From: a virus
Lineage: Duplodnaviria > Caudoviricetes
Virus record (IMG/VR): IMGVR_UViG_2870517152_000001
Coordinates: 7,231 to 71,230 of that record
Direction: 5' to 3' (one strand)
Length of the DNA stretch: 64,000 bases
Positions within the stretch are counted from its first letter, which is position 1, and each line of letters begins with the position of its first letter. The notes beneath the pieces are model-generated. The model saw only the letters and a list, made by a program, of their open reading frames with translations. It searched no databases and had not been told where the DNA came from. The position numbers and the translations under genes were made by a program. Positions 1-64,000 of this stretch are shown in pieces.

Positions 1-387
1 GTCGGCGACCACTGGGTACAGACCCACCGGCAGGCACTCACCAAGGGAGCGCCCGGGCGCGCCGGCAAGCGGGCGTGCCTCGGCCACGTCGTCACGCTCA
101 CCCTCACCAAGCTGACAGCGCTCGAACTGCTGTGGCTGGCCACCGGCTGGGTCCCCTCCGGGATCACCGCCGGCGCCGCCCTGGCCCTCGACATGATCAG
201 CCACTATTGGGCCGACCGGCAGCACACACTCGCCGCCCTCGCCGAGCGGCTCGGCAAGGCCGACTTCCACCAGCTCGGCATGCCCGAGGCCGCGCCGACC
301 GGGACCGGCGCGTACGCCCTCGACCAGTCATGGCACCTCGCCTGGACGTTCATCACCGCCCTGATCATCGCCGGAGGCTCCTGGTGA
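1..387 (+). CDS. DUF3307-like membrane protein (5' truncated by window)
   Basis: Frame 1 open from base 1: GDHWVQT...K...H...SHYWADR...DQSWH motif pattern with hydrophobic helices; typical of actinomycete conjugative elements. Confidence 0.65.
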   Translation, partial: VGDHWVQTHRQALTKGAPGRAGKRACLGHVVTLTLTKLTALELLWLATGWVPSGITAGAALALDMISHYWADRQHTLAALAERLGKADFHQLGMPEAAPTGTGAYALDQSWHLAWTFITALIIAGGSW

Positions 388-1526
388 ACCTCACGACCCC
401 GGCCGACCCGCCGCCCGAAGACATCGAGCGCGGCATCGCCGAGATCGAGCAGCACCTCGCCGCCCAGGCACCGGCCCAGCCGGCGCCCACCTCCCGGGAG
501 CTGGCCGTGCCGGCTCCCGCCGAGGACGACGACGAGGATGAGGATGTCGAGGCGGCCGAGCACGTCATCGACATCGACATCGACCTCGACGGCGGCGAGA
601 CCCGCCGGGTCCGCAGCCTGCGCGCCGAGGTCGCCGAAGCCCACCTCCTCGTCGGCTTGCAGGAGGACGAGGCGCCGCTGCTCGTCGACAGCCCGCGGGT
701 GCGCAAGCGCCGCCGGGCCGCCTACGAGGCGGCCAAGCTGCACGAGCTCACCCACGACCCCGTCGCGCTCGCCTACCGCGACGCCAAGGTTCGCCGGGCG
801 GTGACCGTGATGGTGATGTCGGCGGCGTCCATCGCGCTGGCCGTCAGCTCGATCGGCGTGCAGTCGTCCGTCGCCAAGGCCCTCGACCTACCGAAACACT
901 CGGTCGGCTGGTGGGCGGCGTTCGGTGTCGAGCCCGCGATGTCGCTGCCGCTGCTTGCCACGGTCGGCGCGCAGGCGTACAGCGCGATCCGCGGTGTGGT
1001 GGTCGACCGCAAGAGCGACGCCGGCCGGAAGCTGTTCCGCACCGAGGCGCTGCTGCTCGGGTTGACGCTCGTGCTGAACTGCTGGCCCGCGATCAAGATG
1101 GATTTCGATCTGCTGGCGTTCATCGTGCACTCGCTCGGCCCGGTCGCCGCGGTCACCGCCGTGTGGGTTCTGCCGACGCTGTGGCAGGTGCTCGCCGCCC
1201 TGCCCGTACCCCTCCCCGAGAGGACCGGCGGGGGCTCCGTCAGACCCGTCCGCCGCGCCTCCTCGAGGCCGTCGAGCGCGACCGGGCGTACCCCCTCCTC
1301 CACGGCGGATGACCAGCGGCGGAGGAGACCGGCGGAGGGGGGCTCCTCCGCCGCCTCCCGGGGGCGTACGGCGGATGAGCATCGCGCCGAGCTTCGCCGG
1401 TTGATCGCCGCCGGCGAGTTGCCGTCGCGGCCGTCTGCCCGGGCGATTCAGAACGCTCTGCGGTGCCGGGAGGAACTCTCCCGGGAGTTGCGCGACGAGC
1501 TCCGCGATAGGGGCGAGTCGCGATGA
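384..1526 (+). CDS. Spd-like / DUF2637-like plasmid spread membrane protein
   Basis: GGAGG then GTG at 384 overlapping the upstream TGA; four TM segments (GVEP motif) and a C-terminal helical/HTH-like region. Confidence 0.55.
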   Translation: MNLTTPADPPPEDIERGIAEIEQHLAAQAPAQPAPTSRELAVPAPAEDDDEDEDVEAAEHVIDIDIDLDGGETRRVRSLRAEVAEAHLLVGLQEDEAPLLVDSPRVRKRRRAAYEAAKLHELTHDPVALAYRDAKVRRAVTVMVMSAASIALAVSSIGVQSSVAKALDLPKHSVGWWAAFGVEPAMSLPLLATVGAQAYSAIRGVVVDRKSDAGRKLFRTEALLLGLTLVLNCWPAIKMDFDLLAFIVHSLGPVAAVTAVWVLPTLWQVLAALPVPLPERTGGGSVRPVRRASSRPSSATGRTPSSTADDQRRRRPAEGGSSAASRGRTADEHRAELRRLIAAGELPSRPSARAIQNALRCREELSRELRDELRDRGESR

Positions 1527-1552
1527 CCCGTGACTCTCGGAAGGAGTCTTCG

Positions 1553-2023
1553 ATGAGCAACACCTCGTCCCGGCCGGGCTGGTCCGGGGACATGTTGGAC
1601 CGCCCGGAGATGGTCGAGGCGTGGGCCGGCCAGCTGCGGGCGTCCTTGGCCGAGTACGTGGACTACGTCACCCGTATCCGTCGGGACGCCGAGGCCATGT
1701 GGAAGGCCAATCCGCCCGCCGAGTTCGGCAGCTTCGAGGCGTGGTGGCGGCACCACAAGGTCGCTGGCCCGTTCGCCCGGCTCCAGGAGCACCTGGAGGA
1801 GGCGGTCAAGCTCACCTTCGAGGTCGCGGCGCAGCACCGCCGGCAGCGTCACGAGGTGCCTGCCGCACGTCAGGCCGCCGCCCAGGCCAAGCAGCAGGTG
1901 GCGCTCGGCCGCGGCGCGGACACCGGCCGCTCGCCCCAGCCCCGACCTGCGGAAGCCCGGGCGCCGGCGGCCTCGCAGGACAGCACCTTCCTGGACTTCC
2001 TCCGCGGGGAGCGGTCGGCATGA
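1553..2023 (+). CDS. Conjugation-cluster helical protein
   Basis: AAGGAG RBS before ATG 1553; helical protein coupled within the tra operon. Confidence 0.55.
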   Translation: MSNTSSRPGWSGDMLDRPEMVEAWAGQLRASLAEYVDYVTRIRRDAEAMWKANPPAEFGSFEAWWRHHKVAGPFARLQEHLEEAVKLTFEVAAQHRRQRHEVPAARQAAAQAKQQVALGRGADTGRSPQPRPAEARAPAASQDSTFLDFLRGERSA

Positions 2024-2271
2024 GTACCACGATCGAGCTCACCCCGGAGGCGCGGCGGCGGCTCCAGAACCTCGCCAAGACCTGGGACGAGCGGGCCCGT
2101 GCCGCCGCAACCGACGCTGAACTGGCGAAGGTGTGCTTCGACCGGGCCAAGGCCGCCGCCCGCTGGGCGCAGCGCACCGGCGACATGCGTGCGATGCACG
2201 AACTGGCTGAGCTGCTCGCGACGTGGTCCGCGCAGACGGAGTACACCGCCGCCACCCGTCACACAGCGTGA
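2020..2271 (+). CDS. Hypothetical protein (83 aa)
   Basis: ATGA overlap with the upstream stop; alanine-rich helical sequence. Confidence 0.65.
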   Translation: MSTTIELTPEARRRLQNLAKTWDERARAAATDAELAKVCFDRAKAAARWAQRTGDMRAMHELAELLATWSAQTEYTAATRHTA

Positions 2272-2393
2272 TGCGCATCTTCATGTTCATCTGCCGCGTC
2301 CCCTCGCGCGCGTAATGCGCGGCGCGCGTACGCGCGGCGCGCGAGTATCCCGAATTCGGTTACTGACTGTCAACCCCCAGAGAGGAGGCGGAC

Positions 2394-4211
2394 ATGAGCG
2401 ACAACGACGAGAAGGGCCGCGGCGGGGAGCTTCTGCCCTTCCCCCGCGTGATCCTGCCAGGCTCCATGGACGCCCCCGAGCCAGGGCCTCGCGCCGCCGC
2501 TGGCGCCGCCGACGAGCCGGCCGCCCCGTCATGGCCTCGCCTACCCCGGGTGGAGCAGATGGGCCCCCCGCTGCACATGACCGTCCCGGCCGTCCCGGCG
2601 CTCGAATCCGGTGACGAGGAGGGCGCGTTCGCCCCGCCGCAGCCGGAGGACCCGGACAACCCGACCAGTCGGGACACCCTGCAGCTCGCCGTCGCGCTGA
2701 TGACGGCCATGGGTGTGGCCGCCGCGCAGGGCATGTGGCATCGGGCGCGGCACCGTTCGGCGCTCGCCGATCAGGCCCGGGCCAACGCGGACAAGGCGAC
2801 CGCGAAGGCTGCCGCCGCAGGATCCGGTACGCGCGCGGAGGGGAAGCGGTCCGGGTCGCTGACGCGCTCGCACCAGGAGGGCACACACAGGAAGTCTCAC
2901 GGGCCGCGTGGCGGCGGGCGAGGCGCTGGCGGGCACACGGGCCATGACGGCGACCGGAAGGCGCGTAAGGGGCCGAAGGGCGGCCCCAGCGGGGATCGGA
3001 GGCCGGGCGACGGCAAGACCGGCCCGAGCCCCAAGGCGCCCAAGGCCGGCCCGGGCGGCAAGACGATGCGGGACGGGGACAAGTCGAAGCAGCGCAAGCA
3101 ACGCCCCGGCAAGGACGGCAGCGCCCCGACGCGCCCCGACGCTCGCGTCCCTGAGGCGAAGGGCAAGCCGCCGAAGCAGCCCGCCCCGGCCGGCAGCAAG
3201 GGGCCCGGCAAGGGCGCGCGCGACGCGAAGCGGCCCACCGGCCCGGCCCCGTTGACGTGGAAGGCGCCCAAGAGCGGCAAGGACGCCAAGGAGGCCAGGC
3301 CGAAGCGCTGGACCGGCGGGCGCCCCGAGGGCAGCGGCAAGCCGGCGAAGAAGCCGACGGGCGGCGCCGGCAAGGACGAGCCGGCCGCCAAGACCCCGGG
3401 CGGATCCCGGCGGCCCGAGGGCCAGAAGCTGACCTGGAAGGCGCGCAAGGGGCACGGCAAGAGAAGCGCGGGGCCGAAGCGGTGGACAGCCGGACGGCCC
3501 GGCACCGGCCGCGGCAAGGGCACGTCCGGCACCAAGTCCGCGGGCGACTACCAGGACGCCGCCGGCTCGTGGAGGCCCCCGCCACCGCCGCCTCCCGGGT
3601 GGGAGGGGATGAGGCCCCCGCCCGGCGCCGACCGGGCCTACCGCTTCGAGCGGATGGACCGCGTCGACCAGCCCCCCGGCCGCGAGCAGCACGACAAGCC
3701 GGCCAGGGCCGTCACCGGGGCGCCCGCGGCAGGGTGGCGTGCGCTGCCCGCCGGCCGCGCCGCCGCGCCGCAGTCAGCCCCGTACGAGCAGGGAGCCCGA
3801 AGCATGAGCACGCCGCCGCCCCGCACGACCCAGTACGGCGACGCCGAGCTGACCATCTACGACGTGATCGAAGCCGACGCCGACATGGCCGAGGAGATCA
3901 CCGACGGCGTCGCCGAGGCCCGCGCGACCGCCGAAGGCTGCGAACGGCTCATCACCAAGCTCGAAGCCGTCCACGCCAAGCTCATCGAACTGCGAGTGCC
4001 GGGCGTCCTGGCGGGCTGGATGGTGCGGCTCATGGACAAGACCCTCACCGTCAAGGCCCGCGCGAACGCCATCGCCGAGGGCCTGCCCCGGGCGGCCGAG
4101 GCCATTGCGACCGCTGGCAGCAACGCCGCGGCGCGGCACAAGCCGCTGGCTGACGCCGTCCGCGACGCTGGCCACACCAGGCCCGCCGAGCGCGAATACC
4201 ACGACGAGTAG
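2394..4211 (+). CDS. Large K/G/P-rich conjugation-cluster protein with one TM segment and a C-terminal helical-hairpin domain
   Basis: GAGGAGG RBS; low-complexity basic middle with duplicated LTWKA/PKRWT motifs; ordered C-terminal ~130 aa. Confidence 0.7.
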   Translation: MSDNDEKGRGGELLPFPRVILPGSMDAPEPGPRAAAGAADEPAAPSWPRLPRVEQMGPPLHMTVPAVPALESGDEEGAFAPPQPEDPDNPTSRDTLQLAVALMTAMGVAAAQGMWHRARHRSALADQARANADKATAKAAAAGSGTRAEGKRSGSLTRSHQEGTHRKSHGPRGGGRGAGGHTGHDGDRKARKGPKGGPSGDRRPGDGKTGPSPKAPKAGPGGKTMRDGDKSKQRKQRPGKDGSAPTRPDARVPEAKGKPPKQPAPAGSKGPGKGARDAKRPTGPAPLTWKAPKSGKDAKEARPKRWTGGRPEGSGKPAKKPTGGAGKDEPAAKTPGGSRRPEGQKLTWKARKGHGKRSAGPKRWTAGRPGTGRGKGTSGTKSAGDYQDAAGSWRPPPPPPPGWEGMRPPPGADRAYRFERMDRVDQPPGREQHDKPARAVTGAPAAGWRALPAGRAAAPQSAPYEQGARSMSTPPPRTTQYGDAELTIYDVIEADADMAEEITDGVAEARATAEGCERLITKLEAVHAKLIELRVPGVLAGWMVRLMDKTLTVKARANAIAEGLPRAAEAIATAGSNAAARHKPLADAVRDAGHTRPAEREYHDE

Positions 4212-4223
4212 GGAGGCCCTGTC

Positions 4224-4658
4224 ATGGGTGCAGAACTGGAAAGAAGCCCCACAGGCGCCGCGGTCGCGGCCAGCAGCGGCGTGCTGGAGACGGTGGTGCG
4301 CTACGGCATCATCATCGCCCAGCTCACGGTGGCCGGGATCCGGCTGCGCGGTCTGAGCGAGCAGGTGCGCTCGACGTACCGCTACGTCGAAGGCTGCTCG
4401 TCCGGCGTGGACCGGCTCGCCGAGCAGATGGCTTCCCTGAAGGTGGACGTCGACACCGTCAGCGAGCACCACCAGGCCGCCGCCGTCATGCGGTCCGTGC
4501 TCGCCGAGGCCGACGCGATGGCCGCCGACACCGAGGACCTGGCGACCATGTTCGGCCAGGCATCCGACGCCCACCAGGCCGACTACGGGACCGTCGCCGA
4601 CACCGCCACCAGCATGCCGGTCCAGATGGCCGAAGCCGAGTTCTACAGCAACCGCTGA
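4224..4658 (+). CDS. Conjugation-cluster helical protein (144 aa)
   Basis: GGGAGG RBS; long amphipathic helices; C-terminus AEAEFYSNR resembles the end of the preceding protein. Confidence 0.7.
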   Translation: MGAELERSPTGAAVAASSGVLETVVRYGIIIAQLTVAGIRLRGLSEQVRSTYRYVEGCSSGVDRLAEQMASLKVDVDTVSEHHQAAAVMRSVLAEADAMAADTEDLATMFGQASDAHQADYGTVADTATSMPVQMAEAEFYSNR

Positions 4659-4677
4659 TGAGCCGAAGGAGAAGATC

Positions 4678-5538
4678 GTGACCCCGCCGCCGCTGCCCAA
4701 GGTGGACATGTCGCTGCCAGAGTGGCACGACCTCAGCCGGGCGCTCCGCCGCCTCGACACCGCACGCAGCGGCACGGGCCGCCTGGCCACCGCGGCCGGC
4801 TTCACCGCCGCGGCGGTCGGCCTGTTCACCGGCGACTTCGCCGGGGCGTCCCTGCTGGCGACCGCCGCCCTGTCCGCCGCTGGGCTGGCCTCCCTGCGGC
4901 TGTGGAAGCCCGATGGCCAGCAGAAGACGGTCGCGACCGTGCTCTACCTGGCGCCCGGCGCCAGCCTCGCCGCGCTGCTGGTCGGCGAGCGGATCGTGCC
5001 CGGCATCCACTGGGTGGAGGCGCTCGGCCTGGCCGTGTGGACGCTCGGGGTCGGGCTGGTGCGGCCGGCCCGCGTCGCTCGCCGCATGATGTCCCCGACG
5101 CCGCCGCCCGCGCCGGCGACCGACCTGGCCCCGGTCGACGGGCTGCTCGACGACCATCCGGCGGCGCGCTGGTGGGCGGAGCACGTGGCCGTCAAGGGTG
5201 GGGCCGCGCCCAGCACGCTGCTGGAGGGCATCGAGCGGACCGGCGAGAAGTCGCTCAAGGCCGTGATCCGCTCGGCCACCCCGGGCCGCCCGGTCCCGAA
5301 CATCGACGTCAAGGACCTGTCGGCGGCCATGAACATCCCCGAAGACCTGATCAAGATCGGGCCGGTGCCCGGCAGGGGCGCCTCCGTACGGCTGCTCAAG
5401 GTCGGCCAGCAGGAGGAGGACCGCGACCCAGCTTCGGTGTGGGCCAGCAGGATCGCCCCGCTGGCCATGCCCGGGACGGTGCTGACGAGCGTACGCAGCG
5501 GCCGGCCCGCCGCGAGTACCTCAGGACAGGAGGGCTGA
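4678..5538 (+). CDS. Membrane protein, probable N-terminal anchor partner of the TraB ATPase
   Basis: Four TM helices followed by an alpha/beta domain; immediately upstream of the FtsK-like gene. Confidence 0.65.
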   Translation: MTPPPLPKVDMSLPEWHDLSRALRRLDTARSGTGRLATAAGFTAAAVGLFTGDFAGASLLATAALSAAGLASLRLWKPDGQQKTVATVLYLAPGASLAALLVGERIVPGIHWVEALGLAVWTLGVGLVRPARVARRMMSPTPPPAPATDLAPVDGLLDDHPAARWWAEHVAVKGGAAPSTLLEGIERTGEKSLKAVIRSATPGRPVPNIDVKDLSAAMNIPEDLIKIGPVPGRGASVRLLKVGQQEEDRDPASVWASRIAPLAMPGTVLTSVRSGRPAASTSGQEG

Positions 5539-5541
5539 CCG

Positions 5542-7011
5542 GTGAGCACGCACACGCTGGCCCGCAGCGACGAGATCGTGGAGTTGATGCTGGAGGCGCC
5601 GCCTGGCCAGGTCATCAAGTACGACAAGGAAGCGCTCTGCTCCGCTCTCGGCGTCTCCGATGATCCGGCGCGCGTAGTTGTCGAGACGAGCGGCAGGCAG
5701 GCGATCGTCACCATCTACCCGTCCAACCCGCTCGCGGTGATGCCGCCGCCGTCGCCGAGCGACATGCTGATGGACCGGTACGGGCGGATCGTGGTCGGCC
5801 GCCACCACAACGGCCGCCCGGCGCGCCGTCGGTTGTTCGACCCGCGTACCGGCTCGGCCGTGCGGGCGTTCGTCCTGGGTACGACCGGCGCCGGCAAGTC
5901 CCGGACGGTCCAGTACACGCTCGCCTGCGAAAAGCGCAACCGCATCGTCTCCTGGTACGGCGACCTCAAGGGCGGCCAGAGCGCCCCTGAATCTGAGGGC
6001 CAGGTCGACTGGCGCGCCACCAGCCAGGAGGAGGTCGTCCTGATGCTGCGGTCGGCGGTCGCCGTCGCCCAAGCACGGCAGCGCCGGTACGCCGCGCTGG
6101 GCCGCAACGCCTTCCTGATCGGCGACCCGGACCCGCTGATGTCGGTGCGGCTCGATGAGGCCAACCGCGGGCTGGAGCGCGGCGCCCCCTACCGGGACGA
6201 GATGACGTATTGGATCAAGGAGTTGGGCCGGACCGGGCGCAGCGTCGGCGTCGGCATCGAGTTGGACGCCCAGGCCAGCCATCTGGAGGAGCTCGGTGGC
6301 AGCGACACGTTGAGGGCGATGCTCAAGGAGGGCGAGATCGTCCTGCTGCGCTGGTCGTCGTCGATGATGGCCCAGCTCGTCGCGGACGGCCTGCTGTCCG
6401 CGACCCAGTCGTTGCCGCCGATCCCCAAGCAGTTCAAGCCCGTCCAGCTGCGCAGCCAGTTCGACCTGGTCGGCGACGACGATGACGACTTCTGCGACAC
6501 CCAGGGAACCGCCTACCTGCTGTCCGGTGCGACTCCCACCAGCATGATGCGGCACTGGCGGATCGGCTCCATCGCCCCGCTGCCCGGTCTCGATCCCGAG
6601 ATCCAGGCCCTCTACGGGCCCGGTGAGCCGGCTCGCCTGGAGGAAGCCTCGTGGGAGGCGGCCGGCGCGGCGTACGCCGCCCGCCACGACCAGGCGGACA
6701 TGGCGGCGCTGTGTGCCGAGTTGCGTGAGGAGCTCTCGCAGAAGGGTCGTGGGCAGGCTGGTCACGGCGTTGACGACGAACCGGACGCCGGGGGCCGGAG
6801 AAAGCCCCGCCTCCTTGTCGACCGTGTCGTGGCTGCCCTGGCCGGCGCTGGCGAGCCGATGAGCGTCGAGGAAGTCCTGGCCTCTGTCAATGCCGACGGT
6901 GGCCGCCAGGTCAAGTCGGCCAACTCCGTCCGGAACGCCCTCCGTGACCTCGTCACCGCTGACGACGTCGCCCGCGCGGGGCACGGCATGTACGTCCTGC
7001 AGAACGCCTGA
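5542..7011 (+). CDS. traB: FtsK/SpoIIIE-family conjugal DNA translocase (TraB-like)
   Basis: Walker A GTTGAGKS, Walker B VRLDE, GRTGRSVGV...Q motif, C-terminal winged-helix-like domain. Confidence 0.8.
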   Translation: MSTHTLARSDEIVELMLEAPPGQVIKYDKEALCSALGVSDDPARVVVETSGRQAIVTIYPSNPLAVMPPPSPSDMLMDRYGRIVVGRHHNGRPARRRLFDPRTGSAVRAFVLGTTGAGKSRTVQYTLACEKRNRIVSWYGDLKGGQSAPESEGQVDWRATSQEEVVLMLRSAVAVAQARQRRYAALGRNAFLIGDPDPLMSVRLDEANRGLERGAPYRDEMTYWIKELGRTGRSVGVGIELDAQASHLEELGGSDTLRAMLKEGEIVLLRWSSSMMAQLVADGLLSATQSLPPIPKQFKPVQLRSQFDLVGDDDDDFCDTQGTAYLLSGATPTSMMRHWRIGSIAPLPGLDPEIQALYGPGEPARLEEASWEAAGAAYAARHDQADMAALCAELREELSQKGRGQAGHGVDDEPDAGGRRKPRLLVDRVVAALAGAGEPMSVEEVLASVNADGGRQVKSANSVRNALRDLVTADDVARAGHGMYVLQNA

Positions 7012-7041
7012 CCGGTTACCCAACTCGAAAGGAAGATCGCC

Positions 7042-7356
7042 ATGATGTCCGATCCCCCCACCACACGGGCGGACCACGCCCGCGCCGAGATGTGCCTCAC
7101 CGTCGCCGCGGCCATCCTCGGCATGTTCGCCCTCACCCAGCGCTCCGCCGTCACCTGGGTCCTGTTCAAGGCTGGCGTGCCCGCGCCGTGGCTGTCGCCG
7201 TGGGTGTGGCTCCCGCCGCTCACGGTCTCCGCCGCCTGCTTCCACGTCGCCTGGCGCCTGATGCGGCACGGCACGGTGCCCGCCGTCTCGGCGCTCGTCG
7301 CGTTCGCTGGCTGGGCCATGATCCTCCTCGTCGAGGTCGCCTGGTGGGTCCGGTGA
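7042..7356 (+). CDS. Small membrane protein (three TM segments), Spd-like
   Basis: GAAAGGAAG RBS; hydrophobic helices. Confidence 0.6.
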   Translation: MMSDPPTTRADHARAEMCLTVAAAILGMFALTQRSAVTWVLFKAGVPAPWLSPWVWLPPLTVSAACFHVAWRLMRHGTVPAVSALVAFAGWAMILLVEVAWWVR

Positions 7357-7560
7357 CCGGAGCGGCGTTGCGGATGCCCGCCCGGCGTCACGTCGGGCGC
7401 GCGTCCGGAGCAGCCAGCTCCGCCACCGGAAGGAGCCCAGTGTGACCAGCAACGCCCGCGAGTTCGACGTGATGGACATGCGCGCAGCCGAGGCGATCGC
7501 CCGCGCGAGTGGGTGCGCCGTCGAGGAGGCGCTCGGGTACATCGCGGACGGAGAAACCCC

Positions 7561-8166
7561 ATGTCACTGATCCACGACCTCGAGCGGGTACGGGGAACTG
7601 GCTGCGTCGAGCGCATGATGGCGCTCGCCAGTGAGCTCGGGCTCACCGCGGCCGATGTCGTCCACATGCCGCACCAGATCGCGGCCGAAATCGCCGAGGG
7701 CTGCATCTGGTACGAGGACGCGCACGGCCTCGGCCACAAGCGGGACTGGCACGAGCACTTCCGGTACGGGGCCGACGTCGCCACCGCCGCCGGACTGGAG
7801 GGCATCGTCGCCTACCTCCTGACCCAGTTCTGGGAGGAGAGCGTCGCGGCGATCCTGCGCCGCCCGGACCGCACCGCCCACCTCACCCCGGAGGAGGTGG
7901 CGCAGCGTACACGGTTGAAGCTGTGGGCGGACGCCACCTTCGGACGCTGGGTCGGAGGGCCCGCGACAACCAGCCTGCGAGGCTGGCAGCAGAGCCTCCA
8001 CGTACGAGAGCCCCGGCCGTCTCCCCAACGGCCGGGGCTCTCTCATGTCCGGTCCAGGTCGGCTCACCTGCGGGCAGGGGCCGCCGGACACCTGGCTCCC
8101 GCGGGGCGCAACGGTGGCCACCCCGGCTCCGCGAGAGCCAGGCTGCCTATCGGGCGCGGCCTGTGA
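7561..8166 (+). CDS. Hypothetical protein; C-terminal ~60 aa probably spurious read-through
   Basis: GGAG before ATG 7561; the frame runs through a terminator hairpin at 8008-8040. Confidence 0.45.
   Translation: MSLIHDLERVRGTGCVERMMALASELGLTAADVVHMPHQIAAEIAEGCIWYEDAHGLGHKRDWHEHFRYGADVATAAGLEGIVAYLLTQFWEESVAAILRRPDRTAHLTPEEVAQRTRLKLWADATFGRWVGGPATTSLRGWQQSLHVREPRPSPQRPGLSHVRSRSAHLRAGAAGHLAPAGRNGGHPGSARARLPIGRGL
8008..8044 (+). terminator. Intrinsic terminator ending the tra operon
   Basis: 13-bp perfect stem GAGCCCCGGCCGT / ACGGCCGGGGCTC, 7-nt loop, followed by TCTC. Confidence 0.65.
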
Positions 8167-8470
8167 GGATGCGCAGCCACACGTCGTCAGCCTGCGGGCG
8201 CGACCACGGGCCCGCGTAGTGGCTGATCATCGAGTCGCCCTGCACAAGCCGGTGAATCTGGTAGGCGCCGCTGCACGACACCAGCTCGTACGTCACTGCC
8301 AGGCACGAGCACGTGTACTGCAGCACGCGGTACGGGCCGACCGGTTCCCTTTGCCACGGGATCTGCTTGCAGCCGGCCAACGGACGGCCGGGGTGCGGGG
8401 AGATGCCGGGGCACTCGAAATCGTCGCTGCTCGCCGAGGTCCGGCCGCTGTCGGGCCAATACACCGTCAT
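8147..8470 (-). CDS. Hypothetical protein (Cys-containing, 107 aa)
   Basis: ATGA overlap with the 8467 stop; MTVYWPDSG... sequence. Confidence 0.55.
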   Translation of the reverse strand: MTVYWPDSGRTSASSDDFECPGISPHPGRPLAGCKQIPWQREPVGPYRVLQYTCSCLAVTYELVSCSGAYQIHRLVQGDSMISHYAGPWSRPQADDVWLRILTGRAR

Positions 8471-8709
8471 GGCATGTCCCCGGCGGTGAAGGGGATCTCC
8501 TTGCCGATGGCGGCCGAGACGCGCAGGACCATGCCCTTCATCTCGGCGTCCTGCACGGTGGTCGCGGTCTCGGTGTCGCCGGTCCGCTTGTGCCGGACCC
8601 GGATGGTGCCGTCGTCGTCGCGGCTGGTGTCGCATTCGGGGATCTCGGGGATCTCGGGGAGCGGCGTCGAGGGGTTGTCCTCGGCGTGGCCGCTCGTAAA
8701 CTCGGCCAT
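8467..8709 (-). CDS. Hypothetical protein (80 aa)
   Basis: GGAGG 8 nt before ATG 8709. Confidence 0.55.
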   Translation of the reverse strand: MAEFTSGHAEDNPSTPLPEIPEIPECDTSRDDDGTIRVRHKRTGDTETATTVQDAEMKGMVLRVSAAIGKEIPFTAGDMP

Positions 8710-8807
8710 AGGTCGCACCTCCACCGTGCGATCGTCTGGGCCCGCTGGCGTGTCCGCGCCGGTCGGGCCCACATTCATGTGCGGCTGGTGACCGTCATGC
8801 TACGTCG

Positions 8808-8831
8808 CTTCACCATACTTCACCATGGTGA
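8808..8831. promoter_or_regulatory. Candidate operator in the divergent region upstream of GntR
   Basis: CTTCACCAT repeated at 8808 and 8818; perfect 12-bp palindrome TCACCATGGTGA at 8820-8831. Confidence 0.4.
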
Positions 8832-8885
8832 GACATGAGGAAGTATGGGTATCCGCAGGTCAGTAGGGGTGCCTAGCGTGAAACC

Positions 8886-9140
8886 GTGATGATCGAATGG
8901 CGGTTGAATGCCCCACGCTGGGTGCAGATCGCGGAGATCCTCAAAGCGAGGATCGCTGACGGCACCTACCCGGTGGACTCGCCGCTGCCGAGCGAACATC
9001 AACTGGTGCAGGAGTTCGGTGTCGCCCGCGGGACCGCGCGCAAGGTGCTGGTCCGGCTGCGGGAGGAGGGCGTCGCCTACGCGGTGCGCGGTTTGGGGAC
9101 GTTCGTGGCCGCGCCGAAGCCGAAGCCCACGTCAGAGTAG
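8886..9140 (+). CDS. GntR-family winged-helix regulator (Kor/TraR-like, DNA-binding domain only)
   Basis: RWVQIAEILKARIADGTYP...LPSEHQLVQEFGVARGTARK...GLGTFV is the GntR HTH signature. Confidence 0.9.
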   Translation: MMIEWRLNAPRWVQIAEILKARIADGTYPVDSPLPSEHQLVQEFGVARGTARKVLVRLREEGVAYAVRGLGTFVAAPKPKPTSE

Positions 9141-9168
9141 CCGTCCCGGCTGGCGTACCCTGGCGGCC

Positions 9169-9393
9169 GTGAGCAGGTGGTACGGCCCCAACGGGATCGA
9201 GGTGGAGCGCATCCTGCTCGACCGCGGCCACGGGGCCCGCCAGGTGCTGCGCGTGACCCAGCGCGGTCCAATCCGCGACATCGTGCTCGCCTACGCGGAG
9301 ACCGTGGACGAGGTCGGAAAGCTCGTCCCTCTCGCCGACTTGGTGGAGGTCTACCAGCTACCCGGGCGCCGAGAGTCGGCCAATGTCCCGTAA
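9169..9393 (+). CDS. Hypothetical protein (74 aa)
   Basis: GTG start; followed directly by a terminator. Confidence 0.5.
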   Translation: MSRWYGPNGIEVERILLDRGHGARQVLRVTQRGPIRDIVLAYAETVDEVGKLVPLADLVEVYQLPGRRESANVP

Positions 9394-9396
9394 CGC

Positions 9397-9430
9397 CTGA
9401 AGCCCACCCCCTTGCGGAGGTGGGCTTCAG
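9397..9430. terminator. Hairpin terminator between convergent genes
   Basis: 12-bp stem CTGAAGCCCACC / GGTGGGCTTCAG. Confidence 0.65.
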
Positions 9431-9473
9431 TTCCAGGCAGCGGCACCCTATGGGACCTAGGCGGCGCCGGCGC

Positions 9474-9755
9474 TCATGCGCCAGCCCTGGCCGCCTTCCG
9501 CAGCGCCTTCTCGGCCCCGAGCGGGTCCGGCTGCTCGCCCCACCACGGCAGATCCCGCAGCGCGAAGAGGAGTCGCATCCGCTCGGCCCGCGCTTCGTGC
9601 CACGCCTGCCGCTGCTCGTCGCTGATCTCGGCCTCGCCGGCGACGATCGCGACCGAGGACGGCAGGCTGGCGACGATCTCATGGACACGGGCGTCCGCGG
9701 CGTCGTAGGCGCGCTGTGCTGCGATGACGTCGTCCGGTATCTCGATGTCGGCCAT
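9474..9755 (-). CDS. Hypothetical helical protein (93 aa)
   Basis: MADIEIPDDVIAAQRAYDAA...; GGGGA upstream. Confidence 0.6.
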   Translation of the reverse strand: MADIEIPDDVIAAQRAYDAADARVHEIVASLPSSVAIVAGEAEISDEQRQAWHEARAERMRLLFALRDLPWWGEQPDPLGAEKALRKAARAGA

Positions 9756-9862
9756 GACATTTCCCCCAGGTGGTGCGCGGCGTGGCGATTCTACGCGCAC
9801 CCAGAGCGGTGGCCTGCGCCGACATGCGGCGGACGATCATCCCGTCGGGCCACGATGGCGGG

Positions 9863-10030
9863 ATGAGCGACGAGCACATGCTGCCGAGCGAAGACCCGGA
9901 CCTGGCCGAGGTGTGGAAGCAGATGACGCCGACGGAACGACTGCAGTACCAGCTCGCCGAGGGCGAGCCGGTGCCGGAGGAACTGCGGGAGCGGGTGCGC
10001 CGCGCGTATCGGGAGCGACGCGGCGACTGA
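9863..10030 (+). CDS. Hypothetical protein (55 aa)
   Basis: Protein-like composition; start uncertain. Confidence 0.4.
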   Translation: MSDEHMLPSEDPDLAEVWKQMTPTERLQYQLAEGEPVPEELRERVRRAYRERRGD

Positions 10031-10063
10031 CCACCGGGCAAAAAGCGCCGGACAAGTAACCAT

Positions 10064-10867
10064 GTGACGACATACCGTAGCCCGGTGAGTCAGGCAAACC
10101 TGGATTTCCTCGCGCACCTCTTCGATGTCGTGGAGTCACTCACCGAGCGCGCCGACCAGCAGATCAGCTTCGGGCTGGACGAGGTTGGTCCGACCAGCTC
10201 GCTGGCGCAGGACGACGTCGGCATGGACGGGTTCAAGGTCTCCATCATGGTGATGAGCTCCATCGGAAGCGCCCTCGATCATGCGATCACTCTTCGCTCC
10301 CTCGTCACAAAGGCCGGAGAGGTCACCAACGCCGCGCCGTGGACACTGCTGCGCGGGGTGATCGAACCGAGTTCCCTCGCCGTGTGGATCCTCGACGCCA
10401 CCAGTCGGGTACATCGTCAGGAACGAGCGCTGCGAGTGTGGCGCCACGACATGCATGAGCGCTCCAACTGGGAAAAGGACACCGGCTTCGTCCCCACTCC
10501 GCCCGGCAAGAAGGCCACGGATCGCATGAAGCAGATCGACGAGATCGTCCAGCGGTTGGGGCTCCGCCCCCAGCAGGTCGCACAGAAGCTGTACTACTCC
10601 CACACTGTGCGCGACGCTGGCGAGGCGGCGGGGATGCCGGGCGCCGCGGCGCGGGCCCGGTGGCGCGAATGCTCCGGGTTCGCCCACGGGCGGAACTGGT
10701 CCTCGATGAGGCTCAGCCAGCCCATCGCCGCGACACGACTGCGCGACCGTGACGGCGCGATGGTCGCCCTGACGCTGAACGAGACGCACTTGGAGGGCGT
10801 GGCTGATCTGGCGACGACCTTGCTCAACAAGGCGCTGAGCGACTACGCCGACGCCGCCAACGGATAA
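10064..10867 (+). CDS. Hypothetical cargo protein, possible HEPN-like (DUF5677-like) fold
   Basis: All-helical 267 aa with R-x-x-x-E and RECSGFAHG motifs; family assignment from memory only. Confidence 0.4.
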   Translation: MTTYRSPVSQANLDFLAHLFDVVESLTERADQQISFGLDEVGPTSSLAQDDVGMDGFKVSIMVMSSIGSALDHAITLRSLVTKAGEVTNAAPWTLLRGVIEPSSLAVWILDATSRVHRQERALRVWRHDMHERSNWEKDTGFVPTPPGKKATDRMKQIDEIVQRLGLRPQQVAQKLYYSHTVRDAGEAAGMPGAAARARWRECSGFAHGRNWSSMRLSQPIAATRLRDRDGAMVALTLNETHLEGVADLATTLLNKALSDYADAANG

Positions 10868-10888
10868 CCCCACCAGCCACAACGAAGC

Positions 10889-10923
10889 AGCCCCCGCCAC
10901 CCCGCGAAGGGGTGGCGGGGGCT
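10889..10923. terminator. Bidirectional terminator ending the phage late operon
   Basis: 15-bp perfect stem AGCCCCCGCCACCCC / GGGGTGGCGGGGGCT between convergent genes. Confidence 0.75.
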
Positions 10924-10965
10924 CTCGTACGCCCGGGCTGGGTGGGCGCCAGCGCGGGCGAGCTC

Positions 10966-11331
10966 TCAGGCGTGGACGCCCGGCGGGTACGACGACGTGG
11001 ACGGCGCCGGCGACACGTTGGCCCGCAGCAGCAGACCGAGCACCGCTGACACGAGCAGCACGAACGCGCCCGACTGCTGCTCCGTCAACGGCAGCCCGAA
11101 CGACGCCAGGCCAGCCAGGATCGTGGACAGGGCGCCGGTCAGCGCCGACACCACCCACGGCCGGGTGAGCACGGCGACGACCAGCGCGACCACGCCGGAC
11201 GCGATCGTCATCACCCAGCCGGCGGACTCCTCGGTGAGGCCGACGGCGGGGATGGTGACCAGGAACGCGACCGCCGCGTTGATCACGTACAGGATGACGG
11301 CGGGCTCCTGCCCGAAAATCTTGACCTGCAT
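10966..11331 (-). CDS. Holin
   Basis: GAGGAGGG RBS; four TM helices starting KIFGQEPA; follows the endolysin. Confidence 0.75.
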   Translation of the reverse strand: MQVKIFGQEPAVILYVINAAVAFLVTIPAVGLTEESAGWVMTIASGVVALVVAVLTRPWVVSALTGALSTILAGLASFGLPLTEQQSGAFVLLVSAVLGLLLRANVSPAPSTSSYPPGVHA

Positions 11332-11432
11332 GGGCCCCTCCTCAGGGGATGCGCCGCCCCTCGCGCGGGGGCGGAAATCTGGAACCGAAGGCCCGTGCTG
11401 TCGTTGCAGGTACAGCCGGGCCAGATCGTCGA

Positions 11433-12221
11433 TCACGACTTCTCGGGTGGGCGCCACGACCACGTCATCGCCCACGTGTCCCGGTCCACCTCGCCGGTGG
11501 CGGGCAGCCCGGTCGCCTTCTGGAAGCCGCGGCACACCGTCCGCGACTGCGCGCCGTACCAGCCGTCCACGTCGATGCCCCAGCCGCGCGCGGCCATCTT
11601 GGCCTGCCACGTCTTCACGTCGTCGCCACGCTGCATCGGCTCCGACACCTTGAGCGTGCGGCCGGGCCACTGCGGGACGCCGTCCTTCACCACAACCTTC
11701 GGCGGCTCCTCGGCGTCGCCGCGGACGAGCTCCATGAAGTGATCCCACGGGAACCCGCTGCCCGGGTCGGAGTGGTCGGTCTGCCCGAACGCCTTGCTGA
11801 CGTCGACGTGCCCGCAGATCCCCGCCTTGCCCGCCTTCACCTGCGCCACCGACAGGCGGCGCAGCGGCACATCCCAGCGGGCCGCGACCTGCCGCACCAG
11901 CGCCGCGGCGCGCCGGAGCATGGCCTCGTGCTCGTCGTCCCGCCAGCGGGCGCTGGAGCCCTTCTGCGGGTCGCACAGCTCGACGCCGATGCTCCCGGTG
12001 TTCGGCGGGGCGTGGTAGGCGACGACGTTCTCCCGCACCGAGGCGACGACCTCGCCCGGGTCGACCGTGTAGTGGGCGCTGCCGCCAGCGCCCGCCGACT
12101 GGAAGTAGCGGGCCACCGCCCGGGCGCCGCCTTCGACGCAGGGGGAGACAGTGGCGTGGATGACGATCCTGGTGACGCGGGTCTGGGTGCCGCCGTGCTT
12201 GGCGGCCGGCATGTACTTCAC
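11433..12221 (-). CDS. Endolysin: N-acetylmuramoyl-L-alanine amidase plus peptidoglycan-binding domain
   Basis: IVIHAT...SAHY...AYHA...SIGVE...CGH...HSDPG Zn-amidase motifs; C-terminal DGWYG...FQ...G PG-binding repeat. Confidence 0.92.
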   Translation of the reverse strand: MKYMPAAKHGGTQTRVTRIVIHATVSPCVEGGARAVARYFQSAGAGGSAHYTVDPGEVVASVRENVVAYHAPPNTGSIGVELCDPQKGSSARWRDDEHEAMLRRAAALVRQVAARWDVPLRRLSVAQVKAGKAGICGHVDVSKAFGQTDHSDPGSGFPWDHFMELVRGDAEEPPKVVVKDGVPQWPGRTLKVSEPMQRGDDVKTWQAKMAARGWGIDVDGWYGAQSRTVCRGFQKATGLPATGEVDRDTWAMTWSWRPPEKS

Positions 12222-12230
12222 GAGGGCTCC

Positions 12231-12800
12231 TTACTGTGGCTGGCAGGTGTAGGTGGCGGAGCCGGGGTCTGCGGGTGTGCACCGGTAGGTCACTCCGAGA
12301 TAGGTGAAGGACCAGCCCGACGACGGCGGCCCAGGCTCACCCCGCGGACCCGGGTCGCCGTCCCGGCCGTCCTTGCCGTCTTGGCCGTCCGCCCCCGGCT
12401 CACCGGGTTCTCCGCGCGGCCCTGGAGGGCCCGTGACGGCCGGTCCCGGATCGCCCTTGGGCCCGGGGCTGCCCTGCGGCCCGGCCGGCCCAGGCGGCCC
12501 CGTAGGCCCCCTCTCGCCGTCGCGGCCGTCTTCGCCGTCACGGCCCCGGGCGCCCGCCGTACCTGTCGGCCCGGGCGCTCCGCGCTCGCCGCGCGGCCCC
12601 GGCGACGGTGAGACGAGCGGCACCCCGCCGAGCTTCTCGACCTGATCGGACAGCACCGCCCGATCGTCCTCGGCCTGCCGCACCCGGTCGCCGAGCGCGT
12701 GGATCTGCATCGACACCACCACCGCGAGTGCGGACAGCGTGGCGCCGGCGGCGAGCAGCAGCCAGTTCAACCGGATCCTGCGTACGTGCGCGCCCATCAC
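12231..12800 (-). CDS. Membrane-anchored collagen-like protein of the lysis cassette
   Basis: N-terminal TM, short coiled coil, about 90 aa of Gly-X-Y, C-terminal Cys pair. Confidence 0.8.
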
Positions 12801-13117
12801 GCCCCCCGCAGGGCGATCCAGATTTGCACCACGATGCCGAGCAGCACGAGCACCGCCGGCAACACGCCGGCGTACACGGCCTGCCGCATGTTGCTGCCGC
12901 GCCGCTCCGCCGCGGCGTCGATCGCCGCCTTCAACGCCTTCACGTCCTCGGCCAAGACGCGCTGCACATCGGCGACGTCCTTCTCGACCTCGACGAAGCG
13001 GCGCTCGATGAGGCGCTGCTCGGCGGTGTACTCGGTGCGGGTGACCAGCTGGGCGTACATGGCGGTCACTCCGTCAAGCCGGCGGGAGAGCTCGCCCGGG
13101 GAAGGGGCATCCGTCAC
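12797..13117 (-). CDS. Coiled-coil plus C-terminal TM protein of the lysis cassette
   Basis: Heptad region then hydrophobic tail; overlaps the next gene start. Confidence 0.7.
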
Positions 13118-13147
13118 GTCACTCCTCGCCGTGGATCAGGGGAAGGG

Positions 13148-13168
13148 GGGTGCCGCCCGCCGGCACCC
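13148..13168. terminator. Short hairpin upstream of the lysis cassette
   Basis: GGGTGCCG / CGGCACCC stem, 5-nt loop. Confidence 0.35.
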
Positions 13169-13193
13169 TCAAACGGCAGGCGGCACGATCATG

Positions 13194-13209
13194 TGTCCGG
13201 ATCCGGACA
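13194..13209. promoter_or_regulatory. Perfect 16-bp palindrome, candidate operator
   Basis: TGTCCGGATCCGGACA in the intergenic region between divergent genes. Confidence 0.4.
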
Positions 13210-13274
13210 TGCAGCGGGTGTAAACCGAGGGGATGCTGGAGGCGTCTCACATGCCCCGGCCATTGGAGATCAAC

Positions 13275-13616
13275 GTGGGCTACCCGCAGCAGCCGCACGA
13301 CCCGTACCAGCAGTCAGGCCCCCAGTACGGCGGCCAGCCGTACCAGCCGCAGCCGTACAGCCAGCCGCACCTGCCGGCGCCCATGCCGCAGTACGGGCCG
13401 GTGCAGATGGTCACCGTCAGGGAGCGCGGGTTCAACCCGATCACGATGATCGTGCACGGCTGTCTGTGGGTGTTCGTTCACTGGTGGCTGGCCATACTGA
13501 CGATCGGGTTGTGGCTGCTCGTGGCGATCCCGGTGACGTTCATCGGCTGGAAGGTCACCCGCACGGTGCCGGTCCAGCAGCAGCACCAGCCGCCGCCGTA
13601 CCCGCCCCAGTACTAG
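13275..13616 (+). CDS. Counter-oriented Pro/Gln-rich membrane protein (moron)
   Basis: GGAG then GTG 13275; PQQPY-rich N-terminus and a hydrophobic hairpin. Confidence 0.65.
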   Translation: MGYPQQPHDPYQQSGPQYGGQPYQPQPYSQPHLPAPMPQYGPVQMVTVRERGFNPITMIVHGCLWVFVHWWLAILTIGLWLLVAIPVTFIGWKVTRTVPVQQQHQPPPYPPQY

Positions 13617-13792
13617 GCGCCCGGGCCTGCGGCGTGGAGCCGCTTGTTCTCGGCGGCCAGCTCGTCACGCTCATCCACGAGCTGCTGCACGAGCGCGCGC
13701 AGCTGAGCGTTCTCGTCCAGGGCCGCATTGCGCTGCCCAGCCGTCACCTTCAGCACGGCGTCAGTCGCCACGCTCAGCTGCGTCTCGTCCAC
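13613..13792 (-). CDS. Small coiled-coil phage protein (59 aa; not in the ORF track)
   Basis: GTG 13792 overlaps the upstream TAG; MDETQLSVATDAVLKVTAGQRNAALDENAQLRALVQQLVDERDELAAENKRLHAAGPGA. Confidence 0.6.
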   Translation of the reverse strand: MDETQLSVATDAVLKVTAGQRNAALDENAQLRALVQQLVDERDELAAENKRLHAAGPGA

Positions 13793-14346
13793 TACACATC
13801 CCTTCCAAGGGCGGCCTTCAGCCGCCTGCGAGTCTCTGCCATCACCTGGGGGTCCGGCCTATAGGTGGCCTTCAACGCCGCCAACCGCTCACCCGGATCC
13901 ACCTCGACCGCCTGGCCGGCGAGATCCAGCGCGTGCGGCGACGCGACACGCCGGCGCCCCGGCTTCGGCGCCGTCACCCGCACCGCGGTCTCCTTCACCC
14001 AGGCAACGCGCTCCAGGTGCGCCTCACGCGCATGCGATGTCGAGTCGGCATTGCCCAGCGTCACGGGCCTGCCGCCACGCACCATGCCCTTGCGCGCGGC
14101 CGGGTCGGTCGCGGCGTTGCGCCGCACACCCGGCTCCGGGACGTGGAGTTGGTGGAGTGCGACATCGAGCAGCGTGTCGATGTCGCCCGGGTCCATGCCG
14201 TACTCGACCGCCAGGTTCGCGAACGTACAGGCTGGCAGCGCGTACACGTACGGCGGGCCGCCCGGATTCGTCGTGTGGATCATCCACCATTCGGCGCCGT
14301 CCTCGCCCTCCCACAGGTAGGCGTCGACGATTTCGCGTTCGATCAT
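13792..14346 (-). CDS. Hypothetical tail-region protein
   Basis: ATGA overlap with the tail protein stop. Confidence 0.65.
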   Translation of the reverse strand: MIEREIVDAYLWEGEDGAEWWMIHTTNPGGPPYVYALPACTFANLAVEYGMDPGDIDTLLDVALHQLHVPEPGVRRNAATDPAARKGMVRGGRPVTLGNADSTSHAREAHLERVAWVKETAVRVTAPKPGRRRVASPHALDLAGQAVEVDPGERLAALKATYRPDPQVMAETRRRLKAALGRDV

Positions 14347-17279
14347 TGGTTCCACACCCAGTACATGACGTCGTATCCCGCTCCTGGCGGCGATGGGTAG
14401 GTGTCGAATCCGAAGCCGCCGCTGTTGCGGCTGGTGACGGACACGGCGTGCGGGCCGAAGATGTTGAACATCGTGGCCACCGGCAGAGCGGTGGCGCTGA
14501 AGGTGAACCCGTATCCGATGCTGCCGATAGTGCCGGCGCCGAAGCTGGCCAGCCCGCGAGCGAACGCGGCGCCGGAGCCGGGGCTGCCCATCTTGCCGAA
14601 GAAGTCGAGCCATCCGGCTTCCTTCGCCACGAGCCCGCTGATGATCGCAGCGCTCTCGGCGGTGATGGTCAGCTGGGCGACGTCCCGGGATAGCTGGACC
14701 GTGCCTTTACGGTCCGACACCAGCACAGAGCCGATCTGGATAGCGGGCGGATTGTCGCCGGTGAACGACGTGATGTAGTGGTACTGGGTGGCGTCCCGGT
14801 AGAAGCGAATCTCAGGGTTCGCACCGAACAGCGGATTCACCACCAGCCGCGCTGAGCTGCCGCTCACCGTGCTCGTGAGCCGCCCAGTCAGGTCGACATC
14901 GCCGGTTGACGCGGACACGGTGAAGGTGGCGCTGCCGCTGCTGTTGTAGGCGCGAAACCCGGTCGTGTCGAGTTCGATGCGGGCGCCTGACGTGGCCGAT
15001 CGCAGGGTGAAGCTGCCGGAGGAGCTGTCGATGGTGACGGTCTGGGTGCCGCCGCCGTTGAACGCCTTGAGCCCGGTCTCGTCCATCTGGATGCGGGCAC
15101 CACTGGCTCCCGATCGCAGCTCGAAGGAGCCGTCGATGTCGAGCCATACGGTCCGGATGCCGCCCGCGTTGAACAACTGGATACCGGTCACCGTGGACAT
15201 GTCCATACGGGCCCCGGTCGTGCCGCTCCGCAGGAAGAACTGCCCGTTCGTCTGCAGTTGGACGAGCGAGGTGCCCGCCCCGTTGTACATCTGCAGGCCG
15301 CTCGCGTTCATCTCGACTCGCGCGCCGGTGTCGGCCGTCTTGATGCGCGCACCGAGCACGATGTCGGCGGACAACGTCCCCGCCGTGATCTTCGTGGCTG
15401 TGAGGTTGCTGATGTGAGCGTCGTCGATGAGCAGAGCTGTCGCGGTGGCCGACGCCGATGCTGGGGACCGGTTGCCGGCCTCGTCTACGGCGATCACCCG
15501 GACCCAGCGCGCGGTGGTCTCCTCGACGTCCACGGTGGCGATGGCCGGGATCCCGGCTGTGAGCATGCCTGCGTGGGCGGCGACCTGGCCTTTCAGCGTG
15601 CTGGCATCCGCGGTGAATCCACTCGTGGAGCCGACGTGAATCTCCAGGTGGTGGAGGTCGAGTTCCAAGTTGTAGGTGCCGCCGCTGGCCTTGCCGAGCG
15701 TGTGCGTGATCTGGATCGCCAGCCGGGAGCCGGCCACCGTCGGCGCGGTCGGCGTTGAGGGTGGGATGGTGTCCGGGTTCGCCGTCGCCGTCTCGACGAC
15801 GCTCCATGCGCCCTGGTTGTTGCTGGAGTCCACCGCGCGGATCCGGAAGTCGTAGTCGACGCCGGGAGACAGGTCGAGAATCATTGCCTGGAGGTCGCCC
15901 CACGGGGCGTACGCGGTCTGCCAGTCGCTGGCGGGCGACACCCCGTACTGCACCTCGTAGTGGTGGCCGTCCAGGATCGTCGACCCGTCCACGTTCAACG
16001 GCAGTAGCCACTTGACCAGCATCTTCGCGCGCGTGTTGCCCAGCGCGTCCAGATAGACGCCGGACAGGAACGGCAGATCCCAGCTCACCACGCCAGGCAC
16101 CGTCGAGTCCGGGATCGGGCGCGGCCCCACCGGCTCCAGCCCGCCCGACGACAAGCTCCGCAGCAGCTCACCCACATCGACCGTGGTCTCGCCGCCCTCG
16201 AAGTCCACGTACGGCGTCAGATCCAGCCACACGCCGGCCTGGGACCGGTAGGCGACCGTCGACCCTTCACGCACCGGCCACGACGCGCCCGCCATCCGCA
16301 GCTTCACCGGGTTGATGCGTTCGCCCCGGAACGTGATCTCGTTCGCTGAGTCTTCCAGCCCGGAGTCGGGGTCGTACACCCACACCCAGTCGCCGACGCG
16401 GAAGGCGCCCTGAATGTCGTAATCGTCCGTAGTTAGCCGCATCGCGTTGCGGGTGCCGAGGTAGCGGTTGAGCTGGATCTGCGCGCGGGCGTTGGCGTTC
16501 CCGGGCGCGGTGCCGCTCTCGCTGATCAGGCGGACCCGCTTGACAGGCTGGCCCCTGAGATCCAGGTACGGATTCGCCGGGTGGTTCGCCGACCCGGTCG
16601 CAGTCGAGCTGCCCTCGCCCTCGGCCAGCACCACCACGCGGGTGGTGAAGTCATCGACGTCCCGGGCCAACGCCATGTCACCGCGCAGCCCGTGCATGGT
16701 CAGGTCGTCGCCGTCGGTGTGCCGGTTCGGCCGGCGGCGCACGATGACACACGTCGGAGTCGCCTGGAAGAGGGAGGCGGCGGGGCCGGCGTCGAGCTTG
16801 CCGTCGCCGTTGACGCGCCACTCGGCGCCCATCGTCGAGCACACGTAGTCGATCGCCTTGCGCCTGCTCTGCCACTGGTGGCGGCCCGTGTAGGCGCCCG
16901 CGATGCCGCTGTAGAGCGTGCCCTCCACGACCGCGGTCCCGGCGCCGAGCAGCGCGCGGATCGCGTTCGGGAACGTCTGCGCGGTGATCTGCACCGGCGA
17001 TTCGAGGACGTCGCCCTTGTCGTCGGCATCCCCGAGCCACACCGCCGTGGATTGGCCGGCGATGGTTTTGCGCAGGTGGTCGAAGTCGCGGCCGGTGAGT
17101 ACGCCGACGTAGCGGGCCATCGTGAGCAGGCTGTCGCCGTACTCCGCGGGGTTGACCCGGCCGGGCACGATCGCGACGTGGCCGAAGAAGCCGAGCTGGT
17201 CGGTGATCGTCTTCGGGGTCTCGTCCACGAGGACGAGGCTCCACGAGCCGAGCCCCATCAGGACTTCGTTGACCGGCAC
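14343..17279 (-). CDS. Minor tail protein / central fibre (hub-like N-terminus, FN3 domain, beta repeats)
   Basis: Follows the distal-tail gene; FN3 motif LSPGVDYDFRIRAVD; four ~37-aa SGARI..G...N..G repeats. Confidence 0.8.
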   Translation of the reverse strand: MPVNEVLMGLGSWSLVLVDETPKTITDQLGFFGHVAIVPGRVNPAEYGDSLLTMARYVGVLTGRDFDHLRKTIAGQSTAVWLGDADDKGDVLESPVQITAQTFPNAIRALLGAGTAVVEGTLYSGIAGAYTGRHQWQSRRKAIDYVCSTMGAEWRVNGDGKLDAGPAASLFQATPTCVIVRRRPNRHTDGDDLTMHGLRGDMALARDVDDFTTRVVVLAEGEGSSTATGSANHPANPYLDLRGQPVKRVRLISESGTAPGNANARAQIQLNRYLGTRNAMRLTTDDYDIQGAFRVGDWVWVYDPDSGLEDSANEITFRGERINPVKLRMAGASWPVREGSTVAYRSQAGVWLDLTPYVDFEGGETTVDVGELLRSLSSGGLEPVGPRPIPDSTVPGVVSWDLPFLSGVYLDALGNTRAKMLVKWLLPLNVDGSTILDGHHYEVQYGVSPASDWQTAYAPWGDLQAMILDLSPGVDYDFRIRAVDSSNNQGAWSVVETATANPDTIPPSTPTAPTVAGSRLAIQITHTLGKASGGTYNLELDLHHLEIHVGSTSGFTADASTLKGQVAAHAGMLTAGIPAIATVDVEETTARWVRVIAVDEAGNRSPASASATATALLIDDAHISNLTATKITAGTLSADIVLGARIKTADTGARVEMNASGLQMYNGAGTSLVQLQTNGQFFLRSGTTGARMDMSTVTGIQLFNAGGIRTVWLDIDGSFELRSGASGARIQMDETGLKAFNGGGTQTVTIDSSSGSFTLRSATSGARIELDTTGFRAYNSSGSATFTVSASTGDVDLTGRLTSTVSGSSARLVVNPLFGANPEIRFYRDATQYHYITSFTGDNPPAIQIGSVLVSDRKGTVQLSRDVAQLTITAESAAIISGLVAKEAGWLDFFGKMGSPGSGAAFARGLASFGAGTIGSIGYGFTFSATALPVATMFNIFGPHAVSVTSRNSGGFGFDTYPSPPGAGYDVMYWVWNQ

Positions 17280-17283
17280 CTGG

Positions 17284-18468
17284 TCACCTCCTCACGGCCG
17301 CGACAACCTCGGGCAGCGCGCCGAGGTACTGATCCCTGAGGTTGGTGGCCTGATCGCCCGACACCGCGCTGCCGCCACCAGCCACCGCGCCGAGGAAGAA
17401 GTCCATCGCCGTCGAGCTCGTCTTCGTCAGGCCCCCGCTCGCGTGCGGGTCGAAGTTGCGGGCGCTACCTGCGATGACGCGGTTGCCGTCGCCGTCGTCG
17501 GCCGCGCGCACCACGTACGAGGTGGCATCCGTGCACGTCTCCGCGCTGGCGAGGTAGACCGACATGGTGCCGGAGTCGCCCCGCTGTAGGTATCCCTCCA
17601 CGAAGCGGCTACCGCGGCGCAGGGTGAGGTCCAGGTAGGCGCGGCCGACCGGTGAGCGGCGGACAGCCAGCCGCACGATGCAGCTCTCCAGATCGTTGCG
17701 CAGCACGGACGCCGAGTCCCAGCCGGTGACCTGGGTGCCGCCGATGTCGATCCACCACCGCTTGGGCCGCCACGCGCCGCCGGTGAAGCTGGCTACCTCC
17801 AGGCTCCCGCCGCTGGCCAAGGGCCGGACGCGGACGAGCCCGTTGGACAGCTCCCAGCCGTCCTCGTCCAGCGGGTGTGCGGTGCCGACCCGCTCGGTAC
17901 CGCCGGTCAGGACCCGCACTCGGCCGCGCAGGTAGTCCTCCACGCGGCAGCCCCACCGCGGCGACACGCCCGCGGGCACGCCGCGGTAGACGGTCATCAC
18001 GCCGTCGGTGGTGGTACGGGTCATCGTGGACGGCAGCGTGCTGCCGGAGTAGTAGGCGAAGTGCCCGATCGGCGGCGCGTGCCAGCATTCGCCCGCCAGC
18101 GAGAAGTCGTTCGCGCGGACGGCGCCGGCGAGCCGCGATTCCAGGTCGACGTCGGTGTCCGGGCCGTGCCGTTGCAGGCTGATTTTCCATGCGATCTCGG
18201 TGATGCCTTGCCGCTTCCGGTCTTTCACGTCGCCGGACGCGCTGGAGATCGTGTAGTAGCCGTTGCGCTCCGACTTCTCTTCCCAGATCGCCTGCACGAG
18301 TCCGCCCTGGCCGCCGAGCACGCCGTCGAAGCGGTCCCACACCTCATCCCGGCTGATCATCGGGCAGACCTCGACGCCGTCGATATGCAGCGACCAGCCC
18401 TGGTAGGCGCTCTCGGTGAGCGTCATCGTCTCCCGCAGCACCAGGCGGCCGAGCTGGAGATCAGCCAT
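17284..18468 (-). CDS. Minor tail protein (distal-tail position)
   Basis: Directly after the tape measure gene, overlapping its stop; start reassigned to ATG 18468. Confidence 0.7.
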   Translation of the reverse strand: MADLQLGRLVLRETMTLTESAYQGWSLHIDGVEVCPMISRDEVWDRFDGVLGGQGGLVQAIWEEKSERNGYYTISSASGDVKDRKRQGITEIAWKISLQRHGPDTDVDLESRLAGAVRANDFSLAGECWHAPPIGHFAYYSGSTLPSTMTRTTTDGVMTVYRGVPAGVSPRWGCRVEDYLRGRVRVLTGGTERVGTAHPLDEDGWELSNGLVRVRPLASGGSLEVASFTGGAWRPKRWWIDIGGTQVTGWDSASVLRNDLESCIVRLAVRRSPVGRAYLDLTLRRGSRFVEGYLQRGDSGTMSVYLASAETCTDATSYVVRAADDGDGNRVIAGSARNFDPHASGGLTKTSSTAMDFFLGAVAGGGSAVSGDQATNLRDQYLGALPEVVAAVRR

Positions 18469-21400
18469 TGGCGTACTCCTCCTTCTCCAGCTCACGGATC
18501 GCCTCGCGCAGCCGCTCGACCATCCGCCTGTAGCTCACCGGGCTGCTGGGATCAAGCACGCCCTGCACGATCAGGTTCTCCACGTTGAACACCCGTGCCC
18601 CAGCCGCAGCCACCGGCGACGCGCCAACCGGACCGCCGAACGAGCCCGCGAAGTCAGGCGCGCCCGTCGGCCCGGCCATCGCCGCCAACGGCACCTGCAA
18701 CCCTGCACCCAGCGTCGCGGCCCCGGCCGAGAGCACGCCGTCGAGCGCGCCCGTGACCGCTGCCTGCTGTTCCGCGATGCCGTCGGCCAAGCCGGTCATC
18801 ATCGACCGGCCGCTGAACAGCGTCCACCCCTTGCCGGAGAACGGACCTTCCTTGGCGGGCGAGGACGGGAACAGGTTGCGGATGTGGTTAAGGATCTCGC
18901 TCGCGGCGTTGTAGGCGGCCTGCCACATGCTGTACAAACCGTTGATCAGCCCCTGCATGATCGACCGGCCGGAGTTGTACAGCAGTCCACCCAGATCGCC
19001 GAGCGCCCGCTGGATCTGACCCGGCAGCGCAGCCACCGTGCCGAGCACGGAGCTGATGCCGCTGCCGACGGCGTTGCGGATGTTGTTCCAGGCGCCGGAG
19101 ACGAAGTTACGGGCGCCATCCCATGCCTGCTGCCAGTTGCCGCTGATCGCGTTGAGCGTGCCGGAAATCGTCTGCCGGATGTTGTCGACACGTTCAGATA
19201 CGGCGTTTCGGATATTGTTCCAGGCCGAGGTGACCTGGGAGAGGACGGATCCGAGCCAGCCGCCGATGAGGTTGGGCAGCGTACCGAACCAGGACACGAT
19301 GTCCTTGATCCAGGTGACGCCGTTGCGGAACCACGTGGTCATCGCGTTGATCAGATCCGGGATGATCGAATGCCCCACGAGCACGTCGTACAAGTGCTGG
19401 AAGATCGCGATGGCGTGCTCGATCAAGGGCGCGAAACTGGCGACGATCTGCGCCACAACCAGGCCCAGCCTGGTGAACTCCAAGCTGAGCTGGGTCAGCT
19501 CGGGAAGGATCGGCAGGATCGCCGGCAGTACCTGCTGGATGAGCTGCACCGCGAGATCGGTCAGCAGCGGAATCATCGGCTGCACCTGCCGTGCCAGCTC
19601 AGCGAACGCCGGGATCAACCCGTTGATCAGCGCCGGGATCAGGTTGAGCACCGGCGGAAGCAATTGGGAGATCAGCGCGGCGCCGATCTCACCAAATGCC
19701 TGGTAGATCGGCGCCATCAACGGGATCATGATGTTGAGCGCGTCCGAGATCGACCGCAGAGCAGGCTCCAGGGCCGCCCCCAACGCAGTGATGATCGGCC
19801 CCAACGCGGCGCCCAGATTGGTCAGCGCGCCGCCCAGGGTCTGAGCCAGAATCCCAGCCAGCTGGGCAATCACCGGCAGCAGCGGAGCCGCCGCGACCAG
19901 CACATCGGAGATGCCCTTGCCGAGTTGCAGCAGACCACGCTGCATCGCAGGGTCCGCGAAGGCTCTGCCCAGGTACTCAGCGACCGCAGTCAGCCCCGGC
20001 CCGAGAGCGGCCAGGGCAGGGCCGAGCGCGCGGACGGCGGCCGTCAAGGCCGGCGCCAGCGCCAGCGCGATCTGGGCGACCTGGGGGATGATCAGCGCCA
20101 GGGCGTCGCCGAGCGCGGCGAACACGTCACCGAGCGCCCGGCCGAGCGGATCAAGAGGGCCGATAGCAGCGACCATGCGGCCGAAGCCCTCGACCATCCT
20201 GACCAGCCCAGGCCCCAAGGCGGCTATCCCGGCGCCGAGCGCCTTGATAGCGTCGGCGAGCACCGGGCCAAGCGCGGTCGCCACCTTGGCCGCCTCGGGC
20301 GCGATAGCGGCCACCGCACCGCCCAGCGCAGACAGCACAGGCAGCAGCGCACGCCCGACCTCACTCAGCGCCTTGAAGATGGCGACAAGCGTGTCCTGGC
20401 CCTCGGCGCTCTTCACCCACGTGGCGAAGGCGTCGGCGAGCTGGCCGAGCACGCCGAGAGCGTCACCGCCGGCGGTGCGGGCGGCGTCCAGCATCCCGTC
20501 GAAGATGTCCCACAGGTCCTTGGCGAGGCCGCCGAGCTGCTTCAGCACGGCAAGTGCGCCGTCCATCCACGCCCACGCCTGGCCGCCGGCGGAGATGCGC
20601 GACATCCACGCGCCGAACCGGTTGAGCGAGTCTGTGAGCCCGCCGGACAGGCTGGCCAGCCACGACGAGCCGACCGTGCCCAGGTCGACGAAGCCGCGAA
20701 GCAGCGGCTCCAGCGCGCTGTGCAGTGCGCCGACGAGGGTGCGGGTGTTGCCGATGACCGTGTTGAACTGGCCGATGGTGCGGTCGGCAGTCGCGAAGTC
20801 GAGGACGGTGCGCACCATGCCGCCGAACTCGCGCGCCAGCCCGGCGATCGCCGGCTGCAAGGCGTTGGCTGAGCTCAGCCAACGCCCCATCTGGCCGAGG
20901 AGCGGTTCGAGGAACGCGTCCTGAGCTGCGGCCTTGAACCCTTGAAGGAGCGGGATGGCCTGCTGGAACTCGCCGATGAACGCCCGGCCGCTCTCGCTGA
21001 GCTTCCCGAGCGCCTGCTCCAGCTTCTTCGCGTCGCCCGACAGGGCGGCGCCCATGGCCTCGCCGAGCCCGCCCGTCGCGAGCTTCCACACGCCGAACGC
21101 CGCCGCACCGGACAAGGCGACGCCGGGCAGGGCCGCGAGCAGGCCGCCCAGCGGCGCGAGCTCGGCCGCGAGCGCCACCACGAACCCGGCCGCTGACGCC
21201 GCCGCAGCCCCCAGCCCTGCCACACCGGCGGCCCCAGCCCCCACCAGAGACAACGAAGACGCGGCACTGGCGAACGCCCCGCTCAGGCTCTTCGAAATGC
21301 CGAGCAGACCGCTCATCACCGAGCCGGACCGGTCAAGATCCGGGTTGAGCCGGGACCGGACCGCGGCGCTGAGCTTGTCCGTCTCCCGGCTCGCGTCAGC

Positions 21401-22075
21401 CTGCGCCTTCGCGTACGCCTGCGACACCTGCGCCGCCCGCTCAGAGACCTTGGCCTTCGCCAGCGCGGCGTTCGTCGCCGCGATCTCCGCCTTCTCCTGC
21501 TCCCGCGCAGCCTGAGCAGCCAAACGGGTCGCTTCCTCCTTGCTGAGCTCCCCCTTAGTGACCTGCTCGGCCGCCTCAGCCGCCTTCTTGCTCGCGGCCT
21601 CGGCCCGCTCGGCAGCTTCCTTCGCCGCCAGGCCCATGCGTCGCGCCGCTAGCTCCGCTTGCGCGAGCTGGAGCTTGAACTTGGCAATCGGGTCCAGCGC
21701 CTGCGAGAAGCCGGCACCGGCTTCCTTGCTCATGTGCTTGGCGAACTCGGCGCCGGCCGCCTTGCCGACCTGCTCGCCCAGCTTCTTGCCGACGGCGACG
21801 AACGGCGAGGCGTCGTCGCCGAACTTGACACCGCTGTCCTTCATCCGGTCGGCGAACTCGCGTCCGGCGGCGGCGCCGGCCTTGTCGCCGATCTGCTCGC
21901 CTTCGTCCTCGAAGACGCCCCGCTCGGCCTTCAACCGTGCGGACGCATCGCGGGCGAACTGCTTGCCGAAGTCGTCGCCGACGCCCTCGAAGCCCTTCTG
22001 GACGTCGTCCTTGAACTTGTCGGTGAGGGCGCGGACGCGTACGAATGCCTCTGCGAGCGGGGTGCCGGGCATCAT
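18461..22075 (-). CDS. Tape measure protein
   Basis: 1204 aa, Ala/Gly/Leu-rich amphipathic helices and W-spaced repeats; follows the tail chaperone. Confidence 0.93.
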   Translation of the reverse strand: MMPGTPLAEAFVRVRALTDKFKDDVQKGFEGVGDDFGKQFARDASARLKAERGVFEDEGEQIGDKAGAAAGREFADRMKDSGVKFGDDASPFVAVGKKLGEQVGKAAGAEFAKHMSKEAGAGFSQALDPIAKFKLQLAQAELAARRMGLAAKEAAERAEAASKKAAEAAEQVTKGELSKEEATRLAAQAAREQEKAEIAATNAALAKAKVSERAAQVSQAYAKAQADASRETDKLSAAVRSRLNPDLDRSGSVMSGLLGISKSLSGAFASAASSLSLVGAGAAGVAGLGAAAASAAGFVVALAAELAPLGGLLAALPGVALSGAAAFGVWKLATGGLGEAMGAALSGDAKKLEQALGKLSESGRAFIGEFQQAIPLLQGFKAAAQDAFLEPLLGQMGRWLSSANALQPAIAGLAREFGGMVRTVLDFATADRTIGQFNTVIGNTRTLVGALHSALEPLLRGFVDLGTVGSSWLASLSGGLTDSLNRFGAWMSRISAGGQAWAWMDGALAVLKQLGGLAKDLWDIFDGMLDAARTAGGDALGVLGQLADAFATWVKSAEGQDTLVAIFKALSEVGRALLPVLSALGGAVAAIAPEAAKVATALGPVLADAIKALGAGIAALGPGLVRMVEGFGRMVAAIGPLDPLGRALGDVFAALGDALALIIPQVAQIALALAPALTAAVRALGPALAALGPGLTAVAEYLGRAFADPAMQRGLLQLGKGISDVLVAAAPLLPVIAQLAGILAQTLGGALTNLGAALGPIITALGAALEPALRSISDALNIMIPLMAPIYQAFGEIGAALISQLLPPVLNLIPALINGLIPAFAELARQVQPMIPLLTDLAVQLIQQVLPAILPILPELTQLSLEFTRLGLVVAQIVASFAPLIEHAIAIFQHLYDVLVGHSIIPDLINAMTTWFRNGVTWIKDIVSWFGTLPNLIGGWLGSVLSQVTSAWNNIRNAVSERVDNIRQTISGTLNAISGNWQQAWDGARNFVSGAWNNIRNAVGSGISSVLGTVAALPGQIQRALGDLGGLLYNSGRSIMQGLINGLYSMWQAAYNAASEILNHIRNLFPSSPAKEGPFSGKGWTLFSGRSMMTGLADGIAEQQAAVTGALDGVLSAGAATLGAGLQVPLAAMAGPTGAPDFAGSFGGPVGASPVAAAGARVFNVENLIVQGVLDPSSPVSYRRMVERLREAIRELEKEEYANG

Positions 22076-22105
22076 GCACCCCCCGCCGGTTGTCTGGTGC
22101 TGTGG

Positions 22106-22821
22106 TTATCCGGCGGCGGCGAAGCGGGCGATCAGGAGCCTGCGCGCCTCGCGCTCCTCCGGCGTGCGCGGGCGGCGCGGTGCCGGTGGGGGCGGCGGCG
22201 AAAACGCCTCGTCGAACGCCTGGTGGGCGTCGCGTTCGACCTTGTCGGCGATGCCCGCGAGGGCGAGTAGCGCGGTGCTCTGGACGGTCTGCTCACGCCA
22301 CTCGATCCACAGCGCGTGGACGAAATCGAGCTGGTCGCGTAGCGGGAGATCTTCTAGCCGTAGGAGACCACTCGCCGGATCTCCGGCTCCGCGGTCGCCT
22401 CCTCCGCTGGCTTCTCCTCGACGGTGCCCCGCTGCAAGGAAACGACCCGAGCAGTACCCCCACCTTCCGGCGGCCCATCGGGCGAGTCCGAGGGCCGCTC
22501 CGTAGGGCGGCCGGCCTCCTCGCTCGCCTCCGCCATGGTGCCCGCGATGATCTCCACCAGGAGGCTGCCGTCCACGTCGTGCTCGCGGCAGTGACGGCGG
22601 AACCGGGCGTACTCGGCCGGGCCGAGCAGGCTGCGGTAGATGTCGGCCAGGATGCCGATGCCCTCCGGGCTGCCGTCGTCGAACCCCTCGGCGGCCAGCC
22701 TGGCGAACTCGCTGAGGTCCATGAGCGAGACAGTGCCCTCGCCCTCGAAGACCTCGCCGTCGAGCTCGAACTTGGGGCGGACGCGATCAGTCTTGCGGCC
22801 CTTGCTGGTGTAGGAACGCAT
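22106..22821 (-). CDS. Tail assembly chaperone, long form via predicted -1 frameshift near 22503-22510
   Basis: The -1 frame is open from CGC CCT ACG to TAA at 22106-22108 and encodes PYGAALGLARWAAGRW...LEDLPLRDQLDFVHALW. Confidence 0.65.
22354..22821 (-). CDS. Tail assembly chaperone, short form
   Basis: Between the major tail and tape measure genes; TGATG coupling. Confidence 0.8.
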   Translation of the reverse strand: MRSYTSKGRKTDRVRPKFELDGEVFEGEGTVSLMDLSEFARLAAEGFDDGSPEGIGILADIYRSLLGPAEYARFRRHCREHDVDGSLLVEIIAGTMAEASEEAGRPTERPSDSPDGPPEGGGTARVVSLQRGTVEEKPAEEATAEPEIRRVVSYG

Positions 22822-23375
22822 CAGGCGGCCCTCGCCTCATCGAAGATGACCTTGAACAGCTTCGCGGCGGCGGGCTTCTCCAGCTTGAACTCACACGGAA
22901 TGACGGCCTTCTCTGCCCCCTTGCGGCGGGCGATGTCCAGGCCACCGGTCTGCAGCGCCTTCCTGTAGATCCACCGCTCCTCGCCATCCTCGGACTCCCA
23001 GCCGAGCATGACGCGGACCTCTTCGCCCAGGTCCGGCGGCTCGAAGGTGACGATCCCGGTCCCGGCGACGATGCTGCCGCCGTTCAGGGCGCGCTGCATG
23101 TTCTTGGCCGTCATCTCGGCCAGCGCGAACGCCAGAGCGCCTTCGCGCGCGGTGAGTGCCACCGCGATCGGATCGAGTTCCTCGGCGACGTTCACGGTCT
23201 CCGAGTCCACGGAGTACGTGAAATTGCTTCCCTCGTCGGTGTAACCGAGCGGCACCCACGCGACGGAGACGGTCTCCCATGGCGTGGTCAGGTCGGTCGG
23301 CTCGGTGGTGCCGAGCGGCGCGATGAACAGTCTGCCGGGGCCGAGCGCGATCGCGTTCGGGTTTCCACGAGCCAT
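22821..23375 (-). CDS. Major tail (tube) protein
   Basis: LGPGRLFIAP...W..LGYTDEG signature typical of actinophage tail tube proteins. Confidence 0.85.
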   Translation of the reverse strand: MARGNPNAIALGPGRLFIAPLGTTEPTDLTTPWETVSVAWVPLGYTDEGSNFTYSVDSETVNVAEELDPIAVALTAREGALAFALAEMTAKNMQRALNGGSIVAGTGIVTFEPPDLGEEVRVMLGWESEDGEERWIYRKALQTGGLDIARRKGAEKAVIPCEFKLEKPAAAKLFKVIFDEARAA

Positions 23376-23650
23376 CAGGCGTCACCCTTTCCGGTGGTGG
23401 TGGCCTGGCCGTTCTCGGTCTCAGGCTCGCTTTGGGTCTGGTCAGCGGCCTCGTAGCCATCGGGAAGGCGCACCTTGTCGCGCCAGCCGTACTGCTCGAC
23501 GTGCTCTACCGGGACGAGGTCGCCGACGTTGTGGGCGCGTCCGAACTTGCCGATGAACAGCGGCGCGGCGGCGATGTAGTACGGCGGCGCGGCCGGAGCA
23601 GAAGCCGGAGCTGGGGTGGGCGACTTGTCGTCGCGGCGGGCGGCCATCAT
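23375..23650 (-). CDS. Hypothetical virion-region protein
   Basis: Coupled overlaps on both sides. Confidence 0.6.
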   Translation of the reverse strand: MMAARRDDKSPTPAPASAPAAPPYYIAAAPLFIGKFGRAHNVGDLVPVEHVEQYGWRDKVRLPDGYEAADQTQSEPETENGQATTTGKGDA

Positions 23651-23976
23651 GACGCGTACTTGAAGCAGCCGATGGTCACCGAAGCGGCGTCCGGCGTGTA
23701 CGTCAGGTCGCACCGGCCGTCAGCCTTCGCGAAGATCCTCGGTACGGGGATCTGCCACCGCTCCCCAGCGGGGATCGTCACGGACCGGTCGCCGATCGGC
23801 AGGCCCTGGACGGTGCCCGGCGTCGCCAGGACGACCGTGCGGGCCGCCGCGTTGCCGTTGAGGACCTCCAGGAAGATCTCGTCACCGGCCGGGCACGTGT
23901 CGCCGCCGCCGGACGCGGCGGCGAGCGTGATCGCCCCGCCTCCCGGTTGCATCACCTGCAGGGGTAGAGCCGCCAT
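23647..23976 (-). CDS. Small beta-rich structural protein
   Basis: GGAGG RBS; beta-strand pattern; in the neck/tail block. Confidence 0.6.
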   Translation of the reverse strand: MAALPLQVMQPGGGAITLAAASGGGDTCPAGDEIFLEVLNGNAAARTVVLATPGTVQGLPIGDRSVTIPAGERWQIPVPRIFAKADGRCDLTYTPDAASVTIGCFKYAS

Positions 23977-24001
23977 CAGGAACCTCCAGGTCAGGGCGGG
24001 A

Positions 24002-24424
24002 TCAGTAGATGAAGAAGGTCGCGTCGACGAGGTACTGCCACTGCTCTCGGTCGGAGTCGTGGTTGTCGACCAGCAGCGGCCCGACCACGTCGTCCGCGGC
24101 CAGGCACCGGCGGTCGCCCATCACCGCGGGCGCGCCGGACAGCGCGGTGAGCGTGTTGGCATAGGCGACCGCGGCGAGCTCGGCCGCCTCGTCGGTGCCG
24201 GCGTAGATCGACGCGGAGATGCGGGGGCTGTCGATGAGGTCCTCGGCGACCAGGTCGCTGGCGCGGCCGATGCGGGACAGCAGCAGGTAGGCGCCCTGTC
24301 CCGGGGATCGGGGGTGGGTGCGGAGCACGCCGAGTGGGATCGGGCGGCCTGGGCCGACGAGCGTGGTGGTGAGGCTGTTGAGCCAGGCGCGGACGATGGT
24401 GACCGCGGCGACGTAGCCGGCCAT
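24002..24424 (-). CDS. Tail terminator / tail completion protein
   Basis: Position after the HK97 gp10-like gene; 140 aa alpha/beta pattern. Confidence 0.65.
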   Translation of the reverse strand: MAGYVAAVTIVRAWLNSLTTTLVGPGRPIPLGVLRTHPRSPGQGAYLLLSRIGRASDLVAEDLIDSPRISASIYAGTDEAAELAAVAYANTLTALSGAPAVMGDRRCLAADDVVGPLLVDNHDSDREQWQYLVDATFFIY

Positions 24425-24867
24425 CAGGCGCCTCGCAGGTCTTCGAGGGCGGGCCGCAGGTGGGGCTGGGCGCGGGTGCCGGGGTGGTTGACCTTCTTCG
24501 CGAAGTGCACCTTGCCGTCGGAGCCAACCCAGCGCAGCCAGCCGTTCGGATTACGCGGCCGGATCACGTGCGGCCGTGTGCCCACTTCGAGGAACAGGCC
24601 AAGCGGCTCACCTTGTCGGGTGCGGGCGGGGCTGGAGATGTCCCGGTACTGGCCGAGCGGGTCGCGTCCACGGTCCCATCGGATCTTGGACTTGGTGTAG
24701 CCGGGCGGGCGGCCGTCGGATCCGTTCGCGGAGACGGGGGCGCGGCGTTGCGCTCCGCGCTTCACCTTCTCTCCGAGGATGTCCAGGTGACGGCCGACCG
24801 GGCCTTCGTAGGACTCGAGCAGCCGGAACAGCTCGGCCTCGTTCCACACCCAACGGATGTCGGCCAC
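24424..24867 (-). CDS. HK97 gp10-like neck protein
   Basis: AQRRAPV...LEVGTRPHVIRP...VNHPGT..QPHLRPAL signature. Confidence 0.8.
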   Translation of the reverse strand: MADIRWVWNEAELFRLLESYEGPVGRHLDILGEKVKRGAQRRAPVSANGSDGRPPGYTKSKIRWDRGRDPLGQYRDISSPARTRQGEPLGLFLEVGTRPHVIRPRNPNGWLRWVGSDGKVHFAKKVNHPGTRAQPHLRPALEDLRGA

Positions 24868-24876
24868 GATCGCCTC

Positions 24877-25323
24877 CTACAGCGGGTAGTCGCCGTGCCG
24901 GGGCGGGTCAGGGAATGCCCAGACGGGCATGAGCGCGCCCTCCGGCCCGGAGCCTGCGTCGTTGACGGCGTCGATCAGCCGCTGCAGTGCCGCGATGGCC
25001 CGGGCGTTGAGCTGCTCGTACACGTTGACGTCGGCCTGCCGGTCCGGGTAGGCGAGCTCGATCGAGGCTGCCGCGCGGAGCGCTGCCGCTTCGGATGCGA
25101 GCGTGGCCAGGTGAGGCGGCGCGGCAGGGATGGTGCCGCCGACCGCGGCGAGCACCTCGGCCACGGCCGCGGTGATCTGCCGGTTGGCCTGCTCGGCGGT
25201 GGGCGTGGTCTGCCCGTTGAAGGTCCCGAGCAGGGTGTCTGTGCCGGGGGGCTCTGTGGGGCGGGTGCGGGTGGGGATGTGGTCGGCCACCTGCTCCAGC
25301 GTGGGCGTCCACGACTCAGCCAC
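24877..25323 (-). CDS. Head-to-tail adaptor
   Basis: GAGGAGG RBS then GTG 25323; helical 148 aa in the adaptor position. Confidence 0.65.
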   Translation of the reverse strand: MAESWTPTLEQVADHIPTRTRPTEPPGTDTLLGTFNGQTTPTAEQANRQITAAVAEVLAAVGGTIPAAPPHLATLASEAAALRAAASIELAYPDRQADVNVYEQLNARAIAALQRLIDAVNDAGSGPEGALMPVWAFPDPPRHGDYPL

Positions 25324-25393
25324 GGCAGCCTCCTCGGTTGGCGGGGGTGGCCCGGCGGGCGGGTGCGGGGGGTCGCGCCGGCCGGGCCACGAC

Positions 25394-26050
25394 TCAGGCC
25401 GCCTTGATGACCTGGGCGCCCCAGGTCGCAGCGGGCGGATCAATCGGCGCGGCCATGACGTTGACCAGCCGCACGGTGACCGTGTTCGCCGCCGACACCC
25501 GGCCCGCCCACACCAGCCCGGCATCCGGGGCCGCAGGCGGGGCGAGCACGACCGCGTCACCCACCGCCGCACCGGTGACCGTGATGGTCAGTTCGAGCTG
25601 ACCGGCCGCCGCGATGGAGCCGAAGTTGAGGTTGGCGCTGCCGAACAGCGTCGTAGCCGGGGCAGCCCCGCCTGCAGCCACACCGCCAAGCACCTGGACC
25701 TTCGCGCCGGCCGCGGCCGAGGTGAGCGCCGAGCCGACGCGCATCGCGCTGCCCGACAGCGGCAGGACCTCGCCCGCGCTGGCGCCGACCTTCAGCGCCT
25801 GCCCGGCCGTGACGCCGCCCGCCCCCGCGACGAGCTCGTGCACGAGACCCGCGAGCGGGTGCACGGTCACGCGAGCGCCGTTGGGCGTGTCGTGCGCGGC
25901 GACACCGACCACGCGCTGGCTGTCGGCCGCTGCCGGCCCTACCGAGCCGCTGCCCGTCACCTCGACCAGCTGGCCGCCGGTGATGCTGGCGGACGCGGTC
26001 GAAGTCCAGGGCAGCTGGTTGACCGTCTGGAGCGGCGTGTAGTCGGCCAC
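25394..26050 (-). CDS. Capsid decoration (DUF2190-like) paralogue with C-terminal extension
   Basis: First ~120 aa closely match 27450-27824; extra ~95-aa beta domain. Confidence 0.7.
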   Translation of the reverse strand: MADYTPLQTVNQLPWTSTASASITGGQLVEVTGSGSVGPAAADSQRVVGVAAHDTPNGARVTVHPLAGLVHELVAGAGGVTAGQALKVGASAGEVLPLSGSAMRVGSALTSAAAGAKVQVLGGVAAGGAAPATTLFGSANLNFGSIAAAGQLELTITVTGAAVGDAVVLAPPAAPDAGLVWAGRVSAANTVTVRLVNVMAAPIDPPAATWGAQVIKAA

Positions 26051-26053
26051 CGA

Positions 26054-26446
26054 TCAGTCCTCGCGCAGCGCGGCGATGAGGTCGTCCCGCTTCATCGAGG
26101 CGGCCTCGGCCCGGTCCATGCCGCGGGCGACCGCGTAGTCCACCCACTCCTGCTTGCCGGAGCCGGGACCGGACTCGGGCGGCGCCGTCAGGCCGTCGCC
26201 GTCGCCCTGCGGCTCCTCCCGCTTCTCCGGCTCCTTGACCACGGGCGCAGGAGCCGGCGCCGGGGCGGGCGCGGCGAAGCTGGCCACCTTCTCGATCAGC
26301 TTCTTACGCAGGTGCCGATCCACCCACTCGCGGGGCGCGTCGTCGGGGACGAAAGCTCCCTTGAGCAGACCGATCACCTGCTGGCCGCGCCGCGTCGTGG
26401 TGGGCACCGTCACGTACGGCGCCACCACCTGATAGCGATCCACCAC
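26054..26446 (-). CDS. Head-region protein with C-terminal KQEWVDYA...KRDDLI motif
   Basis: AAGGAGG RBS then GTG; follows the capsid gene. Confidence 0.65.
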   Translation of the reverse strand: MVDRYQVVAPYVTVPTTTRRGQQVIGLLKGAFVPDDAPREWVDRHLRKKLIEKVASFAAPAPAPAPAPVVKEPEKREEPQGDGDGLTAPPESGPGSGKQEWVDYAVARGMDRAEAASMKRDDLIAALRED

Positions 26447-26454
26447 CAGCCTCC

Positions 26455-27384
26455 TTAGACGCCGGTGTTGGTGAGCTCGACCGCGGCGCCGGGCTCCTGC
26501 ACGACCGGCACCGTCAGGCGGCGGCCCTGCAGATCCCACTTGTCGGCGGTGTCGACCCGGATGGACTTGACCTGTACCTGCAGGTCGGAGACGGCGTAGC
26601 CGGGGCTGGACTCCTGCTCGTCGGCCATGCCGCCGAGCTGCGTGGAGTCGAGCACGAGCGGCGTGGTGATCGACGGGGAGACGACGATGCGCAGCCCGGC
26701 GATGACTTCGATCTCGCCGCTGTAGACGGGGCTGTCGAGCGTCTCGCGACGCAGCGCATTCGTGATCTTGTCGTCGCTCATGACGGTCGCGTACTGCGCG
26801 TCGTTCAGCGCCAGCGTGTCCGGCATGTAGCCGAGGTTCTGGCCCACGACGATGGCCTTGGCCTTGAGGATGTCGCGCAGGATCGTCGGGCTGGCGGCCG
26901 TCCATGCGACGCCACCGCTCCCGGTGACATCGAAGGTGTTCGTCACCGCCGACGCGATAGCCGACATGGTGACCCCGTCGACGGTCTTGATGATGCTGTT
27001 GACGACCTTGCGCAGCGCCCGGTCGACGGCGGCGCCGCCGTACACGTTGCGGGTGATCTCCTCATCGGTGATGGGCACCTTCTGGCCCCACTTGCTGACG
27101 GAGGCGATGGCGGCGGTGCCGGTCGGCAGGTTCGCTGAGGGGTACTCCGAGCCCGCGCTGACGGCGGTGACGGAGCGGTCGGTGACGAACGGCTCCGACA
27201 TCTCGTACAGGACCGCGCCGCCGTTCGTCCTGAACCGCTGCGTCAGCAGCTGGTCCGAAACGAACCGCAGGTCGCGGTAGTTGCGGAGCCGGCGCTGGAT
27301 GGCGGTCGGGTTGGCGAGGAACCGGCTGATCGTCTCCAGATCGCCGCTCAGGGTCGGCGGGCCGGCCGGGTAGCTTCCAGGCAT
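26455..27384 (-). CDS. Major capsid protein
   Basis: AAGGAG RBS; 309 aa after protease and decoration genes; V.AGSEYP and KWGQK...ITDE HK97-fold-like motifs. Confidence 0.85.
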   Translation of the reverse strand: MPGSYPAGPPTLSGDLETISRFLANPTAIQRRLRNYRDLRFVSDQLLTQRFRTNGGAVLYEMSEPFVTDRSVTAVSAGSEYPSANLPTGTAAIASVSKWGQKVPITDEEITRNVYGGAAVDRALRKVVNSIIKTVDGVTMSAIASAVTNTFDVTGSGGVAWTAASPTILRDILKAKAIVVGQNLGYMPDTLALNDAQYATVMSDDKITNALRRETLDSPVYSGEIEVIAGLRIVVSPSITTPLVLDSTQLGGMADEQESSPGYAVSDLQVQVKSIRVDTADKWDLQGRRLTVPVVQEPGAAVELTNTGV

Positions 27385-27449
27385 CTGCCTGTCTCCTTAC
27401 ATGGAAAACCCCCGACCAGCGGGGGTGGGTTTCTGGGGTGATGCCTGGC

Positions 27450-27824
27450 CTACCGGCCGAGGACCTGGACCTTCGACGCCGCGGCGGCGGTGGTGAGGGC
27501 GATGCCGACCCGCAGGTCGAACGTGCCGGCGCCGAGCGGCAGCACGGCGTTGGCGGCGGTGCCGACCTTGACGGCCGCGCCGGCGGTGATGCCGCCCGTG
27601 CCGGCCACCATCTCGTGGATGACGCCGACGAGCGGGTGCACGGTGACGACCGCGCCGGAGGCGGCGTCGTGAGCGGCTACGCCGACGACGTTGGCCGAGT
27701 CCGCTGCACTGGGGGCGATGGTGCCGTTGCCCGAGACGCTGACGAACTGGCCGCCCGTGATGGCAGCCGACGCCGTGCTGGTGAAGGGCAGCTGGCCCCT
27801 GGTGTAGATGGGCGTGTAGTCCAT
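27450..27824 (-). CDS. Capsid decoration / cement protein (DUF2190-like)
   Basis: Small Gly/Ala-rich VGVAAHDA motif protein between scaffold and capsid. Confidence 0.75.
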   Translation of the reverse strand: MDYTPIYTRGQLPFTSTASAAITGGQFVSVSGNGTIAPSAADSANVVGVAAHDAASGAVVTVHPLVGVIHEMVAGTGGITAGAAVKVGTAANAVLPLGAGTFDLRVGIALTTAAAASKVQVLGR

Positions 27825-27833
27825 CGCTGGCCC

Positions 27834-29291
27834 CTACTTCTCGGGCGGGAACAGGCCCGCGAACTCGGCGTCGAGGTCGATGCTGTCGCCGCCCGGCAGG
27901 CCGAGGTCGGAGACCGGGATGGTGCCGGGGGTCAGCCCCGCCAGCACGGTCGCGGTGCCGACGGGGTCGGCCTCGGCGAGCCGCAGCCAGTGGTCGCGCC
28001 GGCTCGGCGCGAACTTCCCGGCCTTGATCGCGTCGTCGACCATGCGCTCGCGCTCGGTCCGCTGCTGGGAGGCGGCGATGTCCTCCAGCTTGCGGATGCG
28101 CTTCTGCTGGTCGTCCCACACCTGCCGGTCGACCGTGATGGTGCCCGGCAGGTTCTTGCTCTTGGTCCCCGGCGAGCCGTCACCGCTTGAGGCGGCGAGC
28201 TTCTCGACACCGGCCAGCAGAGCGGCGGGGTCGAGGTCAGCGTCGGCGGGGAGGCCGAGCTTGGCTCGCAGGTCCGCGAGCTGCTCGTCACTGAACTGCA
28301 TGTCAGCGTCCTCCTTGGTTTGCCCGCCGACCGGGGATTCGGTGACGGGAGTCTCGGTTGGGCCGTCCTCAGCGGGCGGCCCGGGCTGGGGCTCGGCAGC
28401 GACGTTTTCGTCGGCAGCCGGCACCTCGATGTCGGGCGCGGCCTTGCTGGCGGGCGGGCGCAGGTCCTCGGGGATCGACTCCTCGCGGGAGGCGAACACC
28501 AACGCGCTGGCGGCCACCTTGGCGGGCCGGTCGACGTACTCGACCTTCACGGCGACCCGCTCGCCGAACTCGACGTCGTCGCCGCTCATGCTGACCGGCA
28601 CCCGGTAGTAGCCGCCGGTCGAGTCGTCCATGACGATGAGCTGCAACGGGTCGAGCTGGATCTCGCAGATCCAGTCGGAGTAGCCGGCGCGCTCGTAGTA
28701 GCGGCGCCGCACGTCCTCGGACGAGACGCCGGCCGCCAGCTCGGGCGTAGGCGGGGGCATAGGCCCTCCTCCTTCGATGGTGATGGTGACCGGCTCGCCG
28801 CCGGCCCCGCTGGAGGCGGCCACGTCGTAGAGGGCGGCGACGTCCTGCAGGCTGTCGAGCGTGCCGATCCCGGGCGCGGTGACGCCGAGCAACGCGACCG
28901 CGGTGATGACCATGCGGTGGGTGTGGCCGATCTGGCACACGAAGTTGCGGGTCGCCTCGATGCTGCGGTCCGGGTAGGCGCTGGCCAGGATCTCGGCCAG
29001 CCACGCCGGCATGCCCCGGTAGTCGCCGACCACCGTGCCGCCGTCGTCCGCGGCGCGCAGCCCGGACACCCAGCCGACCGCGGGCTCGCCGTCGAACCGC
29101 GGGTCGACGTGGCCCAGCTTGAGCACCGGGTTGCGGACGGCAGGGCAGTCGAGCGCGGCCACCGCGGCGGCGAGGTCGTCACGGGTGATGGTCGCCTCCC
29201 CGGAGGAGAGCCGCCACGTGCCGGCCTGGGCCAGCTCGACGCCGGGGATGCTGACGAGCGCGGGGGAGCGCGGCACGTCGATGTCGGCCAC
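27834..29291 (-). CDS. Mu-like prohead protease / scaffold
   Basis: GTW...PVLKLGH...AVGW...YPDRSIE...ALLG protease motifs plus a coiled-coil scaffold C-terminus. Confidence 0.8.
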   Translation of the reverse strand: MADIDVPRSPALVSIPGVELAQAGTWRLSSGEATITRDDLAAAVAALDCPAVRNPVLKLGHVDPRFDGEPAVGWVSGLRAADDGGTVVGDYRGMPAWLAEILASAYPDRSIEATRNFVCQIGHTHRMVITAVALLGVTAPGIGTLDSLQDVAALYDVAASSGAGGEPVTITIEGGGPMPPPTPELAAGVSSEDVRRRYYERAGYSDWICEIQLDPLQLIVMDDSTGGYYRVPVSMSGDDVEFGERVAVKVEYVDRPAKVAASALVFASREESIPEDLRPPASKAAPDIEVPAADENVAAEPQPGPPAEDGPTETPVTESPVGGQTKEDADMQFSDEQLADLRAKLGLPADADLDPAALLAGVEKLAASSGDGSPGTKSKNLPGTITVDRQVWDDQQKRIRKLEDIAASQQRTERERMVDDAIKAGKFAPSRRDHWLRLAEADPVGTATVLAGLTPGTIPVSDLGLPGGDSIDLDAEFAGLFPPEK

Positions 29292-29294
29292 GGC

Positions 29295-31322
29295 CTACCT
29301 CCTGTCCCAGATGGCGATGACCTGGCCGCGGCAGCGGACCCCGCCCAGGCAGGAGACGTAGGCGCCGTTGCCGTACGCCTTCTCGGCGGCGTCGAGGTCG
29401 TCGAAAACGGTGCCGTCGATAGCCCGGCACGGCTGGCAGGTGCTGCGGTCGAGCTGCTCGGAGGCGAGGTAGCGGGCGGCAGGGGCGTCGCGGAGCACCG
29501 CGATGCGGCCGGCTGCCTGCGCTGTGGAGAGTGCGCCGCCGACCTGGTCGCGTACCGCGCGCAGGGAGAGGGCGGCGAGGATCGCGGCCACCTCGACGGC
29601 GACCGCGGCCCCGGCCGCCCCGGGGACGGCCAGCCGCAGCGCGGCAGCGGCGGCGGCCCCGGCCAGGCCGGCAGCGAGCAGTGCGGCCACCGCGACCGCC
29701 ACAGCCTCCAGATGCCCCTCTTCGATGGGGGGCGGTTCGACGCGGACGCCCTGGGCTGCGGCTTCGGCCGACATCTGCTCGGCGCTCGTCTCGGCCAACT
29801 CCAGCATCGCCACCGCGAGCAGTTCCGCGGCTTCCGTGCTGTCGATGGTGAGCTGGGTGAGCGCATGCACGTCGCCGTCGTCCACCGCTGCGGCGATCTG
29901 GGCGGCGAGCTGTGTCCGCCAGTCCTCGGCGATCGCGGGCCAGGCTTCGAGCACGGTGTCGAGCGCTGCCTGCCACGCCTCCTGCACCGCGTCGAGATCC
30001 GGCTCAGCGGCGGCCCGGACCGGCTCTGGCCCGGGGCGGCTGGCGGCGAGTTCCTGGCCCTCACGCGCTGGCGCGGGTTCGGGATCCGGGGGCTGGGGCG
30101 CCGGTGCTCGTACGGGCTCGGCCCGCTCGGGCAGCCGCCACGCCTCCCGCACGTACGCTTCCAGCGCCGGGTCGGGGGCGAGGGCTCCGGACCGCATGAG
30201 CTGCTCCAGCGCCTCGGCGGTGACTTCCTGCCGGGAGCCGACGTCGCTCACGACGATCCGCGGGGCGGGCTCGTCGGGCCCGAAGTTGAGGTCGACCAGG
30301 TCGGTGACGATGCCGGGCATTCCGGTCTGGCCGGTGGTGGCGGTGTCGGCGATCTCGTCGGCGATCGACTGGAGGCTGAGCAGGAACAGGTCGAGGAACG
30401 AGTCGCCGAGCGCCCTGGAGCCGTTGCTGGTGTCGCCGAGGTCCATCAGCCCGGCCAGCGCCTGGCGCGACATCTGCTGGTCGAGGTAGCGGATGAAGCC
30501 CATGGCGTCCGGCACCGAGCCGGTCATGCCGGTGATGGCCAGCCGGAACCCGTCCGGGAGGCCGACCCCGGCGCGGTCGCCGACCCGCATCGCGGACGCC
30601 AGCCGCTGGGCTTCGGCGACCTGGCCGGGTGTGGCCCCGGGCGGGGCGGCCACGGACGGCACTCCCATGCCGAAACGGCGAATCGACGTGGCGTGGACGC
30701 GCCATACCTCGTGCTTGAGCAGCCAGGCGCCGTACGCGGGCCTGAGGAGGCTGCGGCCGGTCCAGTTGGCCGCCTCGCGGTCGTGCACGTACCAGACCAG
30801 CCGGTTCGCCGGGATCGGGCGCACCGCGGCGAGGTTCTGCGTGATCGACTGCACGGTCTCGTCGGCGGCCAGCTGGATCTGGCCGATGGTGTGCGGCATC
30901 CGCTCGCCGAGATTCACGAGCCGGGCCTGCCCGCCGACGATGTCGTAGCGGCGCTCGAACGGCATGAACCCGAACGTCAAGCTCAGCAGCGCCAGCCGGA
31001 GGTGGTCGGCCCAGCGGACGCCGCGCCGCCGCGCTGGGCCGGGCTCCGGATCCACGCCGAGGATCGGCAGGCCAAGGTCGTCGGCGACGAGCTGCACGAC
31101 CTCGTCGCGGCAGCCGGCCGGGTCCACGGCCCAGGTGGCTCGGCGGATCGGCAGCGTGTACGCCGACAGGACGGCGGTGAGCTGGGGGTCGGTGCGCATG
31201 AGCGCGTAGGTGCGGGCTGACAGCGGCCACGTCAGATCCTGGATCTGTTCCTGCAGGTCGCCGTACCAGGTGCCGTAGTTGGAGTCGAGGTGGCCGATGT
31301 CGCGGGTCGGGGCGCTAGCCAT
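29295..31322 (-). CDS. Portal protein (DUF935/Mu gp29-like) fused to a MuF-like C-terminal domain
   Basis: Portal motifs (MRTDPQL, FGFMPFE, RRFGMG, GSRALG) then LDRSTCQPC..DG...C.G..RCRG Cys cluster. Confidence 0.8.
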   Translation of the reverse strand: MASAPTRDIGHLDSNYGTWYGDLQEQIQDLTWPLSARTYALMRTDPQLTAVLSAYTLPIRRATWAVDPAGCRDEVVQLVADDLGLPILGVDPEPGPARRRGVRWADHLRLALLSLTFGFMPFERRYDIVGGQARLVNLGERMPHTIGQIQLAADETVQSITQNLAAVRPIPANRLVWYVHDREAANWTGRSLLRPAYGAWLLKHEVWRVHATSIRRFGMGVPSVAAPPGATPGQVAEAQRLASAMRVGDRAGVGLPDGFRLAITGMTGSVPDAMGFIRYLDQQMSRQALAGLMDLGDTSNGSRALGDSFLDLFLLSLQSIADEIADTATTGQTGMPGIVTDLVDLNFGPDEPAPRIVVSDVGSRQEVTAEALEQLMRSGALAPDPALEAYVREAWRLPERAEPVRAPAPQPPDPEPAPAREGQELAASRPGPEPVRAAAEPDLDAVQEAWQAALDTVLEAWPAIAEDWRTQLAAQIAAAVDDGDVHALTQLTIDSTEAAELLAVAMLELAETSAEQMSAEAAAQGVRVEPPPIEEGHLEAVAVAVAALLAAGLAGAAAAAALRLAVPGAAGAAVAVEVAAILAALSLRAVRDQVGGALSTAQAAGRIAVLRDAPAARYLASEQLDRSTCQPCRAIDGTVFDDLDAAEKAYGNGAYVSCLGGVRCRGQVIAIWDRR

Positions 31323-31533
31323 CGGCGGGCCCCCTCTCGAACTCGTCGGCGACGAGGCGCAGCACGTCGGCGATCCGGCGGCGCAGCTCGCTGTGGTCCA
31401 CGCGGACCTCGATCTCCCAGGTCCCACCGGCGTTGCGCACGGCCGGGCCCTCGACGAGCGGCAGGTCCACGGACCCGACTTCGGCGGTGGTGCCGCCGAT
31501 CTGGAGCACGACGGGTAGGGCGGGGCGAACCAT
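31315..31533 (-). CDS. Hypothetical protein (72 aa)
   Basis: GGGAG RBS; overlaps the portal start. Confidence 0.5.
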   Translation of the reverse strand: MVRPALPVVLQIGGTTAEVGSVDLPLVEGPAVRNAGGTWEIEVRVDHSELRRRIADVLRLVADEFERGPADG

Positions 31534-31538
31534 GCTGA

Positions 31539-31874
31539 TCACTCCCGCTCTGCGCGACTCCACACGGCGTCGTTGGCCTCGTGTACAACCTGCCAAAGCT
31601 CCTGGCGCCGGGCTTCGTCGGCCTCGGCCCACTTGTCGCGCATCGAGTCGACCGCATGCACCAGTCGGCGCACCTCGACAGGCAGACCAGCGATCTCGTC
31701 GGGTTCGCCGGAGATCATGGGACGGAGGGTGTATCCCTCGTTCAGGGTGTCGGCCACCGCGCGCAGGAATCGCTCTAGCTGCGCCCACCGGTGAGAGTCA
31801 GAGTCGAGCACCTCAACACTGCCGAGGTCGTACGCCTTGTCGCCCACGGTCAGCGAGACCGGCAGAACCGTCAT
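31539..31874 (-). CDS. Hypothetical protein (111 aa)
   Basis: GAGGGGGGA RBS; between terminase and portal. Confidence 0.55.
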   Translation of the reverse strand: MTVLPVSLTVGDKAYDLGSVEVLDSDSHRWAQLERFLRAVADTLNEGYTLRPMISGEPDEIAGLPVEVRRLVHAVDSMRDKWAEADEARRQELWQVVHEANDAVWSRAERE

Positions 31875-31886
31875 ATCCGTCCCCCC

Positions 31887-34241
31887 TCAGTAGTTGATGC
31901 TCATCAAGTCGAGGCCGCTCGTGTCGCCGGTCGCCGCGGCGTACGCCTGCCCGATCACGTCGTCCACGGCCGCAGCGGCGCGCCGGGCGTCGACCTCGGC
32001 GGCGGACTCCGACGGCAGCCAGTGCGCTGAGACGACCCGAGCCGCGTACGAGAGCGTGTCCACCTGGTCGTCATGCGCGGCGGTCGGGAACGACGCGAGC
32101 TCATCGCACCAGTCGTCCAGCCAGTCGGCGTGCGCCGGGAACCACACCCGGTGCTGCTTCACCCGCGAGGTGGCCGGCAGCGCCCTCGTGAGCTTGTCGG
32201 TCTCTGCCTTCAACGGCTGGACCGGCACCCCGCTGGCGGTGGCGTCGATGACCAGCGTGGTGCCGATGAACGCCGACTCGACGAACACAGTGTCGGCATT
32301 CCACCGCTCGCGCAGCGGCCGGACCAGGTCCCAGTGATCTTCTTCGCCGACGCGGGCCCGGGCCCGGTCGAGCAGAATCAGGTCGCCATCCAAGCCGATC
32401 GCCCACACGGAAGCGACCGTGTAGTCCGCGCTGGTGCGCTTCGACGCGGCCAAGTCGACCGTCATGAACCGCCAGCAGTCGTCGAGAGCGACAGTCCGCC
32501 CGCCGAGGTCCAGGCGTTGGCCCTGCATGACGCCGTGCCGCGACGGGTCGGCAGGCATGCGCTGCCAGTAGCGGAAGTCCTGCCGCTTGAACAGATTGCC
32601 CTCGGCCGCGGTAGGGGTCTGCTGGTAGATGCTGTTCCACACGTACGCCGACCTGGTGGCCTGCAGCTTCCGGAAGTAGCCAGGCTTCCGGCGTTGCACC
32701 GATGTAAGCTCCTCGCCCGGGCGGCGGCCGAGCGGATCCCCCGGTCCTGCGATCGCGGGGATGCGGACGATCCGCCAGTCGCCGGGCTCGCGCGTCTCCA
32801 GCCGGCCGGCCAGGTCGTCCTCGTGCCAGCGAGTGTTGTGGCTCACCAGCCCGTTGGCGATGAAATTCTCCGTGCGGGCAATCTGAAGGTCGAATACATC
32901 TTCGCGCCCGCACGGCTCCACTGCGACAACTTCGTCAGGCGTGACGCTCCAAGTACCTAGCGGCAGCCCTGAGAATTTCGGGTGACTTCCCGTATCCGAC
33001 GGCGAGGTTGCAGTCGTTGCAGAGCAGCCCGCGCACCTTTCCGGTGTCGTGGTCGTGGTCGACGCATAACTTCCCGTTCCAGTGGGCTCGGGTGTTGCTG
33101 TCCGACGGTGGCTGTCCGCAGATGGCGCAGTTCCCACCCTGCTCGCTGATAAGGAAGTCAACCTCTTCATCGGTGAGCCCGTAACGATGCTTGAGATGAG
33201 CTCTGCGACGCGCCGCAGCGTTGACCGAAGGTGGGCGATGGCCGGATGCCCAACGAGCCTTGTTGTAGTGGGAGGTACACATCCCCTTGCATCGTGCTGC
33301 CGAGTCGCATCCGTCAACGGAACATGTGACTCCGCGCCATTTCCCCCAATAGCCGTCAGGATGCTTACTCCCGGCCGGATTTGATCCGTTCGCAGCCATG
33401 ACTCTTTTCCGTTCGCATCGATGGTCAAAAACGGATGCCGGGCGTTGGCCCTGACAATTCGTCCTGATTTCATCCTAATGCGAAGGAGATCATCCGGTCC
33501 CTGGTTTGCCCAGTTCATCACTGTTGACGTGGTGAGTTCGCCACCTTCATAGGTAGCCACCTCGTCGCCAGGGCGAATGTCGCGCAACGGCTTTTCGCTG
33601 CCGTCTGGCAAGAGCACGGGGGTGTCCCCGGTCATGCACATCATGAGCACGACCTTCGCCCGGGAGGACAGGCGGGTGGAGCCGTTGGACTCCCACCAGT
33701 CCCATGCCGCGTCGCGGTACGTCGCGGATTCGGCTTCGGCGCGGCCTCGTACGGGGTCGTCGATGATGAGCACGTCGACCGGTTCGCCGGTGATGCCGCC
33801 GGCGATTCCGACGCAGATGAGCTGGCCGCCTTGTTCGGTCTCCCACCGGCCGGCGGCTCGGGAGTCGGCGCGCAGGGTGATGCCGAGCTGCGGGTGGGCG
33901 AGGATGTCGCGGCGGATCTGCCGGCCCCACCGTTCGGCCTTGTTGTCGGCGTAGGAGACGATCGCGATCCGCAGGGTGGGGTCGTGGGCGAGCAGCCAGG
34001 CCGGGGTGCGGCGGCTGATCTTCTGCGACTTCCCTTCCTGGGGCGGGCAGAACACCATCAGCTTGTCGTGCTGGCCGCCGTCGAACAGGTCGGCGAGCTC
34101 GCGGTCGATGAGGTCGAGCATCGCGGTCTGCCGGTGGGTGCGGTCCAGCGCGGTGGCCATGGCGCCTGGTGAGGGCCAGGGCCGGGCCTTGATCTGGAAG
34201 TGCCGGGCCGCCACCTCCCACGGCGACAGCGTCGCCGTCAC
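31887..34241 (-). CDS. terL: Terminase large subunit containing an intein
   Basis: PPQEGKS Walker A, LIIDDP Walker B, M-TRWHEDDLAG motif split by the intein, RNase H-like nuclease (VDLA, HDDQVD); GTGA overlap gives start 34241. Confidence 0.93.
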   Translation of the reverse strand: MTATLSPWEVAARHFQIKARPWPSPGAMATALDRTHRQTAMLDLIDRELADLFDGGQHDKLMVFCPPQEGKSQKISRRTPAWLLAHDPTLRIAIVSYADNKAERWGRQIRRDILAHPQLGITLRADSRAAGRWETEQGGQLICVGIAGGITGEPVDVLIIDDPVRGRAEAESATYRDAAWDWWESNGSTRLSSRAKVVLMMCMTGDTPVLLPDGSEKPLRDIRPGDEVATYEGGELTTSTVMNWANQGPDDLLRIRMKSGRIVRANARHPFLTIDANGKESWLRTDQIRPGVSILTAIGGNGAESHVPLTDATRQHDARGCVPPTTTRLVGHPAIAHLRSTLRRVAELISSIVTGSPMKRLTSLSASRVGTAPSADSHRRTATPEPTGTGSYASTTTTTPERCAGCSATTATSPSDTGSHPKFSGLPLGTWSVTPDEVVAVEPCGREDVFDLQIARTENFIANGLVSHNTRWHEDDLAGRLETREPGDWRIVRIPAIAGPGDPLGRRPGEELTSVQRRKPGYFRKLQATRSAYVWNSIYQQTPTAAEGNLFKRQDFRYWQRMPADPSRHGVMQGQRLDLGGRTVALDDCWRFMTVDLAASKRTSADYTVASVWAIGLDGDLILLDRARARVGEEDHWDLVRPLRERWNADTVFVESAFIGTTLVIDATASGVPVQPLKAETDKLTRALPATSRVKQHRVWFPAHADWLDDWCDELASFPTAAHDDQVDTLSYAARVVSAHWLPSESAAEVDARRAAAAVDDVIGQAYAAATGDTSGLDLMSINY
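32835..33638 (-). other. Intein (268 aa, Cys1...His-Asn, Thr+1)
   Basis: CMTGDTPVLLPDG block A, NARHPF block B, VFDLQIARTENFIANGLVSHN blocks F/G; segment visibly more AT-rich than flanks. Confidence 0.93.
32935..33399 (-). CDS. Endonuclease VII-family (His-Me finger) homing endonuclease nested in the intein, in the -1 frame
   Basis: CSVDGC...CKGMCTSHY zinc motif; YGLT...EQGGNCAICG...VDHDHDTGKVRGLLCNDCN EndoVII signature. Confidence 0.9.
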   Translation of the reverse strand: MAANGSNPAGSKHPDGYWGKWRGVTCSVDGCDSAARCKGMCTSHYNKARWASGHRPPSVNAAARRRAHLKHRYGLTDEEVDFLISEQGGNCAICGQPPSDSNTRAHWNGKLCVDHDHDTGKVRGLLCNDCNLAVGYGKSPEILRAAARYLERHA

Positions 34242-34522
34242 GGCTCGCCGACCGTGAGGATCCCGGACCGGCGGACCGGCCGCTGCGTGCTGGTGGTGAT
34301 GCGCGTCCACACCACGTACTGGCCCGGCGCCAACTCCAGGCTGCTGCCCTGGCCGATGACCAGCACGGCATCCGTGCCGTCCCACGCCGCATCGTGGTAT
34401 TCCGAATCGGCCGGCTCTCCCGACGTCTCCAGCACCACAGCCAGTTCGACTGGCCACGCAGAGAAGTCAGCACCCCAGCCGACGCGCAACTCTTCCTTCG
34501 AGGTCACGGGCATGTACGCCAT
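34238..34522 (-). CDS. Small beta-sandwich protein (BppU-N-like), paralogue of 36240-36530
   Basis: AAWDGTDAVLVIG...GQYVVWTRIT matches AEWIGTDAAVLIG...GTYGIWVKIT. Confidence 0.65.
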   Translation of the reverse strand: MAYMPVTSKEELRVGWGADFSAWPVELAVVLETSGEPADSEYHDAAWDGTDAVLVIGQGSSLELAPGQYVVWTRITTSTQRPVRRSGILTVGEP

Positions 34523-34526
34523 CCGG

Positions 34527-35489
34527 CTACTCACCTCCCAGGCGGGGCGGGCCGACGAGCCAGCCGAGCCGCACACCCCCAGACAGCCACGTGAGGCGGG
34601 GCGGGCCGACAACGATGGACGGCAGATCGGGGTCGACCGCGTCGGAGGTTCCGGTGAGGCTGGCGGTGATCGCGGGCAGGACCGCCGCGAGCACGGCCTG
34701 CGGCGGGTCGGACACCTGGCCGGCGAGCGAGGCGGTCAGCGCGGGCAGAGCAGCGGCGATGCTGCCCTCGACCTCGACAACGCCCGACAGGGCAGCGGTC
34801 AACGGCGGAAGCTGGGCGCCGATCTGGCCGAGCACTTCGACCGTCGCGGAGGCCGCCATGACGACCGCGGGCAGGTTGGCGGTGAGGCTGCCCTCGACCG
34901 TCACCGCCCCGTCGAAGCTGGCCGTGACCGCTGGCAGGACGCCGTCCAGGACGCCGGTGACGGTGTCGGAGAGCGTGGATGCGCTGCTGCCGGGGGTACC
35001 GTCCCAGGACCCGCCAGGGGTCGTGTCGCCGTCGAAGTAGTCGCCCAAGGCCGCTGTCTGCTCGATCAGGACCATGGTCGTGTGGACGGTGGTGACGGCG
35101 TAGTTGGCCCCGTCCAAGATGATCTGGGCGAGCGCCGCCCCGCTGGGAGCGGTGGCGGTGAGGCTGGCCCGGGTCACCACTCCGGACGTCAGCGTGTACG
35201 AGCCGTTGCTGTAGGAAATGACACCGTTGGCGGCGTCGCGCCATTCGATGTAGATGCTGCCGCCGCTCGAGAAGCCGTTGGCCGGGCGGATGTACACGCT
35301 GGCCGTGTAGTCCAAGCCGGGCGCTACCGCTCCTGCGGAGGTGCGAAGGAAGGTGCCGCTGGTGTATTCAGCCGCGAAGGGGCGGCCGAAGCCGGTCACC
35401 GCCTGGCGGGTCGGTGTCGCCTCGCCGCCCCACCCGGCCGTGTCGTTGCTCAGGCACGGGTTGATGCAGCTGTTGTGCCTGGTCGCCAT
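34527..35489 (-). CDS. Fibre/adhesin-like protein: carbohydrate-binding-like N-terminal domain plus ~21-aa repeats
   Basis: NP...GW...YTASVY...YFDGD CBM-like pattern; five LPA.TAS..G repeats; W-rich tail. Confidence 0.6.
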   Translation of the reverse strand: MATRHNSCINPCLSNDTAGWGGEATPTRQAVTGFGRPFAAEYTSGTFLRTSAGAVAPGLDYTASVYIRPANGFSSGGSIYIEWRDAANGVISYSNGSYTLTSGVVTRASLTATAPSGAALAQIILDGANYAVTTVHTTMVLIEQTAALGDYFDGDTTPGGSWDGTPGSSASTLSDTVTGVLDGVLPAVTASFDGAVTVEGSLTANLPAVVMAASATVEVLGQIGAQLPPLTAALSGVVEVEGSIAAALPALTASLAGQVSDPPQAVLAAVLPAITASLTGTSDAVDPDLPSIVVGPPRLTWLSGGVRLGWLVGPPRLGGE

Positions 35490-35492
35490 GAG

Positions 35493-35789
35493 TTATGCGA
35501 GCGTGGAGCTGCCGCGCGATACGTAGCCCTGCAGCGGCGGAAGGCTGGCGCACGTGTAGGTGACCTCGTGGGTGACTGGCACGCCGTTCTCGTCGCGGAT
35601 CCACTCGCCCTGCTCGTCGAGGTCGATGACCGTGAGTACGGCGCGCACCGGGTCCTCGTTGTAGACGTACAGCATCCAGCCGGTGACCAAGGGGATGTTG
35701 TTGGCCGAGCACCAGTTCATCAGCATCTTGTAGGGCGGGCTGGTCATGTGGGCCGGGTTGTGCCGGACCTCCACGGTCAGGTACAGCAT
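35493..35789 (-). CDS. Hypothetical protein (98 aa)
   Basis: GGAGG RBS; inside the fibre-like cluster. Confidence 0.55.
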   Translation of the reverse strand: MLYLTVEVRHNPAHMTSPPYKMLMNWCSANNIPLVTGWMLYVYNEDPVRAVLTVIDLDEQGEWIRDENGVPVTHEVTYTCASLPPLQGYVSRGSSTLA

Positions 35790-35797
35790 GATGCCTC

Positions 35798-36229
35798 CTA
35801 GCTCGCGGGCATGGTCACGGTGCCGGCGTTGACCGTCACGTTCACGCCGATGCTGATGGTGGTCGTGTTCATCGTCAGGTCGCCGCCGCCGCCAGTCGCC
35901 GTGACGCTGCCGTCCAGGACGCCGAGCCCTGTGCCCGCGGCCTCGGTGGAGTCGAGGAGCCGGAACCAGCCGGCGGTGCCGTTGGCCAGGCCCGCGACAG
36001 TCAGGGCAGGGGTGGTGTCGAGCCCGACCGCGCCGGCGACGGCTGCAGCGAACGCCGGGTCGCTCAACGTGAATTCCGCGAGCAGGGTGCCGCTGGGTGC
36101 GGTGGCAGGGGTGGCGGGCTGGCTTCCGGTGTAGATGCGCAGCTTGCCGGCCGCGGAGCCGCCGTCGACGAGGGCGGCGACGGCGTTCGCCGCGGCGTTG
36201 CGGGCGGCGGTGTTGATGCGGAGCGCCAT
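35798..36229 (-). CDS. Virion structural protein (fibre-anchor-like)
   Basis: GKLRIYTGSQP...LLAEFTL...GTAGWFRL...DG...GGGGDL pattern seen in phage structural genes. Confidence 0.6.
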   Translation of the reverse strand: MALRINTAARNAAANAVAALVDGGSAAGKLRIYTGSQPATPATAPSGTLLAEFTLSDPAFAAAVAGAVGLDTTPALTVAGLANGTAGWFRLLDSTEAAGTGLGVLDGSVTATGGGGDLTMNTTTISIGVNVTVNAGTVTMPAS

Positions 36230-36239
36230 CGCGGTCCCT

Positions 36240-36530
36240 TCAGGTGACGTAGAGCGAGTAGGGGCCGAGAACGGGAATCTCTGGCGCGGAGGTGATCTTC
36301 ACCCAGATGCCGTAGGTGCCGCCCTTCGTCAGGGGCAACGCGGTGGCCGGCCCGATGAGGACAGCGGCGTCTGTGCCGATCCATTCGGCGGTCTTCCAGT
36401 CGCCGCCGGCTGGATCCTGGCCGTCGGGAACGATCGCCATCTGCACCGGGAGCGAGGTGAGGGTTGCCGGGCCGGTGATGGGAACCTTCACGTACTCGGT
36501 GGACAGGCTCGGGATCCTCAATGCCGTCAT
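36240..36530 (-). CDS. Small beta-sandwich protein (BppU-N-like)
   Basis: Paralogue of 34238-34522. Confidence 0.65.
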   Translation of the reverse strand: MTALRIPSLSTEYVKVPITGPATLTSLPVQMAIVPDGQDPAGGDWKTAEWIGTDAAVLIGPATALPLTKGGTYGIWVKITSAPEIPVLGPYSLYVT

Positions 36531-36545
36531 CCGCGCCCCTTCAAG

Positions 36546-37742
36546 TCAGGTGGTGGGCGGGCGTGCAGACCAGCCTCGAGCGGGGTCTCCTGCCAGCCAC
36601 GAGCGCTCCGGCTGGCGCGAGCCCCACCCGCGGCGGGGCGTTCCGGGGACAACGGTGATGTCCTGCAACACGAGGACGGCCAGCCCGTCGGTTGCCAAGA
36701 CGGCTTCGCTCAGCGACGTCTGCAGGACCTCGGCAGCCGACAGCGCATCGGCGGCCGAGACGCTGTCGTCCAGTCCGGCGTCAGCCGCGACGGTCAGCGC
36801 GTCGATGCCCGCGATCGAGTCATCCAGGACCGGCGATACCAGGGTGGTCAGGTCGTCCACGCCGGTCGCGGTGTCGGCGAGGTCGACCGGGACGCCGCCG
36901 CCCACGTCGTCGGCCCCGATGATGGTCTCGGCGAGGGCGACGGTGACTCCGACCATCAGGTCGTCTACGGCGGCGACTGACTCGGTGAGGATCGTGTCGG
37001 CCGCGACGTCAAGGGTCTCGGAGGCGGATCCGGTGTCCGCCAGCGTGGCCGCCGCGGCGACGGTGACGTCGTCTGCCACCGTCCCTGTGTCGGTCAGGTC
37101 CTTCACCGTGGATCCGGAGGTCACGGTGACGGTGACGCCGCGGCGGAGCGTCGGCGAAGTCGTGATCGTGAACGACTGGACCCCAGTGGCGGCGCCGGAG
37201 GCGAGGGTCTTGTACGCGCCGGACACGTACACGAATTGCCGCGAGGAGATGTCGGCGAACTCGGTGTACGTGCCGGGCGGCGTGAGCGACTCGGATGTAC
37301 CCATGCCGCCCGAGGCGGATACGAATCGGACGTCGAGGTCGGTCGTGCCCGCTGGTGTTGTCGACGGGGTCTGGATGCTGGTGCCTGTGCCGCCGGTACT
37401 GGTGGCGACGACAGGTGTGTTCGTGCTGGCGTCCTGGATGGCAATCATCGTGGCCGCAGCGTCAGCGCCGGAGTCCTGGTTGAAGGTGTAGGAGGCCGGT
37501 TCGCTGCCGCCGGCTATCTTCCAGTACAGCTTGCCGGGGTTGCTGCCGTCCGTCCCTGCGGTGGTGAGCGTGTTCCACGCTGTCCCGCCGGCCGAGATGG
37601 ACATGGCGGCGAGGGCGCCGATGTCTGCCGAGTGCCAGGCGAGGAGCAGGTCTCCGGAGACGACGCCTGAGGGGCGCGCGCATACGAATGAGGCGCCGGC
37701 TCCGTTCTGGCTGGCCTGGGAGCTACCGCGTACGGATGGCAT
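36546..37742 (-). CDS. Fibre/adhesin-like protein with beta-sandwich domains plus ~19-aa acidic repeats
   Basis: GGAGG RBS; Thr/Gly/Ser-rich domains, L.D....D.L repeats, W-rich tail. Confidence 0.6.
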   Translation of the reverse strand: MPSVRGSSQASQNGAGASFVCARPSGVVSGDLLLAWHSADIGALAAMSISAGGTAWNTLTTAGTDGSNPGKLYWKIAGGSEPASYTFNQDSGADAAATMIAIQDASTNTPVVATSTGGTGTSIQTPSTTPAGTTDLDVRFVSASGGMGTSESLTPPGTYTEFADISSRQFVYVSGAYKTLASGAATGVQSFTITTSPTLRRGVTVTVTSGSTVKDLTDTGTVADDVTVAAAATLADTGSASETLDVAADTILTESVAAVDDLMVGVTVALAETIIGADDVGGGVPVDLADTATGVDDLTTLVSPVLDDSIAGIDALTVAADAGLDDSVSAADALSAAEVLQTSLSEAVLATDGLAVLVLQDITVVPGTPRRGWGSRQPERSWLAGDPARGWSARPPTT

Positions 37743-37777
37743 CGGCTACCTCCGGGCGCGCAAGCGTCCGTGACTGT

Positions 37778-38356
37778 CTACGAGAAGGTGCAGGTCGCTG
37801 TGGCCGCCCAGGTCTGTCCTGCGACCTTCGTGCCCTGGGCGATGGACGTCTTGTGGTTGAACAGCGTGGCGTTGACGGTCGCGGAGGATGTGACCGTGGG
37901 GGTGCCGATGTCGATGCCGAACTCGTTCCACGCGAAGTTGCCGTCGGCGGTGCCGAATGTCGCCTTCAGCGTGAGCACTCCCGCGCTGGTCTGCGGGTAG
38001 GTGGCGTCCATTGTCTGGAACCAGCGGTTGGCGGAGCCGGCGGCGGCTGACAGGTTGGTGTCGCCGATGGCGGCGGCCGGGTTGGTGGCGTTGCCGACCC
38101 CGATGCGGGCGCTGGTGTTGGTGATGGCCTGCCCGCCGGCTGCAGTGAGGAGCGCGGTGAGGCGGGTGAGCCCGGCGGTGGTGACCAGGTTGCCGTGGAC
38201 TTCGGTCGTCTCGTAGGGCAGGACGCCGAGGCGGGCGAAGTCGGCCGCGGTGGGGGCGGCCAGGCGGGAGCGGCGCTGTACCCAGGCAGTCTGCTCGGCG
38301 TCGAACCTGTCGATCAGCCAGTGCGTGGTGGCGCGTGAGAGCTCGACGGCGGGCAT
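37778..38356 (-). CDS. Virion structural protein (fibre-anchor-like)
   Basis: NLVTTAG...IGVG...DTNL...ATFG...NFAWNEFG pattern as in tail-fibre N-terminal anchor domains. Confidence 0.6.
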   Translation of the reverse strand: MPAVELSRATTHWLIDRFDAEQTAWVQRRSRLAAPTAADFARLGVLPYETTEVHGNLVTTAGLTRLTALLTAAGGQAITNTSARIGVGNATNPAAAIGDTNLSAAAGSANRWFQTMDATYPQTSAGVLTLKATFGTADGNFAWNEFGIDIGTPTVTSSATVNATLFNHKTSIAQGTKVAGQTWAATATCTFS

Positions 38357-38398
38357 GGGGCACACTCCTGGCGATCAGTCGAACGGACGTACGAGAAT

Positions 38399-38746
38399 GT
38401 GGAGGTGGAACCATCGCGCGTTGAGCTGCACAACTGGCCGTACAACCCGTCCGAGCCGGGCGGCTGGGTGGCGCCGTACGGCAACCCCATCCACCGGTGG
38501 CGCGTCACTTACGTCCACGCTCGCTACGTCGCCCCGAAGGTGCTGCCGGGCGACCTCGACGAGCACGGCCGGCCGATGAAGCCGCGCATCGAACTCCGCG
38601 CCTACCTCGTCGACCTGGACGGTAGTCAGTTCGGGTTGCCGGACCACGAGCATGTGCTGCTGCATCAGGTGCCGCCGGTCGGCTGGTGGCTCATCAAGCC
38701 GGCCGACGACGAGCACCTTGCCAGGATCGAACGGTTCAAGGTCTAG
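38399..38746 (+). CDS. Counter-oriented hypothetical protein
   Basis: GGAG upstream; stop overlaps the convergent gene at CTAG. Confidence 0.5.
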   Translation: MEVEPSRVELHNWPYNPSEPGGWVAPYGNPIHRWRVTYVHARYVAPKVLPGDLDEHGRPMKPRIELRAYLVDLDGSQFGLPDHEHVLLHQVPPVGWWLIKPADDEHLARIERFKV

Positions 38747-38994
38747 GCGGCGGCCCGGAAACGCTCGCGCAGCGCGGCGCGCAGCTGGTCGCGGAGCTCA
38801 GCTGTCTCGGGCACGTCCTCGCCGCGGGCGATGCACCCGTCGATGGTGGCGAGGTCGTTGTAGTCGTAGTAGGTGCGCCGGTCGTGGCGGCCGAGCTTGC
38901 GCGCCTGGTAGCGGCTGCCCCACGAGCGGATCGTGGCCGGGTCCTTGCGAAGTCGGAGCGCGGCGTCGGCGGCGGTGATCGGTTCGGGGTCGAT
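38743..38994 (-). CDS. Small HTH DNA-binding protein (start codon uncertain)
   Basis: ITAADAALRLRKDPATIRSWGSR MerR/Xis-like HTH; nearest in-frame codon after a GGGGGGT tract is ATC. Confidence 0.6.
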   Translation of the reverse strand: MDPEPITAADAALRLRKDPATIRSWGSRYQARKLGRHDRRTYYDYNDLATIDGCIARGEDVPETAELRDQLRAALRERFRAAA

Positions 38995-39016
38995 GGTGCA
39001 CCCCCCGGAAACGCGT

Positions 39017-39093
39017 AATGCCCCCCGCGGTGGCGTGAGGGCATTCGTGTGCTGTCTGCGTGAAGTGTGGCACAGCAGGTCAGGAGGGTTCAA
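39017..39093 (-). promoter_or_regulatory. Candidate late promoter with downstream hairpin
   Basis: TTGAAC (39093-39088), 18 nt spacer, CACACT (39069-39064); AATGCCC/GGGCATT hairpin at 39017-39045. Confidence 0.35.
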
Positions 39094-39233
39094 GTCGGAC
39101 TGACGCCGAGCCATTCGGCGACCGTCATGGGCAGCGCTGTGTCCGGGACGATGATGGGCAGCAGGTGCGGGATGACGAGCACGCCGTCGGCGACAGGGTG
39201 CACGTCGCAGGCGAGCGTGTCGATATCCGTCAT
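39090..39233 (-). CDS. Hypothetical protein (47 aa)
   Basis: Short ORF, MTDIDTLACDVHP... Confidence 0.35.
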   Translation of the reverse strand: MTDIDTLACDVHPVADGVLVIPHLLPIIVPDTALPMTVAEWLGVSPT

Positions 39234-39268
39234 GAGATCCATTATCCCAGGTGACCCGGCTCGCGGCA

Positions 39269-39778
39269 TCACATCGGCCCATCCTCGCGCGCGAGTTCGG
39301 CCGCCTCCCGCTGCCATGTCACCGCGATCGGCTCGCCGCGCTCCTGCGCCAACCGGGTTACCAGGTGGGTGACGATGTCCAGGGTTGCTCGGTTCATCGC
39401 GGCCGGCCCCATTCCCATGATCGGGTGCACGAGTTGGGGCTGGATCGTCGCGAGCAGCGCGATCATCTCCTCCTCGTTGTCCGGCGATCGGTTGAGGTGG
39501 AGGGTCATCTCCTGGATGAGTGCAGCCTGCTTGACGGCAACCAGCTGTTGGAACTCGGCGTACTCCTCCGGCGTAAACTCGTCCCGCACCTCGTCGCCCG
39601 GCCTCCGCTCGGGCGGCGGTGTGCCGGGTTCGGCGAGAAGGCAGATCCGGTCGTGCTCGACGCGGTACTGCTCCACGGGTTTCTCGCCAAGAGCGCGCGT
39701 GTTGTACCCGATGATCATGCCGCATCTCTCGCACCTGACCAGTTCGGGCAGGAAGCGCCTGAGCAGCCAGCGGATCAT
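39269..39778 (-). CDS. Hypothetical protein with Zn-finger-like N-terminus
   Basis: CERC...H...C motif; coupled to the recombinase stop. Confidence 0.55.
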   Translation of the reverse strand: MIRWLLRRFLPELVRCERCGMIIGYNTRALGEKPVEQYRVEHDRICLLAEPGTPPPERRPGDEVRDEFTPEEYAEFQQLVAVKQAALIQEMTLHLNRSPDNEEEMIALLATIQPQLVHPIMGMGPAAMNRATLDIVTHLVTRLAQERGEPIAVTWQREAAELAREDGPM

Positions 39779-40410
39779 GCGGTGAGCTCTTCCGCTGCAG
39801 CGGCCGGGGCCTGCGTCAGCTCGGGAACGTACTTGTAGATGGTCGCCCGGCTCACGTTGAGCAGGCGGGCGATCGACGACACGGTGTTCTTCGGGTTGGT
39901 CAGCAGGGTGCGGGCGTGCTCGACCTGCTCTGGAGTCATGGCCGGTGGCCGACCGAGGCGCTGCCCGCGATCTCGGGCGGCCTGGACACCGGCGATCGTG
40001 CGCTCCCGGATGATGTCGCGCTCCAGTTCCGCGAAGGCGGCCATCATCGTGAAGAAGAACTTCCCTTCGCCGGTCGGGCTGTAGTTGCCCGCGAGGCGGC
40101 CCGTCAGGATCTTCAGCCCGATTCCTTGATCGTGCAGATCCTCGGCAATGATCAAGACGTCCTTGGTGGATCGGCCGAGCCGGTCGAGCTTCCAGACGAC
40201 GAGGGTGTCTCCGGGGCGGAGGTAGTCGAGCGCGGCGGCGAGGCCGGGCCGGTCCTTCTTCCGGGTGGAGACCTTCTCGTCGAAGATGCGGATACAGCCG
40301 GCGGCGGTGAGGGCGTCGAGCTGGAGTTGCAGGTCTTGGTCGTCGGTGGAGACCCGGGCGAGGCCGACGAGAGCTCCGGTCTGGGTGGGGGTTGCAGCCT
40401 TTGTGTTCAA
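39775..40410 (-). CDS. Small serine recombinase (resolvase/invertase) with C-terminal HTH
   Basis: GLARVST (catalytic Ser), RPGL, VWKLDRLGRS, AELERDIIRERT..G, GRP, NVSRATIYKY. Confidence 0.93.
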   Translation of the reverse strand: MNTKAATPTQTGALVGLARVSTDDQDLQLQLDALTAAGCIRIFDEKVSTRKKDRPGLAAALDYLRPGDTLVVWKLDRLGRSTKDVLIIAEDLHDQGIGLKILTGRLAGNYSPTGEGKFFFTMMAAFAELERDIIRERTIAGVQAARDRGQRLGRPPAMTPEQVEHARTLLTNPKNTVSSIARLLNVSRATIYKYVPELTQAPAAAAEELTA

Positions 40411-40468
40411 GAAAGGTCTCTTCCTTGATTCTTAGACAGAAGACTTTGCGACATGATTTTCAGACAGA
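40404..40468. promoter_or_regulatory. res-like recombinase binding region
   Basis: AT-rich; inverted pair TGTTCAAGAA (40404) / TTCTTAGACA (40429); near-direct repeats GATTCTTAGACAGA (40427) and GATTTTCAGACAGA (40455). Confidence 0.5.
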
Positions 40469-40600
40469 CTGCGGGATTCGGGAAGGGCTTCGAACCTCGG
40501 TTAGGCGAATGTGTCTACAAGGGAGCGATTTACAACATGATCCACACACCCATGCCCGGGATCCTCCTGCGATGTTCCGGCGCTTCGCGACGCCTCTCAA

Positions 40601-40900
40601 TCACGATGGCTTCTCATCCTCCGGCCACGCGTCGGCGTAGACCAGCATCAGGTCGCGCCACAAATCCTTCACGGGGCGACCCTCGACACGAGCCAGCTGC
40701 CGAACCAGGAGATGTATCAGATGCATGGAAGCCATGAGCTGGACGTCTCGCGGAACCTCATTCGCGACCCTGGCGACCGCGTTGAGGACCATCGGATCGT
40801 CAGATCGACCTCCCTCTTGGAGTTCAAGGGTCGCGGTCACCATCGCAAGGACAGCGTTCATGTGCTCCTTGCTGAACGCTGGTTCCTGGATCTCGCTCAT
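40601..40900 (-). CDS. Hypothetical helical protein (99 aa)
   Basis: ATGA overlap with the upstream stop. Confidence 0.55.
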   Translation of the reverse strand: MSEIQEPAFSKEHMNAVLAMVTATLELQEGGRSDDPMVLNAVARVANEVPRDVQLMASMHLIHLLVRQLARVEGRPVKDLWRDLMLVYADAWPEDEKPS

Positions 40901-41652
40901 GTTGCTCCGATCTCCTGCTGCTCGTACTCGTCGGCCTGTCTCGCGTACTCGCTGTCGTGCTCGCGCTGGTTCAACAACCTGCCACACCCGCCGCACTCGT
41001 AGTAGCCGTCATCCTTGCGCCGCACCTGACGTTCCGCGCAGCGCGGGCACCTGATCGGCGACCGCGCCGACACCGGATCCGACTTCGACATCGCGCGCAG
41101 CTTCCGCTGCCAGCGCAGCACCGCCAGCCCGAACGCCACCGACCCCGGGTGGAGGAGGATGTCGTCGATCTGGCCGAGCAGCCAGCCCACCGTCAGCGCC
41201 CGGGCGTGCCCTCCGCGGGCCCGGCGCGGCCGGGGAGCGTAGCCGCGGACTTCCCGCCACTGGTCTTCCACCTCGGCCAGCACGCTGAACAGCTCATCCA
41301 GGCTGTCCACGATCGACGTGTGCGACGGGGCGGCCGTCCCGTTCGGACCGGCTGCGGTGCCGCCGCGGTGGCCGTCGATGCCAGCGGCGAGTAGTGCGGC
41401 GGTGTCGTCGAGTTCGGCGAGTGCGCTGCGGATGTGGCTGGCGCACCGGTGGTCCCACACGGGTTCGCCGAGGTGGACGGCGATGGACGGTTGCTCGGGG
41501 GCGGTCGGGCGGTCGCCGCGGTCGTCGCCGGGCGTGTTGAGCCAGGCGTGCATGGCGGCGGCGTGCTGTTCGAGCGCCTGGTCGTATGCGGTCCAGGCGG
41601 CGCGCGCCTGTCGGTTGCACGGACCGTTGCAGGCGTCGAGGCTGATCGGCAC
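40897..41652 (-). CDS. Zn-finger protein, probable late-gene activator
   Basis: GGGGAG RBS; CNGPC, HRC, CPRC and CGGC motifs; last large early-operon gene. Confidence 0.55.
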   Translation of the reverse strand: MPISLDACNGPCNRQARAAWTAYDQALEQHAAAMHAWLNTPGDDRGDRPTAPEQPSIAVHLGEPVWDHRCASHIRSALAELDDTAALLAAGIDGHRGGTAAGPNGTAAPSHTSIVDSLDELFSVLAEVEDQWREVRGYAPRPRRARGGHARALTVGWLLGQIDDILLHPGSVAFGLAVLRWQRKLRAMSKSDPVSARSPIRCPRCAERQVRRKDDGYYECGGCGRLLNQREHDSEYARQADEYEQQEIGAT

Positions 41653-41654
41653 GG

Positions 41655-41798
41655 TTACTCCCCCTGATCGGTGGTGGTGCGTCGTTCTCCGCACCAGCAG
41701 GCGCGGGTGGTGATGGTGGCGTTGCTGAGGCCGCCGGCGAGGGTGACGGTGAGGGTGGTCCATCGGTGGCGGTGGAAGAGTCGGCGGAGCCGGTTCAT
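41655..41798 (-). CDS. Hypothetical protein (47 aa)
   Basis: ATGA coupling. Confidence 0.45.
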   Translation of the reverse strand: MNRLRRLFHRHRWTTLTVTLAGGLSNATITTRACWCGERRTTTDQGE

Positions 41799-42034
41799 CG
41801 GCGCCGCCTCCGGTACTCGCGCTTCACGCGCGCCGCGTCGGGGCCGGGCCGGCCGGTGGTGAGCTGCCACCGCCACCAGGTGAGCCGGGATGCGGGTGCG
41901 GTGAGGGTCAGCGAGATGCGGAGTGGCCGCAGGATGGGTTCGGCCGCCGGGAGGTCGTCGATGATGACGAGCCCGTCGTCCTCGATGTAGCCCAGGTCCA
42001 CCCAGTCGGGCACCCAGGGGGCCAGGTCATCCAT
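41795..42034 (-). CDS. Hypothetical protein (79 aa)
   Basis: AAGGAG RBS. Confidence 0.5.
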   Translation of the reverse strand: MDDLAPWVPDWVDLGYIEDDGLVIIDDLPAAEPILRPLRISLTLTAPASRLTWWRWQLTTGRPGPDAARVKREYRRRRR

Positions 42035-42302
42035 GCTGGTCTCCTTCGAGTGCGTCACGGATGCGCTGCGCTGCGGCCGGGTAGTCGGCGATGGCGGTGG
42101 GGTCGCCGGCGTGGTTCATGACGAGGTCGAGGTCGTCCCTGGCGACGGTCACCATGCCGGGCAGGTCCTGGCCGTCGAGCACGGCGAGCAGGTCGCGGCG
42201 CACGTCGTCGGGGCACAGGTGGTCGTGGGTGGGGTGCCCCTCCCGGCCGAGGTGGTCGGCGAGGGCTTGGATGCGGGCGTTGACGGTCGCGAGGTCAGGC
42301 AT
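42027..42302 (-). CDS. Hypothetical protein (91 aa)
   Basis: AGGAG RBS; overlapping neighbours. Confidence 0.55.
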   Translation of the reverse strand: MPDLATVNARIQALADHLGREGHPTHDHLCPDDVRRDLLAVLDGQDLPGMVTVARDDLDLVMNHAGDPTAIADYPAAAQRIRDALEGDQHG

Positions 42303-42564
42303 GGTCGGGCTCCTGTCCGTCGAGGATCTGCCTGGTGTCGCATGGTGCGAGGGTGATGCAGGTGGGGCAGTACCGGCCGCTCGGCGCGTTCGTTTGGGAG
42401 AGCTCGTCCAGCGAGGGGTGGCGTTCGCGGGCGAGGGCGATGCGCTGGCGGAGGTCGTTGAGCTCGGCGGTGGCGATGAGGGTGTGGTCGGTGGCGGCCC
42501 ATCCGTGGGGGACGCGGGTGATGTGGGAGCCGTCGAACGTCTCGATGATGTGGTGGTCGGTCAC
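42295..42564 (-). CDS. Hypothetical protein (89 aa)
   Basis: GAGGA RBS then GTG; CPTC...PC motif. Confidence 0.55.
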   Translation of the reverse strand: MTDHHIIETFDGSHITRVPHGWAATDHTLIATAELNDLRQRIALARERHPSLDELSQTNAPSGRYCPTCITLAPCDTRQILDGQEPDHA

Positions 42565-42679
42565 TGGTCCTCGTCTCTGCGGCGAAGGAGAGGCGCTGTG
42601 CTGTGTTGCACAGCATCGCTGAGGATGCATCTCTGCGGCGCTGTAGCGGTCGTGGGCGGGTTTTCGGGGCGGGTTCGGG

Positions 42680-42988
42680 CTATCGGGGCGGCGGTTCGGG
42701 AGAATCGCTCTCAGCCGCGCGGCGGCTGGCTTCGAGGACGCCGCGGATGCACGTCGTCTCGATGTCGCCGAGGACGCGGCGGATGTACCGCCTGCCCTCG
42801 CGGGTGAGCGGCAGCGTGGTCTTCATGCCGGTGATGCCGTTCAGTCCTGTCCACTCATAGTCGTCAGGGTGGATTTCCACGGTGAACCGCACGTGCGGGG
42901 CCCGCCCCTGACGGCAGAGCGCCCGGTAGTCGCGCTTGGCCTGTTGCCATTCCCGGAGGCGGCGGATGGCGTAGCGGATGCGGATCAC
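42680..42988 (-). CDS. Hypothetical protein (102 aa)
   Basis: GTGA coupling. Confidence 0.5.
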   Translation of the reverse strand: MIRIRYAIRRLREWQQAKRDYRALCRQGRAPHVRFTVEIHPDDYEWTGLNGITGMKTTLPLTREGRRYIRRVLGDIETTCIRGVLEASRRAAESDSPEPPPR

Positions 42989-43386
42989 GACCCACCCCCA
43001 GCCGTGCGGGCCGCGCGCTCCTCCGCCTCGGTCCACCGCCACGACGGCAGCAGCGCGCACACGGCCAGCATGTCGCCCTCCGCGATCCTGGCGGCGGACT
43101 CGAAGTCGTCCGCCTCGATCAGCAGCACCCGCCGCATGTCGTCCGGCGCGCCGTCGGCGTACTCGCGGCGGCCCGCGGCGACGCGGCGCAGCAGCTTCGC
43201 GATCCGCTCGCGCTCGATCTGGCGTGCGATCGCGTACTTGCGGCCGGTCATCTCCGAGGTGAGCTGGCAGGTGTCGCAGGTGGCCACGTCGCCGGTCCAG
43301 GTGACGTCGAGGTGGGCCGGGTTGGGGCAGGTCCAGAACTGGATCGGGGCGCGGCCGAGCGCGGCCATCAGGTCGTCGCCGGTCAC
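42985..43386 (-). CDS. Hypothetical protein (133 aa)
   Basis: GTGA coupling; CP..H...CDTC motif. Confidence 0.55.
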   Translation of the reverse strand: MTGDDLMAALGRAPIQFWTCPNPAHLDVTWTGDVATCDTCQLTSEMTGRKYAIARQIERERIAKLLRRVAAGRREYADGAPDDMRRVLLIEADDFESAARIAEGDMLAVCALLPSWRWTEAEERAARTAGGGS

Positions 43387-44033
43387 GACGCACCTCCGGC
43401 GACCTCGAGGAGGATCCCGGGCACGATGGTTGGCACCAGTGCCCGCTGCCCCGCGGTCAGTTCCAGCGCGTCGAGGATGCGGGAGATCGCCCCGGCCAGC
43501 AGTTGCCCTTGGGCCTCGGCGAGGCGGATCTCCCGGTCGGCGATCCCCATGTCGTGGGCCACCTTCGCGTAGCGGACACACCGGTCCCGCTCCTCCGCCT
43601 CGAGCTTCGCGAGGCCGCGGACGGCTTCGCCGGACTCGTACACCCCGACGGATGGCGACGCCGAGAAGGTGTGCCCGACGAGCCCTTCGCCGTAGCCGAC
43701 ACCGCGAGACGGGTCCGCCTCCTCGAGCTGCTGCTGCAGCAGGCCCGCGTAGATGTGCACCCTGGCCCAGCTCATCTGGAGCATTGCCATCACCGCCTCC
43801 GCCGGGCTGACGTCCTGCCGGCCGGGCACCGCACGCCACGCCGACAGGGCCTCGCCCTTCGCCTTTGCCACCGCCGTCGACACGCCGGCGTGCGTACGGC
43901 ACGTCGCGGTGCCGCGGATCGCAAGGCCATGGCAGCGGGACTGGCTGCGCTTGGACTGCTTCGAGCACTCCCACTTGCCGTGCTGGTCGCACCAGGCCGC
44001 GCCCGCGGCACGCATGAGGTCGTCGCTGGTCAA
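43383..44033 (-). CDS. HGGxSTG-like protein, candidate terminase small subunit
   Basis: CSKQSKRSQSRC...G.ATCRTHAG N-terminal motif then helical body; TTGA coupling. Confidence 0.55.
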   Translation of the reverse strand: MTSDDLMRAAGAAWCDQHGKWECSKQSKRSQSRCHGLAIRGTATCRTHAGVSTAVAKAKGEALSAWRAVPGRQDVSPAEAVMAMLQMSWARVHIYAGLLQQQLEEADPSRGVGYGEGLVGHTFSASPSVGVYESGEAVRGLAKLEAEERDRCVRYAKVAHDMGIADREIRLAEAQGQLLAGAISRILDALELTAGQRALVPTIVPGILLEVAGGAS

Positions 44034-44467
44034 GAGGTCACCTCGGGGATGTGGAGGATGTAGGGCTGGCCGCACTGCCCGATGCGGTAGCGGCGGCCGG
44101 TGGCGGGTTGGTGCCAGTGGATGCGCTCGCAGTGGGGGCAGGTGACGATGGCCCACTGCCTGCCGGGGACGATGCGGGCAATCGCGACGACGGTGATGAG
44201 GCACACCTCGACCGGGGCTTTGCCGTCGCGTCGGGCCGGTTGGGGGCGTCCGCAGACGGTGGCGCAGCCGTCGGGGCAGACGCCCATGGTGTCGGGGCGC
44301 CCGCAGATGAGGCAGAGGGCTGCGCAGGGGATGCGCCCGGCCCAGGGTCGCGGCAGGTCGAGGACGTGCCGGCGGTTGCGGCGCTTGGTGGTGTTCTCGG
44401 GTTGCGGTTCGGGGGCGGGTTCGTCCCACAGGGTGGGCTGTTCGAGGAGGGCGGCGGGGCGGTTCAT
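44030..44467 (-). CDS. Hypothetical Cys-rich protein (145 aa)
   Basis: Several CxxC motifs. Confidence 0.55.
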   Translation of the reverse strand: MNRPAALLEQPTLWDEPAPEPQPENTTKRRNRRHVLDLPRPWAGRIPCAALCLICGRPDTMGVCPDGCATVCGRPQPARRDGKAPVEVCLITVVAIARIVPGRQWAIVTCPHCERIHWHQPATGRRYRIGQCGQPYILHIPEVTS

Positions 44468-44490
44468 CGGGTGCCGCCGCGGGGTCGGGC

Positions 44491-44690
44491 TGTACCTGGG
44501 CTGTCCCCTGTACCACCCCTATAAGGGGGTGGTACAAGGTACAGGTTGCCGGTGGTACAGGTTGGGACAGTCAGTGGTACAGGTCTGACCTGCGGTAATG
44601 CGGGGTCTTGGTACAGGTTGGGACAGTCAGTGGTACAGGTCAGATTCGGGACCTGTACCAACGCCTTTTGGTACAGGTTTTTCGGTACAA
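44491..44690. repeat. Iteron array and cruciform, probable phage replication origin
   Basis: Eleven GGTACA copies (8 forward, 3 reverse); identical 33-bp direct repeats at 44553 and 44609; 11-bp stem around TATAAG at 44509-44536; directly after the helicase gene. Confidence 0.75.
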
Positions 44691-44714
44691 ACCGGGACAT
44701 TCTTCTGAGCCTCC

Positions 44715-46205
44715 TTACGCCGAGTTCTGGGCTTCCTTGAGGGCCCGCACAACCTCCACGAGATGGCCGTTGTTGGTCGGCAGCGACACCTTGTTCTGCG
44801 CCGCCCACTGCTTCAGCCGGTCCCTGCCGAACCCCGCCGGGACGCCGCGCATGATGAGGTCGTCCACGTAGGTCTGGATGCGCGCCCGGTGCGCGTCAGC
44901 GGCGGTGGAGTCCGTCAGCTCATGCCGGGTCCGGCCGGCCAGCCACGCCCCGCCACGCTCCTTCTCGCCCCGCCGCGTGATGTGGAAGACGTCGTCCCCG
45001 AGCCCGGTCCGGGTGTGGGTGCGCAGCATCTTGAGCCGGGTGGTGACCGCCTCGACGGTGTCGGTGAAGGTTCGGGTTTCGTCGTAGGCGGTGAGCTCCC
45101 ACACGTGGTCGACGTCCTGCGTCTTCGCCGAGGATCCGCGGGAGCCTTTCTCGATGTCTTTGCCGAAGTGGTCGAGCCGGATGGAGGCGATGCCGCGGGA
45201 TTTGAGCGGCTCGTGGACGCGCCGGTACAGCTCGAGCCAGGTGTCGGAGTCGTTCTCCTTGCCGGAGATGTAGCGGGAGACGGTGTCGAGGATGACGACG
45301 TCGCGGGGCTGTTCGTCGACGATGGCGAGCAGTTCGCTGGCGGCGGTGTCGGAGGCGTTGAGGGCGCCGGAGAAGCGGGGGAACATCCGGTAGTCGAAGC
45401 GCTCGTTGAGGACGGCGAGGTCGTCGTCGGTGGCGCCGAACGCGGACAGGCGGGTGACGATGTCGCGCAGCGAGTTTTCGCGGTCGAAGTAGAGGACGTT
45501 GATGGGTTCGCGGCGGATGTCGCCGAGCGCGGGCCTGCCGGTGATGGCTCGCCAGATCCAGTCGAGGGTGAAGATGGACTTGCCGACTTTGCCGTCGCCG
45601 ACGAGGGCGACTTGCTGGCCGCGCTCGAGCCACCGCCCGGGCAGCCAGTTGATTTCGGAGAAGTCGGTGGCGAACGCGTCCGTCCAGTCGAGGCGGGGGA
45701 ACCGGTCGCCGGTGTCGGCGGCGGGGGTGCCGCCGATGGAGAGGTTGTCGGCGGACTTGAGGAGGTCCTCGCCGAGCGTGCGCAGCCGGTCGGGCCCGTC
45801 GTCGGGGTCCTGCTCCTTGATCTCGCGGATGGCGCGCTCGAGCCTGTAGATGCTCTCGCGGTTGGACCAGTGCCGCATGACGATGCGGGCGTGGTAGGCG
45901 GGGTCGCCGGCGAGGAGCCCGGCCGACATGACGGTGTGCAGGTAGTCGCCGCCGCCGGCCTGGCCGAGGGTTTTGTTGCGCTGCAGGTAGTCGTGGACGG
46001 CGATGGTGTCGGTGGGGGCGTCCTGGTCGGCGAGGTCGAGGATGGCGCTGTAGATGACCTGGTGCTGGCTGCGGAAGAACGCCCGGGGTTCGGGGATGAC
46101 GGCGCGGATGTGCGGGACGATGTAGAGCACGGTCATGCAGGTGCCGAGGACCGCCTGCTCGGCTTGGAGGTCCCACAGTTGGTTGGGGTCCTGCTCGGAG
46201 GTCAA
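44715..46205 (-). CDS. Replicative helicase-like protein (DnaB N-terminal-like plus AAA_25 ATPase)
   Basis: AEQAVLG N-terminal motif; Walker A GDGKVGKS; VILDT Walker B; LDHFGK...RGSSA. Confidence 0.85.
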   Translation of the reverse strand: MTSEQDPNQLWDLQAEQAVLGTCMTVLYIVPHIRAVIPEPRAFFRSQHQVIYSAILDLADQDAPTDTIAVHDYLQRNKTLGQAGGGDYLHTVMSAGLLAGDPAYHARIVMRHWSNRESIYRLERAIREIKEQDPDDGPDRLRTLGEDLLKSADNLSIGGTPAADTGDRFPRLDWTDAFATDFSEINWLPGRWLERGQQVALVGDGKVGKSIFTLDWIWRAITGRPALGDIRREPINVLYFDRENSLRDIVTRLSAFGATDDDLAVLNERFDYRMFPRFSGALNASDTAASELLAIVDEQPRDVVILDTVSRYISGKENDSDTWLELYRRVHEPLKSRGIASIRLDHFGKDIEKGSRGSSAKTQDVDHVWELTAYDETRTFTDTVEAVTTRLKMLRTHTRTGLGDDVFHITRRGEKERGGAWLAGRTRHELTDSTAADAHRARIQTYVDDLIMRGVPAGFGRDRLKQWAAQNKVSLPTNNGHLVEVVRALKEAQNSA

Positions 46206-46268
46206 CCGGTCCCCCCTGGACGGTGTGCGTTCGGATGGTGGGCTATGGGGTGGGGCGGCGTGGCCGCC

Positions 46269-46463
46269 TCAGAACAGCGGGTCCTGCGCGCGGCCCTCGA
46301 GCGGTTCGTCGGTGACGGGCCCGGCTTGGCGCGCCTTCTGGAGGTGCTTGGGCGCGCATTCGTCGCAGGACAGGGCGCTGTAGAGGGTGCGGCCGGGCCG
46401 TCGGCCGGTGATGATGCGGGTGGCCGGCCGCCGGCAGGTGCTGCACGAGCTGACCCGCTGCAT
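46269..46463 (-). CDS. Small Zn-finger protein (64 aa)
   Basis: CSTC and CDEC motifs; GGAGG RBS. Confidence 0.55.
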   Translation of the reverse strand: MQRVSSCSTCRRPATRIITGRRPGRTLYSALSCDECAPKHLQKARQAGPVTDEPLEGRAQDPLF

Positions 46464-46478
46464 GGGGGCCTCCGCGGG

Positions 46479-46937
46479 TCACGCCGTCCACCGTCGGACT
46501 TCTATGCCGGCGCGGGCCGCTCGGCGGGCGCAGTCGGTGGCGCCGCGGGAGTCGTCGCGGATGAAGGCGAGGCAGATGTCGGCGCCAAGGTCGACCATTT
46601 GCTGGTTGCGGGTGAGGCCCGCGGTGGGGCAGTAGCTCGTGCCGTCGCCGCGGCGCCGGCGGTGGGCGGTGCGGCAGTGTTGGCCGCAGGGGGCGGTCCA
46701 GTCGGCCGGGTGCTGTTCGACTGCGAGGACCTGGCCCGCGTTGTCGCGCCATCCGGCCTGGTCTTCGCAGTAGGAGTCGGCGATGGCGTCGGCGCCGCGT
46801 GGGCAGTGGCCGTGGACGACGACGAACTCGGTCTCCCCGTTCTTGACCTGCGCGCCGATGGTGTCGTCCAGGGCGCGCCACACGGTCTCCCAGTCCGTCC
46901 AGGTGCGGCTGCCGGTGATGAGGATGCGATAGGTCAC
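46479..46937 (-). CDS. SLOG-family protein (DUF2493/YspA-like)
   Basis: RILITGSR...VVHG.CPRGADA...AG..RNQQMV...AF...SRGA..C. Confidence 0.85.
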   Translation of the reverse strand: MTYRILITGSRTWTDWETVWRALDDTIGAQVKNGETEFVVVHGHCPRGADAIADSYCEDQAGWRDNAGQVLAVEQHPADWTAPCGQHCRTAHRRRRGDGTSYCPTAGLTRNQQMVDLGADICLAFIRDDSRGATDCARRAARAGIEVRRWTA

Positions 46938-47227
46938 GTCGTCTCCTGCAGGAGGTCGGTGTCGATGGCGATGACGATGCCGGGGGCGAGTTTGATGAGC
47001 GGCCGTCCGCCAAGGTGGGCCCGTGCGACGAGGGCGGCGACGTCGGCGGTGAGTCCGGCGGCGACGAGCCGGCGCATCAGGTCGGCCACCTGAAGCTCGG
47101 TCTGGGGCCAGTCACGGCGGATGCCGTGCCCCCACGTGGAGGGGCGGAGTAGGCCGCGGTCGATCCAGTAGTTGAGGGTGCGCGGGGTGAGTCCGCGGTC
47201 GAGCACCTCCTGGAGGGTGAGCGTCAT
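46934..47227 (-). CDS. MerR-like HTH protein
   Basis: GLTPRTLNYWIDRGLLRP motif. Confidence 0.75.
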   Translation of the reverse strand: MTLTLQEVLDRGLTPRTLNYWIDRGLLRPSTWGHGIRRDWPQTELQVADLMRRLVAAGLTADVAALVARAHLGGRPLIKLAPGIVIAIDTDLLQETT

Positions 47228-47451
47228 CCCGCCTCCTGCCCGTGCTGGGCGGTGCAGGTGGCGCACCGGCTGGTGGGCGGGCAGTACAGCCGGTTTGGGG
47301 CGCAGTGCGCGCCCTGGCCGGGCTCGGGCTTTCCTGCGAGTGCGGCCGGCGTGCAGGACTTACAGCGGGGCCCGCAGATGTAGAAGCGGGTGGGGGTGCC
47401 GCCGCAGTGCTTGCCTGCGGCGGCGTCCCAGCGCTTGCACGGCGTGCTCAT
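47224..47451 (-). CDS. Small Cys-rich protein (75 aa)
   Basis: ATGA coupling; multiple Cys. Confidence 0.55.
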   Translation of the reverse strand: MSTPCKRWDAAAGKHCGGTPTRFYICGPRCKSCTPAALAGKPEPGQGAHCAPNRLYCPPTSRCATCTAQHGQEAG

Positions 47452-48425
47452 GGCACCAGCTCGTCGGCGTCGAACAGCGCTGGGGCGGGGGCGCTCTCCT
47501 GCTCGGCGGCGGCCATGTTCTTGACGGCCTGCCGGTAGTAGGAGGGCTTGAGCTCGATGCCGATGCCGTACCGGCCGGCCCGGACCGCGCTGTACACCTC
47601 GGAGCCGACGCCCATGAACGGGGTGAGCACTCGCTCGCCGGGGTTGGACCACAGCACGAGGCACCGGTCGATGACGTCGAGCTGCAGCGGGTGGACGTGC
47701 TTCTCGTCCTCCTCATCGCGCGCCTCCCGGTACGGCAGCACCCGGTCGAGGCGGACGTCGTCCCAGAAGGCGCTGGCGTACTGCCGCCAGATCCAGTGGC
47801 TGTAGCGGTTCTCGGTCTGCTTGCCCTCCCAGCCGCGATAGCGCAGCAGCTCGGCGGGCGGACGGCGTTCGCCGGCGTACTCGGTCAGGCCGGTGGGGTG
47901 GGCGATGGGAACCGGGTTGTCGCCGTGGCGACGGAAGATCAGGAGGTAGTCGGCGGAGGCGACGCCGCAGCGGGAGGAGTCGTCCACGATGGTGCGGTGG
48001 GCGAGCGACTTCATCAGCGTCCGGTTGCGGACGGTCAGGGGCTCCTTCCACACGTGGTAGCGGGCGGCGTAGCCGAAGCCGGCCTTCTCGTGCAGGCGGA
48101 TGATGTCGCCGGGGAAGTCGAGCAGGCAGTCGCCGCGGCCGGTGTTGGACTTGGGGATGTCCATGCAGTGCACGGCCGTGATCCGGCCGGGCATGGTGAG
48201 CCGGGCGATCTCGCGGACGACGTACTCGTAGTGCTCCAGGAACTCGTCGTAGGTGCGGCAGTTGGACAGGTCGCGCTCGCTGGAGGAGTACTGGTAGAGC
48301 CCGGCGAAGGGCGGGCTGTAGATGGACAGGTGGATGCTGCCGTCGGGCAGGGCGGGCATGACTTCCATGCAGTCGCCCAGGTAGAGGGCGTACTGGTCGC
48401 TGATCGTCTGCTCTATGACGCCCAC
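47448..48425 (-). CDS. DNA methyltransferase, N4-C/N6-A beta class
   Basis: GDC...SPPF motif IV precedes HP...VLTPFMGVGS motif I and GIELK. Confidence 0.92.
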   Translation of the reverse strand: MGVIEQTISDQYALYLGDCMEVMPALPDGSIHLSIYSPPFAGLYQYSSSERDLSNCRTYDEFLEHYEYVVREIARLTMPGRITAVHCMDIPKSNTGRGDCLLDFPGDIIRLHEKAGFGYAARYHVWKEPLTVRNRTLMKSLAHRTIVDDSSRCGVASADYLLIFRRHGDNPVPIAHPTGLTEYAGERRPPAELLRYRGWEGKQTENRYSHWIWRQYASAFWDDVRLDRVLPYREARDEEDEKHVHPLQLDVIDRCLVLWSNPGERVLTPFMGVGSEVYSAVRAGRYGIGIELKPSYYRQAVKNMAAAEQESAPAPALFDADELVP

Positions 48426-49786
48426 GCGGGCACCTCCACGGGTGTCGGGTAGTCGGTGATGCGGCGGATCGCGGCGGCGTCGCGCATGTGGGCGACGAGG
48501 GCGTCGAACATGGCGTCGGCCTGCCGTGCCTTGCGTTCGAGGTTGGCCAGGGCCCGGGAGCCGCCTTCGGTGGTGACGATGTCGACGGTCACCGGCCGGG
48601 TCTGGCCGTAGCGCCAGCAGCGGCGGACGGCCTGGTAGTACTGCTCGTAGGAGTGGCTGGGGAAGAACGTCATGCGGTGGCAGTGCTGCCAGTTCAGCCC
48701 CCAGCCGGCGATGGTCGGCTTGGTGACGAGGACCCGGATGTCGCCGCGGGAGAACGCGGCGAGCGCCTCCTCCTTGGCCTCGACTGGGTCGGAGCCCTTC
48801 ACCTGCACGGCGCCGGGGATGAGGTGGGTGAGCAGGTCGCCTTCGTCGTTGAGCTGGCACCAGGCGATGCCGTGCTCGGGCCCGTCGAGGAGTGCGGCCG
48901 CCGCTTCGCACCGCTCGGTCACGGTGCGGCGGGCCTCTTCGCGCTCCTCCTGCAGGCTGGCGGCGGGCACGTCGAACAGCACGCCGTCGGCTGGGCGGCG
49001 GGCCTGGACGATGTGCTGGCGGTGCACCAGCTCGGGCAGGGCGAACCCGTCGTCGATGTGGCCGTAGTCGGACGGGCGGCGCAGGGCGCGCGCCCACGAG
49101 GCGACCCACTGCCAGAAGGGCCGCTCGGCGTGGCCCTTGAACCTCCACTTGGCGGCCTGGCCGAGGTAGCCGCGGCCGGTGGAGGCGTTGCGCTGGTCGT
49201 TGACGAAGAACCGGCCGAGCATGTCCATGTAGCCGAGCTCGCCGAGGGCCTCGCTCGAGGTGCCGAGTTCGATGTAGTCGTTCGGCGCGGCCGTGGCGGT
49301 GGCGAGCAGCCGGTAGGGCATCTTGCGCAGGAAGTCGGTGACCAGCGCGCGCCGGGCCCCGTCGAACGCTTTGATGGCGGATGACTCGTCGCAGACCACG
49401 CCGGCGTATTCGTCGCGGTCGAAGTGGTGCAGCCGGTCGTAGTTGGTGATGGTGATGGCGGCGGCCGGGCGACCGTTCCGGGAGACGGCCGCCTCGATCC
49501 CGAACTTCGCCGCCTCGGTCTCGGTCTGGTAGGCGACCGCGAGCGGGGTTACGACGAGCACCGGCCGCCCGGTGTGCTGGTGGACCTGGTTCGCCCACAC
49601 GAGCTGCATCGGGGTTTTGCCGAGGCCGCAGTCGGCGAAGACGGCCGCGCGTCCCTTGCGGGTGGCCCAGTCCACGAGGTCGGCCTGGAACGGGAACAGG
49701 AAGCCGGGCAGCGCGTCGGCCGCGAAGCCGTGCTCGCCGCCGAGCTGGGCCCGGCGCGCGAGGAAGCCGGCGTAGGTGGTGGCCAT
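48413..49786 (-). CDS. SNF2-like SF2 helicase
   Basis: ADCGLGKT, CDESS, LLATATAAPN, TKP.IAGWGLNWQ, QAVRRCWRYGQ motifs. Confidence 0.9.
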   Translation of the reverse strand: MATTYAGFLARRAQLGGEHGFAADALPGFLFPFQADLVDWATRKGRAAVFADCGLGKTPMQLVWANQVHQHTGRPVLVVTPLAVAYQTETEAAKFGIEAAVSRNGRPAAAITITNYDRLHHFDRDEYAGVVCDESSAIKAFDGARRALVTDFLRKMPYRLLATATAAPNDYIELGTSSEALGELGYMDMLGRFFVNDQRNASTGRGYLGQAAKWRFKGHAERPFWQWVASWARALRRPSDYGHIDDGFALPELVHRQHIVQARRPADGVLFDVPAASLQEEREEARRTVTERCEAAAALLDGPEHGIAWCQLNDEGDLLTHLIPGAVQVKGSDPVEAKEEALAAFSRGDIRVLVTKPTIAGWGLNWQHCHRMTFFPSHSYEQYYQAVRRCWRYGQTRPVTVDIVTTEGGSRALANLERKARQADAMFDALVAHMRDAAAIRRITDYPTPVEVPAWAS

Positions 49787-50871
49787 CAGCTGACCCGGAG
49801 GCTCATGACGAGGCACTTGTACGTGCCGTCCTCGGATCGGAACTGGGCGGGTCGGGCCGGACCGGTCATGCCGATGGTGGCCGGGCCGTCGATCGCGCCG
49901 AGGGCGTCCAGGAGGTATTGGGCCTGGAAGGCGATCTCGATGGGGTCGCCGTTGAGCTTGCATTCGACGGTGTCGGTGCCGCGGCCGGTGGTGGCGTCGC
50001 CGGCGCGGACGAGTACCTGTTCCCGGTCCCACGCGAGGTGGATGGCGGGAGCCTTGCGGTCGGCGACGAGGGCGACGCGCTTAATCGCGGCAGCGAGGGC
50101 GGTGGCGTCCACGGTGGCCGTGATGGCGGTGTCCATGCTGGTGCGGGCGCGGTAGTCGATGAACTGGTCGTCGAGCAGCCGGACGGTGGTGCTGCGCCCG
50201 GCGTTGGTGAAGCTGGCGAGCCCGTCGCCGATGCCGATCTGCGCGTCGCCGTGGCTGAGCCCCTTGGCGATGTCCTGGAGTTGCCGGGCGCGGATCAGCT
50301 GGCCGAACGGCGCGCCGCTGGGCGTCCAGGTGATGTCGCGGACGGCGATCCGGTATCGGTCGGTGGCGGCCAGGGTGAGCCGGTCGCCGTCGGCGTCGAC
50401 GCGGACGCCGGTGAGCATGGGCAGGGTGTCGTCGCGGCCGGCGGCGGTGGCGACTTGGGCGACGGCGGCGGAGAACTGCTCTGCGTCGATGCTGCCGATG
50501 GTGTCGGGCAGCTCGGGCAGGGTGGGGTAGTCCTCGACCGGGAGGGTGGGCAGGGCGAATTCGGCTCGTCCGCAGGTGAGGACGGCCTCGGTGCCGGTGA
50601 CGGCGAGGTTGAGCATGGCGCGGTCGGGCAGGGCCTTGGCGACCTCGGCGAGGACGCGGCCGGGCAGGAGTGTGAGGCCGGGCTCGGCGACGTCGGCGGG
50701 GATGGTGCCGCGGACGCTGATGTCGTAGTCGAACGCGGAGACGTCGAGCTGGTCGTCGTGGGCGGCGATGAGGAGGCCGGACAGGACGGGGATGTTGGGC
50801 CGGTTGGGGATGGCGCGGGCGGCCCATGCGACGGTGTCGGCGAACGGCTTGGGGTCGATGGTGAGTTTCAT
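49786..50871 (-). CDS. dnaN: DNA polymerase III beta sliding clamp
   Basis: P.L.G.LI...SAFDYDIS, EDYP.LP, DDTLPMLTGV, ATDRYRIA, RLLD.QF.DY, IAFQ..YLLDAL. Confidence 0.92.
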   Translation of the reverse strand: MKLTIDPKPFADTVAWAARAIPNRPNIPVLSGLLIAAHDDQLDVSAFDYDISVRGTIPADVAEPGLTLLPGRVLAEVAKALPDRAMLNLAVTGTEAVLTCGRAEFALPTLPVEDYPTLPELPDTIGSIDAEQFSAAVAQVATAAGRDDTLPMLTGVRVDADGDRLTLAATDRYRIAVRDITWTPSGAPFGQLIRARQLQDIAKGLSHGDAQIGIGDGLASFTNAGRSTTVRLLDDQFIDYRARTSMDTAITATVDATALAAAIKRVALVADRKAPAIHLAWDREQVLVRAGDATTGRGTDTVECKLNGDPIEIAFQAQYLLDALGAIDGPATIGMTGPARPAQFRSEDGTYKCLVMSLRVS

Positions 50872-51251
50872 GCTGCGGGCTCCGCGGTGGTGAAGAGGGT
50901 GAGCTGGGTGTCGGGCTGGGTGGCGAAGCGGGGCGCCTGCTTGGCCAGGTGGGCGTCGAGCGCGGCCCGGGCGGTGTCGGCGTCGCCGGTGATGGTGGCC
51001 AGCGCGACCAGGGCGGTGAGGGCGACGTCGCACAGTTCGTCGGCGACGTCGTCGCGGGTGTGGGTGACGCCCTTGCGCGGGTTCTGGCCGACGGTGCCGA
51101 TGTAGGCGGCGGCGACTTCGCCGGCCTCCTCGACGAGCTTGAGGAGCCGCAGCGTCGTCTCGTGGTCGCTGCGGCCGTTGGCGGCGTCGACCCAGGCGAG
51201 GGCGGCTGTGATGTGCTGCCACAGGCCGTGCTCGGTGGCGGTGGTGGTCAT
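50868..51251 (-). CDS. mazG: MazG-like nucleotide pyrophosphohydrolase
   Basis: LKLVEEAGEVA...GQNPRKG...DELCDV motifs. Confidence 0.88.
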   Translation of the reverse strand: MTTTATEHGLWQHITAALAWVDAANGRSDHETTLRLLKLVEEAGEVAAAYIGTVGQNPRKGVTHTRDDVADELCDVALTALVALATITGDADTARAALDAHLAKQAPRFATQPDTQLTLFTTAEPAA

Positions 51252-51703
51252 GCTGCGGTCCTTTCGCTGGCGCCCGTGAGGGCGCGGCGTTCGGCGGGGG
51301 TGGTGGCGGCCCAGATGCCGTCGTCCTGCGGGTTGGCGGCCACCCAGGCGGCGCACCCTTCCAGGGCGGGGCAGCCACGGCAGATCCGCTTGGCCTGCTC
51401 GACCTGGGTGAGGGCGGGCCCGGCGTTGCCGATCGGGAAGAACAGCTCAGGGTTGTGTCCCCGGCAGGCGGCGCCGCGCAGGTGGCCCGGGCCGCTGCCC
51501 TCGATGGCCGCCGTGGGGTTGGGCGAGGGGATGGGGGCGAAGCGGTGGGTGCTCTGCCAGTCGGTGTTGCCGCGTACGGGCGGGAACCGGTTGAGGGTGC
51601 CGTTCTTGCTGTGGCGGCGCCAGCAGGGTCTGCACAGACCACGGCTGTTGTGGCGGCGCTGCTTGCGGCAGTCGAGGCAGGTGACGGTGAAGGAGTCGCT
51701 CAT
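51248..51703 (-). CDS. whiB: WhiB-family regulator with N-terminal Zn-finger extension
   Basis: AACRG..PELFF...AKRICRGCP...C...GIWA...ERR; extra CLDC...RGLCRPC. Confidence 0.88.
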   Translation of the reverse strand: MSDSFTVTCLDCRKQRRHNSRGLCRPCWRRHSKNGTLNRFPPVRGNTDWQSTHRFAPIPSPNPTAAIEGSGPGHLRGAACRGHNPELFFPIGNAGPALTQVEQAKRICRGCPALEGCAAWVAANPQDDGIWAATTPAERRALTGASERTAA

Positions 51704-53322
51704 GAAGCACGCTCCAGCGGCTCGCCCGTGATGGCCTCGACCAGCGCGGACACGATGATTTCGGCGACGGGCGGGGTGACGGCGTTGCCGTACTGGCGGA
51801 CCTTCTCCCGCTTGTTGCCGAGCACGACGTAGTCCTGGCCGAAGGCCATGGCGCGGCCGATCTCGTGCGGCTCCAGCATCCGGAAGAGCACGTCGTCGAG
51901 GTCGATGTCGGCGAGCCCCTGGGCGATGGCGTACCGGTCGCGGGTCGACAGCGTGCCGATCGGCTCGCTGGCCGGGCGGGCGTAGCCGTTGCCGTAGTAC
52001 GGGGCGAGGAGCGTGACGACGGACTGGTGGCCGGCCGTGGTGAGCGTGCGCATGGGCTCGTCGAAGGGCGTGCACATCTGGCTGGCGTCGCCCCTGGGGG
52101 TGTTGTTGCGCATCACGAACCCGGGCGGTGTGACGAGCCCGTGGTGGTTGCCGGACGCGGTCACGGTGGCGAGCGCCTCGTCGACCGATCGGGCGTCGCT
52201 GCCGCCACCGCGGAGCTCAGCGACGAAGGGCAGCCACGCCAGGCCGGTTTCGTTGCGCGCGGTCTGGGTGCGGAGCGGCGCGGTGGCGGGGGTGGCCTCC
52301 TTGCCCTCGCGGCCCTCGACCGGGACGAGGAGCGGCGGGATGGCGATGCCGTCGTTCTCGCGGGTCGTCCTGGTGGGCATCGGCTGGGTGACCGGGACCG
52401 CGTCGTCTCGCCACGTCCCGCCGGCTGGGACCATGATGGGGCGGGCGTACTTCTCCAGCCCGGCCCGGATCCGGGCGACGGTCTTGTCGGCCAGCGGCTT
52501 GGCTCGGTCGCCGATCCGCTGGCCGGGGATCGTCCAGTCGATCGCGTACGCGGCGGGCAGCGCGGCCGGCTCCACCACGGCGTTGCGGCACGTGGACCGG
52601 GGGCACCGGAAGACGTACTGCTGTCGGTAGCGGCCCATGTCGGCGCCCTGCTGCTTGAACACCTGGATGGCCGACACCCACTCGTCGCAGGCCGGGCAGT
52701 AGGCGGCGGGCCGCAGCCACTTGTCCCAGTCCGGGTCGCGGCCGAGCGAACGGTGCCAGTAGGCGACATACATCCGGTCGCGGGACTGCGGCGCACGTGG
52801 CGTGCGTGAGGCGGGCGCGTGCATGCTGTTCATCGCGATGACCCGAACCTTGTAGCCCAGCGCCCGGATCTCGCCGAGCCAGCGGTCCCACTGATCCCAG
52901 GCCCGAACATCCACGACGTTCTCGACGACGCCTGCCAGGACAAGCCCGCCGCGCTGCTGGACGCCCCGCAGGTACATCGGGACCTCTTCCATGAGCGCGC
53001 GGGACCGCTCGGCCTCCTCGTCGCGCTCCTCGCCGAACAGGGAGTCCTGCATGGAGGTGGCGAAGTCGCGCCGCTTGCCGCGGGCGTTGGACCACTGCGG
53101 GCATTCGGGGGAGGCCCAGAAGATGTCGCAGACGGGCCACCGCTCGACGGGCGCCTCGCGGATGTCGCCGAGGTAGTGGTCGACAGTGGGGAAGTTGGTG
53201 GCGTGGGACTCGATCGCGCGCTTCCAGTGGTTCGCGGCGCGGGTGACCTCGACGCCGGGCACGGCGTGAGCGCCCTGCGAGGAGCCGCCGGCTCCGCAGA
53301 ACCAGTCCATGAGGGTCAGCAC
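51700..53322 (-). CDS. C5-cytosine DNA methyltransferase
   Basis: FCGAGG motif I, SPEC motif IV, VENV motif VI, QSRDR motif VIII, GNAVTPP motif X. Confidence 0.92.
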   Translation of the reverse strand: MLTLMDWFCGAGGSSQGAHAVPGVEVTRAANHWKRAIESHATNFPTVDHYLGDIREAPVERWPVCDIFWASPECPQWSNARGKRRDFATSMQDSLFGEERDEEAERSRALMEEVPMYLRGVQQRGGLVLAGVVENVVDVRAWDQWDRWLGEIRALGYKVRVIAMNSMHAPASRTPRAPQSRDRMYVAYWHRSLGRDPDWDKWLRPAAYCPACDEWVSAIQVFKQQGADMGRYRQQYVFRCPRSTCRNAVVEPAALPAAYAIDWTIPGQRIGDRAKPLADKTVARIRAGLEKYARPIMVPAGGTWRDDAVPVTQPMPTRTTRENDGIAIPPLLVPVEGREGKEATPATAPLRTQTARNETGLAWLPFVAELRGGGSDARSVDEALATVTASGNHHGLVTPPGFVMRNNTPRGDASQMCTPFDEPMRTLTTAGHQSVVTLLAPYYGNGYARPASEPIGTLSTRDRYAIAQGLADIDLDDVLFRMLEPHEIGRAMAFGQDYVVLGNKREKVRQYGNAVTPPVAEIIVSALVEAITGEPLERAS

Positions 53323-53762
53323 GTGGGTACCTCCTTGAGTGAGGCGAGGCCGAGTTCGTAGCCGAGCGCGTCGAAGTACCGCTCCAACGTCGCCACCGTG
53401 AGCTGCTGGCCGGCGGCAGCCTTGCGTTCGGTGATGCCGACGCTCGCTGGGCTGATGTAGAGGAGGGCGGCCAAGTCGGCGCGGGTGACGTGCTGCCGGT
53501 GCCGGAACCCGGCCAGATCGGCCAGTGTCTCGGCGAGGGCGGCGATGACGACGCCGTGCCGGGTGATGACGATCTCGTGGTGGAGTGCCCGGGCGACGGC
53601 GGCGGCGTGCCGGATGTACGGGCTGACCTGGCCGAGTTCCCACCGTCGGAGGGCGCTGTCGGAGACGCCGGCGGCGGGTGCGAGCTGCTGCTGTTCGAGG
53701 TCGCGGTCTTGGCGGAGGTGGCGGAGCTGCTGGTGGAGGGGCAGCGCGAGGGTGGTGATCAC
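53316..53762 (-). CDS. Tandem XRE-type HTH protein
   Basis: Two HTH_3-like units. Confidence 0.75.
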   Translation of the reverse strand: MITTLALPLHQQLRHLRQDRDLEQQQLAPAAGVSDSALRRWELGQVSPYIRHAAAVARALHHEIVITRHGVVIAALAETLADLAGFRHRQHVTRADLAALLYISPASVGITERKAAAGQQLTVATLERYFDALGYELGLASLKEVPTC

Positions 53763-54301
53763 AGGGCCACCGCCATCTCCGGCCAGGCGACGCGGTCGAG
53801 GGCGGTCCGGTTCTTGGCCGGCATGTCACACAACGGGGCGCCGAGGTGGTGGAGGCCGAGGGCCATGAGGACCACGGCGTCGGCGGCGTTGTCGTCGCCT
53901 CGGGTCTGCCAGCTCGGCCACCGTCGGGCGACCGCGTCGACGACTTCGGTCTTGCGGGCATTGTGCTTGCCGGTGGCGTAGATGCTGCGCAGGTTGGGCA
54001 GCACCTCGACCACTGGGATCTCCCAGCCGTGGAGGCGGTGGACGATGCGCCACCACAGGCCGGCCCGTTCGTGGGCGCCGCCGCCGTGTCGGCTGTAGGC
54101 GGGGGCTTCGATGACGACGAGATTGACGTCGGGGCCGATGAAGTCGGTGATGCGGTCGGCGAGGCGGGTGATGGCGGGCTCGCGCTCGTGGAGGGGCATG
54201 TTGGTGATGCCGGTCTCGCCGGTGGTGTCGCACCAGCCGCTGCTGGAGGCGATGCCTGTGCCGGTGAGCGAGACGTCGAGGCCGTAGACGCGGGGGCTCA
54301 T
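53759..54301 (-). CDS. ruvC: RuvC-like Holliday junction resolvase
   Basis: GLDVSLTGTG, VVIEAP, K..V, DNAADA catalytic pattern. Confidence 0.85.
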   Translation of the reverse strand: MSPRVYGLDVSLTGTGIASSSGWCDTTGETGITNMPLHEREPAITRLADRITDFIGPDVNLVVIEAPAYSRHGGGAHERAGLWWRIVHRLHGWEIPVVEVLPNLRSIYATGKHNARKTEVVDAVARRWPSWQTRGDDNAADAVVLMALGLHHLGAPLCDMPAKNRTALDRVAWPEMAVAL

Positions 54302-54606
54302 GATTCGCGCCCCTGCCATCCGATGTGGACCGTGGCCCACGCGCCGAACAGGACGATCCCGGCCGTGGACAGGGCGCGGCGGCGGCGGAGCTGCGCGGAG
54401 AGGGTGCCCCGGCCCGGGGCGCGCACCAGGGCGGCGGCCTCGAGCGCGGTGAAGGTGGTGATGACGGCGGCGGCCCAGTAGGTCCAGGCGCGGGTGTAGG
54501 GGTCGAGCCCGGCCGGCGCGGGGAGGAGTGCGCCGGCCGGGAGCGGGGTGGCCGGGGCCCCACCCCCGATGGCGGGGGCCCCGGACGTCGTGAGGTGCTG
54601 GGTCAT
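54298..54606 (-). CDS. Small membrane protein
   Basis: Two TM segments; ATGA coupling. Confidence 0.55.
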   Translation of the reverse strand: MTQHLTTSGAPAIGGGAPATPLPAGALLPAPAGLDPYTRAWTYWAAAVITTFTALEAAALVRAPGRGTLSAQLRRRRALSTAGIVLFGAWATVHIGWQGRES

Positions 54607-54607
54607 G

Positions 54608-54841
54608 TCACGCCTCCAGCAGGCGGATCGCGGGTGTGTGGGTGGGCTCGCCGTGCTGCGTGGCGAGGAGGATGCCGGTGGCGATGAGCGCGATGCCGAT
54701 GCCGGCGAGGAGGGCGAGAAGCCAGGGGGCGTGTCGGCGTGCGGCGGCCAGGATGTGCGGGAGGCAGTCGCACGGGTCGAGGTCGTCGACCTCGGCGTGG
54801 AGGGCGGCGCGCAGCGTCTGCTCGTGGGTGAGGTCGTGCAT
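54608..54841 (-). CDS. Small membrane protein (77 aa)
   Basis: One TM segment; TGATG coupling. Confidence 0.55.
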   Translation of the reverse strand: MHDLTHEQTLRAALHAEVDDLDPCDCLPHILAAARRHAPWLLALLAGIGIALIATGILLATQHGEPTHTPAIRLLEA

Positions 54842-55080
54842 CACGCCCCCTTGCGGATGGTGCTGAGCTCGGGGTGGTCGGCGAGGAGCCGCAGGAACAG
54901 GGCCTCGGGGTCGTGGATGGCGAGCCGCCCGGCCATCTGGATGCGGTCGTGCCGGCGGCGCGCGGCGGCGTCCCGCTGCTGCCGCTGCCGGGCGCGCCGG
55001 TTCGGGTTGTGGAAGTGGCCGATCGCGGCGGCGCCGGCCGCGGCGACGACGGCGAGGATGCACAGCGTGTGCGGAGTCAC
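54841..55080 (-). CDS. Small membrane protein (79 aa)
   Basis: N-terminal TM; GTGA coupling. Confidence 0.55.
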   Translation of the reverse strand: MTPHTLCILAVVAAAGAAAIGHFHNPNRRARQRQQRDAAARRRHDRIQMAGRLAIHDPEALFLRLLADHPELSTIRKGA

Positions 55081-55262
55081 CGCGCACCCCCCGCCCGCGA
55101 CTCGCGGAAGATGGCCAGCCAGGTGCCGGCCGTGGCCGCGGCGAAGCCGGCCGTGAGAACGGCGTCGGCGGCGGTGTTGCCGGGGTCGGCGATCAGCATG
55201 TAGAGCGCGCCGACGAGCGCGCCCGGGGCGGCGGCTGCGGCGATGGCGAGGATGAGCTTCAT
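55077..55262 (-). CDS. Small membrane protein (61 aa)
   Basis: Two TM segments. Confidence 0.55.
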   Translation of the reverse strand: MKLILAIAAAAAPGALVGALYMLIADPGNTAADAVLTAGFAAATAGTWLAIFRESRAGGAR

Positions 55263-55378
55263 CGGTGTGGCCTTCGGTGAGGTCGATGAATGGGCCTGTA
55301 CGGCCTGAGGTGGGCCGCTCGGGAGAGGGCGGCCAGGGTGCGGCGGGCGAGACGCGCCCGCCGCATGGATGGCGTGGG

Positions 55379-55828
55379 TCAGGAGGCGGCCATCTGCCGC
55401 TCAGGCACCAGCTCGCCGCGGCAGCGGACGCACTCGCGGCGCACGTCCGGCAGCGGCTGGCCGGCCTGGGCGGCGGCGAGCTCGCCGGGGGTGGCGTCGC
55501 CGATGTAGTCGCCGCAGCCGTTGCACGCCCGCTGGATGGTGACTCGGGTGCCGTCCTCGCCCTGGAGCGGCGCGGTGACCGGCCGGACGGGCGGCTCAGC
55601 GGGTTCCGGCTCGAAGGCGAGCAGGTCGATGCCGAGCACGCTCTCCAGCACGTTGGCCGCGGCGAGAGCTGCGTTGGCGAGCTGCCGGGCCCAGGCCGGG
55701 TCGGTGACGATGATGGATTCGCCGCCGCCGAAGTCGATCGGCACCCGCAGGTCCCGGCCGGCGCCGGTGATGTCGCCGGCCTTCGGCTGGCCGAGCGTCG
55801 CCGTGGTGGTCGTCTGCCGGGCGCTCAT
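55379..55828 (-). CDS. Hypothetical protein with Zn-finger-like motifs
   Basis: CNGC and CVRC motifs; ATGA coupling. Confidence 0.6.
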   Translation of the reverse strand: MSARQTTTTATLGQPKAGDITGAGRDLRVPIDFGGGESIIVTDPAWARQLANAALAAANVLESVLGIDLLAFEPEPAEPPVRPVTAPLQGEDGTRVTIQRACNGCGDYIGDATPGELAAAQAGQPLPDVRRECVRCRGELVPERQMAAS

Positions 55829-56757
55829 GCTTCGACCGCCTGCTCGTCGTCGACCACTTCGGCGTCGACCGTGTCGTCGGAGTCCCGAGCGGCCTCGCGC
55901 TCCAGCGCGTCGATGACACGCGACGCCTCGTCGAGAGTGAGCTCGTTGCGCGAGGTCACCTGCTGCTCAGCAGGCCGCTGGAGCACCTCGTTGACGAACG
56001 CGAGAGCCGCGTCTCGATCGGTCAGCCCGGCCTCTCGCATGGCGGTGCCCATCTTCTTGAGCTGGGCGGAAGTGACCATGCGCTCCCCGGTGTCCGTCGA
56101 AGACTCAGCCGTGTCCGGCGCCGCACTGTCCGTGGGCGGCTGCTCGGCGGGGGCGACCGCGGCCCGGATCGTCTGGCCCGGCCGGTTCTCACGTGCCACC
56201 GCGGTCGTGACGACCACGGACCCGTCGGCGTTCACCTCCGCGCCGAGCTCCTCCGGCGTGTAGCCGACGCCGGACAGCTCCTCCTCGCACGCCTCCCGGG
56301 CGACCTCGCTGATGGCGCGCGCCTTGAGCATCGCCTCGGGGTAGTTCTGCCAGACGTTCTTGCCCGCCAGGCCGGCCGCCTGGGCGCGCGCCATGGTCCA
56401 GGTGGAGCGGAACTCGAAGTCCGGGTCGTCCTTGCGGACGATGGTGGCCACGGCCGCGATGAGCTTGCCGTTCTCGTCGCGCTCGACCCAGACGCGCAGC
56501 CGGTGCCCGGCCCGCCGCACCAGCGCGCTGATGAGGCCGGACGACGCGGACGGGCGGCCTTCGATGATGTGGACGCCGTTGATGGCGGCGATCGGCTCGA
56601 TGCCGAGGCTGCGCCCGAACTCGATCGCGTACAGGACGTTCTCCGGCTTGCCCTGGTACTGCTTGGGCAGCAGGTTCGACACGGCGAGCGCCCGGCTGTA
56701 CTCCATCCGCTCGGGCAGCGAGTCGGCGCGCTCTACAGGCAGGGTGGCGAGGGTCAT
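55825..56757 (-). CDS. recT: RecT-like single-strand annealing protein
   Basis: LLPKQYQGKPEN...G..LGIEP...IEGRP...W..YPEAML.ARA motifs. Confidence 0.8.
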   Translation of the reverse strand: MTLATLPVERADSLPERMEYSRALAVSNLLPKQYQGKPENVLYAIEFGRSLGIEPIAAINGVHIIEGRPSASSGLISALVRRAGHRLRVWVERDENGKLIAAVATIVRKDDPDFEFRSTWTMARAQAAGLAGKNVWQNYPEAMLKARAISEVAREACEEELSGVGYTPEELGAEVNADGSVVVTTAVARENRPGQTIRAAVAPAEQPPTDSAAPDTAESSTDTGERMVTSAQLKKMGTAMREAGLTDRDAALAFVNEVLQRPAEQQVTSRNELTLDEASRVIDALEREAARDSDDTVDAEVVDDEQAVEA

Positions 56758-57710
56758 GCAACGGCTCCTGTCAGTGTGGTCGGGTCGGGGAGTTTGCGGC
56801 CGGCCACCAGGTAGGGGGTGCCGCCGTTCTTGGCCTGGCGGGTGGCGATCGTCTGGCCCCGCCAGCGGGCCCTGCGCGCGGTGCCCATGGCGGCGGCAAG
56901 GCGGCTCTTGGCGGCGGTGACGCGCGCCTCGGCGGTCTTCGTCTCGGCGAGTGCGGTCAGGTACTCGATCGCGGTGTCGTCGTCGAGGTCGATGTGGGTG
57001 TCGTCGATGTCGGGGTGGAGTTTGCGGAGGGTCTCGTAGGTGGCGGGGTGGCCGTCGAGGTCGGGCATCTCCCGCCAGAGCAGCGAGTCGAGGAAGTCGT
57101 CGGCCGCCTGCCGCAGTAGGGCGGCGTCCGCGGGGTCGTAGTCGACGACGTATTCGGCGAAGGTGAGCCGGTCGGACAGGACGGCGATGTGTGCCCGCTG
57201 CAGGCCGAGCACGTCCATGTACCACTGCACCTGGGTGCGGTAGTAGAGCGGGATCTCGTCGGTGCCGGGCTCGCCCCACCCGGTGCCGTCGGCGTCGGTT
57301 TTGATCTCCAGGAGGGCGGAGACGGCGATGTCGAACCAGCCGACGGCGTTGGGGATGGGGTTGTAGCGGATGAGCCGGTCAGGGTTGGCGAGGTGCTGGC
57401 CGCGGTCCTGGTGCACCCACGTGCCGGTGGTGAACACGTGCCAGTCGGGGTGCTGGTCGGCGAACCAGGCGGCGATCGCGGGTTCGAGGTAGTGGCCGCG
57501 GTCCTGCTGTGGGGTGGCCGGCGCGGCGTCGACGAGGCCAGCCATCTCGCACCACGTGGAGTGGGGGCTGGCCCACGGGGACAGGCCGAGGATGGCGGCG
57601 ATGCGGGATCCGCCGATGCGCTGCGCCCGGGCGGCATGCCATTCGGGGGTGTCGTGCTCCCATCGGCCGAGGTAGCGGCCAGTGGGCGTGTACAGGCGGT
57701 TGTCGCTCAT
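56754..57710 (-). CDS. YqaJ/lambda-exonuclease-like recombinase (RecE-like)
   Basis: EWH..R..RIGGS.IAAILGLSPW, GH.LE, ANPDR, LEIKT, YY..QVQWYM. Confidence 0.92.
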   Translation of the reverse strand: MSDNRLYTPTGRYLGRWEHDTPEWHAARAQRIGGSRIAAILGLSPWASPHSTWCEMAGLVDAAPATPQQDRGHYLEPAIAAWFADQHPDWHVFTTGTWVHQDRGQHLANPDRLIRYNPIPNAVGWFDIAVSALLEIKTDADGTGWGEPGTDEIPLYYRTQVQWYMDVLGLQRAHIAVLSDRLTFAEYVVDYDPADAALLRQAADDFLDSLLWREMPDLDGHPATYETLRKLHPDIDDTHIDLDDDTAIEYLTALAETKTAEARVTAAKSRLAAAMGTARRARWRGQTIATRQAKNGGTPYLVAGRKLPDPTTLTGAVA

Positions 57711-58219
57711 CGGCCGCCGTCCTTGTGGCGGTGGACCAGCGTGAGCTCGGAGGTGGACACCAAGAGTTCCTCGGGCGTCTTGACGTCGGTGTTCTCCGAC
57801 CCGCGTTCCATCGGCACCATCACCAGGTGGGAGCACTTGGCCTCGTGGATGACCTGGGCGAACCACAGCGGGGAGAAGAACCCGGACGGGAGGCCGTCGT
57901 CCCACACGTCGCCCGGCTGCGGCGGCCAGTGACGCGGTGGGATGCCGAGCTTCTTGCGCACGGTGGCGGCGACGTACGGCTGGATGTAGCCCTCCGCCTC
58001 CATGCCGTCGAGGGCGGCGAGCGCGGCGGCGACGCGCTCCTGGAGGTCGGCGTCGGTCGGCTCCTGGCCGCTGGCGTGGGTGATGGCGGCCTGGGGCGGC
58101 ATGGCGTAGACGTCGCCGTGCTCGTCGGCGATCCTCACGAAGACGGACGACGGGTGGTTGACGATGCGGACGCCCTTGATGGTGATGTTGGCCTTCTCGC
58201 CGCACTTGGGGATGTTCAC
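57707..58219 (-). CDS. Hypothetical protein (170 aa)
   Basis: Coupled overlaps. Confidence 0.55.
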   Translation of the reverse strand: MNIPKCGEKANITIKGVRIVNHPSSVFVRIADEHGDVYAMPPQAAITHASGQEPTDADLQERVAAALAALDGMEAEGYIQPYVAATVRKKLGIPPRHWPPQPGDVWDDGLPSGFFSPLWFAQVIHEAKCSHLVMVPMERGSENTDVKTPEELLVSTSELTLVHRHKDGGR

Positions 58220-58413
58220 TGGTCGTCCTGTTCGTCGCGGTAGGCGCGCTCGTCGGCGCGGGAGAGGCGGGGCCCGCCCCGCCAGGTCGGCCGGGGCCGG
58301 GCCTGGGCGGGGAAGGCGTCGTACGGGTGCTGGTGTGGGTCGCCGAGGCTGGCGAGGTATTCGCTGATCTCGTCCTCGGACGGCAGCCCGTTGAAGGGGG
58401 TGAAGGTGCTCAT
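58216..58413 (-). CDS. Hypothetical protein (65 aa)
   Basis: ATGA coupling. Confidence 0.5.
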   Translation of the reverse strand: MSTFTPFNGLPSEDEISEYLASLGDPHQHPYDAFPAQARPRPTWRGGPRLSRADERAYRDEQDDQ

Positions 58414-58529
58414 CGGCAGCCCTTCCAGCACGAGGTGTTGGTGGCCGGGTTGATGTGGCCGTTGGGGCAGATCCGGGTGGAGGGGGTGCCGGGCGGCAGC
58501 CACGGCAGGGACGGCTTTGGCTTGGCCAT
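58410..58529 (-). CDS. Small Zn-ribbon protein (39 aa)
   Basis: CPNGH...C..C motif; TGATG coupling. Confidence 0.45.
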   Translation of the reverse strand: MAKPKPSLPWLPPGTPSTRICPNGHINPATNTSCWKGCR

Positions 58530-58852
58530 CACGCGCCCCCGCCGTCGGCCGGGAAGTGATAGCCCCACGAAGCGTGGTGGGCGCGGTTGTCGGCGACGGC
58601 CTGGGCGTACGCCTTGCGGGCGCGCTGCTTCTCGATCGCCTGGTCCAGCCGGGCGATCACCTCGGGCTGGTCGGTCTCGATGAGGAAGGCGTACGACAGC
58701 TCCCAGAAGTTGCCCAGGTAGCGGATGACGCCGTCCCCCACGTCCTGACGGGTGGTGCCGAACAGGTCGCCGTCCGGGTGCAGCAGGTGCTCGTCCCCCT
58801 CGAGGAGTTCGAGCACGCGGGAGAGATTCCCGGCGTGGACGATGGTTGGCAT
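58529..58852 (-). CDS. Hypothetical protein (107 aa)
   Basis: TGATG coupling. Confidence 0.55.
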   Translation of the reverse strand: MPTIVHAGNLSRVLELLEGDEHLLHPDGDLFGTTRQDVGDGVIRYLGNFWELSYAFLIETDQPEVIARLDQAIEKQRARKAYAQAVADNRAHHASWGYHFPADGGGA

Positions 58853-59055
58853 CAGCGACCACCCCACCGGCGGGCCTTGACAGTGACCTCGGTGTCGGGG
58901 TTCACGTCCACCTGGCGGGCGCGGCCGTGCGCGGTCACGTCCTGGTAGCGGACGCCGCTGGCGCCGAGCTTCGTGACGCGGACCGGCCGCCCGTCGGCCC
59001 AGTCGGGGTTGGTGACGACGTCGCCGTCGCGCAGGTCGCGGATCTTCGGCATCAC
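58852..59055 (-). CDS. Small SH3-like protein (67 aa)
   Basis: IRDLRDGDVV pattern. Confidence 0.5.
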   Translation of the reverse strand: MMPKIRDLRDGDVVTNPDWADGRPVRVTKLGASGVRYQDVTAHGRARQVDVNPDTEVTVKARRWGGR

Positions 59056-59453
59056 AGGTCGCCCCCGTCCAGGTAGAGGCTGGCGGTGACGTTGTGGGCC
59101 GCCGCGAGGTTTCCGCCGGGAGCGGCCATCACCCTTCGGGCGTAGTCGATCGCCCCTGTCGCGTTGGCCACCGCGTGGGCGGCCTTCGCGGGGTCGCCGC
59201 TGTCGTGGCCGACCCGGCCCGACTCGGCCAGGCGGGTGAGGCGCTCGGTGAGCTGGAGCAGGAGCTGGTCGAGCCGGGCGATGCCGTCGGCCAGGTCGCC
59301 GAGGACGGCGTGGATGGTGGCCGGGTCGGTGACGCCCTCGGGGCTACGGGTGGCGTGGTTGAGGACGTGGACCGCCTCGGTGAAGGCGTCGGCGGCGTGC
59401 CGGGTGTACTCGTCGCTGTGCGGGCCGGCCGGGTCGAGGCGGTAGGTGGTCAC
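59052..59453 (-). CDS. Hypothetical helical protein (133 aa)
   Basis: GTGA coupling. Confidence 0.55.
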   Translation of the reverse strand: MTTYRLDPAGPHSDEYTRHAADAFTEAVHVLNHATRSPEGVTDPATIHAVLGDLADGIARLDQLLLQLTERLTRLAESGRVGHDSGDPAKAAHAVANATGAIDYARRVMAAPGGNLAAAHNVTASLYLDGGDL

Positions 59454-60280
59454 AGGGTCACCGCCACGGGGGTCTCGTCGTAGTCGGCGTTCTCGCGGGC
59501 GTGGCGGGCCCGGGCGAGGGCCTCGTCGCGGGCCTGGCTGGCGGCCTTGACGCGGTCGTCGTAGGGGTCGTGCTTGGCCAGGTCGATCGCCTGGTCCGGA
59601 GTGACGTAGCACAGGCGGGCGATCTGGGCGGCGAGGAGCATGGTGCGCTGGTGGCCGCCGCCGGCGTCGCAGCTGTGCTCGTCCACGTACGCGGCGAGCG
59701 TGGCGGTGATGCGCTCCGACGCGTCGTCGGTACGGGCCTGGTCGACGAGCTCCGCGACGTGCTGGTGGGCGGCGTGCTGGGTCTCGTCGGGGATCGGCGA
59801 CGGGGCGCCGTGCGCCATCTCGGCGGCCAGCGTCTGCATCGCCCAGCGCAGCGCGGCGCCGACGGCGTCGTCGTGGTGGCGGGCGGCGCGTGCGGCGATG
59901 ATGCGCAGCGCCCGCTCCACCGGGTTGCCCTGCGACGGCGCGCCGAGCCCGGCCGCGTCGAGGTTGCCGCGCGCGGCCTGGCGGGTTGACCGCCACTCCC
60001 GCCGGTCCTGGTCCGAGACGGCCGGCAGATGCTGCTGGATCAGCCGGGTGGCGAGGCTCGGCAGCCCGTGCGCCTCACCGGTGACGAACTTCGAGAGCGT
60101 GTTGCGGAGGTACGGGGGCAGCTCCACCAGGTAGGTGAGCATGGTCAGCGCCTGCCGATCGCGGGCGGTCAGGTAGGTGATCCACTTGCCGCCGAGCCGC
60201 TGGATGGCGTCGGTGGCGTCGAGGATGTCGGCGGGCGCCAGCTCGATGGTGGCGGGCTGGTCTGCGATAATGGCGGTCAA
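59450..60280 (-). CDS. Hypothetical protein (276 aa)
   Basis: AAGGA RBS then TTG 60280. Confidence 0.55.
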   Translation of the reverse strand: MTAIIADQPATIELAPADILDATDAIQRLGGKWITYLTARDRQALTMLTYLVELPPYLRNTLSKFVTGEAHGLPSLATRLIQQHLPAVSDQDRREWRSTRQAARGNLDAAGLGAPSQGNPVERALRIIAARAARHHDDAVGAALRWAMQTLAAEMAHGAPSPIPDETQHAAHQHVAELVDQARTDDASERITATLAAYVDEHSCDAGGGHQRTMLLAAQIARLCYVTPDQAIDLAKHDPYDDRVKAASQARDEALARARHARENADYDETPVAVTL

Positions 60281-60354
60281 CGATCTGTCCTTCGCTCGAG
60301 TAGGGATGTGATCGGCGGGGCTCGGCCGGTGACAGCGGTCGGGCCTCGCGGCTT

Positions 60355-60603
60355 TTACGGGGTGGGGTTGTGCACTCGGGGCAGGTTGGCGACGTACGCC
60401 AGGAGCGCGGCGGCCGGGACGCGCAGGAGGGTGCGGGTGCTGCCCTCTCCGGCCACGTCCACGGCCTCGAGGAGTCCGTCGCGAATGCGGTCGTAGACTG
60501 CGTCCCTGCTGTCGAGGCCGAGCTGTTCGCATACCTGGGGGATGGTCAGCAGCAAGGGGAGCTGGAACTGCGTGTCGGCGGTCTTGGTCTTGGCGCGCTT
60601 CAC
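60355..60603 (-). CDS. xis: Excisionase-like HTH protein
   Basis: LLTIPQVCEQLGL..SRDAVYDRIRDGLL HTH_17 pattern. Confidence 0.75.
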   Translation of the reverse strand: MKRAKTKTADTQFQLPLLLTIPQVCEQLGLDSRDAVYDRIRDGLLEAVDVAGEGSTRTLLRVPAAALLAYVANLPRVHNPTP

Positions 60604-60848
60604 GACGCGACCTGCTCGTCCACGTCGAAGAGGGCTGCGATCTGCTCGCGTACGGTGTCGTCGCCGAGCAGCCGGAGGATCCCGATCACGTAAGGGCCCG
60701 ACAGGTCCTTGGTCTTGCCGGTGATGACGCGGTTGTGGATGGAGACGTGGACTCCGATGGCGCGGGCCTGGGCGCTCTGCGAGTCGAGGCCGAGCGCGGC
60801 GGCCTGGTCTGCGAATTCGTCGCGGCGCAGCTTGACGTTGTGCGCCAT
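60600..60848 (-). CDS. Cro-like HTH protein
   Basis: GGAGG RBS; QSAQARAIGVHVSIHNRV HTH; divergent from the repressor. Confidence 0.75.
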   Translation of the reverse strand: MAHNVKLRRDEFADQAAALGLDSQSAQARAIGVHVSIHNRVITGKTKDLSGPYVIGILRLLGDDTVREQIAALFDVDEQVAS

Positions 60849-60908
60849 GGCACCTCCTAGTTGAAGCTCGAACTTTGCTTTGGAGAGAAGCTGTGCCTGG
60901 AATCTAGT

Positions 60909-60926
60909 CTTCTCTGTTCAGAGAAG
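60909..60926. promoter_or_regulatory. Candidate repressor operator
   Basis: CTTCTCTG-TT-CAGAGAAG perfect inverted repeat in the AT-rich cro/repressor intergenic region. Confidence 0.5.
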
Positions 60927-61063
60927 CAATAGGGAAGTCAAGATTCTTTGCGCTACAAATCAGGGCTTTCACATGGGTAAACCTGGACAGTCAGGCTTCG
61001 GTGCCCTCAGCGGCCATGTTGTACGAAGTGATCAGCGCGCTATCATCATTGCTCGTGGGCAAA

Positions 61064-61528
61064 ATGGCAGGTCAGCTAGGCGCTTGGCTGCGCCAGGAGC
61101 TGACGCGACGCGGCTACGACCTCGCCAAGGGCGGGCAGTCGCAATTTGCGCGCGAAGCGGACGTGCACGTCTCGATCATCAACCGGGTCGTCAACAAGGG
61201 CCAAGGTGTCGAGATCGACGTCCTACGACGGATCGGCCGGGCGCTCGGCTTCAACGTCGGCGAGATGCTGGTGCTCGCTGGGCAGGTCGAGCGTGACGAG
61301 TTGCCGGTCCGCCCTCCGGAGGAACTGGAAGAGGCGTCTCATCCCGAGCCTGCGCCGGACACCAACCCGTACAGCGACCCGTACGAGCGTCAGGTGTGGG
61401 AGATGGAAGAGTTGTCGGAGTTCGTCCGCCGCTCGATGATCGTGGCCATGCAGAGCGCGATCCGGATGGAGGAGGAAGAGGACAAGCGGCCGAACGCCGA
61501 CGTCCGACAGTTCCGCCGGCCCTCCTGA
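61064..61528 (+). CDS. Immunity repressor (XRE HTH)
   Basis: QSQFAREADVHVSIINRVVN...LRRIGRALG HTH; divergent from cro. Confidence 0.85.
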   Translation: MAGQLGAWLRQELTRRGYDLAKGGQSQFAREADVHVSIINRVVNKGQGVEIDVLRRIGRALGFNVGEMLVLAGQVERDELPVRPPEELEEASHPEPAPDTNPYSDPYERQVWEMEELSEFVRRSMIVAMQSAIRMEEEEDKRPNADVRQFRRPS

Positions 61529-61597
61529 TGGCGGTGGGGGTCCTGGCCGCCCGCCGAGACGTTGCTCTCTGTAATCTGCATCCTCGAGACCGTCTGC

Positions 61598-61660
61598 GTG
61601 CGTCAGCCGTGCGTCAAGAGGTGTCGACACCAGCCGACACCAGCCGACACGGGGCGACAG
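61598..61660 (+). repeat. Candidate integrase arm-type / Xis sites
   Basis: GTGCGTCA at 61598 and 61609; CGACAC three times at 10-bp period (61625-61650), then CGACAG. Confidence 0.55.
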
Positions 61661-61709
61661 TTTTCGCAGGTAGAGACGCATCTGCAGAGTTCTCACCTGG
61701 GGTTACTGT

Positions 61710-61758
61710 CTTCGTTCACACCGAAGAGGTCACTGGTTCGATCCCAGTATCGCCCACC
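61710..61758 (+). other. att core: 3' half of tRNA-Val(CAC)
   Basis: CTTCG-TTCACAC-CGAAG anticodon arm, GGTTCGATCCC T-arm, ATCGCCCACC acceptor strand; no D-arm or 5' acceptor strand upstream. Confidence 0.88.
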
Positions 61759-61764
61759 GCAGAC

Positions 61765-61796
61765 GAAGGGGCTCCGGAGATGTCCGGGGCCCCTTC
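61765..61796 (+). terminator. Terminator of the original tRNA locus
   Basis: GAAGGGGCTCCGGA / TCCGGGGCCCCTTC stem then TCTC. Confidence 0.75.
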
Positions 61797-62025
61797 TCTC
61801 ATGTCGGCCCCCGGGTTCCGAGCCCGCCGGCCTCCTCCAGGACGACGGCCAGGGCGACGGCTGGAGCCCCGGAAGACCGTCATCGCGCCGCGGCATCCGG
61901 TGGCACAGAATGGAGCGAGCCGTCCCATCCCGCACCCCTGGCATGGGCCGCGGCCGAACCCACACCCCGCAGATGGGACCATCGTTCCGGGTTCCTCCCT
62001 AGATGCGTGATAACTCCCGTACAGG

Positions 62026-63204
62026 ATGGATTCGATGTCAGATTCAGAGTTCCCCCTCGTCCAGTTCATGAGGGAGGGTTTCGACCCGGTAGCGGAGCTC
62101 GCCAGCATCCGTGCCGATCATCCCGTCTATCCCATGGAGATCCCCGGCGGCCAGACCGTGTACCTGGTCACCCGCTACCACGACGTGCGATCCGTGCTGG
62201 GGGACCACGAGCGCTTCAGCAACGACTTCGGCAACGTGATCGGGCTCGGCTCCAACCAGGAGGACCCGGGCGGCCTCGGCTTCCGCGACCCGCCCGAGCA
62301 CACCCGGCTGCGCCGCTACCTCACCCCGGAGTTCACCGTGCGCCGCCTGCGCCGGATGGAGCCCCGCATCGAGGCCCTGGTCGAGGAGTACCTCGACAAG
62401 ATGGAGGCCGCCGGCCCGCCGGCCGACCTGGTCGAGTCCTTCGCCCTGCCGATCCCGTCGCTCGTGGTGTGCGAGCTGCTCGGCGTGCCGTACGAGGAGC
62501 GGGCCGACTTCCTGCGGATCAGCACCAACCGCTTCGACCTCACCGCCGGGCCCGAGGCGTCCCTGCAGGCCGTCAACGACGCGATGACGTACCTCACGGA
62601 CCTCGTCGCCCGCGAGCGGCTCGCCCCCGGCGAGGGCCTGCTCGGCCAGCTCCTTCGTGAGCACGGCGACGAGCTCGACGACCGCACGCTCGCCAGCATG
62701 GCCGACGGCCTGCTGACCGGCGGTCATGACACCAGCACCAGCATGCTCTCGCTCGGCACCCTGTGGCTGCTGGAGAACCCCGAGCAGGCGGCCAAGGTGC
62801 GCGAGGTCGACGGCCACGTCAACGAGGTGGTCGAGGAGCTGCTGCGCTACATGACCGTCGTGCAGGTCGCCTTCCCCCGCTTCGCCCGCGAGGACCTGGA
62901 GCTGCATGGCCACACCGTCAAGAAGGGCGAGATGGTGCTGTGCTCGCTGAGCGCCGCCAACCGCGACCCGAACCTCGGCGACGACATGGACCAGGTCAAG
63001 CCGCACCGCGAGACCGCGGGCTCGCACCTGGCCTTCGGCCACGGCATCCACCGCTGCATCGGCGCGCCGCTGGCCCAGATGGAGATGCGCATCGCGTTCC
63101 CCGCGCTGCTGCGCCGCTTCCCCGGCCTGCGCGTGGCCGGAGAGGTGCCGTTCCGGGCGCTGTCCATCGTCCACGGCGTGGAGAAGCTACCGGTCGCCTG
63201 GTAA
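62026..63204 (+). CDS. Cytochrome P450 (host)
   Basis: DPPEHTRLR, GGHDTS I-helix, EELLRY, HLAFGHGIHRCIG heme motif. Confidence 0.97.
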   Translation: MDSMSDSEFPLVQFMREGFDPVAELASIRADHPVYPMEIPGGQTVYLVTRYHDVRSVLGDHERFSNDFGNVIGLGSNQEDPGGLGFRDPPEHTRLRRYLTPEFTVRRLRRMEPRIEALVEEYLDKMEAAGPPADLVESFALPIPSLVVCELLGVPYEERADFLRISTNRFDLTAGPEASLQAVNDAMTYLTDLVARERLAPGEGLLGQLLREHGDELDDRTLASMADGLLTGGHDTSTSMLSLGTLWLLENPEQAAKVREVDGHVNEVVEELLRYMTVVQVAFPRFAREDLELHGHTVKKGEMVLCSLSAANRDPNLGDDMDQVKPHRETAGSHLAFGHGIHRCIGAPLAQMEMRIAFPALLRRFPGLRVAGEVPFRALSIVHGVEKLPVAW

Positions 63205-63223
63205 TGGGGTTACGTTCACAAGT

Positions 63224-64000
63224 GTGAACGAGCCCGCGATCGACCTGACCACGGTGAGCGTCGTCGTGTTCGACACCGACGGCGTGGTCACCGACACCGC
63301 GCGGGGCCACGCGGCCGCCTGGAAGCACGTCTTCGACGCCTTCCTGCGCGGCCGCTCGGCCCCCTTCGACATCCGGGACGACTACCTGCGCCACGTCGAC
63401 GGCCGGCCCCGCCTGGACGGCATCCGCACGTTCCTGGCCTCGCGCGGCCTGGAGCTGCCGGAGGGCTCGCCCGACGACGAGCCGGGCGCGCCGACCGTCC
63501 ACGGGCTCGGCCGGGCCAAGGACCGGCTGTTCCTCGACCAGGTGGACAAGTACGGCGTCGCCGCGTTCCCGTCCACCGTGGCGCTGCTGCACGAGCTGCG
63601 CCACCGGGGGGCGCGCACCGCGGCCGTCTCGGCCAGCATGCACGGCCGCAAGCTGATCACGTCGGCCGCCGTCACCCACCTGTTCGACGCGCACGTCGAC
63701 GGCGACGACGCGGCCCTGCTGAACCTGCCCGGCCTGCCCGATCCCGCGCTGTTCCTTGAAGCCGCCCGCCGGCTCGCCGTGACGCCGTCGCGCGCCGCCG
63801 TGGTGGGGGCGGCGCTGCCGGGCGTCGAGGCGGCCCGCAAGGCCGGCTTCGGGCTCGTCGTCGCGGTCGGCCGGCCCGAGCTCGGCGACGAGCGGGCCGG
63901 CGAGCGGGGCGAGGAGCTGCGCGAGCACGGCGCGGACGTGGTCGTGGCCGACCTCGGCGAGCTCACCGTACGCGGGAGGGTCCTACCCTGGGGCACGTGA
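63224..64000 (+). CDS. HAD-family hydrolase, beta-phosphoglucomutase-like (host)
   Basis: FDTDGVVTDTA...H..AWK motif I, VSAS motif II, P.P.LFLEAA motif; motif III/IV residues look degenerate. Confidence 0.85.
   Translation: MNEPAIDLTTVSVVVFDTDGVVTDTARGHAAAWKHVFDAFLRGRSAPFDIRDDYLRHVDGRPRLDGIRTFLASRGLELPEGSPDDEPGAPTVHGLGRAKDRLFLDQVDKYGVAAFPSTVALLHELRHRGARTAAVSASMHGRKLITSAAVTHLFDAHVDGDDAALLNLPGLPDPALFLEAARRLAVTPSRAAVVGAALPGVEAARKAGFGLVVAVGRPELGDERAGERGEELREHGADVVVADLGELTVRGRVLPWGT

Follow-up and report, generated by a model that had tools for sequence, protein, structure and literature searches.

The window, that is, the whole stretch of DNA analysed here, is 64,000 nt in length and corresponds to positions 7,231-71,230 of the 71,230-bp provirus record IMGVR_UViG_2870517152_000001. 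The host of the element is Nonomuraea, not Streptomyces; the lipoglycopeptide antibiotic A40926 is produced by a member of this genus. The left 18 kb contain Xis-like, GntR and Spd-like genes together with a block of six genes showing synteny with Streptomyces plasmids of the pFP12 type, and the non-tra remainder of the element is a complete siphovirus gene set. In line with the initial annotation, the phage genes run leftward, from the early genes through those for the large terminase (TerL), portal, protease, major head protein (MCP), tail tube, tape measure and minor tail proteins to the lysis cassette, beyond which lie cargo genes, a GntR regulator and a plus-strand tra-like operon ending in a P-loop 'transfer protein'. 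The coordinates of the features are given in Table 1.

Table 1. Features located in the window (coordinates are window positions)
Feature	Position	Strand	Evidence or remark
DUF3307-like gene, 153 aa, 3' part	1-387	+	gene start 74 nt left of window
Spd-like membrane protein, 380 aa	384-1526	+	at least two hydrophobic segments
Five conserved transfer-operon genes (156, 83, 605, 125, 286 aa)	1553-5538	+	plasmid-derived
TraB-like dsDNA translocase, 489 aa	5542-7011	+	predicted FtsK-type motor and C-terminal winged helix
Variable cargo between tra and lysis	7042-10867	both	2-TM 104-aa protein, 201-aa protein, small ORFs, GntR
GntR-family regulator, short	8886-9140	+	Pfam E 7.8e-16
4-TM holin-like gene	10966-11475	-	four hydrophobic segments
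Endolysin	11433-12221	-	Amidase_2 E 1.3e-17, PG_binding_1 E 2e-11
Tail module	12231-22075	-	collagen-repeat protein, minor tail proteins, tape measure
Minor tail proteins	14343-17279, 17284-18468	-	PHROGs minor tail E 4.8e-32
Tape measure	18461-22075	-	PHROGs E 3.8e-96
Head and connector region	22354-34457	-	tail tube, connectors, cement, MCP, protease, portal, TerL
Tail tube	22821-23375	-	Phage_TTP_17
Cement protein	25394-26050	-	Phage_cement_2
MCP	26455-27384	-	PHROGs E 1.1e-76
Protease	27834-29291	-	PHROGs E 4.4e-110
Portal	29295-31427	-	PHROGs E 6.2e-76
TerL with insert	31887-34241/34457	-	PHROGs E 6.2e-85, split: residues 122-273 and 541-807
Small serine recombinase, resolvase type, 211 aa	39775-40410	-	Resolvase E 1.2e-40, HTH_7; low-GC patch
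Iteron-like array	44538-44680		six direct copies of GGTACAGGT and inverted copies, adjoining helicase gene
Replication/modification genes	44715-53322	-	Pfam DnaB and AAA_25, N6_N4_Mtase, Helicase_C, DNA_pol3_beta x3, DNA_methylase
DnaB-like helicase	44715-46205	-	Pfam DnaB and AAA_25
DnaN sliding clamp	49786-50871	-	DNA_pol3_beta x3
RecT-like annealase and YqaJ-type exonuclease	55825-57710	-	Pfam RecT 2e-8, YqaJ 1.5e-20
HTH_17 excisionase-like gene, 82 aa	60355-60603	-	27.9 bits, cut-off 27
cro-position gene, 82 aa	60600-60848	-	head of early-left operon
CI-like HTH repressor	61049-61528	+	weak HTH_3/HTH_26 matches; divergent from early operon
attR core	61710-61761	+	52-bp copy of tRNA-Val(CAC) 3' part: anticodon stem through 3' end plus 3 nt

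The initial annotation had noticed that the repressor gene ends close to a tRNA-Val core with no integrase between them, and had placed the integrase and the intact tRNA left of base 1. The 181 bp separating the repressor from the core indeed contain no integrase-type ORF, and both missing parts were found on leftward extension. The left boundary of the provirus record falls precisely on the stop codon of the gene for a 378-aa tyrosine integrase, which lies 6.1 kb left of base 1 and gives the single PF00589 match in the record (E 2.3e-17); in the source genome this stop codon is 77 bp from an intact tRNA-Val(CAC) gene. The integration target is the 3' end of tRNA-Val(CAC), adjoining ssgB. The two att copies (window 61710-61761 and L005:11211-11262 in the intact tRNA) are identical over 52 bp rather than the 49 bp first given for the core. 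Since the intact tRNA-Val lies beside the integrase and the partial core at 61710, a single repeat pair, whose members are about 69.1 kb apart, encloses the whole; beyond the attR core come a terminator-like hairpin and then host genes (P450, HAD hydrolase). The core, of which no second copy had been seen in the window, occurs only once in the 71-kb record in a search tolerating up to 8-10 mismatches, and no internal att remnant longer than 12-13 nt was detected in the whole record by blastn-short. A separate att duplication between the tra and phage genes, or two integrase-att pairs, had been named as observations that would speak against a single element. No such duplication was found and there is one pair only, the sole extra recombinase being the small resolvase. 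The latter was rejected as an integrase because it does not have a Recombinase domain; it is missing from the relative G001, and G002 has a 299-aa XerC/D-like recombinase in the equivalent place. No large serine integrase was found in the record. An ARAGORN call of tRNA-Ser at 34311-34399 was discarded, as it has no Rfam support. That the tra and phage genes form one fused element is well supported.

The virion, lysis, replication and immunity modules are all located between the att sites, as in a temperate siphovirus. All six copies of the iteron-like repeat in the record fall inside the array adjoining the helicase gene; G001 has the same array in the equivalent place, and analogous arrays lie beside helicase or primase genes in G006, G034 and PhiNon1. 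The array is probably the replication origin, and its position by the helicase is compatible with an autonomous multicopy circular form. The replication/modification region also encodes an N6/N4 methylase, an SNF2-like helicase and a C5 methylase. At the right end, the first genes of the early-left operon are conserved in the TraB-less relatives G103 and G003, and the repressor, found at the same element end in each case, shares 99% identity with its counterpart in G001, and 55% and 46% with those in G002 and PhiNon1, respectively. We consider it very improbable that the phage part is defective, which would make the element effectively a large integrative conjugative element with a captured dead prophage. 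This would fit the insert that interrupts TerL and the CheckV completeness of the record, which is 93% and not 100%. Nevertheless, every hallmark gene for virion, lysis, replication and immunity is open and their order is that of functional siphoviruses, the dN/dS values of the tail and portal genes across relatives are 0.16-0.43, and the TerL insert has the layout expected of an in-frame intein. Moreover, the related PhiNon1 is reported to be active in excision and replication (PMC5431353).

The transfer operon on the plus strand begins about 2.1 kb left of base 1 with an excisionase-family gene. Among the labels previously given to its genes, Spd-like and FtsK/TraB-like were borne out by fold and homology, whereas the DUF3307 match was sub-threshold in Pfam (E 2.5e-4, 21.5 bits versus a cut-off of 23); a homologue of this gene, 60% identical, is present in the TraB-less sister prophage G103. 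The 380-aa Spd-like protein belongs to the same HMM family as a protein of G006 (E 1.7e-77), which is 72% identical to a PhiNon1 protein passing Pfam DUF2637, and its gene sits where pFP12-type plasmids have their DUF2637 gene; by such transitive homology it would be a DUF2637-family member. The five genes that follow, which are small or of low complexity and the last of which encodes a protein with a hydrophobic segment, keep their order and show 50-74% identity by tblastn with those of pFP12 (NC_023068) and NZ_CP107980. They are conserved in G001, G002, G005, G006, G008 and G034, with dN/dS values of 0.25-0.70. GntR matches were obtained with E values of 5.6e-15 and 7.8e-16, and the GntR of the module looks like a divergent, Kor-like repressor. 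The other cargo genes have no family match, and the cargo region is partly conserved, in G001 only. No Prim-Pol (PF09250) match was obtained at E<=1, and no Rep-type domain was found in the called proteins of the left 18 kb, which the scan covered except for a few short ORFs. The scanned proteins likewise included no partition genes. As Pfam offers no model for RepAM, the absence of this initiator is judged from size and position. The module lies between the lysis cassette and int/attP and brings with it neither a recognised plasmid replication gene nor an integrase or att. Its homologies indicate that it is genuine and plasmid-derived.

The 489-aa TraB-like protein is 68-70% identical by tblastn, and 71% in a locus comparison, to the 'transfer protein' of small Streptomyces plasmids, and its matches comprise 221 plasmid and 0 phage sequences. 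It carries the Walker A motif GTTGAGKS and a Walker B-like motif, DEAN. No Pfam, NCBIfam or PDB sequence match was found for it, and FtsK_SpoIIIE (PF01580) had no match at E<=10 in the whole record; only distant members of the family reach this model, for instance P0053 at 33.4 bits. The AF2 model of the protein has a pLDDT of 90.9, and its best Foldseek matches, over 350-400 columns, are the TcpA coupling protein (E 1.3e-11) and the FtsK motor (E 1.6e-11). By predicted fold and transitive homology, the protein is FtsK-like. Its C-terminus (residues 425-486) is confidently modelled as three helices and a beta-hairpin. No TM or hydrophobic segment is predicted in it, and it does not have the N-terminal region of the usual 650-780-aa TraBs, since relatives of 600-800 aa align with it over their C-terminal ~470 residues only. 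Compared with TraBs of the pSVH1 kind, it shares the FtsK-like motor with Walker A and B motifs and differs in having neither the PF01580 match nor the N-terminal region. The dN/dS of traB is 0.13-0.38, as against 0.16-0.43 for the tail and portal genes, which indicates comparable purifying selection.

FtsK-like genes are frequent in actinophages, where a non-conjugative role is possible. For the present element this would mean a single phage whose TraB/Spd proteins serve the movement of phage or prophage DNA between compartments of one mycelium, the exclusion of superinfecting or plasmid DNA, or replication or segregation, with no inter-strain transfer. Such a role would be in keeping with the ESM Atlas neighbours carrying FtsK_SpoIIIE, 50-86% of which are viral, with the distant TraB-like genes located elsewhere in terminal-repeat phage contigs (G118), with the missing plasmid-TraB N-terminal region, and with the result that searches near traB in the element revealed no clt-like repeat array. 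On the other hand, the six-gene block agrees in gene order, and at 50-74% identity, with its counterparts in small Streptomyces plasmids, in which the gene is annotated as a transfer protein; a GntR gene and a DUF2637 Spd-like gene accompany the module, as in conjugative plasmids; and intramycelial spread and conjugation share machinery. We therefore regard this explanation as unlikely, while giving it more weight than that of a defective phage.

A check of tra-plus-capsid synteny, as proposed in the initial annotation, showed collinearity in PhiNon1 and in no fewer than five other Nonomuraea genomes. G001 and G002 are collinear with the element along its full length, the nucleotide identity of G002 being 66-75% in the tra and phage parts alike, and the tRNA-Val core pair is shared by G004 and G007. 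In G005 and G006 the tra and phage genes are enclosed by tRNA-Arg repeats of 45 bp, and the integrase occupies the same end as the repressor, opposite tra. Another tra-phage composite, G034, has a TraB from a different clade, and an 89-kb metagenome contig with terminal repeats (G116) shows the same gene order. The layout is conserved, modular and under purifying selection; it occurs with integrase/att modules of three types and with TraB proteins from two clades. Homologous capsid genes occur in elements of 62 to 87 kb, the largest of which may exceed the head capacity. The sister prophage G103 has kept the DUF3307 and Spd-like genes and is devoid of TraB, so the module is dispensable for the phage.

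These comparisons bear on whether the arrangement arose by accretion, that is, from an independent prophage lying in tandem with an integrated plasmid or a decayed AICE at one tRNA, with loss of the internal att, the AICE integrase and Rep, leaving tra as a passenger that is at most cis-mobilised. Tandem and decayed AICEs at one tRNA are documented in Streptomyces (PMC9513070). Phage-less relatives of the tra family exist in Nonomuraea, namely G008 (with its own integrase, at tRNA-Ala), G051 and G073 (a 54-kb plasmid-like contig), and composite and phage-less elements are intermixed in the TraB tree. Against accretion, no att remnant exceeds 12-13 nt; the tra-lysis junction order recurs with three integrase/att modules, including the tRNA-Arg elements, in which the integrase is far from tra; and the tra and phage genes have diverged to a similar degree, with TraB under purifying selection. 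Whatever its origin, the block now lies within one att pair. Accretion therefore seems to us quite unlikely, and nested or tandem AICEs are likewise disfavoured, because the tra block is without Rep, integrase and att and the integrase lies opposite tra in two relatives.

With a single att pair and integrase, the gene identities, the fold, the conserved synteny and the purifying selection established here, we favour, with some reservation, the reading that the window represents most of one ~69.1-kb temperate siphovirus of the PhiNon1 kind, carrying a plasmid-derived transfer module and integrated in a Nonomuraea tRNA-Val(CAC) gene. As one temperate phage also carries a TraB/Spd DNA-pump module, the same DNA may use both routes and spread as virions and from hypha to hypha. 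In such a cycle, Int and one of the two Xis-like proteins, whose genes would be under the phage repressor and the GntR regulator, respectively, would excise the whole 69-kb circle, which would replicate from the iteron origin beside the DnaB-like helicase gene. The circle could then be packaged and released through lysis, or be pumped by TraB as dsDNA into adjacent hyphae and spread there by the Spd proteins, and would re-integrate at tRNA-Val. More tentatively, and with less than even confidence, we suggest that such elements could form a conserved lineage of tRNA-integrating actinophages in Nonomuraea and related high-GC mycelial hosts with two independently regulated exits, SOS and the repressor leading to virions, and GntR/Kor controlling a second excisionase and TraB/Spd for virion-free pumping. 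The phage replication module would substitute for the plasmid Rep, and the tra cassette would be traded among phages, AICEs and plasmids.

As a rule, phages and conjugative elements are regarded as separate routes of gene flow. If both routes are usable by one element, it could escape receptor-based phage resistance, lysogeny could spread through the mycelium with the donor not killed, and the distinction between prophage and ICE calls in actinomycete genomes would be blurred. The layout is tied to PhiNon1, an element reported to excise and replicate (PMC5431353), and the Nonomuraea elements offer a tractable system for dual-route transfer.

The present element was compared with several known systems. 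AICEs such as pSAM2, SLP1 and pMEA300 (te Poele et al. 2008, PMC2440964) resemble it in having a tyrosine integrase at a tRNA 3' end, Xis, a GntR-type Kor, an FtsK-like Tra and Spd; here the tyrosine integrase likewise lies beside an att in a tRNA 3' end, and the FtsK/SpoIIIE-type Tra, Spd and GntR have counterparts, the first by predicted fold and the second through the transitive DUF2637 homology. AICEs, however, measure 9-24 kb, encode RepSA, RepAM or Prim-Pol and are free of virion genes (PMC2440964), whereas in this element no replication initiator of these types was recognised in the left 18 kb, and the sole att pair, instead of bounding 9-24 kb, spans 69 kb including a complete phage. 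The pFP12-type plasmids (NC_023068, NZ_CP107980) share with it a divergent GntR, DUF2637 and the same six-gene block at 50-74% identity. They have their own Prim-Pol and ATPase for replication, ParA and a recombinase, without virion genes; the element has no Prim-Pol and in its place a 370-aa protein and an isochorismatase.

Plasmid-phages are among the closest known systems, and virion genes together with a plasmid-type transfer module were indeed found on one replicon here. The initial annotation had named pZL12 as combining virion and tra genes, and the literature agrees (PMC3583192). For this plasmid-phage (phage ZL12; Zhong et al. [quoted passage not shown] By description, it is like the element in carrying virion genes and Streptomyces-type tra on one replicon. 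It differs in being a 90-kb extrachromosomal plasmid-prophage, whereas the element is integrated in a tRNA gene by a tyrosine integrase, and in having ParA and ParB genes, as stated in a paper on its relative pSLE1, whereas no partition genes were seen among the scanned proteins of the element.

PhiNon1 of N. gerenzanensis ATCC 39727 is a 59.3-kb 'plasmid-phage' for which circular and integrated forms were detected by PCR at ~17 copies (D'Argenio et al. 2016, Sci Rep 6:18, PMC5431353); the text of that report does not discuss its transfer genes. Its chromosomal attB is the same as here, namely the tRNA-Val(CAC) 3' end next to ssgB. The chromosomal primers given in that paper fit the flank of our element with 0-1 mismatch, and the PhiNon1-internal primers do not fit the element. 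The gene order agrees (tRNA, int, cargo, plus-strand operon with DUF2637 and a TraB-like ATPase, lysis, tails, heads, early genes, repressor, core), and the integrase and repressor are 52% and 46% identical, respectively. In contrast, the head and tail genes of PhiNon1 belong with those of G005/G006 and not with those of our element, and its TraB-like protein has 654 aa and is only 25% identical (A2 profile E 2.4e-11). The kind of element is thus already known, with PhiNon1 as a published relative and pZL12 as a precedent, and the window adds a well-delimited integrated example.

The window corresponds to bases 7231-71230 of a 71,230-bp IMG/VR provirus record, for which CheckV gave a completeness of 93%. 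The GC content of the DNA is about 70%, and genes were called by third-position GC. The record opens exactly on the stop codon of a tyrosine integrase gene, which is complete (378 aa; PF00589, E 2.3e-17) and lies on the minus strand. The source contig (BAAAVE010000017.1, 268 kb; NCBI GCA_039534365.1) carries an intact tRNA-Val(CAC) 77 bp past this stop, followed by an SsgA-family gene; the integrase and the intact tRNA are therefore located left of base 1, as the initial annotation had expected. At the opposite end, an exact 52-bp repeat of the tRNA 3' part, reaching from the anticodon stem to three bases past the 3' end, forms the second core, about 69.1 kb from the first. The HTH repressor stops 181 bp short of this core with no intervening gene, which agrees with the earlier remark that no integrase separates the two. 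On the 3' side of the right core there are a terminator-like hairpin and then P450 and HAD hydrolase genes of the host, and no synteny was observed between this flank and the right flanks of the elements in three compared genomes (G004, G007 and G032). In three public runs, only 6-15% of the sampled words were present, all as Logan contigs, and no information on junctions, depth or excision came from them.

The initial annotation had seen no second core inside the stretch and had named a separate internal att site, or two integrase-att pairs, as signs of independent elements. Neither is present in the record. No further copy of the core was detected even when up to 8-10 substitutions were allowed, and word-7 blastn with the whole tRNA revealed no att remnant longer than 12-13 nt. 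There is a single PF00589 match and no large-serine Recombinase domain in the record. The other recombinase is a small serine enzyme of the resolvase type, which we rejected as the phage integrase because it is only 211 aa long, lacks a Recombinase domain and is missing from G001, a related tRNA-Val element. It lies together with a 169-aa gene, also missing from G001, in a low-GC (0.64) patch, at the position of which the related element G002 has a 299-aa XerC/D-like tyrosine recombinase. The resolvase may serve multimer resolution of a circular replicating form.

Features of the element (positions in the window unless stated otherwise)
Feature	Position	Strand	Description
Cargo genes	L004:2902-4574 (about 2.7-4.3 kb left of base 1)		isochorismatase-family hydrolase; 370-aa protein with N-terminal HTH-like region
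Transfer operon	about 2.1 kb left of base 1 to 8166	+	divergent from a 134-aa GntR regulator
Six-gene block	1553-7011		50-74% identity to, and same order as, the pFP12-type small Streptomyces plasmid transfer operon
TraB-like gene	5542-7011		489 aa; last gene of the six-gene block
Phage part	10966-61528		siphovirus, complete-looking
Lysis genes	within 10966-61528		4-TM holin-like gene, Amidase_2/PG_binding endolysin
Virion genes	within 10966-61528		minor tails, 1204-aa tape measure, tail tube, cement protein, major head protein, protease, portal, large terminase
Early genes	within 10966-61528		cro-position gene, HTH_17 excisionase-like gene, YqaJ exonuclease, RecT, two DNA methylases
Early genes (replication)	within 10966-61528		DnaN clamp, SNF2-like helicase, DnaB-like helicase
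Collagen triple-helix repeat protein	12231-12800	-	189 aa; directly upstream of the endolysin
TerL ORF	31887-34457		784-856 aa
Low-GC patch	39269-40410		resolvase and 169-aa gene
Resolvase	39775-40410		211 aa
Iteron array	44538-44680		in a 247-bp gap downstream of the DnaB-like helicase gene
YspA/SLOG-family (PF10686) protein	46479-46937		among replication genes
HTH repressor	61049-61528		right end
Right core	61710-61761		52-bp tRNA-Val(CAC) repeat

The phage part encodes lysis, virion, early and replication functions (Table). The terminase profile and PHROG matches of the TerL ORF cover residues 122-273 and 541-807 and are separated by a low-GC insert, which is consistent with an intein. A tRNA-Ser(GCT) of 89 nt called by ARAGORN on the plus strand at 34311-34399 is probably a false positive: it lies inside a conserved minus-strand coding sequence, Rfam gave no tRNA there at the gathering score, and no such tRNA is called in the relatives. 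A megablast search with the phage part against 50,697 phage records returned only short Gordonia phage matches, in TerL and a methylase; therefore, there is no close sequenced phage among these records.

The first gene of the tra operon scores 33.7 bits with the NCBIfam excisionase model TIGR01764, above the cut-off of 28.8. A 380-aa membrane protein encoded in the operon groups with proteins of the relatives in a single HMM family, and one of these is 72% identical to a protein of PhiNon1 that passes Pfam DUF2637. Searches of the tra proteins against Pfam, NCBIfam and PDB sequences were blank. The tra-like operon proposed initially, with DUF3307, Spd-like and FtsK/TraB genes, was borne out as regards the plus-strand operon and the FtsK fold, while its DUF3307 match is weak. 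In the left 18 kb, no Prim-Pol and no other recognisable Rep were found among the called proteins scanned, nor was a second integrase or att found. In pFP12-type plasmids a Prim-Pol and an ATPase stand beside GntR, whereas here the place is taken by the 370-aa HTH protein and the isochorismatase, strain-specific cargo between the integrase and GntR that is missing from G001.

The 489-aa product of the last gene in the block matches proteins of 221 Streptomycetaceae and other actinomycete plasmids, annotated as 'transfer protein', and tblastn against the 50,697 phage records gave no match. No Pfam, NCBIfam or PDB sequence match was obtained for it. Nine members of the family were built into a profile, which retrieved 672 relatives from 1.84 billion representatives; many of these are 600-800 aa in length and align over their C-terminal 470 residues, and some carry FtsK_SpoIIIE or FtsK_gamma. 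A first AF2 model from 9 sequences (pLDDT 53.6) was too poor for structure search and was superseded by AlphaFold2 on a 57-sequence alignment (pLDDT 90.9). The best PDB matches of the latter model were the pCW3 coupling protein TcpA and the FtsK motor domain (E ~1e-11, 350-400 columns), and its residues 425-486 are predicted to form a winged-helix-like C-terminus. Because Walker A and B motifs are present, some relatives carry FtsK domains, the modelled fold matches TcpA and FtsK, and the ESM Atlas neighbours agree with an FtsK-type assignment, we regard the protein as a predicted short, divergent translocase of the TraB/FtsK type.

To learn whether phage and tra genes also stand together elsewhere, as had been suggested, we compared related genomes. 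G001, an IMG/VR provirus of N. rhodomycinica, is collinear with the studied element from integrase to repressor, with amino acid identities of 98% for the integrase, 82-94% for tra, 93-98% for lysis and tail, about 60% for head and 99% for the repressor. G002 (Nonomuraea sp. SYSU D8015) is also collinear, with 66-75% nucleotide identity in the tra and phage parts alike. In their host genomes these elements, 62 kb and 87 kb in size, have as their limits an intact tRNA-Val, with a related integrase next to it, and a second core. In N. rosea and Nonomuraea sp. NPDC050790, genes of the same tra family precede lysis, tail, head and early genes in elements of 64.6 and 62 kb between exact 45-bp tRNA-Arg(TCT) repeats; their tyrosine integrases (492 and 702 aa) are at the repressor end, distant from tra. 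In a sixth composite, G034, the head genes are 87% identical to those of G002 and TraB comes from another clade. On the circular map the order is constant: int/attP, cargo with GntR, tra, lysis, tail, head, early genes, repressor. It recurs in G001, G002, the tRNA-Arg elements, G034 and PhiNon1. The dN/dS of TraB among composites is 0.13-0.38, matching that of tail and portal genes (0.16-0.43). A chance tandem of two independent elements is hard to reconcile with the collinear relatives, the order recurring across integrase and att types, and a TraB dN/dS like that of the tail and portal genes. The single att pair and the comparative data support the initial reading, and on this sequence evidence the studied DNA is very probably a single fused, att-bounded phage-plus-transfer element. 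The data fit a phage lineage with an exchangeable transfer cassette in the lysis-integrase slot.

In a census, the TraB family was found in 9 of 110 Nonomuraea species genomes, comprising five composites, three phage-less cases (two AICE-like elements, each with an integrase of its own, and a plasmid-like contig of 54 kb) and one cut by a contig end. The Nonomuraea contig G073:C133 (L054-L056; 53,964 bp) starts and stops within a single tra-operon gene and probably represents a closed circular plasmid. A TraB family member (58% identity) and several resolvases are encoded on it, and no virion genes were found by BLAST. TraB-less relatives include a sister prophage at tRNA-Pro (G103; integrase 68-76% identical, tails, portal and TerL about 80%) and a 54-kb terminal-repeat phage with a tRNA-Val attP (G003). 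In G085 (L061-L064), an element of about 36.8 kb without TraB, whose integrase is 59% identical, is flanked by two tRNA-Val-like cores (positions 2258-39114 in the reverse complement of the stretch); thus one att site serves several element types in Nonomuraea. Two IMG/VR metagenome terminal-repeat contigs also combine virion genes with a distant TraB-like gene: G116 (L079-L083; 88,991 bp, lower GC, 799 aa), which keeps the order int - GntR - tra - lysis - tail - head, and G118 (L076-L078; 50,982 bp, 673 aa), where the gene is in another position.

The iteron array consists of six direct GGTACAGGT repeats plus inverted copies; the record has no copies elsewhere, and G001 has an identical array. 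Iterons of other kinds adjoin helicase or primase genes of G006 (a tRNA-Arg element), G034 and PhiNon1. The GGTACAGGT array is probably a replication origin. It was also the strongest cluster in searches of the element for clt-like arrays, which gave no convincing cluster. In G001, a 1.3-kb tra-operon stretch without called genes (G001:5622-6979, L013) occupies the place of the DUF3307 and Spd-like genes of the studied element; it contains 5-9-copy arrays of GGAACTCG- and GTTCCCTC-like words and may represent either a clt or a region in decay.

We propose that the CI-like repressor at the right end would hold lysogeny and that GntR regulators would hold the tra operon (in pSAM2 and pIJ101, tra is held by KorSA and KorA). 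Either the HTH_17 early-operon protein or the excisionase-family protein heading the tra operon could direct Int, and a 69-kb circle would be excised. Copies would be made by phage replication functions at the iteron array, whereas AICEs obtain them from their own Rep. The circle could then be packaged, or be moved as dsDNA by a TraB hexamer and then be spread by the DUF2637 and other membrane proteins. Spread by both virions and transfer is a plausible but tentative proposal from the gene content, to which we give not quite an even chance. Its weak points are that no clt was found, that TraB is short, and that sizes of 62-87 kb are served by homologous capsids.

AICEs are defined by int, rep and tra modules within 9-24 kb (PMC2440964, PMC3218068), and the studied element falls outside this definition in both Rep and size. 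A closer counterpart is PhiNon1 of N. gerenzanensis, described as a 59,257-bp 'plasmid-phage' of about 17 copies, with circular and integrated forms detected by PCR (PMC5431353). The chromosomal primers given there match the left flanks of the studied element, G004 and G007 with 0-1 mismatch, and the PhiNon1-internal PCR primers given there have no match in the studied element. One internal primer placed PhiNon1 in genome G032, where two cores are about 59.6 kb apart. Its layout is the same as that of the studied element, the slot likewise holding a DUF2637 protein and a TraB-like ATPase (654 aa, profile E 2.4e-11, weak FtsK_SpoIIIE), and its head and tail genes are of the type of the tRNA-Arg elements G005 and G006. 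Since PhiNon1 and pZL12 are already published, this kind of element was known beforehand; what is added here to the text of the PhiNon1 paper is that the slot is conserved, that integrase and TraB types have been exchanged, that there are two Xis-like genes and that selection is purifying.

Follow-up and report, generated by a model that had tools for sequence, protein, structure and literature searches.

A terminase intein of an uncultivated provirus with an endonuclease VII-type gene in its second reading frame: a putative overprinted homing element

Introduction

Mobile inteins of the canonical kind carry a homing endonuclease domain, of the LAGLIDADG or HNH type, in frame with their splicing blocks. 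A terL intein with an out-of-frame nuclease has already been reported by Gosselin et al. (bioRxiv 10.1101/2025.01.02.630785) and, according to the available part of that preprint, the nuclease ORF lies on the same strand, between the splicing blocks and in frame 3 (+2) relative to the intein, the host frame remains open, the survey covers PhagesDB only, and the layout is suggested to be a transitional stage toward an in-frame endonuclease domain. Another closely comparable system is the ShiLan-type insertion, in which a hidden HNH is encoded out of frame within a mycobacteriophage DNA methylase gene (Arsenault et al., Genes 2025, PMC11855218); this is the report of a hidden HNH in a phage insertion to which the first-pass annotation of the DNA studied here had alluded.

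The window analyzed in this work is the whole stretch of 64,000 nucleotides taken from a provirus record (IMG/VR virus record IMGVR_UViG_2870517152_000001, positions 7,231 to 71,230), and the features discussed below are all encoded on its minus strand. The first-pass annotation had proposed that the terL intein of this window is accompanied by a nuclease that is made separately and out of frame, a proposal that gains support from the domains found in the two frames, the frame relation in 97 loci, the selection acting on each frame, and the avoidance of stop codons. Sequence comparison confirms that the layout is real, under selection, and widespread. It was previously described in the 2025 preprint, as far as its available part shows; taken alone, the window is therefore an incremental result, of a kind already described. 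The reading that we favor, with a probability of approximately 85%, is that a prophage terL gene contains a mobile class-1 mini-intein overprinted across its central region, in the -1 frame, by an endonuclease VII/HNH homing gene of the free-standing type, which would be translated by internal initiation and would drive homing of the whole element.

Anatomy of the intein and of the nested nuclease gene

The longest ORF of terL, which encodes the large terminase subunit with the intein included, extends over 31887..34457 in the ORF list and matches Terminase_6N, Terminase_6C, and Intein_splicing in Pfam. The true start of the gene probably lies downstream of the start of this ORF, since extein alignments to homologues begin at approximately 34160. 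The class-1 intein (268 aa; 32835..33638) begins with Cys1, whose codon is 33638-33636, and finishes at 32835 with a His-Asn pair, followed by the +1 Thr of TRWHEDDL; its C1, block-B H68, penultimate H267, and N268 residues are invariant in the alignment of relatives. Block B reads N65-x-R67-H68, with Asn at a position usually occupied by Thr. The insertion point is the conserved terL motif LMM|TRWHEDDL, whose family form is (Q/M)|TRWHEDDL. The 5' half of the putative homing site (33639..33650) encodes the end of the N-extein (CTC ATG ATG, ...LMM), as defined by the junctions and by empty alleles that read ...LLMM|TRWHEDDL, while the 3' half (32811..32834) encodes the start of the C-extein, TRWHEDDL, which is strongly conserved in filled and empty alleles. 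Checked against the sequence and the ORF list, the intein and ORF coordinates of the first-pass annotation all hold, as do its placement of Cys1 at 33638, of HN|T at 32835, and of the M|TRWH insertion site. A search of Rfam with 32700-34600 at E ≤ 0.1 found no intron or other RNA family.

The terL frame is stop-free throughout the intein, in which three parts can be distinguished. The N-terminal splicing domain (residues 1-99; 33342..33638) is modeled with a pLDDT of 85-97 and shows wobble-biased diversity in the terL frame. It is followed by an in-frame linker (residues 100-221; 32976..33341), the terL-frame shadow of the nuclease gene, which is rich in Thr, Ser, Ala, Gly, and Pro and, with a pLDDT of 28-39, is predicted to be disordered. 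The C-terminal splicing domain (residues 222-268; 32835..32975), recognized by its pLDDT, diversity, and invariant residues, carries the His-Asn pair at its end, and its AF2 pLDDT is 66 at residues 221-230 and above 90 beyond them. Foldseek matched the AF2 model of the intein to the NpuDnaB, SspDnaB, and Mtu RecA mini-inteins with a probability of 1.0 and a target TM of 0.75-0.87, and the model thus places the element in the Hint superfamily as a class-1 intein with a mini-intein fold.

The nested endonuclease VII/HNH ORF (154 aa plus TGA; 32935..33399) runs from an ATG at 33399 to a TGA at 32937-32935, with an offset of +2 (equivalent to -1) from terL, and sits entirely within the intein, on the same strand and bounded by the splicing domains. 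In the HMM search of both frames that the first-pass annotation had suggested, the terL frame gives Intein_splicing at 4e-12 and the second frame gives Endonuclease_7 (PF02945) at E = 1e-19, with 70.6 bits against a cut-off of 23.6. The intact zinc finger and endonuclease VII domain noticed earlier in the -1 frame are borne out, all their zinc-binding and catalytic residues being invariant. The former is an N-terminal Cys-Cys-Cys-His zinc-finger-like motif (33268..33324; C26, C31, C41, and H44) with a pLDDT above 90. The latter is a catalytic core at nuclease residues 68-151 (32947..33198), delimited by Pfam, invariant columns, and an alignment to T4 endonuclease VII (1e7d), where the zinc ligands C91, C94, C127, and C130 and the D114-H115-x-H117...N131 residues are invariant in 29 sequences and match the T4 motif. 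T4 endonuclease VII is the best match of the nuclease and is found at 4e-8 when a profile of the latter is compared with the PDB. The structure model of the nuclease (pLDDT 84.6) best matches T4 endonuclease VII and Hpy99I; nevertheless, Foldseek gave no match for it at E ≤ 0.001, endonuclease VII appearing at E ~6e-3 with a probability of 1.0, and the fold assignment therefore comes mainly from the Pfam and profile matches. A tblastn search with the nuclease found relatives in 1,273 phage records.

Conservation of the frame relation and selection on both frames

Through nuclease similarity, 97 independently assembled loci were retrieved from Gordonia and Mycobacterium phages, IMG/VR contigs, and genome contigs labeled with many phyla. 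The window and all 97 loci share a nuclease offset of 2 relative to terL, and none of these loci, retrieved as they were by nuclease similarity, has an in-frame nuclease-intein. Their inteins have GC contents of 0.36-0.65, and the terL frame is open in 97/97. Homologues with a -1 frame full of stops had been regarded in the first-pass annotation as damaging to its proposal; the nuclease frame is open in all but one (96/97), the exception being locus L101, with a decayed frame of which 70 codons only are open. In IMG/VR the intein family is present on 80 contigs, and it also occurs on genome contigs labeled with many phyla; among the fetched loci with intein matches the nuclease never occurs without the intein. 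The loci are phylogenetically non-independent, and pooled statistics therefore overstate significance.

Nucleotide diversity was taken at codon positions 1/2/3 in each frame. The splicing domains, read in the terL frame, show 0.31/0.27/0.61 (N-terminal) and 0.21/0.14/0.60 (C-terminal). Selection had earlier been proposed as a check on each frame, and the nuclease ORF proves to be wobble-biased in its own frame (0.32/0.29/0.58), whereas in the terL reading these columns show 0.29/0.57/0.32, with most variation at codon position 2; amino-acid identity over this stretch is 0.59 in the nuclease frame versus 0.33 in the terL frame. The substitutions accumulated since the split of the window copy from its relatives L006 and L007 are also wobble-biased by nuclease codon position (11/8/37 and 13/9/40, respectively), and the comparison with L006 shows 18/154 amino-acid changes in the nuclease frame versus 44/153 in the terL frame; all three copies align over 804 nt with zero indels. 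Judging from these substitution patterns, the nuclease ORF is under purifying selection.

Over the nuclease stretch, the terL frame is stop-free in 77/77 relatives, whereas stops number 6 in the third frame of the window and 3-28 in that of the relatives. When the window nuclease ORF is shuffled synonymously, only 8.7% of trials keep the terL frame free of stops, and the number of terL-frame stops per locus is 0, compared with 1.26 expected from such shuffles. That the openness is a by-product of GC content is ruled out by three observations, namely the stops in the third frame, the outcome of the synonymous shuffles, and the open frames of relatives with low GC. The earlier description of approximately 465 nt as dual-coding stands in that both frames are held open, but the actual overlap of protein on protein is short, being restricted to approximately the first 16 nuclease codons on the 5' side, which overlap a conserved stretch of the intein, and to a dozen or so at the 3' end; along the remaining ~125 nuclease codons the terL frame is merely kept stop-free. 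This part of the terL frame would be selected only to stay open because its product would be spliced away. The nuclease wobble positions, enriched in C and depleted in T, may have been adjusted so that the terL-frame linker remains hydrophilic and without stops, although this bias is only suggestive because stop avoidance pushes in the same direction for some codons.

Distribution and proposed mobility

A search for terL homologues with and without the intein, as the first-pass annotation had advised, recovered both. The 80 nearest terL relatives, with extein identities of up to 83%/75%, are all intein-less and have a seamless LLMM|TRWHEDDL junction, whereas the nearest inteins (88% aa and 86% nt) reside in terL genes that are just 37-39% identical. 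Moreover, 25 pairs combine an intein identity of at least 0.75 with an extein identity below 0.5. The GC content of the intein is 0.60 versus 0.71 in its flanks, and an INPHARED search with 20 kb of the window gave as its only match the intein itself, in Angelicage. Closely related inteins in distant terL genes, together with intein-less near relatives, fit homing, and by these comparisons the intein has the patchy distribution, decoupled from the host gene, of a mobile intein.

In the proposed mechanism, translation through terL would yield a precursor whose splicing domain consists of two halves connected through the ~120-residue disordered linker, and the intein would then excise itself to leave intact TerL, which is an essential protein. 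Internal initiation on the same mRNA, at the ATG that lies over the Trp81 codon, would give the nuclease as a separate product, with an SD-like purine run in the Gly-Lys-Glu codons just upstream serving this start. Once made, the nuclease could cleave terL alleles that lack the intein, close to the insertion site, in co-infected cells or when prophage and phage meet, and repair from the filled allele would copy intein and nuclease together, which constitutes homing.

Translation of the nuclease and alternative explanations

The translation start region of the nuclease (33396..33410) combines an SD-like, purine-rich GGAAAAGAG at 33410-33402 with the ATG at 33399-33397, whose A closes the Ser80 codon and whose TG opens the Trp81 codon (TGG, 33398-33396); W81 is invariant in the alignment of relatives. 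The start is fixed at intein nucleotide 236/239 in 77/79 unique loci (64 ATG, 14 GTG) and is usually preceded by an SD-like motif, the anti-SD pairing energy being -5.9 kcal/mol versus a background of -2.3 kcal/mol, with its minimum exactly at the nuclease start. The motif of the window copy is weak (-3.5 kcal/mol, the 33rd percentile of its own intein), and such pairing is absent in three low-GC relatives (L046, L051, and L071). Internal initiation at ATG 33399, one of the two routes considered in the first-pass annotation, is the best-supported route to the nuclease in view of this conserved start.

The other route, a programmed -1 ribosomal frameshift in the N-terminal part of the intein, would produce a fusion of the N-extein, the N-terminal part of the intein, and the nuclease, not a free protein. 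The nuclease frame is indeed -1 with respect to terL and, in the window, opens at 33474, where it had been placed approximately before; the 25 open codons before the ATG leave such entry possible for the window copy, by its sequence alone, and the near-slippery G TTT TTG and C GGA AAA strings are found at the positions noted earlier, within the open zone. However, in the terL frame neither of the two conforms to the canonical X XXY YYZ heptamer, of which the window contains no example. Moreover, 44/79 loci have a stop in the nuclease frame 0-6 codons upstream of the start, and in 12 of them immediately before it, which makes entry impossible there, and a -1 slip is therefore not supported. Canonical heptamers are present in just 11/77 loci, at unconserved positions and in 9/11 cases downstream of the start, and frameshifting would leave the conserved ATG/GTG and the SD-like motif unexplained. 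As a mechanism for the family it is rejected by the upstream stops and the lack of a conserved heptamer, and overall we regard it as very unlikely. Still less credible, to the point of being negligible, is that errors of sequencing or assembly, in the form of compensating indels, created the out-of-frame arrangement and conceal a nuclease that is truly in frame. A metagenome-derived provirus record could hold indel errors as a general possibility, but the +2 offset recurs in all 97 independently assembled loci, including the finished phages Angelicage, Vivi2, Phlyer, and Vincenzo, and the nuclease ORF begins at a conserved codon of its own and terminates at the border of the C-terminal splicing domain; this explanation was rejected on the 97-locus offset and the indel-free alignment with L006 and L007.

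Two further explanations are improbable, although less so than the preceding ones. The nested ORF could be an unexpressed relic, with the intein persisting only as a mini-intein and the second frame remaining open through GC-rich DNA: high-GC DNA often has long open alternative frames, many of which appear in the ORF list of the window, the frame of L101 has decayed, and the SD of the window copy is weak. Nevertheless, the third frame of the same stretch has accumulated its 6 stops, the substitutions since the split from L006 and L007 retain their wobble bias, the zinc-binding and catalytic residues are all intact, and the nuclease frame is also open in relatives with a GC content of 0.36-0.45. 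Marginally less probable is a service of the nuclease to the phage, for instance as a branch-resolving or terminase-associated HNH in DNA packaging. T4 endonuclease VII, the best match in both structure and sequence, is a junction resolvase acting in packaging, which makes a function apart from homing conceivable, and the nuclease gene is located within terL. However, the nuclease always accompanies the intein among the fetched loci with intein matches, it is missing from the 80 nearest terL relatives, which package their DNA without it, and it travels with the intein between terL genes that are 37-39% identical, which is the pattern of a selfish element.

Implications

Besides the reading of the window as a homing intein, the out-of-frame layout may be a stable design, derived from one ancient overprinting event and spread among the terminases of phages of many bacterial phyla without ever coming in frame, an idea to which we give slightly less than an even chance. 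In such a design, the nuclease start would have fallen on the invariant Trp81 codon, with its ribosome-binding site in the adjacent Gly-Glu codons. A possible reason for the 0/97 in-frame arrangements is that a dimeric enzyme of the endonuclease VII type is unable to work as an internal domain of an intein.

Gene callers overlook elements of this type, which are then labeled as plain inteins or as inteins in decay; recognizing them corrects the terL annotation and adds a hidden nuclease gene. They provide a clean natural example of overprinting, in which one frame is selected at the protein level and the other only for openness, and are useful for the study of constraints on overlapping genes and of the origin of partnerships between inteins and endonucleases, including the view that splicing came first and the nuclease invaded later. 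Moreover, a small splicing domain is predicted to tolerate a disordered insert of 120 residues, and the nuclease may be a site-specific enzyme aimed at a conserved terminase motif.

Comparison with known systems

The window element shares with those of Gosselin et al. the host gene, the frame offset, the unstructured in-frame middle, and the patchy distribution, as described in the available part of the preprint, and is homologous to the described Angelicage/Keitabear group (72% blastn identity to Angelicage over 851 nt; 64% for the nuclease by tblastn, full length). It differs in residing in an uncultivated high-GC provirus, the terL of which is only ~40% identical to those of the phages in that survey. 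In its available part, the preprint makes no mention of a start fixed over the Trp codon, of an SD-like motif, or of evidence that excludes frameshifting. With the ShiLan-type insertion (PMC11855218), the element has in common a homing-type HNH overprinted out of frame, a stop-free host frame, and a proposed internal start; however, that insertion has no splicing domain and remains in the host protein as a loop, whereas the shadow peptide of the window would be removed by the predicted protein splicing, and the nuclease family and the host gene are also different.

With canonical mobile inteins, the element shares the Hint fold, the insertion in an active-site motif, the location of the nuclease region between the splicing blocks, and a homing-like distribution, but its nuclease would be a polypeptide of its own, read from another frame, instead of an intein domain. 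Phage homing endonuclease genes that are free-standing or nested, such as the HNH/endonuclease VII-family genes of mycobacteriophages and those within host genes or group I introns, likewise have their own start, stop, and ribosome-binding site and belong to the Endonuclease_7 family; in contrast, the window nuclease lies wholly within a protein-splicing element and has every nucleotide in common with the terL frame. Finally, T4 endonuclease VII (gp49; PDB 1en7 and 1e7d) shares the beta-beta-alpha-metal core, the four zinc cysteines, and the D-H-x-H...N motif, whereas the window nuclease has an extra N-terminal Cys3His finger, only ~60-90 residues can be aligned, and its context points to site-specific homing rather than to junction resolution.

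Organization of the intein and its nested nuclease

The longest open reading frame (ORF) of terL, the gene for the large terminase subunit, spans 34457-31887 on the minus strand (856 aa) and hosts an intein at 33638-32835 (minus strand; 804 nt, 268 aa). The intein boundaries proposed in the first-pass annotation are confirmed in the sequence: the first codon, at 33638, encodes Cys, and the last residues are His-Asn, ending at 32835 and directly followed by Thr-Arg-Trp-His-Glu-Asp-Asp-Leu. Inside the intein and on the same strand, a second ORF runs from the ATG at 33399 to the TGA at 32937-32935, encodes 154 aa and is offset by +2 (that is, -1) with respect to terL; its frame opens at 33474, as previously indicated. 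Profile searches of both frames place Intein_splicing and Hint matches in the terL frame, between Terminase_6N and Terminase_6C, and the anticipated endonuclease VII domain in the second frame (Pfam Endonuclease_7, 1e-19). The GC content is 0.53-0.65 across the element versus about 0.70 in flanking terL.

In the predicted model of the terL-frame intein, which resembles mini-inteins (NpuDnaB 4o1r, target TM 0.85; Mtu RecA 2in0, target TM 0.87), most of residues 1-99 and 222-268 exceed a pLDDT of 90, and residues 100-221, the linker read across the nuclease gene, have values of 28-39. The nuclease model has a mean pLDDT of 84.6, and its top PDB matches are T4 endonuclease VII and Hpy99I (E about 6e-3, probability 1.0). 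Moreover, the nuclease family profile matches T4 endonuclease VII at 4e-8, and four zinc cysteines, a D-H-x-H...N motif and an additional N-terminal Cys3His motif are invariant in the family.

The source of the window is a 71-kb IMG/VR provirus record, in which terL, a downstream Mu-type portal gene (29295-31427, minus strand) and, farther downstream, a capsid gene (26455-27384, minus strand) constitute an ordinary structural module. The portal gene is separated from terL by a 111-aa ORF with no family match (31539-31874). As a terL start, GTG 34457 is probably placed too far upstream, because homologue alignments begin at about 34160. Within this 5' extension, ARAGORN calls a tRNA-Ser (gct) at 34311-34399 (plus strand), which is probably a false call, since Rfam finds no tRNA there at E <= 0.1.

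Conservation of the two-frame layout

The same nuclease is nested in the terL intein of finished genomes of Gordonia phages Angelicage and Vivi2 and Mycobacterium phages Phlyer and Vincenzo, with an offset of +2 from the annotated terL start in every case. With the nuclease protein as query, 80 IMG/VR loci and 18 genome loci were retrieved; in 97 loci, the nuclease is flanked by matches to the N- and C-terminal parts of the intein, and the relative frame is always the same. Across an intein GC span of 0.36-0.65, none of the 97 loci has a stop in the terL frame of the intein, and the nuclease frame is open in 96. The remaining frame of this stretch, taken as a control, has 6 stops in the window and 3-28 in relatives. 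Synonymous-codon shuffles of the nuclease ORF lead to an expectation of 1.26 terL-frame stops per locus (for the window, zero stops would occur with a probability of 0.087), and none was seen in any of 77 loci, although such pooled counts are not independent, as the loci share ancestry. A sequencing artefact is therefore ruled out by the constancy of the frame relation, finished phage genomes included, and openness driven by GC is ruled out by the GC range and by both controls.

Homologues with a -1 frame full of stops would have spoken against a functional nuclease; among the 97 loci, the sole decayed copy is L101:2378-2587, from the uncultured bacterium bin LJ_bin-0733, where only 70 codons are open and the terL frame and splicing domains are intact. 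This copy probably exemplifies the decay of the element toward a plain mini-intein.

A long form of the element (L037, L038, L041, L049, L050, L053, L058, L060, L063, L069, L072 and L096-L100) has inteins of 297-341 aa and a nuclease ORF of 185-236 aa with one or two additional N-terminal Cys-x-x-x-x-Cys...Cys-x-x-Cys finger-like repeats, and shares the start codon position (intein nt 236) and frame offset with the other members. In addition, one study contributed assemblies of two different genera whose loci, L086 (Oribacterium sp. by label) and L087 (Dysosmobacter sp. by label), agreed in coordinates and identities throughout all comparisons; as exact duplicates of one intein (GC about 0.62-0.64), they were merged on dereplication. 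Rather than two hosts, this points to a shared phage or to contamination between samples, which makes the host assigned to some genome contigs doubtful.

Selection in each reading frame

Nucleotide diversity was computed per codon position (1/2/3) from codon-aware alignments of 56 short-form loci; in the terL frame it is 0.31/0.27/0.61 for the N-terminal and 0.21/0.14/0.60 for the C-terminal splicing domain. The nuclease ORF shows 0.32/0.29/0.58 in its own frame, and the same columns read in the terL frame give 0.29/0.57/0.32, with the variation peaking at the middle position. Amino acid identity across the nuclease stretch is 0.59 in the nuclease frame versus 0.33 in the terL frame. Compared with L006 and L007, the relatives closest to it, the window shows 114-116 substitutions and no indel; the substitutions in the nuclease zone fall at nuclease codon positions as 11/8/37 and 13/9/40, respectively, changing 18-21 of 154 residues in the nuclease frame and 44-48 of 153 in the terL frame. 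Both this wobble bias and the fewer nuclease-frame changes show that the nuclease is under purifying selection in the window's own lineage, as in the family at large, and that the terL frame across this stretch is only kept open. Of the dual coding claimed for about 465 nt, the openness of both frames stands, but the terL-frame diversity pattern is confined to about the first 16 nuclease codons, where the nuclease ORF runs over the last part of the N-terminal splicing domain; these codons are disordered in the nuclease model.

The nuclease wobble base (33351-32938 in the window, and in relatives) coincides with position 2 of the terL-frame codon. Relative to the splicing-domain wobble of the same intein, C is enriched (0.36 versus 0.28) and T depleted (0.22 versus 0.28), which favours Thr, Ser, Ala and Pro in the linker; this skew may reflect selection for a soluble disordered linker, or stop avoidance only.

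Proposed translation of the nested ORF

Internal initiation at ATG 33399 and a -1 slip had both been envisaged as routes to the nuclease. The first usable start (ATG in 64 unique loci, GTG in 14) is at a fixed place in 77/79 unique loci, at a distance of 236 or 239 nt from the intein's first base. It straddles two codons of the intein: its first base is the third base of the codon before the invariant Trp81, and its TG comes from the Trp81 codon itself. Conserved Gly-Glu codons 7-12 nt upstream contain a purine-rich motif (GGAG, GGTGA or GGGGA). The mean predicted pairing energy with the 16S 3' end is -5.9 kcal/mol, compared with -2.3 for the background; the minimum of the +/-60-nt profile falls exactly on the nuclease start, and in 90% of loci this site ranks in the best quartile within its intein. 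The motif of the window copy, GGAAAAGAG, is weak (-3.5 kcal/mol). A slip is countered by nuclease-frame stops 0-6 codons ahead of the start in 44/79 loci (directly adjacent in 12 of those) and by canonical slippery heptamers that occur in only 11/77 loci, at unconserved positions and downstream of the start in 9 of the 11. The two strings pointed out in the first-pass annotation, G TTT TTG and C GGA AAA, are each one base off the canonical form. Internal initiation is hence the supported route by which the nested ORF would be translated.

Probable mobility and relation to known systems

A C-extein scan yielded 80 terL relatives, none with an intein match, the nearest being L104, an intein-less terL with exteins 83% and 75% identical to those of the window. 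Intein-free and intein-containing homologues are both found, the 80 nearest being empty and 97 loci carrying the nested nuclease. Among 40 inspected junctions, the exteins abut in 27 loci and are otherwise 3-6 nt apart, plus one 48-nt gap; all 12 junctions read out give ...|TRWHE(D/N)DL. The closest inteins, in L006 and L007 (88% aa and 86% nt identity), reside in terL genes only 37-39% identical to that of the window, and 25 pairs family-wide combine an intein identity of at least 0.75 with an extein identity below 0.5. Intein GC rises with flank GC at a slope of 0.71, a regression toward the family mean. The DNA of the 3' half-site (TRWHEDDL) is conserved in filled and empty alleles alike. 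This distribution is the signature of a homing element targeting a conserved motif; its nuclease would cleave the empty site, and its intein would splice.

The architecture of the window is already known from a preprint (Gosselin et al., bioRxiv 10.1101/2025.01.02.630785), which describes it as previously unreported and names as carriers the phages Angelicage, Affeca, Keitabear and Sedona, which are the best database matches of the window. The same group reported a hidden out-of-frame HNH within a methylase insertion (PMC11855218), which is the actinophage report alluded to in the first-pass annotation. Relative to the available text of the preprint, the present comparison adds the presence of the element far outside actinophages, the invariant frame relation and start position, and the exclusion of frameshifting.
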